A stretch of 53,995 nt of DNA from Seison nebaliae. Taxonomy: Eukaryota. The notes beneath the pieces were generated by a model that saw only the letters and a program-made list of their open reading frames with translations, ran no database searches and was not told the origin of the DNA. Shown here one piece after another: positions 1 through 53,995 of the stretch. The stretch spans positions 62,001 to 115,995 of the forward strand of contig JALJEE010002086.1 of NCBI GenBank assembly GCA_023231475.1. The letters are read 5' to 3'. A program made the translations under genes and the position numbers. Positions within the stretch are counted from its first letter, which is position 1, and each line of letters starts with the position of its first letter.

Positions 1-47
1 AAAGGAGGTGATTTCCAGAAGATAATTAACCATTTTGTCAAGTGAGA

Positions 48-1165
48 ATGAATCGAATCAAATTAGTTTCTCAGGCGTTTTCAAATGCCAAATTTCATTT
101 GGTAGGTGATCGTCAAGGAATCTTTCTTGCATCAGCAATACTTTTCATACATTTGTTCCATACGATTTCCTTTTACAATGTGGTACTCTTTCCACATTTG
201 CATCGCGGTGATCTCTCAATCACAGTTCTCATCACTTATGGCATTTGTTGTCTATTGACAATCGTGTCATTTGTGAGAGCAATCTTTTCCCATCCAGGAC
301 CGGTGAAATTGACGGAATTGGATGAAGTGGTATGGAAAGTGAATAGTTTATATTTGGAGAATGAGAAACTGGATCAGCAGACAATTCTTCATTATTGGGA
401 ATGTATTCGCTCACTCCTCCAAAACAGTGAACTAAAACAAATGATGTATTTCAAAATTCGAGACGATGTCAATACTGAAAAGAATGAGAAGAAGAATGAT
501 GAAATGATGAGGAAGGAAGAGAATGATTTGAATTTTGAGAAATGTTTGGATTGGTGTGACAAATATGTTGGAAATGATCGTTATTGTCGAGAATGTCGTT
601 TGTTGAAAGGATATCAAATTCATCATTGTCGACGATGTCAACATTGTGTCAGTCGATTAGATCATCATTGTCCTTATATCAATAATTGTGTGGGAGCGAA
701 TAATCATTGGTGTTTCACACTTCTACTCTATTACACATTCGTTCAGACATTATTCGCTTTCATCATTAGTATGCTCCATTTCTGGCATTGGGTCTCCGAT
801 CAAGAAGAGTCACATATCTTCCTCATGCAACATCGAGAATTCATTTACATTCTCGTCCTCGTTAATTTAATTTTACTAGTCATGATTACCAGTCTCTCAT
901 TCGTCCAAACTTGTAACATTTGTAAAGTTTCTTCTTCGTCTTTCTTCTCTTTTTAATCTCTCTTATTTGATGTCAGGGTGTCACTGTACTCCAAGCTATG
1001 TCTCATCGTCAACGGAATTATCAGTCCAATAATCTTTCAATGCTGAAACGATTCCAATTAGTGTTTGGGGAGACTCGTTTCTGCAATTGGTTCAATCCAT
1101 TCCGTTTCCATAAAATGATTATGCCAACGCCAGTTTTTACGTTGCCAGTCCAACAAACAGTTTAA
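48..1165 (+). CDS. ZDHHC21: DHHC palmitoyltransferase, ZDHHC21-like; exons 48-926 and 977-1165
   Basis: Cys-rich domain CRECRLLKGYQIHHCRRCQHCVSRLDHHCPYINNCVGANNHW and 4 hydrophobic segments. FHLVGDRQG, VLFPH and NNHW recall ZDHHC21. Removing the 50-bp intron 927-976 (gtttct...tcag) restores the C-terminus GVTVLQAM...LVFGETRFCNWFNPF...QTV*. First ATG is at 48 (the ORF track starts at an upstream GTG). Confidence 0.88.
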
Positions 1166-2086
1166 CATGGAAAACGCGATGGAATAGACAAAAAGAATGA
1201 AAATAATGTTTTCTTTTCAAATATTTTCTACGATTATTATTCTCACAATCTCTAAATAATCTTCTTACTCATTTGAAAGATAAGAAGTTGTGTGTATTTA
1301 AATTTTATAGAATTCTATCAATATTCCAATTGTTATTATGAAGCATCGTTCCAATTTTCTATTTATACAAATTTTATTAATTTCTCTCTACTTTCCCTTC
1401 TTTACTCGCATATAACGAATATTTCACAGTCTCTTCATTAAATTATCTAAAATTGTCAAAAAATCGTTTTGGGGAATGAAAATCATCATTCTTTTTTAGG
1501 GCAACTAATTCCAGAAATAAGTTTCATTTCATTTTCGAAAAGAAATCGAACAGAAGGAGGAACTATCTGTCAAGTCAAATTTTTCCTTTATATGAACACT
1601 GAGAGAATTAAGTGAGATAAATGAATGGTAATAAGATCAATAGATTTTATGTCGATTAATGGAAAATAATTAGGATGGTTTTTTGAAAGAAAATCAATAA
1701 TATTTTTAAACTGTTGACCATTGTGGAGAGAGATATGTATAAAAAAAATTGAAAAAAAAATAAAAAGATATTTTAAAATACAATCTGATATAAAGTGATA
1801 AAATTTGGGAAATATTTGTGGATGTCGAAATGAACATCTCTTCAATATCCTCATCGACAACTATGGAACGAATTGAGAAGAAATTGACAAATGAAAAATC
1901 CTTTTACGTAATGAAATAATTGGGAAAATGTGAAGGAAAGTTTGTGATAAGATCGAATTTAAATTGAAGACAATTTTCGACGAAGTCAGTTCACATTAGT
2001 CACTCTCATTCACTTTTCGAAAGGTTCAAATGAGAGTTCGATATATGAGATGAATAATAATAATTGTCATTGGGAGAGTGGAATTG

Positions 2087-3058
2087 TTAAGAAATGATAC
2101 AATTGTCATTTTTAGTTTTTCCTTTTAATCTTTGCGATTTGCCGTTTGACGGATTTGACGATCGATTGTCATTTAATTGATGAATATTGGATGATGATAA
2201 ATTACCATTTCCTACCATTCCATGATTAATATGTCGAGGATTTTGTTCACTAATCTTCACAGATTTACATTTATTTCGACTGTTGTTATTGTTGTTGTTG
2301 TTGTGGAAGATGGAAGAGGAATTAGTGGATTGCATTGTGGAGAGATTCTTTGCACTACTCGTTAGATCTTTAGAGAGGACGTCACTCTTTGAATTACGTG
2401 GAAGTGAAGTTGATGAGATATCTTCTCGATAACGACGTTGTGATCTATTGTTGATCGAATAAATATTCTCTAATTCATTTTCTTCATATGAATCATCACC
2501 GATTGTTGTTCCATTGAGATCGTTATTGTCATTATTGGAAAAAGGAGGGAATGGCATATTGAATGCGAATGATTGATTGTCACTTTGACCACGTAATCGA
2601 TTCGCTTTCTTCGATGATACAGAAGCTGATGATGCAGGTATTTGTGGTGGTGGTGGTGGTGGTGGCATCATTGGCATCTGATTATATGGTGGTGGTGGCC
2701 AACCATATCTCATTGACATTGGATGAGGAGCATAAGGATTTGTGGGTGGATATGGAGAATATGGATGAAGATGACTCGGATGCATCATATTTGGCGGTGC
2801 CATACCATAATGTTGATAATAATCATATTGAATATTTGGTGGAATTGATTGTGGCAATTGTTGATGATAATATGGAGGAACGTTACGTGAACTTTGCACC
2901 GATGAAGCATTGAAGAATGTGGGTGATATGGGATCTTGTAAACCACCATTCAACGATCTAGTTCTCGGCATTCGACCATTCGAATTATTATTATTATTAT
3001 TCACTTCATTATTCGTTGGAGTTTTCTGATGATGTTGTGTCGGTGGTTGACCTTGTCG

Positions 3059-3089
<31 letters not shown>

Positions 3090-5125
3090 CCATAGATATT
3101 AGTTGAATAGACATTATCATAAATTTCATTCATATCGAAACGATCAAATTGAGAAGATTTTTTTGTGGAAGATTTCGGCAGAACCTGATTTGGACAATAA
3201 ACAAATGTATCGAATTCAGTATCAGTGAAATGTCCTCGACGATCTGATACTGTCGTCTCGTCCATATTGGGATTATTGTGAGGAGGATATTTCATCGGAT
3301 AGTTCGCTTGTTGACGATGAGAAGTTTGAGGGAAATTTGATTCGAAATTGGTGAACGATCGTCTCGTATTTGTTCTGCCACGTTGTTGAATCGAATTGAA
3401 ACTTTTACTTGAGGAGAATGTGGATTGTTGTGCGGAAGTTGTCGGTTGCGACTTTCTATGTTCACTCAAATTATTATTATTATTATTATTATAATTGTTG
3501 AGATATTGAATGTGATTGGAATCGATTTGATTCTCATCATTCTCCAACAAATTCTCCAATCTCATTCGACGACAACAATTGGCCGAACAATAAATAACGG
3601 AATATTTGGGAAGGAATGCCTTCCCTCTCAATGGTAATGCACAATAATAACATTTAAAACATTCATCATCTTCATGCCAACATTGTTGTCCATAAGTAAT
3701 ACGTGGCTCATCATCTTCAATATCATTCCCACAACTATTACATTTGAGATTTGGTGTAACGACTAACGAATTATTTCCTTGTAACATATTACTATTATTA
3801 CTCACTGAACTCGTATTTACATTATTATCTTGTTGTTGTTGTTGTTGTTGTTGTTGTTGGATACAACAAGCACGACATGATGGACGATCATCTCTCATGA
3901 CATACATCTCTCCGCCTAACGGTCGTTGACAATCGGAACAACAAAAATGTTCGGTATGAAAACTTTTCCCACCAGCTTCTGTACATGATCGAGTGAAAAT
4001 AATTTCATCACATGATCCACATCTTGGTCTCATCACTTCAGCATGATGACGTCCACAATATAGTTGGGAATCATTTCTAAAATAAATGAGATCCACTAAC
4101 AATTCTCGACAAACGATACAAACGAAACAAGACGGATGCCAATAAGCTGCGATCAATGTCGGTTGACTTAATCGATTCGACATATTCAACGATCGATTTG
4201 ATGACGCTGTCTCACATTCACCAGACGACTCATTATCACCAGTTGATGATTTATCATCTTTCTGAATGAATGCTAATACAGCAATGTTATTGGAAGCGAT
4301 TCGATTCGAACATTCATGACAATGATAAATTCTTGAAGAATTATTTGGAATCGACGTCACTTGTCCTCTCCCGATCGCATTCAATTTCCTTTCTTCGTTA
4401 AATTTCTCCATCTCTAGTTGTTCATCTTCTTTCAATTCATTACAATATTTTGGATCTGTATCATGAGGTGGTAATTGATGTAACATCTGTTCAATTCGAT
4501 ATCGTTCACCCGGACCATTCACTAATGGTACACGATGTTCGGGTAAACATGCAAAATAATCATGAACCATTGATGCTTTGATACCTTGTGGTATCCATGA
4601 ATATTCATCTAATGCACATCCAGAATCTTCATCTGATACTGCTGCTGATGAAATGAGATTTGGTGAATTACTAAAATTCATCTGTTCAAATGCATCGTTA
4701 TCACTTCGCATACTATTATTATTATTATTATTATTGTTGTTGTTGTTGTTGTGTGAGGAAACTAACATGGCACTATGTCGGTCAATAAAATTTTTGTTGC
4801 TATTTGTCATGATGGCGGTGGTGGTGATGGTGGTGTTTGTGGTAATTGTCGATGAGTGAATAGTTGAAAGTAGGAATTTATTATTTAAATTCGTCTTGGG
4901 CAAATCCAATTTATTGTTATTCTTTGGTTGTTTATTATTTGTCACCGTCGAAGTAGTTGAAGAGGTGGTCAAGGTTGGTGTCGACGTGGAAATACTCGAA
5001 ATTGGATTGATAGTCCCAATATTAATTGATTCATTCTCCAAATTACGATCAGTTAGATACTGAGTCCGACTATTATGCTGTTTCGCCTCTTTCAAAATGT
5101 TATTCTCCTTAATAATTGATTTCAT
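2087..5125 (-). CDS. pk: Prickle planar-cell-polarity protein (PET domain, 3 LIM domains, CAAX box), one large exon
   Basis: PET motif SDEDSGCALDEYSWIPQG...QLPPHD, three LIM zinc-finger domains (WHPSCFVC...YCGRHHAE; RPRCGSCDEII...FHTEHFCCSDC; CNSCG...WHEDDECFKC) and the C-terminal prenylation motif CIIS. Poly-N and poly-Q tracts are present. An in-frame acceptor AG at 5138-5139 suggests an upstream exon. Confidence 0.95.
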
Positions 5126-6549
5126 CTTCTCGTATTCCTATTGGGAAATGATGAGTGCATGGGCTATGAGGAACGTGTGAAGATAATTATTCGTTCTTCG
5201 TTTGACCTCTCCTCTCCCCTACCCGTATCTATTCCCGATGTGTCTCGTCGTCCCCTTTTTAATTTGGAAGTATTAATAAGAATTCGTTAATTTCATCGAG
5301 TATCACGATTATTAATTGCTATTCATTGCTAAAGGCAATTCAATAAAACGAAAGGAAATCAACGGACATCAAAGTCAAAGAACTTGAAAAAATATAAATA
5401 ATAGAATTCTAGATAAAAGAAAAAATGATGGAAATGTCAATAAATTCAATATTCTTTCTCGTCTTTCTCTCTCTCCCTATTCTCTTCTCAGGATCGAAGA
5501 GAAGAATAATTTAAACACATCTTGCATCTTTAAAGAGGATTATTGAAATTCTTTCTCGTATTCTCTCATTATCCAAAACGACTAAATTCCATCTCGTCTT
5601 CAATTCGATGCCTTCAATCAATGTAATTGGTGAGAGAAGGAGACATTAAAACATTTCGAAGGGGAACTAGCGAAAGAATCAATTAGATCGCACAATATTT
5701 ATTGGTGATTTCCCCGCTTCAAAACTCTACCAACTATTTATCTGATGTTCCAATCGATTTCCTCTCTAAGATTAGAGTGTTCGATTACTCGTATATGTAT
5801 CTGCCTACATATCTCCCAAGAAAGAATGACCAGTGTGTTTTAATGAAACTTATGAAAAGGAATTTAATTAAATCACTCCTCTTCATATTCACATCGGAAT
5901 TATATTATCCTCATTCCATTTCTCCAAATTTATTACAAAAGTTAATTCCATCGATTGATGATATGATGAATATGAGATATCATGAATATGTCATGAAGAT
6001 GAAGAAAAGTTGTCTTGTCTTAATAAGAAGAATTGACATTAAATGTCTCGATCGATTTTCCAATTAGAAATTTCAATAATAGCCTTCGTCGTCCACTAGT
6101 TGAAAATATAATCGACTTCGGCATTATTCGCTCAATAGTAATTTCCCAGACAACAATTGCCATGTATTGGCCTTCTCTCCCTTGTTTACAAAGAATGCAC
6201 ATGCTTTCCTCATATATAACACTTCCATCTCGTTCGCCATCGGCAGCAAAGGGAGAGAATATAATAACTATTCCTTTCTATTTAACTTACATAACATTGG
6301 ATAACTATCAAATAGATAAATATTTAGGATATTTAGACATACAAATACATAATATTATTAATGCTTCCAATGATGATGATGATGATGGTGATGATGATTT
6401 GAATGGTGTGAGAGAATGATGTGTAAATATTTAGATCCGTTTATATAGATACATATCGATTTAAGTGAATGAAGATGATGAAATTATTAATATTATTATA
6501 CAATGTGAATTCATAAGACATTTAATCAGTTAGGTAGAGAAGTCAAACA

Positions 6550-6656
6550 TAGATAGATAGATAGATAGATAGATGGACGTCGAGATGTAGTGTTGGTAGA
6601 TCGAATATTGTACGAATATAACAATTCAATTTGGTGATCGAAGGTTAGATGAAGGC

Positions 6657-6687
<31 letters not shown>
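6550..6687. repeat. Microsatellites (GATA)n ~6550-6573 and (TAG)n ~6657-6687
   Basis: Simple tandem repeats visible directly in the sequence. Confidence 0.9.
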
Positions 6688-9600
6688 ATATAAGGAATGG
6701 TCAAAAACCATTTAGATTATAATAGTGCCGATTGGAGAGAAGAGAGGGGGAAATATTCTCATCTTATCCCATCCTTCTCTTAAATTAATTATCGTTTAAA
6801 ATAAAGAACATCGTCGTCAATTCAGGAAACAATTTTTAGCGCAATTATCAATATAAACATTAGATGCATATCATTATCTTTCTAAAGATATAACCGTCGT
6901 ATAACCGTCCTATGTCCGACAATTTCATTGATGACACCAACAAACATCATCGACAAACAAAAAAGAATGATTAATAGCGAGAGACATTCTTTCATCTACT
7001 TCCAGTTAACTCACTTGCTTATTCTCATCTTCATCTACTTCTCCTTCGCACACAACAGAGCGTTATGTAACAGAACTAATTGATTATCTAATGAGACAGG
7101 AATTCTTATGAATTTCATATTCTACTTCAGTAATCCATCAGATCCATTCGCTGCACATAGAGACAGAGAAAGGTGACCCAATCACCCAGTCTACCAGCAA
7201 ACTCATGAAATAAATCAGTATATTTACTAATTCTATTAAGGATAAGAATTCATATAAAATTATCACAAGATTTAATTGAATAATCCAACGAACACATAAA
7301 AGGAAAAGTAGAGGAATTGACTAAAAGAAAAGAATGAGTAGAATATCGAATCAAATCTTTTAACATGACTCCATTTAAAAACATATCATATCGCATTCTT
7401 TTTAATAAATCGGATCAGCGAACCTTATTAATAATTTATATTCGCTTCATTACCACATTCACTCTCTCTTTCACACTCTCTCACAAGAAGATTACCAAGA
7501 AAATTAATCGTTCAATTTCAATCTCTTCATCAGTTCTACACGACTATTGACATAACAACAATCTTCTCCTGATCTTCTTCCATCAACTAATCTTCTGCCG
7601 ATTTCCACACATATGGCTTTCTCTTACATTCCCCCTCCTTACACAACCATAGAATGTCTCGAAAACTAACCGAAGAGAAAAGATGAACTAAATCGCACAA
7701 TAAGAGATTCAACTCTCTGGGAATGGTAAGAATCCTTCCAAGTTGGGAACAATGCATCTGTTTACTTCTTTCCCCCCATCATCACATTCCCTACACATAT
7801 CAGCTCTTTCGACCAGTTGGACAATCTAATTTCTTATTTCAATCTCAACCACACACATATGGAATAGGTTGAACGAAAATTAACTGTAAAAAACGGTTTT
7901 TCCAAATGAATTTACACAATCGACTCTATACATCAAGATAAGAAAACTATCTCAAGTTGTCCTATCTTAATAATTTATTTCAAATGGAAATTGATATGTT
8001 GTATCTATGTGAAAAATGGTTATTGCTTCGTCGTCCACCAACAACTTGCACCAACTAATTTCTCCATAGATATATACCCCGATAATGAGAAAGCGATTGA
8101 ACGAAAACAATTCAGTGAAACTATAAGAACAAATTCCGAACCAAGTACGAAAGAAAAACGACAAAATTTTTTTCGAAACTCGAAACGAATTTGTGAAAAA
8201 GTTCACAAAATTTCAACTTTTCAATATCCTCGAGAAATTTCTTTTATTTCACATCCATCGTTTACAAATTCTTTGCTATTTTAAATATGGTTCTTCATTG
8301 CTACGTTACTACGGTACAGAAGAGAATGGAACGAAAATTCTTTTCATTCAACAGAACGATTAACGAAGGAAACTCAAATTCGATATATCAAAAATTATAA
8401 TGTATCATGAAACATTATGAATGATAAAAAGATATTATTATCTCAACAATAATTTGCTCATACCAGACAAAAGGAATTTCAAGAAGAATTGGAATATTAT
8501 TTGAAAAATGATATTAGATAAAACGAAATGATTGATCTTCAATCTTTGTGTATCATTTTTCATTTTCCCAACATACTCTAGATTATTTATGGTAATGACA
8601 TAATTAGACGATTCTTCCCCCTCCTCCCAAATAAACGAAAGATATCATTAGAGTAAGATTGAATTAGACTTTCTTTATTGAAAGAAATATATCGTGAAGA
8701 TCTCACATAATAACTCAAATCAGTCGGTTACTTAATGATAATATTATTGAGAACTTCATGTTTATGGAAGATCATTTTCTTAAATGGAGAGACTTCAAAA
8801 AAAATTTTCAATAATAAGAAATGAAAATTCTTCATCTTCACAATTAATAACGGAGAGTCGAAGCAATCAACGCTTGTCGATGGAACAGTTGATGAGTGAA
8901 CTGAATTCCCCCATAAGTCTCAAGTCAATAGAAGGATGAGGAAGATATCATCAAAATAATAATCGTCAGAATTAGAAACAAATCGTTAACAAACTACAAC
9001 AACTTAACTTATTAAATGAAAACAACTTAAAAAAAACGTATTTGAATATTCAGTAAAAGAGAATTCCTTATTGCCATCTATCCCCAATATCCTCTCAATA
9101 CAATTTTTATTAGTTCATTCTTTCTTATGCTAGAATTGATTCGTCTGCAATGAGATTCCGTCGTCAATTGGAAATCACCTCATCGCCGTTGAAAATCATC
9201 CTCATCAAATATTTGAAATGTAAAAAAAATATGTTGGAAAAATGAAATCGTTTCTCTTACATGTAAAGAAAAGTTTATATTGACGAAATGGAATGATTAA
9301 TGTTATCGATTAACTTCAAATTTTGCTTCAAACGACGTTCCCCAGCACAACATAAAGAAAAATAAGAATAATATGTTTTTTTCTTTAATTCTTTAAAAAA
9401 AACACTTATCAGTCTTGATGGTAATAATAATAATATTTTTCATAGATAGAACTTTTAAATCAAAAATTGTTACATTGGTCATATGCTACCAAGAAAGTCG
9501 TAATATTAGGAGAAAATGTAGTTGCAGTATTGATGAAGTAAAAATGATTTTTTCACACAACATAATCAAATAAAATTCAAATATTTCATTCCATTTCCCC

Positions 9601-12600
9601 TCTTGTGTCAGGGTTAAAGGGACGGTAGGTGAATTGCATATTTTCATGGATAACATAGAAGTAAATTATCGAATGGAAACGAAAAGTTTTATATAAATCA
9701 GAAATCATATCAACTTAACGACCTCAAACGATGGAAAGAAGAAGAAGAAAAGAAGAGTCTGATATAGTATTTTCTAAGGTGAAAAAGAAAAGGATGAAGG
9801 AAAAACCAATATTCTTAATGGATTAAACAGAATAATCGTAAAATTATTATAATGCTAAATTCTTACAAAGAGTACACATAAACTGTCTTTTTTCGTTTTT
9901 AGGAAAAAATGAAAAAAAAATAGCTAATAATAATAATATCGATTTTCTTTTTCCTCGTTCTTTACTCACGACAAGAAAAAACAACAACAAGATAAGTGTG
10001 TAGTGGTGGAAATAATAACAAGAATTCAGTGAAAAGAAGTGGAATGAAATTTAACGGAAAGGTAAATTGAAATGAAGATTGAATCGATTGAATGGAAGCA
10101 AATATAGGTAAAAAAGAAAGAACTATTCAAATAGAAGTTCAATCTTCCGACAAAGAAAAGGTCGAGAATAAGCAAAAAAGGTAAACTTCGTAAATGGGAC
10201 GAGAATTCATGCTTCAAATTCTTTCACCCTCCACCTGGAAATTCATTTGGGAGCATGCTGCCGAAATCTTTCCTTTACTTTCAGATGTAAGAATAAATAA
10301 TAATTTCCTATTGCATAACAACTGATGGTGTTAAAGAGAAGTAGTATGAGGAAGATTTGCTATTGAAAAGAACTTCGTTCTCTACCACACGACGAGATTA
10401 GGTGGAATAATGACAAATAATGAAATGAATTATATTTCCATTATATAATTAACGATGGTCTTCTCTTATTCTTCTCGAATAAATCGTATCATATTCGAAA
10501 GATATCGAGAAATTTTCTTTTTAAATTCACCCACAAACAATAAGAACAACAAGGGAATATAAGAAAAATATTAATAATTGATGAGAATCGAGAAGAAATT
10601 TCACTTTATAATAATGGCGCTAGTAGTCGTATTTGGAAGTAAGTAGCAGTAACCAAAAACATTGTTTCCGCTTCATAGTCACGTTGTCATGGTGATGTGG
10701 ACAAGATTTCGATTGAACAATCTACCATAACTGCTAATCACACAAAAATCTAAAGTTTCACACAAATTCTTCATTCGATCTGTCTTTTCCTCGTCTTCTC
10801 ATTTTCCACCGGAGAATGCGTTCCAAATGAGAGACAAAACATATCAATTAGGAGAGATCGAATATTTACAATTACATCCACCAAAACCATTACATTTGTT
10901 CACTTCAATCATATTCATCTCATATAATTGGAATGGTGATGAGCGGAAATAATTTCGACATTTCCCTCATGTCATTTCTCAGAACGTACTACATTATTAC
11001 GTACTCTCATGAGCAGTAGTCATAGTATTTGTAAAACTGTATGATTATTGTTCAGTGGATGAAAAGAAATGTTAAGAGAACGTCTGACTGGAACTAGATC
11101 GATGTTCATTTGACTGGAAAAACGACTTCTTCTCCTCCACAACCAAACATTTGGAATCGATTGGAGAAGGCAAATCTCTTCAAATAATGGTGAAACAATT
11201 CACTCGTCGATCTTAAATGAACATCCACATCTTAATCTTAATAATGAAAATGAAAGTATCGATTGCGATTGTCTTTCCCATTGATGATGAAGAAAATGAC
11301 AAAATGTGACTTGAGATTTTCACATCAAAGTGCTAAACAGAAAAAGAAGGAAAGTTGAAGTTTCATCGATAGGAAGACGTAAAGAAAGTGGACGGCGTAT
11401 CTCAAGTGCATAAAAGGGAAAATGGCGGAATTGTAATGATGAAATTGTCATACAACGGAACACTAGTTTCGGGCTCTTCTTCTTTCCACCAAATCTTTAA
11501 GTACACACCAAATTGGTACATACAAAAATGAATAAAATTCTAATGAAGAACTAGAGGAAGTTTGATTGAGAGAGATATTCTTTCCAAAGTCAACGACAAG
11601 TAAACTGAGCACAGCGTTTCACATAAGTAGGAATGGAGAAAGAGAAAAAATTGAGATAAATCTTTCCATTCGACTGAAAAGAGAGAAATCATTTGCTTCA
11701 TGAAATCTTTTTAAATTTTGTCAGTTGACTTGTGCAAACAACAAACAACGAAAGCACTTCCCAAAATCCAGACAAAGATTACACATTCGTTTAAGAATAA
11801 TAATATTATTTACAATCTCCCCAACACTGCTCCCTAAATGAAACGATGTTAAACTGGAAAATGGTAAAAGCAAACCAAGATGTCTGACTTAAAATTGTTT
11901 GTTGGGAGTTGAGTGAATTGGAAATGGAATTTCAATTCCTTCTCTTCTCTTCTTTCATTAAATGTTCGTGGAAACAAATGAAATTATCTTGTAACTGACT
12001 GTTCATGTTAGTCTGCGCTGATATGGTATAATGATAACAATTATGATTTTTTATAGATGACAATAAATAGAATATACATGAATAAAATTGAGAATTCCAC
12101 ATGAGAATTGATGTTGATTGAGAATTTAATTGGAAAATAAAATCGTTATTCTTAATAATTCAGTTGAGTTATGTGACTAATCTATCTTTCTCTTCTATCA
12201 TCTTCTTTGTCTTGTGGAACATAGAACGAAAAGTAGAGAATGCATCCACAAGGATATTACCCTGATAGACAAATGAAAATTATATACCAAATAATTGTCA
12301 GTTAGACATAAAATCTATTACGAATAGAAAAGGAAAAACATACGATTCCTTTTAGTTGCTATATAATTTGTCAATTCGATTAATCGTTCTCTCGATCATT
12401 CATCTGAATTTCTTCTTTATCAAACACTATTAATGGAAATCACATTTGGAAATTTTCTTCGAAATTAAAAAGTTTTAAGGAAAAGGAAAATCATTTTTTC
12501 CCTTCTGTTTTAAATTTTGTTCGGAAGTGTTAGACATGGTGAAATGGAGAAACTTTCGCAATCTGATACGAATACGAGAACTTCATGGGAGATATGGAAT

Positions 12601-12861
12601 GAAGAAATTCGATAAATTTTTGATGAATTTAGCTGAAAATTATCGTTGAATGGAAGGAATGAAAGAAGATGGAGAGACTTTACACAAAACAAAGTGATAA
12701 TTCATAAATTATAGTTACATTCTTTTCCTTTTCCTTCACTATCATCAACTTCTATCCTTCCATCAGCAATCATAATGGAAAGTAGTTGGTGGTGGTGATA
12801 GTGATGGTGATGGAATGCAGCATGAATGAAAAGAAAATTGTCGTAATAATTGTTAATTAAC

Positions 12862-12968
12862 CAATTTTCTTATACTGTCGAGTGTATTGACGTGTGAGCA
12901 TTGGAAGCACATGCTACGCCATTATTCACCCAATCTCTTCCATGCAGACACGATACGTGACCTGGTGC
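12862..12968 (-). pseudogene. Decayed caspase small-subunit (p10) exon fragment
   Basis: The minus strand reads APGHVS(C)/MEEIG* and then, after a frameshift, SMCFQCSHVNTLDSIRKL|gttaat. This matches IPGHVSYRMEDTG...TIFFQYAHANTLDSLTKL|gttagt in the caspase at 22778-22895. The nucleotide block ctgtcgagtgtatt is shared. Confidence 0.75.
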
Positions 12969-13313
12969 TTGCTTACTTGGAGAAAATTGTTTCTGATGAT
13001 ATTTGCCGTTTCAGCAATTTTAAATCATATTGTATTTATATTTCCAGTTATAAAATGATTTGAATAAAAATTAATTTTTATGTTCACTTCTTTTAATTTT
13101 AAATTTTAAATCAATATCTGAAATTTAGCATGTAACTTACTTCATCATGTTAGCAGCACAAAAGAGTCAAATTGTATTAAATACCATATTGATGATGATG
13201 ACGACATTGTTCTACAAAGAAACAAATAAGCGGTTATATAATACAACTCCGAAAATGAAAAACAGGGTGAATTCCTCCATAAGGTGAATATTGCTCCGGG
13301 ATTCATTTTATAA

Positions 13314-13469
13314 GGGAAAGACAATTCGGAGACGCGACAATTCGGAAACCATAGAGTATATACTATATAGTCTATACATTGTATAGAATGCAACATCTAC
13401 AGTGTAGATAAAGTGTTTTAGATGTTAGGTTGTAGGTATTAGAGAGTCTCCTAATTGTCTGTCGTTCTC
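13314..13469. mobile_element. 156-bp Mutator-like MITE
   Basis: Imperfect TIRs (gggaaagacaattcggagac... / ...gtctcctaattgtctgtcgttctc) flanked by a 9-bp near-duplication, attttataa (13305-13313) and attttatat (13470-13478). Confidence 0.6.
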
Positions 13470-14317
13470 ATTTTATATATGGTTAGTATGTAATCTCCAT
13501 CTCTATATAAATTAACGTTAAAAACTTGTTAATAAGAAGTTCCATTGAAATTATTGAAAAGAACAAATTATATTGACCAAAAATTCACCAGTTCATAGAT
13601 AAGGTAGCACAATTTTAGTGGAAATTATTTTAAAATTTTTGGGAAATTTCTATTGTTTTTCTAGACGATTTCTAGAATTTACACTTAATAATTTAAAGGT
13701 ATTTAAACATGAATGTTCATTAATGGTCATTAGGAACTGTGCGTGTAAATTAGAATGGATAGGACAAGATATGATCACGAAATTATGAAACTGTTTTAAA
13801 TTGAGCTTAATTGTAATTGGATCCAATTTGAGTTAAACAATATTCTTATATCGGTACCATATATGATTATCGTTCTCTTTCTCATTATCTGAATCGTTCT
13901 CGATCAAAGGTTGGTTTTCGGACTTTTTTCTCCCGCCTAAGAACTTAGAAGGGAAGTAGTATCCGATATGCAGGAAAGGAAAATTAAATTAAAAATAAAT
14001 AATAGATGTAAAAAAGATTGTTAGAACATTCTTCCCATTTTTTCTTCTTATTTCTCATCAATTTTTCATACAAATTAATTGATATTTCCAACTAACAAGA
14101 TAAGTCATAAGATACAAGGGTAATAAATTTATTGAGCAAAATATTACATAAAAGATATGTGTTGGAAAGATAATTGGGAAGCAAATCAACACAAAATATT
14201 TTTAAAAAAAATGAATTGTTTCTTTCAGTTCAATTCAATGCTTTTCAATATGACGGAAAACTCTAAAAATAGTTGAGGAGGATAATAATGATCTTCTTAA
14301 AAGAATGAAGTTTCCGT

Positions 14318-17300
14318 TTATGGAAAAGGACGTGGTCGGGGAATGAGTCTCCGAGGAGGATTTGGTGGTCGTGGATTACGTTTATTTGACGGTTTACTGT
14401 CCGGCCATTGGATTGGTTCAATTGTTGGTTGATCTAAAAAAGAAGAAATAAAAAATTTTGTGAAAAATCATTCTAACGACGTTGGGGAGAATTTGGTGTG
14501 GTTGAAGGTAGAAGGTTGGAGGAGGAAGCGGAGGTAGGACTGGGAATGATGGAAGAGATTGAATAAATGTTAGAAGATGTTAGACCGATGTCACTTTCCT
14601 CAAAAGTCGTTAACGCATTATTATTTTGATTGTGTGATTGATTGTTTGAGGTGAGAACGATTTTTGGTAAGTCGAAATCGTTTTCTGATGATTTTGTGTT
14701 ATTGGAAGACTCGTCGATGTCCAAAGGATCGTCGTCCGATGAAATGATGTCAATCTCGTCAGTCGAATTTGATTCGTCATGACTTATTCTCGATCTCTTC
14801 TCATCGACTTCATCCTCATCCATCGACCGTTTATTCCCGGTCGTATTACCATCATCTGATTGAGGAATGATATTTAAAGGATTATTCGTTGTTGATTGAT
14901 CAACATTATCTTTTTCTTCTTTGTCTGGATGAAGAGTCTTGTTGAAATGTTCCAGCGCTTTATTTCGACAATTTAATATGATATATTCTTTCTGTAACGA
15001 TTCGCGTTGTTTCTGCTCCTGCTCGTAATTCTTTCGATAATGAAGACACAATTGAGCAGTTTTTGAAAATTTCATTTTGATATTTTCCAATTCTTTAAAC
15101 TTTTCCATATTTACTGCATTCGTTTCATTCAACTTCTCCGTCAAATCTTCCCATTTCGTTTCAGACTGATAAGATGAACATTCGATTTTGTAGATTCTTT
15201 CAATTTCCTTCAAATTCTTCTCATATCTCTCATTCCTTTTCATCAATTCCTGATAATTCTTATTGAGATGAATGGTCATTCGATTACATTCTTCATTCGA
15301 CCGTGACAATTCCTCATTCATTCTCAACAACTCGTCATTCCTCCTCGTTATTTCTTCATAATTCCTATTCAATTCGTTATAATCATTTTCTAATTGTGAA
15401 ATCTCTTCCTTGAAACTCTCTTCAATCGTCTCATTTTTTGATAATTCTCTTCTCAATTCTTCTTTCTCATCCTCTACACTCTGCAACACCTCTGTCAATG
15501 GAACTGTTTGTCCATTTTCGCTCGTCAACGACGAATTCCAATGTTCAATTTCCTTTTCCGCTATAGCAAGTCGAGAGATCAATCGGAAGTTTTGTCTAGT
15601 AACATTTTCATAATTCTCTTCCACTTCGATCTGTCTCAATAACATGGATAGACATTGTGTGATACCTTCTTTCTCACATCGAATTTCTTCCACTTTCTCA
15701 TCAATTTCTTTTTCATATTTATTTATCCCAATTATATTCATCTCTCCTCCTTCTCTTAGAGTGGTTAATTCTATAATTATTCCATCAATTCGTTTCGATA
15801 TTGTTTCTTGTGATCTCTTTAAATTTTCTCCTTCCAATCGAATCTTCTCCAATTCTCTTTCATATTCATTTTCTAGATGAACGACGGTTTGATTCAATTC
15901 CTTCTTCTCCAAAGTTAACGTCTCTAACGTTTTCTTCAATTCTTCCATGGTCATGTTATTGGTAAATAATAAATTATTCGATTTCGTCTCATTTTCTAAT
16001 AGAATTCGATTATCTTTCTTCATATTCTCCAATTGTTCTTTCAAATCTTCCACATCGTTCGACTGATTCGTCATCGTTTCATCGAAGTATTTCAGTTTGT
16101 CATCATTCGATGAGACATGAAAATCTTTCTCGAAATCGTCACCATTCTTCTCAATCAATTCACATTTCAATTCGTTGTTCAATTTAATGAAATCGGCCAA
16201 TTTGACATCTTTCTCCCTCGTCACTTCTCTCAGATCGTCCAATTCTTTTCTCAATTCAACACTCTCTTCATTCCATGAAACTAAATCTTTATCTTTCTCT
16301 CTTATCTGGAATGCAATCGAATCGTTCAACAATCGATAATCTTCTTCCAATTGTTTATTGAGATCAATTGACTGATCTAAATTCTTTTGAATTGTATCAT
16401 GTTTCTCTCGTAACATTCGATTCTCTTTCAGTAACAATTCATGTTGTTTTTTCACATCGATTAATTGTGTTTCAAATAATGAAACAGATTTCCTATTCGT
16501 TACATTACTTTTATATTTACTGCAAACGGACATATCACTCTCATCATTTTTACTTTCACGTTCATTCTCCATCTCTTCATTCCCATCAATAATGATTTGA
16601 TCATATTCATTATATTTCAGTTTAATCTCATTCAACTTCTTCAACATTCTCCTCGATTCATTCCTCTCATCTTCCACCTCTTTCTTCAACTCATCCATTG
16701 AAATTCTATTCATTTTCATTTGATCACTTAACGTCTGGTTGATGGAAGTGATCTCTATTAATTGTCTTTCCAATTGATCGACAGTTGTTGAATATTGTAA
16801 ATTTTCCATGTGATGGAATTGTTCTTTTTCTTTCATCATCATCTTCACATCTTCTATTTCTTTCCTTAATTTCAAATTATCTTCATCAGATGTCGATGAC
16901 AATTTACTCTCTATACTCTCCAACTTCATTATGAGAGATCGTTGTGAATGATATTGCTGCTCAATCATCATATCCCTATTTAATTGCATTTCATCATATT
17001 GACGACGATAATGTCCTAAAGATATTTGAGACTTTTCATATTCTTTTCTCAATTCACTCAATTCTTGTCGGTCATTCAAAATATCTTTCTCTATTTTTAT
17101 CTTCTCTTCTCTCAATTGCTTGACAGTTTCCAAAAAATTCGTTTCCTTCTCTCCGAACAAATTCCGTTCGATAATCAATTCATTAATCTCCTTTTCATGT
17201 GTCGCATTATCAATCTGTGCGGTATCGTAAAGTATCTTTATTTCATTCAATTCATTACGCAATTTACATTCATCTAATTTGTTCTGTTCCATTTCCATCA

Positions 17301-19308
17301 ATTTATCAGATGATATCAAATTCCTATCAATTATTGTCAATCTCTCCTCTAATTGACTCCAATGATCAGATTTCTCTCGTAGCTCCACCACTTCCTCCGA
17401 TGTCAATTTCCATCGTTTCCGATATTCTTCACTCTTTTCCTTCTCTTGATTTATTTGTACATGTTGACGGATCTTTAACATTTCCAACATCTCAACCTTC
17501 TTCTCACTATTCTCTAATTTATTCATGATAATTCCATTCTTCTCCTTCCATTCCATTACAGTCTTATCAACGGCCTCCTTCACTTCACTCGTATGATTGT
17601 CAGTCATTTCACGAATTACTCCGATTATTCGTCGATTCTGCGTTTGTAATTCTCGAATATTTTTGAAGTGAATGAATTGTTTCGTGATTTTCGATTGAGC
17701 ATTAAGCGATGATTGAAGGATTTGAGGCGAATTCTCTACATCCTCTTGTTGATCATTCAATAAATTCTGTATTTGTGACGACAAATCACCATTCAATTGT
17801 TCCACATTTTCCTTCTCCTTCAACACTTTTTTCAATTCACTTTCAACATTCTCTAATTTCTCCTGGACACATTTGAATTCTTTTTCAAAATCTTTATAAT
17901 TCTTTTCCGATTTCTCCAATTTCATCTTCATCTTATTATATTCCTCCTTCCTCTTCATCAACAATGGAGTTTTCTGATAATTATATTGTTGGAGATCCGT
18001 CAACATTCGTTCGGAAAGTCGTCGTTTATGTTGTTCTCCTTTCAATTCGAGGAGATTGTTCTGATATTGAGTGAGAATTTGTGTCAATCGCATTCCTTCC
18101 TTTAAACTCCCAAGAATATTATCTTCTTCATTGAATTGCATGGCAAGTGGAAATCGTTTCCTCACCTCCTTCACATCCAACAACTCACTTATTCTCAACT
18201 CATGACGTTTATTCGATTCACAAATTTTCAATGTCTTATTTGCCATCTCTAATTCGCATATCAATTCCTTATTTTCTTTCATTGTTATTTTCACCGATTC
18301 TTCCGACGAACGAATTGTTGATTGTAATTCATCCATTTTCTTCCAATAATTCTCTTCATTTTTCTTCAAATTATCATATTCTTCACTCCATTGATTCTTT
18401 AAATTCACCATTTCCTCCCTTTTCGTTCGTTGATAATCATTAAACAAATTAGTGATTCGTTCTAATTCTTTCTCTAATTTCTTCTCACTCTCCACCAAAT
18501 GTCGATTCTCCATTTCGTATCTCGTCTTTTCCAAAATTAGTTCACATTCAACATTTTTCCTTTCTCTCATTTGTCTATGACGATTATCTTCCATCGTAAC
18601 CAATCGTTGACATTTAAGATTCATTGTATCCAACTTCTTCGTCAATTCCATCGTTTTTGATAAAGATTCCGTCTCAATTTGCTGTCGATCCATTTTTACT
18701 TCATCCAATTCATTCATCCGTCTCATTAGTTCACTCCTCAATTGTTCGATATCAACCTCATAACCATAGCTTCGTCTATTTACCTCATCCAATTGTAATT
18801 TTTGCGTCATCGATTCTGCTAGTAAATTTGCCATTTTCTCATTCAAAAACATGATCTCTTTAGATTTCTCTTGATTACTCACACGTAATTCTTTAACCAC
18901 TCTCTCATATTGATAATTCGCTTCCACATATATCACATTCGATCTCCTTGACTTCTCTAATTCTTCATGGAAATTTTGTAACTCTTTTCTCGTTCTCTCC
19001 AAATCATAACTCAAAATTTTCTCCTTTTCTCTCAGATCTCTATTCTCTTCCGATGAAATTTTCAATCGTTTCTCTTCTTCTCTCAACATTTCCATTGTGC
19101 AATTATAATCTTTCTTAGCATTGTCGAATTCGGATTGCATCTCTTTCAACTTCCACTTCCATCCACAACGATCCTCTTCATTCTTGAAATTTAGTGATTT
19201 GATCTCATCTCTCAATTCTTGGTCTCTCGAAACAATTCTTTCTTTCAACCGCTCATCCATTTCCCTCCATTTCTCTTCATCAACAATCTGTTCTATTGGT
19301 GTCTCCAT
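14318..19308 (-). CDS. TPR: Nucleoprotein TPR/Megator (nuclear basket coiled-coil protein); exons 19308-14478 and 14433-14318
   Basis: About 1600 aa of coiled coil with Tpr-like blocks GMRLTQILTQY...KTPLLMKRKEEY and FIHFKNIRELQTQNRRIIGVIREM, followed by an acidic/Ser-rich tail. Likely start METPIEQIV at 19308. A 44-bp intron (14434-14477, gttaga...ttag) adds a Pro/Arg-rich last exon. Confidence 0.85.
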
Positions 19309-20349
19309 ATCACCAATTTCGAACAACTTAAATATTATTCATAAAATTAACTTATCCGAAGCTTAAAATTTCAAACAACAACTTTTAACTATCAATCAAT
19401 CAAAACGAGACTACTCTATACATGAATATTTCCCGCTTCAAAATAAATAACAATAACTTACCTTTATTTTTCATCCTTCTCATAAATATGAAATGAAAAT
19501 TTATCGTAAACACTTTAAAAATGATTCTAGTTAAAAATAGTGTTGATTCTGTGGGATTTTTTTTCAAATGCAGAGGCTTGGTGCGCACTTGACAGTAACG
19601 TCGAAAAAAGTAGAATGACTGAAAACATCTGAAATTGGAAGAACATTCTAACTTGTGGAATAAACATCTGCTGTCGCCTTAATTGACAATCGAAAAGCAC
19701 ATAGGTCCGACAATTGTTATTGTTTCATGTATCATAGTATCATTAAATTGTTAAAGTAGTGGAAGAAATAATTTTAATTCGCTTCACGTCAGAACTATGT
19801 TCAAGTGACTACTAATTCCCATATCGATTTTCCACCAGGGGTAGGTTATTCTTACTCTTTAAAATCAATCTGATAAGTATGGAAATCGACAAGGACGTTC
19901 GGAAATATATTGGCTAGAAGATAGTGTAAAAAAAATTATACATATTTGTAATTAATGTACATTTTCGACCAAGGTTTTTTTCCAAAACAATAAGCTTTTC
20001 TATCCCTAATTTTATCCGACACAAAAATAGTCTATTACTAATTGCTGGAAGAACACATTCTTAAATTCATCAATGAAAAAAAATGGAATCCAAAGAAAAA
20101 ATATGTGGATTAGAATCGTTGGATTCGGTTTTGGAAGAAGTTACGTGTTCGTTTTATTTCGAACATTCTTCATATCCAATATTACGACAATATCAATTAT
20201 GATGTATTATAATTTCCGAAATGTAATTTATAATTTTATTAGAAATTTTCGAGAGCGATTCAGCGAATTAAATTCTTCTTTATATTACAAAGCGACAACA
20301 CAATTAATAGCAATTTTTTTTCAGGAAATAACTTGCGAATTTGATTTCC

Positions 20350-21587
20350 TCTAGAAGGAAATCCACAATGAATTGAACGTAATGAGATGTGACATTATCA
20401 TTCGGACTAATGAATTTGCTTGGTGAATTTCGTTGAAAATCGATCTGAAAAAGAGTCTGATGACATATGTTCCTTATTAAATAGAAAGGATAAAAAATTT
20501 GTATTCCAAACTCAAATTCGTCATCGCAGACGAAATGAATGAACGTCAGGAGTCGATAAATTTTGGCCAATCAGCGAGGTTTCTTGAGTCGGAACCTGAA
20601 AATGAGGAATATGAAAACGTGTTTACCCCTACAATTGATGCTAGTCCTGTTGTTTCCATTCACGATTATTCAGAGAGCGATAAGGAGAACTATGATGATG
20701 ACTTCTAATTTGATGATGATGATGAAGTTTATACGACAGATGATGATGAATATGATGCAGATCACATCGTGAAAGAGAAGATCGAAAGAGAAGAATAGAT
20801 AGCGCCATCGATAATTTTCTTCCATGAAAAATTGTTTCTCCCATTTGAAAAATAAACAACATATTCGAAATATTGAAGACGTGGTTATTAAAAATCGATG
20901 AAGGAAGTTTCAATTTTCGAAATGGGCAAATCTTCTTCACGAGAAGTACATTGAACTACGAATGAAGAACGCCATAATTCATACAGATGGTCTTATCAGA
21001 ATCGCATATGAGATCAACGACAATTCCGAGAAGCCGATTGAGAATTTTAATGGATAAAATTATGCCTTATTCCCGCCTGCAATCAAAATCAGAAAACCTT
21101 ACTTTTGGTGGATGGTTGGAGAGGTTTTCGGAATACGGAGGAGTTTTTGAGTGGAGAATTCGGAAACTCCAACATACATGTTCGCCATATTCCCGATAAA
21201 ACAACTTATTTGGCGCAACCGCTTGATGTTTATGGTTTTCGTCTTTGGAAGACATTTATTTGGCGAATTACACAACATATTCTTCCTCGTAGAAATGATA
21301 TAAAAATCCATAACCGTCAAACAATAATTAAAATACAATCGTTAGTTTATCTCCAATTATCCGCCTGAAGTTTTAAAAAATTATTCCAAGTTGGCTGGAA
21401 AGTGACCTGATATATCGAAAGAGAGCCGGATGAAGAGAAACACCGAATAGTCGACGAAATCTACTTTAAATTTCGTATGGAAAATTGTTCGAAACATTCT
21501 AACACTACATCTTTCTTCAGGTGCGGCCGTTGTAATCTATTCTTGTGTTTCGGGTGTTTCTACGACGACCACCATTTGTGCACATAG
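20350..21587 (+). mobile_element. Decayed pogo-like (Tc1/mariner superfamily, DDE_1) transposase
   Basis: HTH-like segment ELRMKNAIIHTDGLIRIAYEIN, catalytic region VDGWRGF...HIPDKTTYLAQPLDVYGFR (37 aa between the two Asp) and a C-terminal Cys cluster CSKH...RCGRCNLFLCFGCF. Contains stops and frameshifts. No TIRs were found and the left boundary is approximate. Confidence 0.75.
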
Positions 21588-21793
21588 GTGTGATTATTCC
21601 TATTTATTCGTGTCATTTTCCATAATTAAATTCAATCATTTCATTCGATCAATTAGATGAACAACTTGAAATCGATACTATTCAAATTTATTCAAAAACG
21701 AAATGATATGAAATCAATTTGTATGATAATGAAGGAGATTATTGGAAATGAAGAACATTTGAAATTATTTAATTTATTTATTTTCGATTCCAA

Positions 21794-22187
21794 ATTGTTG
21801 ATTGATATTATATCGATTATATCCGAATAAATCTCGATTAAGATTAATATTTTACGATGATACCATCATTCCATGGAAACTTCTCATTCTGAAATTGTCC
21901 AATCTTCTAATTGTCCAATTGTCTTTCTTGACTATCACCCAGATAAATGATGAATCAAATAAACAAATTCAACGATCGAATGCGACATTTGAGCGATTAG
22001 AGAAGAATTGACAGAATATTAGTATTTTTCGTTCCATGCCACAAATACATCAATCCACAAATCTTGAACTAATTCTTTTTATTTTCCATTCCATATTGTT
22101 GATTGATATTATATCGATTATATCCGAATAAACCTCGATTAGGGTGAACATTTGACGACGACACCATCGTTCCATGGAAACTTCTCA
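21794..22187. repeat. 93-bp direct repeat (21794-21886 and 22095-22187)
   Basis: attgttgattgatattatatcgattatatccgaataaa...ccatggaaacttctca occurs twice, 301 bp apart, with scattered substitutions. Confidence 0.9.
21925..22050 (-). pseudogene. Possible PARP catalytic-domain relic
   Basis: The minus frame reads MYLWHGTKNTNILSILL*SLK...IIYLGDS, resembling the PARP signature WHG[ST]xxxNxxxILxxGL...GIYFAD. His-to-Tyr spacing is 31 aa and there are two in-frame stops. Confidence 0.45.
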
Positions 22188-22483
22188 CAATTAATTGACA
22201 TTGTCGAACAGATGTAAGCCAGATATCTAAGAGGGTCTTAAAAATGTCTCAGACAAAAAGAACACTGGAACACCATGTAAGAAAGTAAATGGTACTATCA
22301 TCAAACTTTCCTCTTCCCAATTCTGAGAGAGAGACTCAACGTATATTATTACTTTCAGCATATTTCTTCACTTTAAGAAATTGCTACCGAAAAGTTTAAA
22401 TTGTGCATCAAAAAACTAAAAAAGTTTATTACTTTGAATTCTCTTTAAAAGGTTTAATAAAGGAATTTCTTCTTTTTCATAAA

Positions 22484-24084
22484 TTACGGATTGAAGTAAA
22501 CATGTTTTTGCAAATATCCATGGGCTTCCGTTATCTGGGAATACTGGACGTCGTGTAATGGAGATTGAGATCTGCAGACCATGTCCTTTTGAATCTGTAA
22601 TGAATAAAAATATATGTTAGACGATGATGATAAAGAAAATTTTATTAATTCTTATAGAAATAACATAATTTTTTCTAAAGAAAAAATAAGAATTATGTAA
22701 AAAAAAGTGATAAATTCGTTTCTTTTATTATTTTTCATTAAGTCAACTAATAATGAATTAGTAAAATTTTAACTAACTAATTTGGTGAGGCTGTCGAGTG
22801 TATTAGCGTGTGCATATTGGAAAAAGATTGTATAAAGTGATTCGATGAATCTGGATCCTGTATCTTCCATCCTATATGACACATGACCAGGTATCGTCGA
22901 ATAGAAGACGAAGAAGTCCAATCTTTTCGGAAGTTCGAGTGTAATATCCCTGGTGATATGTGTGTTCTTGGTGGGAGTATTGAGGGCAACAGCCAAATCC
23001 GATTTCAATTTAGCATACATCTCCTGTTCGTTCAGTCTCGTTTCTTCGGACTCGGCACCACGACAAGATTGAATGAAAAATAATTTGGGTTTGTTCAACA
23101 GAATTTGATTGAAATTATCGAAAATTTCCTTTAACTGATAAAGAATGATGAAAGTAAACAAATGAACGAAGGAATAACTCCCATGGGATATCCGTCACAG
23201 AAATAAATTTTATCGACATCCCCATGACTTAGAATACATACGATGAGAGCATCAAATTCATTTGCGTTTGATCGCTTAGCGAAATCTTTTAAACATTCTT
23301 CAGCGAACTGAAAGAGATGGAAAAATTGAGAAGAAGAATTAGATTAAACGTCGAGTGTGCCATTTTGGAGAACGAAGACATTAAAATTCAATTCTTGCCA
23401 TAAATGAATTAAACGATTGCGGTCAATATCGGAACCGATTCTATTGGAGAAAGTAGTGTTCTTATAAAAGACGTTGTTGATTATCAAAACATTTCCATGC
23501 GGTTCATTATACATTGAATAATAGCCCACGTTGTTCTCGTTTTCCATTTGATTTATTGATTTGTTGACGGTAGGAGATTGAATGTTCTGATTGAATGTCG
23601 AACTGACATATGAAGAATTCCTAACAATTCGACTGGAAGTAATAAACTCACATTGACATTCATCTATCGTCAATTTTGATCTGATATTATCATTCGATGA
23701 ATTAAAAACATCATTCGTCATTTTATACAAATTATATTTCAATTCAACAATTTGATCTGATTTCAACATGAATCCATTTAATTTGTGCAATTCATTCCGA
23801 AAATAATCCAGCACCGTCTTATTCTCGTTCAAATTAGTGTCCAACACATTGAGAAACTGAAAGAATATTTTCTTACTAAAATGTTTCCAGATATGTGTGT
23901 GAAGTGTCCGAATTGCATATGTCTCATTTTGAGAATTATCCACCTTAATTTTGGGAAGATATCGACGTGTCATCTTTTCAATCAACTTTTTTGGATTGTG
24001 CAATTCATTCAAGAGGACGAGTCTCGATCCTAGCCAGATGTCTAATAAATCCGAATGTTCATTATTTCCTTCTTCTTTCTTCAT
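22484..24084 (-). CDS. Caspase with long N-terminal prodomain (initiator type), ~443 aa; exons 24084-23350, 23307-23179, 23134-22778, 22594-22484
   Basis: p20 motifs GNVLIINN, RIGSDIDR, catalytic ILSHG and KPKLFFIQSCRG; p10 motifs DFFVFYSTIPGHVSYR, GSRFIESL and terminal KHVYFNP*. Three phase-0 introns of 42, 44 and 183 bp. Confidence 0.92.
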
Positions 24085-24569
24085 TCTTAATCTACCGATG
24101 TGACAAACCTAAATGTTCAATATCAATCAATTAAACTTAAATTTTTAAATGTTCTTCTTATTTCACATTCATGCATTTACTATCCTCATTAATTCATTCG
24201 ATTACAACATGTATTCCTTTTTCAAAATTTTAAATGAACAAAAAAACTATTGAAATATTTCTTAATTTTCATCATTTTTTCACACAATGGTTCTTTATGA
24301 GATTTCTATCAATTAGAAGCCTTACTTTCAAGCAACCACCTCATTTGACACCTCCCATGGCAAACGACTATTTTATTAATGTGATATTTCATACAACATT
24401 CATCGACAACGGAAATCTCAGTTCAAGTCATTCAAAATTTAAAAAAAATTTAAAAACTTTATACAAATCTTGCTGAGAGAAAGTTGATCTAATACCAATC
24501 AATTCCAAATTCAGAATAAATAATAGTTTCATATCAATAAATTAAGCACATAAATATAATATCCTAAAT

Positions 24570-25846
24570 TAGTGCTGTGAATATGATCCGTGAGTCCAAA
24601 GTGATAAGACTCGAGTCCTCCATACATTTTGGAAAAAAAATGCCTACACGAAAAAAAAAAATTTCTGAAGAAAGATGTAGTGTTAGAATGTTTCGAACAT
24701 TTTTCCATACGAAATTTAAAGTAGATTTCGTCGACTATTCGGTGTTTCTCTTCATCCGGCTCTCTTTCGATATATCTGGCCACTTTCCAGCCAATTTGGA
24801 ATAATTTTTTAAAACTTCAAGCGGATAATTGGTGATAAACTAACGATTGTATTTTAATTATTTTTTGACGGTTATGGATTTTTATATCATTTCTATGAGG
24901 ATGCAATTTGGAAAAGCTATAAGCCAGACTCATGCTTTGGCTCGAGTCCTCTCATGAATCGGAATCGATTCCTCTCTTTAGCATGGTCTTTAGCTTTAGA
25001 CAAAATTCGATATTTTTTAATTGCTCATAACTTTCTTCAAATAGCATTATATGCTTAAGGGAGCACACTGTTAGATAGCCCAGTTCAAGCTCTTACAATC
25101 TTTTCAAATAGTTCTAACTTCGACAAAAATAAATTTAAAAATCGTCGTCAAATAATCGACTAATTAACAAACTTCATTTTCCTCAATTTTTGAGATTCGA
25201 AAATCATATTTTAGGTTGAGAAATTTTAAAAATATCTAATTTTAAGTAAAATATTCGGGTTCAGCATGAAAAACTGATACAGAATATTAAAAAAAAAATT
25301 TTAAATATCCAATAATTACGTAATTATTGAGCATTGTTCGAAAAGGGGTTTTTTGCATTATCCAAGAAATTTTACTTGATTAAAAAATTTAAATTGCCCT
25401 ATCTTCTTCAGCATCATCGATAACCCAGAAATGCATATTCTTATTAAAATTGGTAACATACAACCATATTTTTTTTGCATTTTTTGTGCAAACCTTTAAA
25501 CGCTCAGCACGGTACCTAATTTGGAATCGATTTTTATAAAATGGATCGCAAATTGATTGCTTACTATTTTTTAACTTATGTTTAAAACTTCATGTCAATA
25601 ACGTCGATATTCTTCATTTTATGGATAAAAGTATAAGAAACATTTTTTAAGTTTTTCTATGGTCACTTAGAGAGGAATCGATTCCGATTCATGAGAGGAC
25701 TCGAGCCAAAGCATGAGTCTGGCTAATAGCTTGGCTCGAGCCTTGTATGTATATGACGCTTAGCATGTCTGGATTTTTTTTTTCCAAAATGTATGGAGGA
25801 CTCGAGTCTTATCACTTTGAATTCACAGATCATATTCACAGCACTA
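24570..25846. mobile_element. Non-autonomous hAT-like element with two nested inverted-repeat pairs
   Basis: ~70-bp TIRs tagtgctgtgaatatgatc...catacattttggaaaa (24570-24640 / ~25775-25846) and an inner IR pair at ~24916-24977 / ~25669-25732. TAG...CTA termini. Flanks atcctaaat (left) and atcctaat (right) fit an 8-bp TSD with a 1-nt indel. Confidence 0.8.
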
Positions 25847-26459
25847 ATCCTAATCTAGAAGAACAATCTTTTTTTTTTTAAATTGAAATACCCGTTGGTA
25901 TAAATTGAAAGTTTGGATTGAACTTCCTTACGATCAGTGGTAGGAGCCTACGCACGCACCATAATTATGGAATTCTGGAATTTAAAGATAATCTAATAAT
26001 AAAGTAGAATTTGGAAGATGAATCAAAAATCGCCCATATATTGTTAATCGATAGTTGGAACTTAATTCTAATTGAACAATATTTTAATCTAGATGTTGGA
26101 CAGTTTTTCATAATGTCACAATATTCGATTATGAGACTTGACATATCTAATAAATTAACGGGGATAAGAGAAGCGGCAAGAGAAGGATGTTGAGAAGGAA
26201 TATAGTAAGTTTGTTGAATTAAAGGAAATAATATGTGGCATTGAGAATCGGATTCATTTGTTTACGAATCCTTGAATATAATTCTTATTTTTCGTTATGA
26301 TTAACATAGTAATAATGTACACATAAGTGAGAATTGGATGAGGTGTAAATTGAAATTATAAAAAAATATATTAAAATAAGTTGTTGAGGAGTTTTGGTGA
26401 TTGTCAATTAAAGCGGATAACTTCCCATTCTTTGTTACTTCTACTACTATCATCATTGA

Positions 26460-28763
26460 ATGATGAATCCGAACATCTCCCTTTACAATAATTCGGTTTC
26501 CATCCAATTCTTCATTTCGCTCTTCACCTTCATGATTAGTGTGTCAATTTGCATAAATTTCCGAAATTGGAAAGATGTGATTTTGTCGAAGCTACCGAAA
26601 CGTGTCATTTCGACGAAGGATTCATTCAATATGTTCAAATAATTTACTGTTCCATACCAACCAGATTATTTGGAGCTGGTCTATTTGCTTCAGTTTCATT
26701 TTACTTTCTTTGAACAAAAAACTCGTTTTCCTTCAAAAGTTCCTCTGGCTACTTGTCCTCTTTCTCACTTTGGGTATTACTGCTGATTCATTGTTAATCC
26801 ATTTTGTATTCATCAATATCATCCTAAAACGAAATTTTAGTTTCTGTAAAAGTTTAACAGTCATCTCACAACTGTTGGGAATTAGTGAGAATGTTGCTGG
26901 TGTTACTTTTCTGGCTTTTGGCAATGGAGCAGCCGATGTATTTTCCGCCTCCATCGCCATCGTTAATAGTAAGGATGCTGATCCTAGTTTAGCGATTGGT
27001 TCACTATTTGGTGCTGGAATATTCGTGACTTCTGTGGTTTGTGGGGCAATAGCTATACCGAAACCGTTCCAATCGATGAAACGACCAATTCTGAGAGATA
27101 TCATCTTTTATCTCGTAACCGTTTTTTGGATCTTCAAATGTCTCTACATTCATCGTATTGATGTTATTGACATATCAAGTTTTATTCCAATTTTCTTTCC
27201 TTTCATTTCTTCTTCTTCTTCAAGTTTTCTTAATTCTTTACGTCATTTACATTGCTACCGTTATTACTGGTCATGTTATGTATAATAAAAGTAAAATGGG
27301 TTAGGAATCAATTTTATTATATCCATTCCGTAACTGACGTTTAGAGGACGCCATGAGAATATTGTCACATTCTCCATCCGAATGCTCATTAGTTTTGGTG
27401 AATAAGATGAAAATAGTACCAGTCAGTTACGATAATCCAGTTCTCCTTCTTTCTATCTTCATTAAATATCATTCCTTTCTCTCATAGACATATGTGTCGA
27501 CAGTGGGCGATGAAATGGGACTTGACGAACAGAAAATAATTAAACCACAGGCAAGAGAAGAAGAAGAATTGGATCGATTGAGATCAGATAAGAAGGAGAT
27601 TGTTCCGAAATCAATAAAAATTGAAGATCGATTAGAAGCAGAGAAAGTGATAACTCAAATGAATCTATCACAGTTATGGAGCGGTCTCTCCCCAATTCAC
27701 ATTCACGAATGGCGAGAAATGAATTTGTTGAATAAAATACTCGCTTGTGTTCAAGCTCCCATTACTTTAATGTTACATTTAACTGTGCCAGTGGTGGATA
27801 AGGGAGTGGAAAATAATAATTGGAATCGTTTAGTGAATGCTTTGCACGTTTTAACTTTTCCACAATTCGCATTATTTGCGACAAAAAGTTTCTTTTTCTT
27901 TCTCAATTTTTGTCGTTTAATTAATTTAAACATTTTAGACGCTTTTATTATGATTACTCCTCATTTGTCACTTTATGCATTCATCTTCATCTTAAGCACA
28001 ATTGTTATGTCACTTGTTCTTCTAACATCACAAAACAATTTCCCACCAGTCTATCATAATGTTCATCATTTCTTTTGATTGTTTCCTCCTAATCATCCTT
28101 TTATCAATCTCTTATGGACGACACATCTTTTTTCTTAGTTTTTCAGTTTTATTGGATTTGCTAGTTCAATTATTTGGATCTATATTGTGGCAAATGAAAT
28201 CGTCAATTGTCTCCAAGTTCCCGTTGAATTCTTTCATTTTTCAATCATATCTCATTCAGATGGTTGGATACGCATTCAATTTAAGTGACACAATTGTCGG
28301 GCTGACATTTTTAGCGTTGGGCAATAGTGTTGGAGGTTTGGTCGAATAGAATGTGAAGATGTAAAATTTGATTTTATTTCAGATTTCGTCGCAAATTATT
28401 TTAGTGCGAAAGCCGGTTATTCTCGAATGGCGATAAGTGCCGTTTATGGTGGACCATTATTCAGTTTTGTTTTCTAAAAAAGAATATTAATTCCAACATT
28501 AAAATATAGATATGTTGTTGGGATTGGGAATTCCGTTCGCTTACAAGTTCGCTCAACTAGGTACGAAGTCGATCTACTTTGTACCACATACAATCGAATA
28601 TATTTTGGTGGTGGCGCTGGCGCTCAATCTAATTATCGCAATGATTTATTTAACTTTAAACAAATTCTATTTCTCGAAGGCATATGGGTATTTTTCCATG
28701 GCATTCTATCTAGTCTTCCTCATAATTGCCATTTTAGCCGAATCAAATGTAATTAAATTTTAA
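26460..28763 (+). CDS. SLC8B1: Cation/Ca2+ exchanger, NCLX/SLC8B1 (CCX) family; 12 exons. Introns: 26496-26539, 26693-26739, 26793-26840, 27179-27224, 27300-27344, 27440-27487, 27888-27938, 28061-28138, 28217-28259, 28336-28382, 28464-28509
   Basis: Alpha-1 repeat SENVAGVTFLAFGNGAADVFS, alpha-2 repeat GLTFLALGNSVGDFVAN...GYSRMAISAVYGGPLFNMLLGLG, N-terminal Cys motif CVNLH...RCDFV...C...GFIQY...YC, plus TADSFFCKSL and LTVPVVD. Splicing the 11 listed introns gives one continuous frame. Confidence 0.92.
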
Positions 28764-28888
28764 AATAATTCGATTTCTATATAATTTTCGAATCCAATGA
28801 AAACTTTTCGAATTTTCACATTAAGATTGGAGAGCTTTCAACAATTACTTTTGAGAATAAAATGTTGAGGATTGATGATGGTTGAACA

Positions 28889-29052
28889 AATGATATCCGT
28901 ACATTCACCGTGTGCCTTAGTACGAATCAAATTCGAATTAGGATATTTAGACGAGTAAAATTCAAAGGATGATGCCATCGATTAAAAATTATTCATCTAC
29001 ATCCCGATATAACGAGCAGACCAAGGGCATCAGATGAACGCAGAATATCATT
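28889..29052 (-). ncRNA. mir-124: pre-miR-124 with an extra-long loop; mature 3p arm about 28919-28898
   Basis: Minus-strand UAAGGCACACGGUGAAUGUAC matches 17 of the first 18 nt of canonical miR-124 (UAAGGCACGCGGUGAAUGCC). A complementary 5' arm AAUGAUAUUCUGCGUUCAUCUGAUGCCCUUGGU at 29052-29020 forms a ~31-bp stem with G:U pairs and small bulges. Confidence 0.85.
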
Positions 29053-30399
29053 CATATTGTTTCATAATGTGAAGCATGAATTTATGGAATGAATGAATGA
29101 AGAAAAAATGATAAGAAGAAGTTGAAGGAAGATTGCGTTCCACTGAACATACGAGATGAGACAGATGATCTGTAAGGGAAATGATCTTTGAGAAAGAATT
29201 AGCACATATGAGAAAGTTTATTACTAAATGGAACGGTGGTAGATGAGGATTATTTTGGTGCATAACGGAGGAGACGAACTAGATAGTTTCCTTAACGAAT
29301 AGGAAAGATTAAGAAGGGAAATTGCATGTTCCATCTCTACTTGTTTATTTCTTCCTTTCTTTTCTGCTTTATTACTTCAATAATAATTGATTGGAGCATA
29401 GACAAGAAGTCGGTGAAGTTGAAGTAAGTGGATGTCAGATATAACGCCAGAATTTAATGTCAATAACTGACATGATACTGATATGACATGACATCCGTTC
29501 ATTGAATGAACGAGCTTTATTCACAAGTTCACCGTTGTCAGAGTCGAGTAGAAGGGGAAGTCGTTGATACGTACGAGAGAAATGAGAGAGAATGTTTCTC
29601 TGATATTTGAGCATGAAATGAATGAGCTCGAATTAGGAGACATCCATATTAACTAACATCATGGCTGATTTATTTTAAAATATCTTCTCCTTTGTTTCTT
29701 CCTCTCTATCTACTTACTTATCAATCAATCCTTTCCTTGTTACATATATTTCAATCCATATGTCTCACTCTTTCTCTCTTTCCCATCACCTCCCAAACAA
29801 TCTGATGACACTATCATTCTAATAATTATTTTTTCTTTCTTCTCATCCGGTTATATACCATCCGATCTCACCTAATAATATGACATAACTAAATTTGTAA
29901 ATAATAACACCAATCTTTAATCGACAAATCTTGGATATATCTTTTTAAATATGTTGTTATGTTTCCCTCCCGAATTACTTTCCCCCTCCAAAAAATGAAA
30001 ACTGAACAGAAAAACGAAGAGTTAAAACGTTTTTACTCATTTAACAATTTCCATCTGAGGCTTATTTGATCGAAGATTTTGCACTTTTTCAAACAAATAT
30101 AATTTTATTCGATAAAAGAATATTTTTTTTATTATACATCTAAATCCTTGTAGGGCAATTGATAAAGGAGAAATAAAAAATTACGATGTTGCTCGTTAAA
30201 AAGAAGTTCACGACATTTTGGTATATGATTTTTGATATTGTCTGGAACCAAATAAGCGATGGAGAATTCTATCAATGTTCTTGCGTTATACAATCCAGTA
30301 GGCTTCGGAACAAAATAATTTCGATAAAAGAAGAAAGAACAAAATGGCGCCGTATATGGTAGTAGATCGTTAAAAGATGCAATAGGAAATTCAAATGTT

Positions 30400-30633
30400 A
30401 AGTTAAGAATATTCGAAAAAAATCACTTTTTCCCATTTTTTTTTAGAAAATTCCAGAAATTTTGTTTTCGGCTGTCGATTATTTTTATTAATCCAAATTT
30501 AATGAAAATAACTTCATTAGATTTGGAAACTTGAAAATGTTTTTCATAGTGAAAATATCGACAGTCGAAAATAAAGTCTAATTTCTTGAAAAAAATGAAA
30601 ATAAAATGATTTCTTTCCGTATTTTTTGAACTA
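30400..30633. mobile_element. Degenerate inverted repeat, possibly an old MITE
   Basis: The core ttttcggctgtcgat (~30465-30479) mirrors atcgacagtcgaaaa (~30556-30570), with looser similarity extending outward. No TSD seen. Confidence 0.4.
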
Positions 30634-32999
30634 ATTTGAATAAAATAATATTTGTTTGAAAGAACAATATCTAAAATTTTTGAACTAGTAAAAACCTCTT
30701 AATTCCTCGTTTTTTTCTCCCTAAATCCGTTATACATTCTTTTGCCAATGTTTTAATGTTTGGTCTATTCGTTGTTGGAAGATCGTTTTGGAATTTTTTT
30801 CAAATTCTTCAAGTCAATCACTTCCATCTATTCGAGTATATAATAATAATAACTCATAATTCGTGATCGATTCAACTCTACGATAGGATATGATATGGTC
30901 GTGTCAAATCGATGGAAGAAAAGAGTATATGTTATGTGGACGATACATGGTATTATACAATTTGATGATTCGTTTATCTATAGTGGGCTAGGAACTGACG
31001 TAACTACGTATAGAAATCGAATTTTCACATTCTTATCTTCTCTTTGTTGCAGGACTGGAAAGAAGAAAAGATAGAACATAAGAATGTATTAGTTATACAT
31101 ACGATTAGGTTTATACGTAGAGAAAGTGGGAAGCAAAAGAAATAAAGAGTTTCTTTGCCCCTCCCTTAATACGGTACGAGTGAGTAACTTTTAAATTAAT
31201 TTTCATTAAAACTATATCATCGAATGGTATCATTATTCCATCTACTACTATCAGAAGAGAATGCGAATACGATTGTCAATTATCCATTATTCCGAAAGGA
31301 AGATAATGGGAAGAGGATAAGGAAAATTCTATTCTTATTTAGAAATAAGAAATTAGAAAACCTTTAAAGCTTTCTTCTCTTACCTGGAAACCATATCAAA
31401 TTCTTTATTAATTCATTTGTTTTATTCCTTCTGTCTCTCTCTCTCTCTGTCTTGTCTCATTCAATATCTACTTCATTGTTGACATTTACGTCATTTTCAA
31501 TATTGAATTCGCTGCCTCCTCAAATGGTTTGATCTCATAAAGATATATATCATGACCGACTGCCATTGGATCCGGTACGAATTGGAACAAATTCCAATAA
31601 CGTCATTTCTCTCCATTCTCTCTTGGAGGAGATGAACCATTTGCCTTAATGAGAAAGTATTCATTTATAATGTCAACTTATCTCATAATTAGATACGTTC
31701 GTTTTCAATCATCTTTCCAATGATTTCTCAAGAAGAATAAGGAAATTCCTGATTAATATTATAATAAAGATAATAAATGAAATGGAAGATTCTTCCAAAA
31801 AAATCTATTTATAAATGTTCTAGAACATCGACTTTCCGTGTTTCGTTTGTCAGTCGACGAATTTGAGTTGGTGGGAAGTAATGGAAATTTTAATGAAAAT
31901 GATAATACTGATAATGATAGGTTGAATATGTGAGAGTTTTTCTCTTGTGCCTTGCATGACAGTTGGAAGAATATGCAATTAATGAGGCATGTTACGTTCT
32001 GATAAATCAGTTATTCAGTTCCATTCGTTTCATTCAGTCTCTAATATTGATTGGAATTAAGAAGAGGGAATGCACAGATTAAATGAAAAGACAAAAAAGA
32101 AAAGAAGAAAAGAATGATAAAGAAAAAGAATATTAGAAGATGAAATGATAAAAAAATTCAACTAACCAATTTGAAGTTTGGTGATCGGTTTCTTTTCTTT
32201 TTTGAGGGGTGGATGGGGAATTTAATTAAATAAATCTTTTCGCAATTGCTGTCGGAGAAATTGAGTAGCAGCAAGTAGAGTCGTTGCATAATAACTGCAA
32301 ATCAAATTATTGATTTACATATTTCATGTAATTCGATCATTCATTCATCCATGTGCACATACGTATGTCGATTATAATATAATAAGATTGGATAAGATGA
32401 TGATGATGTTGTTGTTGTTGTATATGAGATTAGATGATGATAGTTATATCAGTGAAATTAAATAAAATAAGAAAGAAAAGAAGAATTGTTAAGTTGAAAG
32501 GAAGTAAGATTAACGAACGAATTTAACGATGAAGAAAAGTTGTCGAATGTCCACAAGTAGAAATGAATGAAATTAGATAATCTAAATGGATTCTCCTCCT
32601 TACATCGCCGATAGAGAACATACGACTTCCAGAAGAAGGATAGATAAATAGATAGATAGATTGATTGAATAATAAGAAAACTGATATTCATGTCGAGAGA
32701 ATAGAATCGACTTTTAATGAAATATAATATTATTTAATCGAATGAACAAATCATTTTAGCGCAGTCACATGTCTCTAACAACAATGTCTAATTCGTCTTC
32801 TGGGACAGATATTGTGCGAGCGTAAGAGAAATAATTATATCAATTATCAACATTATCATCTTCAGCAAATTCATTTTCACTCAATACACACATACACACA
32901 CAAGCACAAGAACACAGATAGCAACGATATGAAGATATCCAAATTTATTATCTCCTTTGTAACATAAAAGCGAAAGTAATTGAGCAAGAGAAGAATTCT

Positions 33000-34730
33000 A
33001 AATAAATCTCGAAACTAATATTGATATTGCTTCAGCACTTGTCACCAATTCCGTCGTTGTAACTTTCTCTATATTGCTCATAATTTCCGTCTTTTCATTT
33101 TACCCAAAAATAGATCGACAAGAAAAAAAATCAAATTAAATTATGCTTAGAAAAAATGATCTTCTCAATATTCAGTTTTTTATGCTTGATTCTATTACGT
33201 CAAACAAACAAAAGAAAATTCCTTAAAAAATCCAATTAATCGTTAACAAACCATTGATGGTTTTAACCATAACTGATGAATTCATTCCATTGTATAAGTT
33301 AATGAATTGAGCAAATTAAATAGTCAATACCTGAAATTAGAAGAAACGTTTTACCAACAATTACAGTCTGCAAATGATCGATGATATGGAAAGGAGTTCG
33401 ATACTGTTTAGAATTTATCGGAAATTCTTCCCAGAATTTGAACGACATCAAATATGGAATGAATTGTTCCAGTGTAGTTTCTTTGAAGAAATTACGTTCA
33501 ACATTTTCCTCATTCCAATTCATTGTCAATTGCCGACGTATTTCTTTATAATGTTTCGTGGAAATGATATTGATGGCAGAGTTGACTTTCTCAAAAATGT
33601 TGAACGAATAGAAACTTTTTTTTAGATGAAATTTCAATTAACAAATTAATTTATACGACTAACAAGATAAGAGCAAAGAAGATTTTCTGACGCTTCTCAT
33701 CTTGACAACATTCATTCGTTTGCAATTCATATCGTTTGATAAATTTGGAATAGAATCGTTGAGTTGATTGTTTGACATAAGTTGAGGTGGAGTGAAGTAG
33801 ATTAAATTGAATATAATAAGAATTATTGAATGAATTAATGTCGTTCTGTAGATCTACAAATAATTCATTATCGATCAAATGAAGAATTCGCGAGTTTCTG
33901 CCGTTTCTAACAAATTAATTGAGAGTCGAAAAGGAAAATTAATGAACATTTCAATATTACGATGGAATTGCTTCAACAGCGGATCCAATTCATTCAAAGG
34001 GAAATATGTCAGAGAGCGGTTGAGTTGTAACAGAGCATTTTCCAGTTCGATAATATAAAATTTCTTCTAAAAGTCAAATGTCAAATGACAACGGAAGAGG
34101 AAGAGAAATAACATTTTCCACTTGAATTGAATGACTTTGTTGAATTTTGTGCTCAATTTCATCATTCTCATCGAATTGTTCCGTTAGTAGTTGTTTGTCA
34201 AGATTCAAATAATAATTCCTGGTAAATGAAATGTTCGAATATCGACTGTTGTCCGATAAGAATCGTCGAATTATTTTTCTTCTCAAATAATAATAACTTC
34301 AAGTATAAGGGAGATGATCGAAGATAATGATTATCTGAAAACAAATTTGAATTTCCTTCAACAACAAATCTTAATGAATTCTAACAAATGAAGGTCTTGT
34401 CGATAGCTCCACTATTTACATTGTGTGGTAGGCAAAGGACATACGTCGACGTATTCACAGAAGGACAAGGAAGTGGATCCTGTTGTTTTGGTCGATCTTG
34501 GGAATTTTCTAAAAAATTCTATCAATCCAAATTTCATGAACACTGATGATCTTATATCTGGTTAAGCAAACTAGTAACTTTGACTAGCAAAATTAATTGC
34601 TCAATTGATATATCCATCAGACATATCAATTTCCATTTGAGTCAGATAATATTTTTGGGAGAACAATTCGTTCAATCCAACAGGAAATGGTACAGAGACG
34701 TCGCTAATTAGAAAGATATCAAATCATCGA
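33000..34730 (-). pseudogene. Decayed multi-exon gene of unknown family
   Basis: Two short GTT-AG introns (33907-33947 and 33615-33663) join three segments into one frame: ...KQFHRNIEINGRNSRILHLIDNELF...FALIFFYSFNIFEK.... Flanking parts carry in-frame stops and frameshifts. Boundaries are approximate. Confidence 0.45.
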
Positions 34731-35347
34731 ATTCTTGTGAATTATTTTTATGCAAAATCCAAAGTTCTAAACCATATACATATACCAAAATATATATACA
34801 TAGAGAATATTCAAATGTCAAATCAATTCACGATCAATTTCCTTTAAATATTTATTGATCAGTAACAGTAGTTCATATGTTATGTTGAACAGAAGCTTTA
34901 ATTTAATCGAATTGTTTGAACTTTCTTAATTTGTCTAATTAATTTTCAACATTAAACAACTTATGACAACAAAAAGATATTTTACAATAAAGAATTATAG
35001 GACACAATAATAATATTGACAAAAGAGTTACTACCTAAAAAAATGATACCTAATTTAGATTTTATTTTGACATCGGTAGGTAATAGAGAAATCCTGAAAT
35101 TTTTATTGAAAAATAATTTTTCATATTCAGCAAAGACTTAAAGAACAATATCACCGAAAGCATTTAAGATGGATGACAAAGTGATCACTATTAAATAGGT
35201 TTACAAACTGTAATAATAACCAGTTTTTAATAAAAAGAATTATGGGTGATGAAATCACTGGCTACCCTATTTTCAATCTTTCGTTAAAAATATTATTCAT
35301 TTACTCTTATACGTTTCTGAGTGGTTAACATATGGTATTCATATAAA

Positions 35348-37354
35348 TGTAACGGTCGTAAGATGAAATGAAAATATAGAATGTTCCCGTAATGTTACAA
35401 GATGTGACTCTCGAACATGATTGCGTCATGGCAATTAAACAAATAGGCGACGAAGCTCAACTGATTAATACTACTCGATCGAACATCAACTCACTCAAAT
35501 GTCAATCTTGTAATGTTTTATTTATGTGAGATTAATCAAAAACCGAGGTTGCTGCATTCGAAAAGTTACTATAAAAGCAGTCGTTGGATTGTTGATTCTC
35601 AGTCAATCGATATAGAGAATATCCTGATTTATATAATTCTTTTCCCTACTCATTTCCCTCGGGTTGCAGAAAGGAGTTAACCTTTACGTTTCAGTCAACC
35701 CTTTAATAAAGAAAAAGAACCATTTAACTTTTTTGCAAGGAACGGAGTAGTAAACCCATTTTGTCGAAAAAGAAATGAAGTTAACCCATTTCGTCTAAAA
35801 AAGAATGAAGTCAACCCATATAAATTTTTTTTTTTTTTTTTTATTATAACAAATCCCCTCGGGGCAAATTAAATAGAAAAAATGATAACTCCATAAATAA
35901 ACTATAAATTATAAAAAAAACTTCATTTTAGTTTAATTTATTAACTAATTAATGAAAAAAATTCCCCAAACTGGGATTTAAACTAATAAAAAAAATAAGT
36001 AGAGAAAATTATTTATTATTGGAAAGGCATAGTTAATAAGAACAACAATTTTATTCAACCATCGATGTTTAAAAATTCATTTGAAATGTACGAATCTGGT
36101 CCTCCATTTTTCGGAATACAATTTTATATTGCCGGAAAAGATACACATCCAAAGGTTGCAATACAGATGTTGTTCCTGCGGGAATTATTTCAATATCGAT
36201 CAATTGTGTTTGCTTATGACCGGACCAAGAGTCGATTACTAATAATTTTGTGCAATTATTTTTATAGGTCATAATACAATCTTCGACATATTTTTTAAAT
36301 AAAAAGGAAGTCGATTTGCCGGATTTTGTGGAGCATAAATAAATATTTGATGGCACTTTCAACGACTTCAATACTCTAGGTCCAAATTTGTCGGAACACT
36401 CCTGTAAAATGAGAAGCATTTTTGGAAAAACAGTTCCATTCATTGCGATCGTCGGCTGAAATGTGTATGAGTGTGTAGTTTTGTTGGATGATTCGATGGG
36501 AACAAAGGTTTTTTTTCTCCTTTGTTGCTTAAAGTACGACCACCGTGATTTTCATAATTCAATCCTGATTCGTCGGTGTTAATGATGATGTCATATTTTG
36601 ACATTAATTCGCAGATTTTTCTTCGAAAGTTATGTATTATCGTAGTATTTCGTTATTTTTTGGCTAACAAATCGATGAGTTTTCTTAAATCGATAGAGCC
36701 ATGAAGAAGAAGCACTGAAGAAATTAGTAATGTTTAATTTACTTGCTTCTTCTAAAGCAATTCTTCTTATGGTTTCGTCGTGCACCGATTGAAAATTTTC
36801 CCGCATTTCAACAATTCTACTCTCAACAATTTTGTCCAATTTCGAGAATTCATTTTCGGATTTGATATGGGTTCGACTATTGATAATATTAAAATATACA
36901 CTGTTATTTTTAAGTTTTTTAAATCGACGTCGAGCATAATATTCGATATTGAAATAATTTCCCCACGAATATTAAACATTAATTCTTCATTAAAAATAAA
37001 TTCGTAATAATTCAACAAACATCGTGGAAAAAATTTAATTCCTAGATAAGCTAAATTTTTAAACCGAAGAAAAAACGAAAAAAGTTTATTTTTGAAGTAC
37101 CAACCATTTAGGTATTAGGGACTGAGCTTAAACGGGAGCCGATTTTGATTGTACCAAAAATTTTGTAAATTAATGTTCTATAAGATGGTATAAAATTTTT
37201 TAATGTTTTCCATCTCTCACAAGTGAATGTTCCCTTGTCAGTTGAGCTTCGTCGCCTATTTGTTTAATTGTCATGACGCAATCTTGTTCGAGAGTCACAT
37301 CTTGTAACATTACGAGAACATTCTATATTTTGATTTCTTTTTATGATCGTTACA
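35348..37354 (-). mobile_element. pogo-like DNA transposon with 117-bp TIRs and an internally deleted transposase (~36060-36850)
   Basis: TIRs at 35348-35464 and 37238-37354 (tgtaacggtcg...gacgaagctcaactga). CENP-B-type HTH (VHDETIRRIALEEA...SASSSWLYRFKK) and DDE_1 motifs IINTDESG, THSYTFQP, LVIDSWSGH, IIPAGTTSVLQPLDVY. Frameshifts present. Confidence 0.9.
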
Positions 37355-37407
37355 TAGAGGAAGATAAGTTAATGTAATTTTGGTTTAAATGAATTAAAAG
37401 TTTGTTT

Positions 37408-37480
37408 TGGAGATGCCGGGTTTCGATTCCGGTACTTCGTACATGCAAAGCAAGCGATCTACCAATTGAGCTACATCCCC
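37408..37480 (-). tRNA. trnA-UGC: tRNA-Ala (anticodon TGC)
   Basis: GGGGATGTAGCTCAATTGGTAGATCGCTTGCTTTGCATGTACGAAGTACCGGAATCGAAACCCGGCATCTCCA: 73 nt, folds as a cloverleaf, has the G3:U70 Ala identity pair and a downstream TTTT Pol III terminator. Confidence 0.93.
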
Positions 37481-37747
37481 GACTAATTAAATTGCGTCAT
37501 TAATATTTATCGAAATTGTATTTTCCAATATTCCAATTATTAAATGAAATAACAACAAGAAAGTAGTTCCCAATCTTTTGATTCTTCACCAATCTTTCGA
37601 TTCTCACCAATTGAAATACTGTCTTCGACAGATCTCAATTTTAAGACGCTATTTCGGAGAGATCTCAACATTAAGAACATTGAATCGGAGAGACCATAAT
37701 CGTTAGTAATTAGCAGGTATTAGCTTTTCGATAAAAATACGAATCAC

Positions 37748-37990
37748 GGTGATTTGGTCACCGTTAAATTTCGTCACTCTTTATTATTAAATTTGGCCAG
37801 TTCGTCTCTTCCAAAAAGGACATTTTGTCCATTCTTTCCTTTCGGTGATCTTGTTCCTTCATAATTATTTCTTTTATTAAATTTTTTATTATTTTGGCCA
37901 ATTTGAGAATATGATGATTTGGTCACACCTTTCAACCCATTTTGGTGATTTGGTCACTCATTTCCAACTAGTTTGGGCGATTTGGTCACC
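37748..37990. repeat. Cluster of palindromic GGTGA-N5-TCACC motifs, probably a transposon subterminal region
   Basis: ggtgatttggtcacc and variants at ~37748, 37914, 37944 and 37976. Confidence 0.6.
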
Positions 37991-39850
37991 GTTTTCCCAC
38001 TTCTCTGCTTACTGACAATGATTCTTCAACTACGAAAGCTCTCTTACCCAAGACGAGGAAGAACCGAAATAGTAATAGTAGGAAGCAAAAATTATCACTG
38101 CAAACTCGCTCTTCATCTCAACGTCCTCCAGCTCCTCTCTCTTTCGAGTCCAGCTCAGTCCCATTCGAAATATCAAACCACCTGGTCTTCCTCCAATTAT
38201 TAGGAATTCATCAGAAGTTATTGACGGAACGGCAATCGTCCCAAAGAAGCGGTCAGTTATTGTCCGTGACTTTGCAGAAACGTTTCCATTGTATCAAGAG
38301 TATATTTTTAAATCTTGAACATTTTCTTTCAATTATCACCTTTTTTGAAAAAAAAAGAAAACAACTGTCCGCTATATAATTAATATCGTTTATTTGTTTA
38401 TAGCTGTAAAAAAAAGGGGGAAAAATTCTTATGTTTCATTATTTATAAAAAAGGATGAATAAGTTCCTAGACGGGGGAAAGAAGTGCAATAACCATCGTG
38501 CTGTTTTCCACTTCTAATCAAACTCTATTGGATGTGTTATCATTCACCAATAAAACATTTGGTAACTTACGTATATCGGTGAATCAGTAGAAGAACATAA
38601 CTTAATTATACCTAACACAGTATGTAGTCGAATTTCTAATCTTTCAATCAAATTGTCTCCGTCTACTCGATTTCTTGGTGTCTACCTGTCTATAATCTAT
38701 TTATTCATCATGTTAGTCCAGTCACTATTCGGACTCGATTCCACTATTGTCGCTTCATCGAACTCTTTCCTAGCGATGGACAGATGTTTTTCTAGGACCT
38801 TTCGTCGCCTCGTTGGTTGCTTTCGTCACTGTAATAGAGCGTTCTTCTTTTCTCTTGTGGATTTGGTTCCTTTTTCGATCATATTTGCAAAGATAATCTT
38901 AGGAATTTTAGATAGAGTTTCAGCTTATCCTTCGTTTCAAGGGAAGGATTCGTTAATCGTTGAAATGCTTGAATCTGACAGATTCTCATGCATCTCTCAG
39001 GAAATGCAGACGGTCTTCACCTACTTCTCCTGAATTTAGGAATTTTATTTACAATTTTTCACCAATCAATCACCTTCTCCCATTAAACATTCTTCCTCAT
39101 TTTTCCAATGCTCGAAATATGCTCGCTGAGTTATCACAGTTTCTGAACGGGAACATTTTGTACGATTATTAGAATACTCTAATATTTCGTCATGAGTGTT
39201 CGTGAGATAGCATTTCTTTTCTCTCTTTCTCTTTTTTTAATTTATCTAAAGTTAAGTATTTATCTTAAAGTAAGTTTTTTTTTTAATTTTGTTCTTTCGT
39301 TTAACTTATTTTATATTTTATCCCTCATGTGAATTTTCCTTCACTATTTGTGAATAATAAATAATAATAATATATTGTTTCTACCTGTTCGTGTTTATAG
39401 AATATTATATAGAAAGTTACTAAATTATACTAAAAATTTATTCGGATTGTGATAAATTTGAGGAAAAAAAATATTATACAAAAACCGGTAATAGGTTCCA
39501 ATATTGAAAAGTAGTTGTTCGAGAAAATTTGATGTTTAATGACGAATGGAATGATTATCAAGATATTGTGGGTAATTGGTTAAATGCATCGATTTGAGTA
39601 TTATAATCAAATTTCTTCATCTCCTATTCCAGAAAAATGTATTTCATTAACGGTTTTATTCCAAGTTTCATTCGTTGTAGAACTTCAAATCAGGTAATTA
39701 GTATTGAAATGAATGATTTCAAATAATATACTTTGGCATTATTTTCCCCATTCGTTTAACCGGATAAGCATCACTTATGTAGATTGTGATATGAATTATA
39801 ACTGATATAATATATCTCTGTCGCCAATATTTCCCATTTTGTATAGTCAT

Positions 39851-42800
39851 TTATTTTTGCATTTTCATACAACAAATCGTCAATCGGTATCGTAAATAAT
39901 AAAATTCTATTTTGATAATTTCGATAAGGTTCATGTAGAACCATTTATTGCAGAAAGCATAGATAATTGGATTAGCAACATTATTGATGAAATAGACATG
40001 ATAAAGGATGGGTGAATATCGAATCATTTTCAATATGATCATATAAACTGGTAAATAAGAAAGGAAGAAAGTAAATGCCACAATCGAAAGGACAATGGCC
40101 GCCTGTAAATTGGCATTTCTCGTCCGTTTTCGCTTCTTCCGATTTCGTCGAAAGAATTTCAAATAATTCTTTTTCGATCCCTCCTTTCTCGTTGGTAACG
40201 ACGACTCTCCACTCTCCACTTTAAATGTAGATGATAATTTTGTGGATGTGATTTCGTTTTTGGAGAAGGTTTGTATTGGAATTTTCTGAACTTCGATAGG
40301 TTTTTCGCTCACCGATTCGTCTACTGGTTCTACAGATATGTCGTTTGATTTTTCCTGTATACTTATCGGATTTGAATTGCTTCTCACAGAATTGAGTTCG
40401 AGTTGATTTGAAAATGATTCTGCTTTTTCTTTGTCACCTTTCAAATTATTGACCGATTGTGAGATGAGTAATGACGAGACATCGCTTTTATTCGATTTCT
40501 CACAATGAACGTCACGTTTGACCGATAATTGAATGAGACGTTCTTTCTGACCGAAAGTGGCGTATGGAAGAAGTAGAGGATTTTGACAGTGTTGTCTAGA
40601 AATCGGATAATCGAAATGACTGGAAATATAACCGATATGCTTCTCTCGAAAATGTAAACAATTCGTGCGATACGGACGATTATTTCCCAAATGATTGTTC
40701 ATTGTCAGTATGGTATTCGTAGCTGTTGTTATCATTTGTTTCTTATCAACTGAGTTCTTTTGTTGGGAAAAAAGAGAATTTTTGTTGTTTGCACAATAAT
40801 TTGAGGTAAGATTCTCTTCGAAACATTTCTCAGTTTTTTCATCATTTGTCGTTTGGTCGTTACTGTTGGATGATGAAATTGTTAAATTTGGTGGTAACGG
40901 TGCATTTGGAAATGAAATATTCTTATCTGATGGCAATTTCATTTCCTGATTATCGTTGTTATTTTGGTTAGAATAGATTTTAGACTTAACATCAAAATCA
41001 TGAACGTTGTCGACGGAATTCGTCAACTTTTTTTCAGAGACAACTGGCATCGCAGATGAATGTTGGGAATGACTACGGAAATGTTTTAGATTATCTCTCA
41101 CAATACGTTTAGAAGCTAATCTTTGTAGAAAGAAAGATCTTCTAATTTTCTGTTTATCATTTCTTTTCGATTGACCGTTCGACATATGGTTCGATGAATA
41201 TTTCTTCGATTTCTTTTGTTTCAATTTATTCTTCTTTCTCATTCGAAGTTGAACGGAAATATAGAGAATGACATATAATACGACCATAATACAAAAACAA
41301 AATCCGATAACTGACAAATAGAAGACTTGATACTTTGCTAAGAAATATCTGGAGATGAATCGAGTGGAGGCACGACAAGCGCCGGTTAATCGTCGTCGTT
41401 CGAAGTAATAGATTCGATAATAATTCGTTTCATAAATATCTAACAATTTCGGTTCATGTAACGTCGAATTACAACTGAGTGTTGACAATATTTGACGATA
41501 TAGCTGATAAGGTAAAATATCGGTGACAGTCAAGGGAATTTGCAAACGACTTCGAATATAATCGATTAATTCATTGAGATCATTCTGGAGATGCCATGGC
41601 AATTTGAGAATATTTGATTTATTCGTTTCATTAATGTTTTGGAGGAAGTTCGTTATTCGAAAATCATTCGTTCGAGAAAATAAATTTTGGAATAAAGACG
41701 TGTCATTCAATTGCTGGAAGATGTTCGATGACGAATCTTTCGACCAAAAATATTTATTATCCAACGCAAAATGTTGCGCGGGAATATCTTTACTGAATGT
41801 TTCCTTATCATGTAAATTGATGGAATCTATTTCGATTTTTGTATTTTGTCCGTTTCTTAAGATCGAATTCGAAAATGGAACTGGAGTGTTCAATTCATTT
41901 AAACCATCGAAGAATTGTGGGAATGATGGAATTGAGGACGAAGTTTTTAGTCTTAACTGATCCATTAAATATTTGGTTTGAATAAACTTCGCTTTCTGCA
42001 TTTCGACCGGTTGGTGGAAAATGTCATTGGAAGGGTCGGTTAAATTTATACATTTATCCATTTTCATCGTTGATGGTTTCTGATTGTTAATTGTTGGGGT
42101 AAGTATCATTGAGAAATTTTCGTTCATAAACAATTCATTCGAATTGAATGACAATGATGGTAAATTGGAAGAAGATGAAATGTTTTCCAGATTCGGTAAA
42201 TTCCCCAGATTGTTCGATGGGAATTTACTGAAAAATAAGTCGAAATTTGAAGAATTGAATTTAGTCAATGCGTCCTTTAAAGAATCATTATTTGGAAAGA
42301 ATAATCCATTATCAGCTTTTGGTAAATCACTTACTCCACTTTTCAAATAACTTTTCGTTCGAATTAAACGTTTCGGTTGAATGAGTAATTCGAACATTTC
42401 CTGCGTGGTCGAATAAGCGAGCATAGGAACTATGCCAGTCAATAATCCAGCTAGATATAGAATAATAATAATTTTTTTCGCTCTTTTATAATTGACGATG
42501 GTCTTCAATGGAAACACGACAGAGAAGAAGCGATCGAACGCAATGGCACTCATGAGAAAACATGAAATTGGAATATTGGAAGTGGATAGATATTGGAATA
42601 ACTTACAAATCTCGTCATGTTGAGTAAAGAAACTTAAGTATTCCATGTAAATATTGAGTGGCATCGAAACGATGCAAACGAAAAAATCAGCTATTGCCAA
42701 AACGAGAATGAAGAGTCCATAAGTTGAATTTAACTCACGTTTCGTTGCCAATAAAGATGCTTTTCTGTCAGTCGTCCCTTTCAGAACTCGTTCAATCCAA

Positions 42801-45800
42801 CAACTTTCCTTCTTGTAATTACGTTCCTTCTTCTTCTTCGTTTCATATTCTTCGTCATTCAACTTCCTTGAATGATATCGTTCATTATTTACGATAATTT
42901 GTCTAGAAATCGAATTGACATTCTTTTCAATTTGTTTCCTCCTTTTCAAACCAACGCCACTATAAATATAGATAACGAGGAAGTTGCCAATTGTTCCAAT
43001 AATGCTTAAGCACACAAGCAATATAGCAAAATAAGTGAAATTCGCATTCTTTTCCATTACCTTCTTACGAACGTCATACTAGAAGTAAAAGAATAAATCA
43101 ATAAAACCATATTCCGATTTTATAGAATTAAAATTTCCCATTTAATTTCAAAAAGTCTTAAAACTACGATGTATCATCAGAATAATTTAAAGGATTAGTT
43201 TGGGAGACTATGTGGATTTAAGGGAAGAACAATAAATTTTAAAATGAGGAAAAGTTACTTAAAATCGGGGAAATCGGAACAAAGCGAACGGTGAACGCTT
43301 ACGGAAATTTCCGTTAATCTTTTTAGCATTTTTTATAAAAATAAATTTCTTTCCAGTCTTTTCATCATATATTCCATTACTAGTTTTTTTTGTTTATCGT
43401 TATAATCATAAATTCAATAAACTTCTTTAAGTGAATATTATTATAATTTAATTGATGTAAGCACCTTCATTTCCATTCTTATGGAGAGTATTAAAAGAAA
43501 CACAATAAAAAATAATCTTGAGTGGGTTCAAATGTATTGAGAGTGTGGCACAAGAACAGAATATAAATAAGCAATCTGGTTTGATCGTATCAATGCCTCT
43601 TATTAAGGTAAGTGCGCACGGGATGACGTGAGAGAAAATGTAGAAATAGAAGAATAAGAAGTGCTTCTCACAAATTGATGTGAGACTGTTGAAGAAGAAA
43701 TACGAATAAGAAAAAAGAACTTTCGTTGAATATTTTCAATAAAATTTCGGAGAAGAAAAGAAGACAAAAAAAATCCATAAATATTGAAAGTATTCTTCCC
43801 ATACAAGCGTAACTATCATTTTCATATGGAGAAATTCTTCTAATTATTTTCCATTTATTTACCGCTCAATGGTGTGGGGGTTCAATGGTGTTAAACACTT
43901 CGTGGACCGGACCGACTCCATATTTGTACCTACTCTTATTTTTCTTTGTTGCGGACATTTCACGTCGTTCCATTAATATCTCTATGGTTATTATATACTA
44001 TATCTGGAAATGTTACTACTACCATTCTTCATTATTTGAGATATAACAATTTAAAAAAAAATTGTTTTTAAGTATGACATTCGTATTTCTCATACGGAGA
44101 GTAGAAGAATTGAGGGTAGGTGAAGTTTGAGGTTGAAAATTATTGACGTAAAATTAGAAGGAAATTGTCATGATCGACAAAATTATGACAGGACGTTCGT
44201 CTGACTGAGGGATTAATTATATCTCAAAAAGATTCTTCAAGATATTATGCACAAATCATACATTGTTGGAATATTTATTAAAAAGAATGGTTTCTTTCAT
44301 TTTAAGTCCAACTCTCGACATATAAGGACATACTTCGAAGATATGAATCATCTGCCAAGAAAAGAATTAATTGAACGATAGAGCTTTCGTCAGACTCAAC
44401 TGGTGAACGAACAACCAATTAACCGAAATACTATAATGAATAGTAGTAGACTTCTTTCTTAGAATAGACGAAAATGAGAAGAAGTTGCTGATGTAGAGGA
44501 ATGGATATGGATGAATGGGAATTGCTCATTTAAAATATTAAGGAAAAGGAAATTATTTTTAAATTACGTAAATGTTGAATTCAGAGGGAGACTTAATAAT
44601 AATTGTAATTCGTATCGTTAGAATTAAATGAAATTGAAGTTAATTGAATAAGTTACAACAATAATATATTTCTCCAATTTATGCCAATAAATTTCACTCA
44701 AAGAGTGAATGAGTAGAGCATTAACTAATTTTGTTAGAGGAGCTGTCAAAGACAATAATCGTGACTTATCCCATAAAATACTTTAACTTCGCTAATGCTT
44801 ACAATAAAGAACATGAAGATTTCTCTTTATTTTCTCCCGCTCATTCGACCAACTCTTGTAAGTTAAAAGACGTTTCCCATTGGGAATGATGTTACTTTTT
44901 TATATTTTCCAATCATGTAATAGATAGATTCAATCACCTATTATTCCTCTATTTTAGTCGATTGTGTTCATGATTGGTATACGATTCGATCGAGCATTCA
45001 TTAGAAATAAATTTCATTAAAAAAAGATTTTGTCATATTATTGTCAGGAACAGTAAGGATAGAATTATGATATACTATGAAAAAGTTATTCCGTTCGGAA
45101 AAGAGTGGCAGAAAATACTATTTTACATAATTCTACTTATCTGACATGCAACCATTTCCTACAGTCAAACAGGAATATCAAAATTATAATTTTATCAATT
45201 CTTTTCCTGTCAACTTGGGAGGAATAGGAGAAGAAACGAGTGAGAATTATCAAATTGGAATTGGATCGTTTCCAATTGAATGAAAGTGAAGCGGTTTACC
45301 AAAGTGATAATAAATATTCCCGATTAAAATTCAATTTAAAAAGTGTTTAGATGAGAAATTTGTGTTTAGGGTAACGGAGCCGCTGGAGAGATGAACGAGG
45401 AGGTTGTTCTGACGAACAAAGTAGTGATGGGCAGTTTGATCATACAGGTCGTTTGACGAATACGTTTCATTGCGAATCGTATTAAAAATAATTTAAAAAA
45501 TAAAAATGAATAAGGCTTTAAAAAATGGTTGACTGATGTAATTAGTGGAGTGGAAGCAAATAGAAAACATGTTCTCTAATACGGTTATTCATCGATGATA
45601 GAGCATCTCTCATTATTTCGCTCAGTGGCCTTATTATGTTTGGAATGAATCTCATTGGAAATAATTCTCTCAAAAATATTAATAATATCTTTAGAAGACA
45701 TATTATTGCATTCGATTTTGGTATAAAAGAATTTTTAATTCCTTGCGAAAATCATTTTCCTAGATGATTTTCATAAATCTATAATTATGATAATACTGGA

Positions 45801-46480
45801 AGATAAAACAAAAAAGGATAATTGATAATGACAATCTCATGAAGAGCTTTTCTAATTCAAAGAAAATCATCTCAATAATCTATTTATTGTCCAGAACACC
45901 ATATCAGGTAAATTTCGTCTAACATTTGTCTGTGTTCGTGCTCATCGCGAAGAGACAGTAACCCTAAATTCTCCCTAAATTATTCTCCCTAATATCCGAC
46001 TAATTTTTATTGTCGGAGCATGAATCAAATCTTCTCCCCACACAATCACATTCTTCCTCAACTAACCTCGTTATATGTAGCGATGGTGACGAAGATGTTC
46101 GAATCCGGTTGTGCTTGGAAGTAGATATCGTTGTTCAAAACCATCCATTCAGACATTCTCATTGATACATTATTATTTGCTGCGACAGATTCCGTGTTGT
46201 GATCATCAGTTGATTGCATGTGCGTTGGAAGATATTGTCGAAATGGATTTCGATGATTACTAAAAAAATCAATCGCAGTTGCAGCAGCAGTATTGACATA
46301 AAAATTCTTATCTGTATTAGAAGATATGATATTGTGAGCTGATTGATCTGCTGACGATATTTGTAATGATGTTGATGGTGATCCCACCTCGATTGCATAA
46401 TTACAAGAAAAATTCGTCAATTCATGCCCATAGATGTTAAGGTTGGGTAATATGTTATTGTTACAACTATCCATATTCAT
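39851..46480 (-). CDS. Rhodopsin-class (family A) GPCR, peptide-receptor-like, ~1210 aa; exons 46480-46067 and 43078-39851
   Basis: Seven TM segments with GN (TM1), LAIAD (TM2), Cys and DRF (TM3), SYLP (TM6) and NPIIY (TM7). ORF 46058-46510 ends at GAG|gttagt and joins in phase 0 to ctag|TATGACGTT at 43078, supplying an Asn-rich N-terminal ectodomain. The first exon is less certain than the 7TM exon. Confidence 0.88.
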
Positions 46481-49400
46481 CTGATCAAAGTTGATATGAT
46501 ACAATTTCAAATTATTATATATTTTCGATATACCGATTATCGTTATATATATATCAAAAGTAAATAGATGTCAATTGCACAACTTTTATTTCTTTATTTT
46601 GCTTCAGATAAGTTTTGTTATTATCATTCTCGTTTGGACTATATCGTCACTCTTGTTGTGGCTCTTGTTATTAGTTGTCATTGAAGAGAATGAACATTTT
46701 TACAACTTCCACCAACATACTCATTCACGAAACTTTCTCCTTTCTATAATGTTTTATAGTTCAACAAAAAAATATTCTGTGACGAAAAACAAGATAAAAA
46801 AGAAATTAATTACTAAGCAATTCTTCATATTTTCCAACAACAATTAATGTTGTTATTGAGGTTAGACACAAGAAGAAATGTTTGAATTTGCAAAACAGGA
46901 AGAGAATTCATCAATAGATTAATAGCAAATCGATGAATTAGTTCTTAATTCTTATTAGTTAATTAATTCTTTTTACAAAACAATTTAAAATAATCTTTTT
47001 AAGGATCATAAATGAAATTTGAGGAATATGAATAAAAGAATGGAATTGTAAAAAAGTCAGAAAAATATTATTGTATTCACCGTTTGATTCAATAGAATAT
47101 ATACATAGATATATTCTAGAAAGGAAAGATTTATGTTGGAATACTTCGCAATTTTGTTTTGTTATCTCTAATTTGAAGAAGAAGGAAAGGTAAGATTGAC
47201 AGGAATGATAATGTAGATTGACTTAATATAGATGGGTAGATTCATATGGAGAACAATTAGGAATGAATCAGAATAAATAAACATTATCGAAATTTCCTAT
47301 TTTAACAAAGAGAATTGATTGATCAACAGGATATTCCATCCGAACAAATTCCATTTTCTCCGTACCATTTCTCGGAGAAACGGTAATCTCACAAATTCTG
47401 TCGTATCACCAAATTCCTTTATGTTTGTTGCTTCTTGATCGAGAGGAAATCGATGAATAAAACAGACGAAGTTTTCTCCAAGAATTGTTAACATCCAATA
47501 TTGGACGAATTGTTCCATTTCAACTTATATAATATATCTATTATTTATTTCTTGGCAAAATTGGCATTAATCGAACTTAAAAAGGAGAACAATATTTCAT
47601 TAATGAATAAAGATCATAAAATTGTTGCTTAGTTTGAAAGAAATTAAAAAATTCTTTTCTTCTTCTTCTTCTCTATAAAAGCAAATTCGTGCTAACTGAT
47701 TCAAACAACTTCCCGTAGCCTTCCCAACAACCATTATCACGAAAGTGCTATTCAATTTTACAATTTACTTTAGGGAATAATGAACGACAACTTCGAACAA
47801 CCAAATCCTCATATATATGACACATCTCTCCAGATTCCTGATTAAGCAGCAGAAAATGGTTATCCCCCACAATTTCATTTTGATCTGTTATTAATCTTTC
47901 CATCTCATCATCATTCCGCCCACCATCTATGTGTATTTGTGATAATTAAGAAAGTTTACCGAGCGAATTCTTTGTCCGATAATTTGAAACGGTAATGACT
48001 ATAGTTGACCCTTACAAAAAATTTTGGGGTCGGTTTCTTTTCCATAGAATTACTTTCCCTAATTAAAATTTTTTCAATTTCTTAATTTACTTTGTTATTC
48101 GTCTCCCTCTCGTCCATTCCATATCATTAACATGCAGATTTTCCTAATTTTTTTTTTCACGAAATTTTCCGATTTGAGACCTATAAGGATCAGGTTGCTC
48201 TAACTTTTTTTTTGTCTGTCCATACTACGATAATTCAATATCTACCGAATTTTCTACCGAATAGAGGCATAAAAGAAGAAAGGAAATAGTGAGAGCATGA
48301 ATGGGCATGTCACATATGAAAGATTTGATGGAGATGAGTACAATTATTATGTATATGATTATCGAACGTGAAAGCAAATGAATGAGAAAATTATTAAGAC
48401 TGTTGGTAGGTTAGTTCATGTGTTGGTTGTGTTGAGTTTCTTGTGTGTGTATGTGAGAGAAGAAAATAATGAAAATTTCGTTCATCTGAATAAACATAAT
48501 TCTTAACGATTCTTTCGATTGAAATGAATCTTTTGACTTATTTCAATACGAAACCCAAAAGATAAACAGAACATATATTTATGCACATTCCAACATATGA
48601 ACGATGAGCCAGTAGCACCTTTGCTGTTGGGTAATAATTAAATTTTATTGCTAAATAATTTTCACATCTTCCGATTGAGAAACACTTCTTCTTCGCGGAG
48701 CACCCACATTCTCACACTGTCAGCTCATTCGAACATGAATTACTTAAGTTTAAGATGAGTGATAAGCAGGCGCCACTTATTCGGGTTAGGAGTAACAAGA
48801 AGATTAATCTTTCTCACATTTTTCGGCGAAGATTTTTAAAAATATTCTTCGTTAAATACTTCTCATACATTTCTCGCGTCAACATCCAATTCAACCGGAA
48901 ATGCACAAAGTGAATATGGATTAGTGACTTTGTTCTCGTCAGTCTCGTTATATATTGACGTTGCGACAAAATAAATATGATTAAGATGTATCACTTTTAA
49001 TGGAAAGGATTCCTTCCAACATATTCTTCCAACTAGTTAGGAATTACAAGTAAATAAACAAACGAACACCAATAAATTTCATAGGAATTTCTCGGATGAC
49101 GATCATCCAACCCACTTACACAACAGAACAATTTAATTAACTGCAAGAAACATGATTCCATAAAACGAATTTTATGTTACTTTAATATACCTACTAAAAT
49201 TCGAGGGGAAACTTATTTGTCAAATCTGACTAGAAGAATAACTCATCTTATTTCAGGTTCTTAATGAACAGTCATGAGCACATCTTCCTAAGTTCCATCA
49301 ATCAAACATCTTTCCTCCTTTAAACTTTCTTATATCTCAGCGATTACTTCAAGACTCTTCTCCGACAAAATTTAAAATAAACATTATGGATTTAGTTTTA

Positions 49401-49856
49401 AGATTCTCTTTTAAGTTTTAACACTCTCGATTTTTTTTGAAATCAATGAAAAACTAAAACGACATTTGGAAGGAAAGAAAAATTTATGAATTTCAATTAT
49501 CTCAAAATTAATTGACTCAGACAATTCCATCAATAATTTATGGTGCCTTAATTGAAGCATACTAGAAATGAGGCATAAAATTTTGCATTTTCGTCGAAAA
49601 TTAAATTAATTAAACTTCTGCTGAAATTTTTTTCTTTAGTGTTTCTGTCATATCCGATATTTATTTGGAAAATTGGAAAAAAATTCCAACTATCGATTTT
49701 GCCAAATGTATTGTCCGGAATCGCTTCCAAGTTCATTCTGCTCTCAAAATTTTCATGCAGATTTTTGGTTAAAAAAATTAATGAAAAGTGCAAAACTTCG
49801 ATAATTACTTCAAATTGGGCATTCTTATCATAGAAGTCTGGGCGTTTCCTAAGAAA

Positions 49857-50377
49857 GGAGGACGAACAATTCGGAAACTTGGTAATTTGGACACTGGACA
49901 ATTTGGAGACCATTTTCAATTCAAACCGAGTAACTGATGTAAATATACCAAGAGAACAATGTAATTAATACTGTTAATCAGTAATAGAATATTTCCACCA
50001 CCAGCAAAAAATTATTACCTGATATAATTTGGAAGAATTTGTATGAAGATAACGATTAATAATTCTATAATGTACATTTAGGATAATAGTTTTTTCTCGT
50101 TATACACTTTACAGTGTAAACTTTGTATAGGAAATTTAAGAATTATTTTTTTCATCATTCTTTATTATTTATTACCAATAAATTGATAGATAATTATAAT
50201 TTTATATGATGATACTGATATGGTTGTTGGTAAATATTATATTCATTATATAAGCAGAGCAATTTACATTAAGTCTTATATGTATAAGATTGAAAATGGC
50301 CTCCAAATTGTTTAGTATCCCAATTATCAAGTTTCCAATTTGGAAAATTGTCTAGTTTCCGAATTGTTCGTCCTTCG
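49857..50377. mobile_element. ~520-bp MITE with TIRs built from ~15-bp subrepeats (Mutator-like)
   Basis: ggacgaacaattcggaaact...ggagaccattttcaat (49860-49920) is inverted at 50289-50373. It shares the acaattcggaaac subrepeat with the 13314 element. The possible TSD is degenerate (cctaagaaa / ccaaacaaa). Confidence 0.7.
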
Positions 50378-53300
50378 CCAAACAAAGTTTATGGTTATCA
50401 CTTTAACCTCTTATTTCATTCTCTGAGTTATCGATCTAATCAAATTATTCTCGATTAATAATCTCGGATATTTGTTTTTTATACGTTATTTATATCCCTT
50501 ATTCTTTTGTTACTTTGAATGATATCACATTAATTGTTCTTTATATAAATCGATCAGACAGACAAATAAAAGATTGATCTGAAGATACATTCTCAGGAAA
50601 ATGTGATTGAAATCATAAGATTTTATTTTCTAACGTTGTTAAGATCGCCGATTGGAAAAACATAAAAAGGTACTTAAAAAAGTTTCAAATCAACCGTCTT
50701 TCCAATTGTTCTAGATTCGTATAGTTGTCTGGCAAAAATTTAAAGACAAAAAAAAGTTTAAATGAAGTCATTTTAAAATAATTTAAAATTATCTCAATTA
50801 ATTTTTTTTACATTAACCAAGCAGATTTACCTGATCGCTTCAGTCTTATAACGATTAGGATTTGGAAAATTTGTACAAGGGAAATGTTCCACACGGAAAT
50901 AGGAATGCAAAAAGGTTGATATTGATATGTAGGTATTTAATACCCAGAGTTCGAAGGGTATTTTCAATTCTCGAACGAGAGATTGTAGACATTGATAAAC
51001 TAAATAATATTGTACTTGGACAATGCTTCTACTAAAAATTACATCAAAATTGTCATTGTCCATGTTGACAATTGACATTGAGTTAGTTAGACTGTGTCTT
51101 GAAAAGAAAAATATGAAGGCACGAAAAAATATAATTCTAGTGAGATGAGTTGAGAGTTCCATATATTTCTCCTTTCAGATTTTGAATTAGGTATCAAAAT
51201 AAGATTATCCGACATCAGTAAAGAAAAGTCGAGAGAAGAGATGAAGCGACTAACAGGTAAAAGTGAAGACCGGAAGACAATTGAAGAGACTAGATGAATA
51301 TGTAGTATGGAACTATCAGGAACAAGTGAAAGCTTAATTTAAACAAATTCGATTTGAATAACATTAATTTCATCGTACTAAAAACAACATTTTGACGATG
51401 GAAAGTGGTTATTTTAAGAATATTCATTTTGGTGATAAGTAGTAGAAGAATGTAAATCACACTCGTCGATGAGAAAGGAACAATTGGTGGTGATTCATCG
51501 CATCTTCCTAGATGGTCCCAAGTGAAATTAAAAGTTGACATTTGGTTTTCAATAATAAATTTCTCTTAATTTCAGTAGGTGAAAATATGAAGGAAATTGG
51601 GAGGAAGCATGTAAATAAATCAGAGAATGGGAACAATTTATTTAAAGATCTCATTTAATAATGATTAATCATCTAATTCCTCCAATATTCCTTTTGTAAA
51701 TTGTAGAATGATTCGATACAGCATATTCTTCCTGATATTGTGCATGATATTGGAATGGAAGAATTTTCAGACGTTTTGCCATCACAGAAAGAGTGACAGG
51801 AATTATTTCCATTATCATCATTACTATTTCCACTATTGTGCTTTCCCATGTATTACGATGTTATGAGAAATATCAACATATATTTCGTGGGAATTTAATG
51901 TAAAAATGACATCAATTCCAACTCATTATTCTTCCGTTTGATACATTTATTAGTAAATTACAACTACTAACTTCTCCATATCTCTCAAATAAGTATCACA
52001 CCGTCGTGTCTATCTAGTGATGGGCGAATGAAAGGAGAAATTGGAAAGATTGGAACCTCATAATGAAAATCATTAAAACGGTTTTTATTTTCAAATTATT
52101 TTCTTCTTCTTTCTTCAGACTGATGGCTGATTCCTACCAAAACTCCCCTCAGGCCTAATCATGGTAGTGAATACATGAATAAATATTTTGATAAGAGCCA
52201 ATACATAACAAATGTGAAATGAGATATGAAATATGTTAATGAGATACTTGTAACTTGTTAATATGTATTCTCATCATTATATGAGGAGTTGCATACTCTT
52301 ATCAGTTGCATCATAACATTTCTTCGAGAGACATAAGCATTTCCAATTACTCAATAGAAATACTTCAAACTTTCCACAAGATTCTCCTATGATGGTACAT
52401 GACTTCCGTTAGTGAAGGAAACACCATCGTCCAAATTCTAAGCAAACTATTAGCGTTAGAAGAACTATAAGGAAGACATAAAGCGATATTTGAAATCGAA
52501 AAAAATTTTCATTTTAATTCCAGCTTGTTTTTCTGCATCGACTTGGGACTATGTCCGGTTGACATCATGCTACAGTATGATGATATTAAACAAAGGAATA
52601 ATAATGTTTAACTAGTATTTCAATAAAATAAAAGTGTAATCACATGAAATTAATTTGAAGATCATTATAATATATTGAATATATCTATCTCATTAGAATA
52701 TTAATTTCTCTTAACAAATTTTTGAAATGATAATAAGAAAAATAAGAATGTGGTGAATTGTAGAGAAACATGAAGACTGGTAACGTATGAGAATAAGAAC
52801 TATTTAAAAAAAGGAAGACATCTTAACCAAACTTCAAAGTGATATATGCAGGATGTTCTATTTCTTCCCATAATTTCTCTATAATTAATTGTTAATTTAT
52901 ATAATCAAATTGGTATCTCATAACATGATTGTTTCTTTCTCGCCTTCCAGGGAAAATGGCAAAAATTTCATAATATTCTCAACAGCTAAGTTATAATATG
53001 ATCAAAAAATGAATGAGTAATAGGACAAGTAATGTTACCTCTCATTTCACTTAACTCGCCTATATCAGTAAACTTTTAACTTTTAATCGAACACTTTCCA
53101 CTGGAATTTCTCATTTATTATTACGAATTCAGAAACATATTCACTTTGAGTTATTTTAAATTAGTTCGATTAATTAACATGATACTGGTGTAGAATGGAG
53201 CTTGCATATCTAGAATGCTTTACTTTAACGCATCTGACCATATTCTAGGTGACATACGCATAAGCACACACGTAATATGCTTCTGTTCATGGTCGTTCTT

Positions 53301-53498
53301 ATGAACTTCCTCAAATGTTGTGAAGGAATATTACAAAGAAGTACGGCTTGTTTAATACTTATTAACTGTTAATTATTAAGTTATTAATAACATTTTGTGA
53401 TTTGCAATTTTCCAATACTAATGGTTATATTTGCTAATACTAGAAAGTTGGGAATTTTTATGACAAACGAATAGCAACTGTATAAGTAATGGATTCCC

Positions 53499-53762
53499 TG
53501 TGATTTCGTCACCCTATAATTTTAAAGCGAAAATCGGTGTTTTCGTCACCCATAAAATGGTGATTTCGTCACCCCTTTTAGAGTATTTCGGTGACTTCGT
53601 CACCCAAGAAAAAAATTTAACGTTAAATTTTGCGTATTTTTTGCTAAACGGTGAATTTGTCACCCATTTAGTCGTATTTCGATGAATTCGTCACCCATTT
53701 AGTTCTATTTCGGTGAATTCGTCACCCATTTGGTTCTATTTCGGTGAATTCGTCACCCATTT
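53499..53762. repeat. Minisatellite of palindromic GGTGA-N5-TCACC units (31-bp period in the right half)
   Basis: Eight copies of ggtgaattcgtcaccc-like motifs. The units at 53650, 53681, 53712 and 53743 are exactly 31 bp apart. Confidence 0.85.
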
Positions 53763-53995
53763 ATAAAAATATTTTTGTAAATTTTTTCATGTTTATGGAA
53801 ATAAATAAACTGGGTTTCAAAACTTTTGAACCTATCGAAATACATGTATAATGCATAAATTTTAAATAAGCGTGTCATATCTTTAGAAATTTATGGAAAA
53901 AACATCTTTTTAGCAACAAACTGAACCTTTATTTTTCAAGACATCAGCTATTCGTCGTGGAAATGAATCAATTAAATTATCAATAAAGTTTTGTT

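Follow-up and report, generated by a model that had tools for sequence, protein, structure and literature searches.

The usual animal intron starts with GTA or GTG, and few features of animal introns are as strongly conserved as the purine at donor position +3. For a 54-kb stretch of DNA from Seison nebaliae, a marine rotifer (Seisonidea, Rotifera), a preliminary description made from the whole stretch (hereafter the window) listed 17 donors, all starting with GTT, and proposed a changed recognition system, which raises the question of whether this animal marks its introns by a different code and, if so, what reads it. All 17 donors matched in gene and in hexamer and, as had been stated, none is GTA or GTG; with the introns placed here, GTT is the intron start in 27/27 cases from six unrelated genes (Table 1). 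GT-AG ends are kept in all 27, and the U12-type donor motif GTATCCT (of which GCATCCT is a variant) is absent from all 27 donors.

The donors are placed by RNA-derived transcript alignments (15 introns), by the NCBI NCLX protein (11 introns, nine of them also by homology), and by the reading frame (one intron). The RNA junctions come from the aligned Trinity transcripts of Additional file 2 to PMC8351084 and cover the Tpr-like, caspase, VPS9, and GPCR genes; 15/15 are GTT...AG, 13 of them without slide, and no nearby GTA or GTG donor is used. In the Tpr-like coiled-coil gene, for which Pfam gave no match, a gtc donor 3 nt upstream had been left as an option, and the donor is settled as gttaga by the removal of 44 nt in the RNA. 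Two of the window genes (NCLX and VPS9-domain) are identical, letter for letter, to NCBI S. nebaliae proteins; searches with Prickle brought up relatives at 40-47% and nothing closer. What had been taken for a decayed gene is the VPS9-domain gene, which is intact and expressed and has 10 GTT introns according to protein records and RNA. The intron in its 3' UTR is missing from both the preliminary description and the protein record. The first intron of the gene, according to RNA and the protein record, lies at 34578-34519 rather than 34571-34509 and likewise starts with GTT. A true decayed copy, the caspase relic near 12861 (gttaat), is outside the 27 counted.

Table 1. Introns and intron-bearing genes placed in the window (a slash marks the start of the intron).
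Feature	Position	Strand	Description	Support
DHHC palmitoyltransferase intron	927..976	+	50 nt, aaa/GTTTCT	frame only
Tpr-like coiled-coil gene intron	14434..14477	-	44 nt, gtc/GTTAGA	RNA M321 D44 M4880
Caspase intron 3	22595..22777	-	183 nt, tta/GTTAGT	RNA
Caspase intron 2	23135..23178	-	44 nt, gga/GTTATT	RNA
Caspase intron 1	23308..23349	-	42 nt, gac/GTTTAA	RNA
NCLX gene (SNEBB_001765)	26463..28763	+	11 introns, all GTT, 43-78 nt	exact mapping of NCBI protein P0224
NCLX introns 1-4	26496-26539, 26693-26739, 26793-26840, 27179-27224	+		
NCLX introns 5-8	27300-27344, 27440-27487, 27888-27938, 28061-28138	+		
NCLX introns 9-11	28217-28259, 28336-28382, 28464-28509	+		
VPS9-gene 3' UTR intron	32041..32166	-	126 nt, ttg/GTTAGT	RNA
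VPS9-domain gene (SNEBB_001766)	32222..34617	-	9 coding introns, all GTT, 46-390 nt	P0344, P0345 exact mapping; RNA 9/9; Pfam VPS9
VPS9-gene coding-intron donors 1-5	34578, 34385, 34297, 34112, 33947	-		
VPS9-gene coding-intron donors 6-9	33663, 33358, 33015, 32518	-		
Rhodopsin-family GPCR intron	43079..46066	-	2988 nt, gag/GTTAGT	RNA; Pfam 7tm_1

No NCLX transcript occurs among the 19,906 listed rows of PMC8351084 Additional file 2, and no spliced ZDHHC transcript among the rows of that table that were examined for it. Protein P0224 matches the DNA of the NCLX gene exactly, with 11/11 introns GT-AG and all GTT, and a hidden Markov model of 57 non-Seison homologs makes GTT the only or best choice in 9/11; at introns 5 and 6, GTA or GTG alternatives lie ≤2.1 bits away and homology does not choose. 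Internal deletions in homologous proteins have their edges at, or ≤1 residue from, NCLX introns 2, 4, 5, and 11, which indirectly suggests that these positions are old (4/10 introns beyond the N-terminus, with ~1 expected by a rough count). Contigs of two sequencing runs (X1 and X2) span NCLX unspliced with no differences; they are possibly the window's own source and do not count as independent support. X6 and X7 yielded nothing, and no RNA run was among those listed. In the gene previously labelled ZDHHC21, whose Pfam match is DHHC, the tested span offers only two frame-compatible GT donors, GTT (50 nt) and GTC (74 nt), and none that is GTA or GTG.

Among non-donor GT sites on the sense strand, GTT makes up 318/906 (0.351), a background that gives the all-GTT outcome a probability of 5e-13 for the 27 introns and 1.5e-7 for the 15 RNA junctions; under the harshest background (T after GT within introns, 0.586 of 29 sites) the values are 5e-7 and 3e-4. 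If the 27 introns are an independent sample, the GTT share is at least 0.895 (one-sided 95% bound). The +3 T is invariant, while positions +4 to +6 vary freely. The donor classes that account for ~99% of human donors (NN//GURAG, 53.6%; AG//GU, 45.1%; PMC11732430) and for 76% of C. elegans donors (PMC11347140) are represented in Seison by 0/27 and 2/27, respectively. A changed donor code in the window is thus supported, and that part of the earlier proposal stands; the reader of the donor is only predicted. The GTT rule likely holds genome-wide, extrapolated from six unrelated genes of one 54-kb window. No report of a GTT donor rule was found in the literature for Seison or any animal, nor were donor logos for bdelloids, monogononts, or acanthocephalans.

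Downstream of +3, the donor signal is weak overall. GTTAG occurs in 7/27 donors and 10/318 decoy GTT sites (p=9e-5), GTTAGT in 4/27 and 3/318 (p=9e-4), and GTTNGT in 5/6 introns >100 nt and 1/21 short introns (p=4e-4). Given the enrichment of GTTAG and the presence of GTTNGT in long introns, the donor optimum, GTTAGT, corresponds to GTRAGT in its normal register with T in place of the purine at +3, rather than to a +1 shift; matches in the normal register beyond GTT separate donors from GTT decoys with an AUC of 0.66 (p=0.003; 26 introns). Most of the 19/27 introns with lengths of 42-52 nt have little more than GTT as a donor. The introns are 47% T, and visual inspection of the 27 introns, made without a control, showed no branch-point consensus.

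As to the reader, we lean, with modest confidence, towards a predicted U1 pairing box ACUAAC instead of ACUUAC (predicted U1 sequence, AUACUAAC; unchanged U1, AUACUUAC) as the basis of the 27/27 GTT pattern, which is likely genome-wide. In normal U1, position 6 pairs or wobbles with A or G at +3. With an A at this position, U would be the only base accepted, so that the requirement for a purine at +3 would become one for U, and position 5 would keep its preference for +4 A. The +3 U would be tolerated by U6 by means of G.U wobble pairing at the ACAGA box, and recognition of short introns would act mostly across the intron, relying on length and a T-rich YAG end, with GTT serving as a check; old introns would have been converted, not replaced. 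Pairing with the variant U1 is still weak (mean -2.9 kcal/mol; AUC 0.58 vs all GT decoys). Base-pair counts give AUCs of 0.75 for ACUAAC, 0.80 for the Entamoeba-type ACAAAC, and 0.55 for canonical U1, the gains over canonical U1 being circular since both variants were built on +3 T, and cannot separate ACUAAC from ACAAAC. No U1 gene was found in the 54-kb window, where Rfam at both thresholds gives only a tRNA. A U1 pattern with A at position 6 has 0 matches in metagenome contigs, where Seison is not expected; the canonical pattern has 126 loci and one chance-looking viral match.

The predicted ACUAAC box would fit the residual GTTAGT consensus and has its precedent in Entamoeba, the one lineage with +3 U described in bioRxiv 10.1101/2022.06.08.495308, which reports GUUUGU donors (88-90%) and a co-evolved U1 ACAAAC. 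The likeness lies in +3 U as a rule, a normal register, and retained GT-AG ends. The same text describes an intron-poor amoeba with a strict hexamer in which both +3 and +4 changed, whereas Seison, an animal rich in introns, has fixed only +3 and has degenerate +4 to +6, GTTAGT as the optimum, and a U1 that is only predicted. Most known donor shifts left U1 unchanged, though at +4 (Saccharomycotina, Giardia, Trichomonas, Thecamonas, and Micromonas; bioRxiv 2022.06.08.495308 and PMC10581693), and this was counted against the U1 mechanism, as were the U6-side and shifted-register observations that METTL16 is scored missing and that -1 A is enriched.

The U6 side offers an unlikely but substantial alternative, in which U1 stays canonical and the requirement for +3 U is imposed at a later step, by proteins or on hand-over to U6; loss of METTL16 may have removed m6A from U6, or the ACAGA box, SNRNP27K, U1C, Luc7, or Prp8 may be altered. 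Of 25 syndermatan genomes, only that of Seison has METTL16 scored as BUSCO Missing, with SNRNP27K Complete (PMC12256650 supplement); this single call is weak evidence because Seison misses 356/954 BUSCOs, and U5-40K, SPF45, and LSm2 are likewise Missing. METTL16 loss in yeasts tracks donor change with snRNAs unchanged (PMC10581693), +3 U is able to extend pairing to ACAGA (bioRxiv 2022.06.08.495308), and C. elegans mett-10 mutants, which lack the U6 methylase and show a changed donor preference, include two example switches to GUU sites (PMC11347140). The mixed +4 of the Seison donors (A12 T9 C5 G1) also fits. The Saccharomycotina switch linked to METTL16/SNRNP27K, like that in Seison, is a donor change, and METTL16 is scored missing in Seison; however, according to PMC10581693 and PMC11347140, METTL16-type switches in yeast and C. 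elegans concern +4 (A-to-U in the yeasts) and AG//GU, whereas in Seison the change is at +3, AG//GU is rare (2/27), and the best donors keep +4 A. GTTTG, the optimum expected if U6 pairing alone acted, occurs in 1/27 donors vs 15/318 decoys, and GTTTGT in 0/27. In Fritillaria borealis, according to PMC13326754, an animal spliceosome with reduced U6 m6A reads changed intron ends; there 95% of introns escape GT/AG, whereas Seison keeps GT-AG with one inner base fixed.

It is quite improbable that U1 was lost or became marginal, as in Cyanidioschyzon, with donors chosen by U5/U6 and intron length. U1 loss is known in a red alga (PMC11732430), the Seison donors pair poorly with every U1 version tried, and 19/27 introns fall in the narrow length range given above, but Seison is intron-rich with multi-kb introns, has alternative splicing (PMC10125929), and has a GTTAG optimum that looks U1-like.

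Very improbable, too, is canonical U1 pairing in a +1 shifted register at A/GTTAAGT-type sites, a register reportedly described by Roca and Krainer in 2009 at atypical human donors. According to PMC4856993, it occurs in humans, is rare, can yield GTT donors after an exonic A, and predicts +6 G. The Seison donors share a mild enrichment of -1 A (12/27 vs 84/318 decoys, p=0.04), but show no enrichment of +6 G (4/27 vs 52/318, p=0.67), with +6G+7T in 2/27 vs 8/318 (p=0.18). Further, +5 A is depleted (4/26), long introns have GT at +5/+6 rather than +6/+7, and matches in the shifted register do not distinguish donors from GTT decoys (AUC 0.53, p=0.31; 26 introns).

A local pattern, or T-rich drift permitted by a relaxed spliceosome, with GTA/GTG donors numerous in the rest of the genome, is highly improbable: one window was examined, the introns are T-rich, and bioRxiv 2022.06.08.495308 mentions a splice code particular to a region of a Micromonas chromosome, but P≤5e-7 for the 27 introns under every background tried, +4 to +6 are free while +3 is fixed, and six unrelated genes agree. 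Canonical-type GTGAGT and GTAAG sites within transcribed exons are unspliced in the transcripts read, a weak argument because such decoys occur in any animal. A recent intron-generating element starting with GTT is hardly credible as the source from which the introns were copied, despite their narrow length range, as the 21 short introns have a best local score of 13 (vs a mean maximum of 12.5 and a 95th percentile of 15 in 100 shuffles) and no inverted ends or terminal repeats, and several intron positions look old.

With the U1 reading preferred, we put about even odds on S. nebaliae being the first animal in which the donor has been recoded throughout the genome. In that case, thousands of ancestral introns would have gone from GTR to GTT along with a predicted one-base U1 change (ACUAAC), with loss of U6 methylation possibly easing the transition, and human or fly spliceosomes would largely pass over the resulting donors. 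Programs for gene prediction and alignment that were trained on GTR donors would be expected to misjudge the Seison genome. For an intron-rich animal to fix +3 T, very many sites and their reader had to change together, a joint change so far described mainly in an intron-poor amoeba. The change can be dated with the genomes of free-living and parasitic relatives (monogononts, bdelloids, and acanthocephalans), and Seison is a natural test of whether U1 or U6 sets the donor consensus, as the models predict different snRNA sequences.

The GTT donors of the 27 introns placed in the window are a real feature, far from chance, and are confirmed by RNA in four genes. GMAP alignments of Trinity transcripts are tabulated in Additional file 2 of PMC8351084, and this table was searched, over the 19,906 rows listed, using chains of exon and intron lengths. 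Matching chains were recovered for the VPS9-domain gene (M256 D49 M234 D50 M119 D46 M133 D52 M37 D51 M133 D60) and likewise for the caspase (M357 D44 M129 D42); adjacent rows supplied junctions for the Tpr-like and GPCR genes and a new 126-nt intron in the 3' UTR of the VPS9 gene. Among the rows listed, all 15 distinct in-window junctions read GTT...AG, 13 of them without slide, and at VPS9 donors 34385 and 34112 the RNA uses GTT with an in-frame GTA or GTG available. The gtt/gtc ambiguity left by the preliminary description in the Tpr-like donor is settled as gttaga. No NCLX or ZDHHC transcripts were found among the rows listed. Three short introns (14434-14477, 23135-23178, and 33615-33663) also have intron-retaining Trinity isoforms alongside spliced ones, which could be pre-mRNA or could mean that weak donors are spliced inefficiently.

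Protein and reading-frame evidence extends the placement. The NCLX exon at 26842-27177 is 100% identical to P0224, the Seison nebaliae NCLX protein SNEBB_001765 (the next of the 120 listed matches falls at 53-64%), and P0224 maps exactly, every letter, through 11 introns with a single GT-AG reading each, 11/11 GTT. Independently of the annotation, an HMM was built from 57 homologs outside Seison, taken as every second one of the 114 with suitable length, and used to score 50 alternative GT-AG pairs that lie close to these introns and keep the frame. For introns 1-4 and 7-11 GTT came out as the sole or top-scoring donor, with 27-nt GTC and 24-nt GTT forms the closest rivals at intron 7, while homology leaves introns 5 and 6 undecided because the alternatives score so close (GTA at -1.6 bits for intron 5; GTG/GTA at +1.1 and 0.0 bits for intron 6). 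Over the spans tested, no frame-compatible GTA/GTG donors occur for the ZDHHC, three caspase, Tpr-like, and GPCR introns. A second gene, previously described as decayed, is instead intact, matching P0344/P0345, the two isoforms of SNEBB_001766; both are spliced exactly from the window with 9/9 coding introns GTT, and the product carries a VPS9 domain (Pfam). The isoforms of this minus-strand gene arise from acceptors 33898 and 33907, 9 nt apart, with just the 50-nt form among the RNA rows listed. The window also holds Prickle, which has many poly-N and poly-Q runs and is covered by an unspliced transcript.

Other features of the window
Feature	Position	Strand	Remarks
Prickle	2087-5137	-	1016-codon open frame; no coding introns
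Caspase partial copy, decayed	about 12860-12990	-	ends with gttaat at site matching caspase intron 3
DDE transposon relics	36069-37114, 20500-21600, 24500-25850		Pfam DDE_1 at 36072-36551; other pieces by eye
tRNA gene	37408-37480	-	anticodon TGC (Ala), by eye

Among GT sites not used as donors in seven genes (sense strand), 318/906 are GTT; against this background, 27/27 GTT has a chance probability of P = 5e-13 (P = 5e-7 with the harshest background). The remaining donor positions are loose (+4: A12 T9 C5 G1; +5: G10 C7 T6 A4; +6: T15; -1: A12 T7 G5 C3; n = 27). GTTAG is enriched (7 of 27 donors vs 10 of 318 unused GTT sites, p = 9e-5), as is GTTAGT (4 vs 3, p = 9e-4), and there is no enrichment of GTTTG (1 vs 15) or of G at +6 (4 vs 52). 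Most introns are short (42-52 nt in 19/27), and GTTNGT occurs in 5/6 introns >100 nt vs 1/21 short introns (p = 4e-4), a split seen post hoc, in an analysis that tried multiple motifs. Where the donor has to act by itself, it therefore resembles GTTAGT, which differs from the animal consensus at a single base and keeps the normal register. The GURAG and AG//GU donor classes account for 0/27 and 2/27, relative to 53.6% and 45.1% in human (PMC11732430) and 44% and 32% in C. elegans (PMC11347140). On the 3' side, the first exon base is A or T in 26/27 (in a comparison with other AG sites, 25/26 introns vs 827/1065, p = 0.013), and the AG|G bias seems also to be lost.

U1 position 6 tolerates A or G at donor +3, and an A there would restrict the pairing to U. 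PMC4856993 gives AUACUUACCUG as the sequence of U1, and it also occurs in loci matching the canonical U1 pattern. Such U-only pairing agrees with the invariant +3 and a still preferred +4 A, and on balance the GTT donors probably rest on this predicted U1 change. Compensatory donor/U1 change exists in Entamoeba (bioRxiv 10.1101/2022.06.08.495308), which the Seison donors resemble at +3; however, they lack its strict hexamer and, with the defining U1 change a prediction, Seison is a putative member of that system at most. Against the U1 reading, predicted pairing of the variant U1 (ACUAAC) with the donors is still weak, base-pair count fails to separate it from the Entamoeba ACAAAC, and in most other known donor shifts U1 stayed the same (bioRxiv 10.1101/2022.06.08.495308 and PMC10581693).

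An altered hand-over to U6 is the main rival and is less likely. In the supplement of PMC12256650, the U6 m6A methylase METTL16 is BUSCO Missing in Seison alone among 25 genomes, with SNRNP27K Complete, but 'Missing' calls are frequent in the Seison genome (356/954 metazoan BUSCOs), and METTL16 loss goes with +4 U and AG//GU (PMC10581693 and PMC11347140), neither of which is enriched here. In the same supplement, Seison is also the only genome with SPF45 and LSm2 scored Missing; it shares a Missing call for U5-40K with one bdelloid and one for ZMAT5 with both acanthocephalans. The U1 change and a U6-side change could coexist. Outright loss of U1 is less likely, as is a shifted register, the GTTAGT-like donor being in normal register.

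A local effect is also less likely. If the 27 introns, all from one window, are an independent sample, the genome-wide GTT share is at least 89.5% (one-sided 95%). An aligner with a standard donor model may reject non-standard donor sites. In parts 1, 20, and 21 of Additional file 2 (PMC8351084), across many contigs, most 40-90 nt gaps are, by eye, written as deletions and not introns, which would fit such rejection of Seison donors genome-wide; alignment direction is, again by eye, often 'indeterminate'.

The seisonid rotifer Seison nebaliae lives on Nebalia crustaceans; its genome is compact, at ~44 Mb (PMC8351084). No literature joining Seison, splice site, and snRNA was found, nor, among the papers listed, any on a rotifer donor consensus, with subscription journals thinly covered and earlier notice possible; donors are not discussed in the available text of PMC8351084 and PMC10125929, Seison is not mentioned in PMC10639083, and splicing is not mentioned in the main text of PMC12256650. 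An origin of the introns from introners is also less likely; they are not copies of a single element. In NCLX, deletion edges in homologous proteins match 4/10 intron positions (116 homologs, 38 deletions), a modest sign of the conversion of old introns.

Follow-up and report, generated by a model that had tools for sequence, protein, structure and literature searches.

The giant microRNA hairpins of Drosophila mir-989, lepidopteran mir-12, and Daphnia let-7 and mir-278 are single lengthened loci that reach more than 1 kb, whereas in Seison nebaliae the whole microRNA set is moderately lengthened (Javad-zada et al. 2025, PMC12553114). Mutants of Drosophila mir-989 demonstrated that a structured extension and a flexible junction are both needed, and docking of Pasha on such a junction was proposed from these mutants, a proposal for which the authors state that direct evaluation is needed (PMC12553114). 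In S. nebaliae, hairpins of approximately 75-175 nt have been reported, with a mean of 117 nt and one hairpin above 200 nt (Herlyn et al. 2025, PMC12256650). The limit on precursor length is regarded as an open question in the description of MirGeneDB 3.0 (PMC11701709).

Here we analyzed a 53,995-nt stretch of S. nebaliae DNA (hereafter, the window) containing a long minus-strand hairpin. Compared by eye, positions 29072-28867 of the minus strand agree at every nucleotide with the curated Mir-124 row of S. nebaliae, across star, loop, mature and 30-nt flanks. The reference row is the MirGeneDB 3.0 entry as given in Table S1B of Javad-zada et al. (PMC12553114), and consists of a 23-nt star, a 100-nt loop and a 23-nt mature within a 206-nt flanked hairpin; window and entry represent the same locus, and no difference was found between them. 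The hairpin is the miR-124 gene of S. nebaliae, real and already catalogued. With the curated boundaries, star, excised region and mature make up a 146-nt precursor, and the locus comprises the following features:

28897..28919, minus strand: mature miR-124 (3p arm, 23 nt), identical to the curated mature
29020..29042, minus strand: miR-124 star, the 23-nt 5p arm, with the same sequence as in the curated row and 19 pairs to the mature
28920..29019, minus strand: Dicer-excised region, 100 nt, identical to the curated loop
29043..29055, minus strand: 5' side of the basal stem, 13 nt above the predicted Drosha cut, pairing with 28898-28886
28886..28896, minus strand: 3' side of the basal stem in the predicted fold, 11 nt below the mature 3' end
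28877..28880, minus strand: CNNC motif read from the sequence, of putative function, whose start lies 17 nt past the 3' end of the mature

An earlier note on this DNA had proposed a minus-strand miR-124 produced from the 3p arm, which matches the curated row, and had predicted arm ends that lie at most 1 nt from the curated ones. Its precursor of about 140 nt was rightly long, and that length and its 22-nt mature become 146 nt and 23 nt in the curated entry. The note had taken the gene as undescribed, but the entry exists, and the gene, its arms, its expression and the species-wide occurrence of long precursors are all already in print. Taking the evidence below together, we conclude, with a probability of about 0.95, that the locus is the one miR-124 gene curated for S. 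nebaliae, encoding a 146-nt precursor that carries a 100-nt structured insert and is likely cut by ordinary Drosha/Pasha and Dicer.

The family table of Herlyn et al. scores one Mir-124 copy in S. nebaliae, a gene that in the earlier note's view standard pipelines could score as lost, and none in two acanthocephalans (PMC12256650). Under a curation rule that calls for both arms to be expressed with 2-nt offsets, Mir-124 expression is given there as 590.21 RPM in S. nebaliae, near the level in Brachionus plicatilis (700.31), with 929.38 RPM for Adineta vaga (PMC12256650). The expression of the S. nebaliae arms rests on this published table.

To place the S. nebaliae sequence within its family, we compared it with 44 Mir-124 rows among the 215 whole-word matches in the table of PMC12553114. 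The seed (positions 2-8) of the window sequence is shared by all 44 rows, and positions 10-18 of the Seison mature are unchanged with respect to the family. Position 9 is G in 42 of the rows compared and U in one Caenorhabditis briggsae paralogue, with A appearing only in Seison; against the human row, 17 of the first 18 nucleotides are equal by eye, the differences falling at position 9 and at positions 19-22. These comparisons bear out the intact seed, the A in place of G at position 9 and the altered 3' end previously noted from the sequence. The changes fall within positions 9-12 and 17-22, which are the normally variable ones (Herlyn et al., PMC12256650), and the weight that the note gave to a substituted mature was in this respect not right. 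Since the substitutions sit in variable positions and the seed is unchanged, target choice by Seison miR-124 is probably unchanged as well. The star matches that of B. plicatilis Mir-124 at 18 of 23 positions with one gap (by eye). Seison miR-124 therefore shares with the MIR-124 of other bilaterians its seed, positions 10-18, 3p origin and a recognisable star, and departs from them in the A at position 9 and in loop length: its 100-nt loop is the longest in the length-sorted table, compared with 56 nt in Gordionus, 39 and 38 nt in Brachionus and 17 nt in human. The family has been lost in both acanthocephalans (PMC12256650).

Positions 28870-29070 were folded on both strands and compared with 200 shuffles each. 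The minus strand forms one long predicted hairpin of -58.3 kcal/mol (z -5.74, 0/200 shuffles as good), whereas the plus strand is unremarkable (-35.7 kcal/mol, z 0.13, 109/200 shuffles as good). The predicted fold reproduces the arrangement first seen by inspection, with a mature-like arm starting at 28919 on the minus strand and 29052-29020 pairing with 28889-28921 over 31 bp, 5 of them G:U; a basal extension to 29055/28886 brings the pairing to 34 bp. Within it, the two 23-nt arms form a mature/star duplex of 19 pairs in which the A at mature position 9 pairs with U29032 of the star and position 10 is bulged, so that 2 nt overhang at the Dicer end and 3 nt, made up of 2 nt and one bulged base, at the Drosha end. 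The 13/11-nt basal stem corresponds to the usual spacing for Drosha, and the CNNC motif falls within its usual 16-18 nt. The 23-nt arms fall within the 20-27 nt expected of microRNAs, nineteen mature/star pairs is also the MirGeneDB database median, and of the motifs defined together with CNNC in MirGeneDB 3.0, neither the basal UG (at -14/-13), the apical UGUG nor CmR is present at its usual position in the miR-124 hairpin sequence (PMC11701709). The number of pairs, the 2-nt Dicer-end overhang and the basal stem of the predicted fold make canonical cropping and dicing of the S. nebaliae miR-124 precursor likely. Fold strength is not unique within the window, where 4 of the 2694 sampled 146-nt windows equal or surpass this hairpin, and a cruder scan by stem length placed it 21st among 2152 windows, so the case rests on fold and sequence combined. 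Five other strong hairpins emerged from these non-exhaustive de novo scans; none resembles a curated Seison entry by eye, and no cluster partner was thus seen.

The region between the arms, read initially as a loop spanning 28922-29019, is predicted to be a structured, paired extension occupying the curated 100-nt excised region, 28920-29019. Folded alone, this region does better than its shuffles (z -2.89, 6/500). Inside it, an inner stem (29004-28976/28941-28971) of about 25 pairs is predicted, broken by internal loops and with most pair probabilities between 0.89 and 1.0, while the junction next to the cut sites (29017-29005) is weakly paired, with pair probabilities of 0.27-0.46. On this predicted fold, Seison miR-124 has a structured extension in common with the giant hairpins, and its weakly paired junction may correspond to the unpaired patch that they carry close to where Dicer cuts (PMC12553114).

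The following course of processing would account for these features. Transcription of the pri-miRNA would start at a dedicated promoter located above 29055, where ORFs are sparse. Drosha would measure from the basal junction, using the 13/11-nt basal stem and the CNNC motif, so that the length of the insert would be ignored, and the docking site of Pasha would be the weakly paired junction immediately beyond the 3' end of the star, in place of a terminal loop; for Seison miR-124, this docking appears the most likely model. Measuring approximately 23 nt from the end left by cropping, Dicer would then drop the insert. As a member of a neuronal family that represses its targets through the seed, the 3p arm would load Argonaute and act through its unchanged seed, probably in neurons. 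Because both arms resemble those of Brachionus, where the insert is 39 nt, the Seison insert would have grown between the two ancestral arms, with no new partner arm recruited.

Two other readings concern the hairpin itself. The departure of position 9 and of the 3' end from 42 of the 44 Mir-124 rows compared might indicate a chance match or a decayed copy, with the true mir-124 located elsewhere. The curated mature, however, carries the same substitutions, one expressed copy is scored for the species, and the star is conserved with Brachionus; moreover, with up to 3 mismatches allowed, the window contains a single match to the first 18 nt of the mature arm, against 0.02 expected by chance, and we consider this reading close to negligible. 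The inner stem of about 25 predicted pairs could instead suggest that a long hairpin is diced stepwise, in hairpin-RNA or plant-type fashion, yielding extra small RNAs from the insert and miR-124 as its basal product. Such dicing appears very improbable, given that the stem is broken by internal loops, that a weakly paired junction lies between it and the duplex, and that the curated row lists only one mature and one star.

Length is a property of the entire Seison set. In Table S1B of PMC12553114, the inter-arm regions of all 29 curated Seison precursors range from 34 to 170 nt, and only three of them (170, 127 and 124 nt) exceed that of Mir-124. This survey of other loci agrees with the suggestion of the earlier note that processing in Seison tolerates extra-long precursors. 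The start of the excised region presents a recurrent mark: by hand count, 17 of the 29 regions start with U-U-G, and 22 of 29, including Mir-124 (C-U-G), have G as their third base. Evaluated on the first 27 rows against the trinucleotide background of the window, the mark is far from chance (p 5e-20). Among the rows listed for other species, U-U-G starts 1 of 15 regions in Neoechinorhynchus and none of 4 in Pomphorhynchus. The mark may be a form of a known apical motif, and it may be visible in the plots of the first four loop bases per species provided by MirGeneDB 3.0 (PMC11701709). The word "motif" is absent from the main text of Herlyn et al., which shows Mir-1 and makes no mention of Mir-124 (PMC12256650), and a literature search on Seison with Drosha and Dicer yielded nothing beyond PMC12256650 and PMC12553114.

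One possibility is that the processing machine of Seison has changed, through alteration of Pasha or Dicer or the gain of a cofactor, so that it recognizes a short sequence mark where the excised region starts; RNA structure alone would then be insufficient to explain the tolerance. Consistent with this, every curated Seison precursor is long while other lineages lengthen a few loci, and the U-U-G start is commoner in Seison (16/27) than in Brachionus (9/30; Fisher P = 0.035), in a post hoc test that used the first 27 Seison rows and the 30 of 45 Brachionus rows with the longest loops, paralogues included. Yet G is third in 22 of the 30 Brachionus regions, as commonly as in Seison (P = 0.77), indicating that the mark is older than the lengthening, and the Microprocessor of fly and even of human crops some long hairpins unaided (PMC12553114). 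A changed machine is doubtful, and the U-U-G start is best regarded as a modest lead. It is a rather unlikely proposition, too, that the Seison set lengthened because Microprocessor or Dicer finds the upper cut by a U/C-U-G mark beside a floppy junction, and not by the terminal loop, the mark itself being older and having been sharpened in Seison.

The two published tables differ in the families that they assign to Seison. Mir-8 is present and Mir-36 absent for S. nebaliae in the family table of PMC12256650, whereas the 29 curated rows of PMC12553114 (Table S1B) contain two Mir-36 and no Mir-8, a mismatch that probably reflects naming changes. The idea that Mir-36 had been scored as lost in Seison on account of its long loops was dropped, as its score is 0 in all 25 species (PMC12256650). 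Expression of Mir-36 is given for Adineta, Brachionus and Seison despite these scores (PMC12256650), and the zeros therefore look like a matter of naming.

Generic models fail to recover the miR-124 locus. At gathering score, Rfam returned a single match across the whole window, a tRNA, and no mir-124; nor was mir-124 matched within 28700-29250 at E-values of up to 10. At that threshold, six weak matches (five snoRNA models and mir-1 on the plus strand) were far below their gathering scores and were discarded as chance. The 100-nt insert would most simply explain the miss. The expectation that standard pipelines overlook this gene consequently stands for the generic Rfam model and fails for specialised annotation, in which the gene is scored as present (PMC12256650); the argument on pipelines has also been put forward by Javad-zada et al. 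(PMC12553114). The locus thus adds little as a discovery and provides a clean example of a curated, expressed and deeply conserved microRNA that a generic covariance model misses at a loop of 100 nt, which bears on claims of microRNA loss in unsequenced invertebrates. With every precursor long, Seison is also a good place to test the limit on precursor length, the miR-124 hairpin being one of 29 possible substrates.

On the opposite strand, the hairpin faces a protein-coding neighbor:

26463..28763, plus strand: NCLX (SLC8B1-like Na+/Ca2+ exchanger), convergent neighbor with short introns, assigned by Pfam Na_Ca_ex and by identity of the aligned exon stretches with SNEBB_001765
28856..28861, plus strand: candidate NCLX polyadenylation signal AATAAA, 24 nt from the hairpin base

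Of 313 matches to NCLX, SNEBB_001765 of S. nebaliae is the best (88%, with intron read-through), ahead of the following listed matches at 47-61%, and in a tblastn search with SNEBB_001765 the aligned NCLX exon stretches are identical. This identity assigns the window to S. nebaliae, an epibiotic seisonid and rotifer relative. The positions of the NCLX stop codon (28761-28763, plus strand) and of the AATAAA at 28856 imply that NCLX and miR-124 converge. This AATAAA is the only one on the plus strand within 28700-29500 and, judging from the sequence, is likely the NCLX polyadenylation signal, in which case NCLX transcripts probably terminate close to the start of the hairpin. No ORF of at least 100 aa was found between 28349 and 33299, and no minus-strand host gene was seen among the 25 ORFs of at least 55 aa listed for 28800-35400.

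Elsewhere in the window, the lowest minimum free energy of the 2694 sampled windows (-54.6 kcal/mol) belongs to an AT-rich branched hairpin at 30440-30595, which is enclosed by a 41-nt inverted repeat (30010-30050/30674-30714), has the appearance of a MITE-type element and bears no resemblance by eye to the curated Seison microRNAs. The Rfam tRNA match is located at 37408-37480 on the minus strand (39.6 bits, anticodon loop UGC, Ala); ARAGORN makes no tRNA call there, and the sequence appears to be a divergent tRNA or a pseudogene. Between 21284 and 24901, 237-nt inverted repeats (97%) surround caspase-like ORFs at 22769-23194 (Peptidase_C14) and 23344-24108, adjoined by a DDE_1 fragment (21051-21368) and with nested inverted repeats at 24568-25848, possibly representing a caspase gene carried within a DNA transposon. 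At 35347-37355, 118-nt inverted repeats (93%) flank a DDE_1 transposase in pieces (36069-36971), as in a pogo/Tc1-type element. Long single open frames encode a Prickle-like protein with PET and LIM domains (2087-5137), a 1621-aa protein with no Pfam match that reads like a coiled coil and which we take to be a Tpr-like candidate (14473-19338), a 7TM receptor with very long loops (39851-43078) and a DHHC palmitoyltransferase (30-956); unlike these, NCLX has many short introns.
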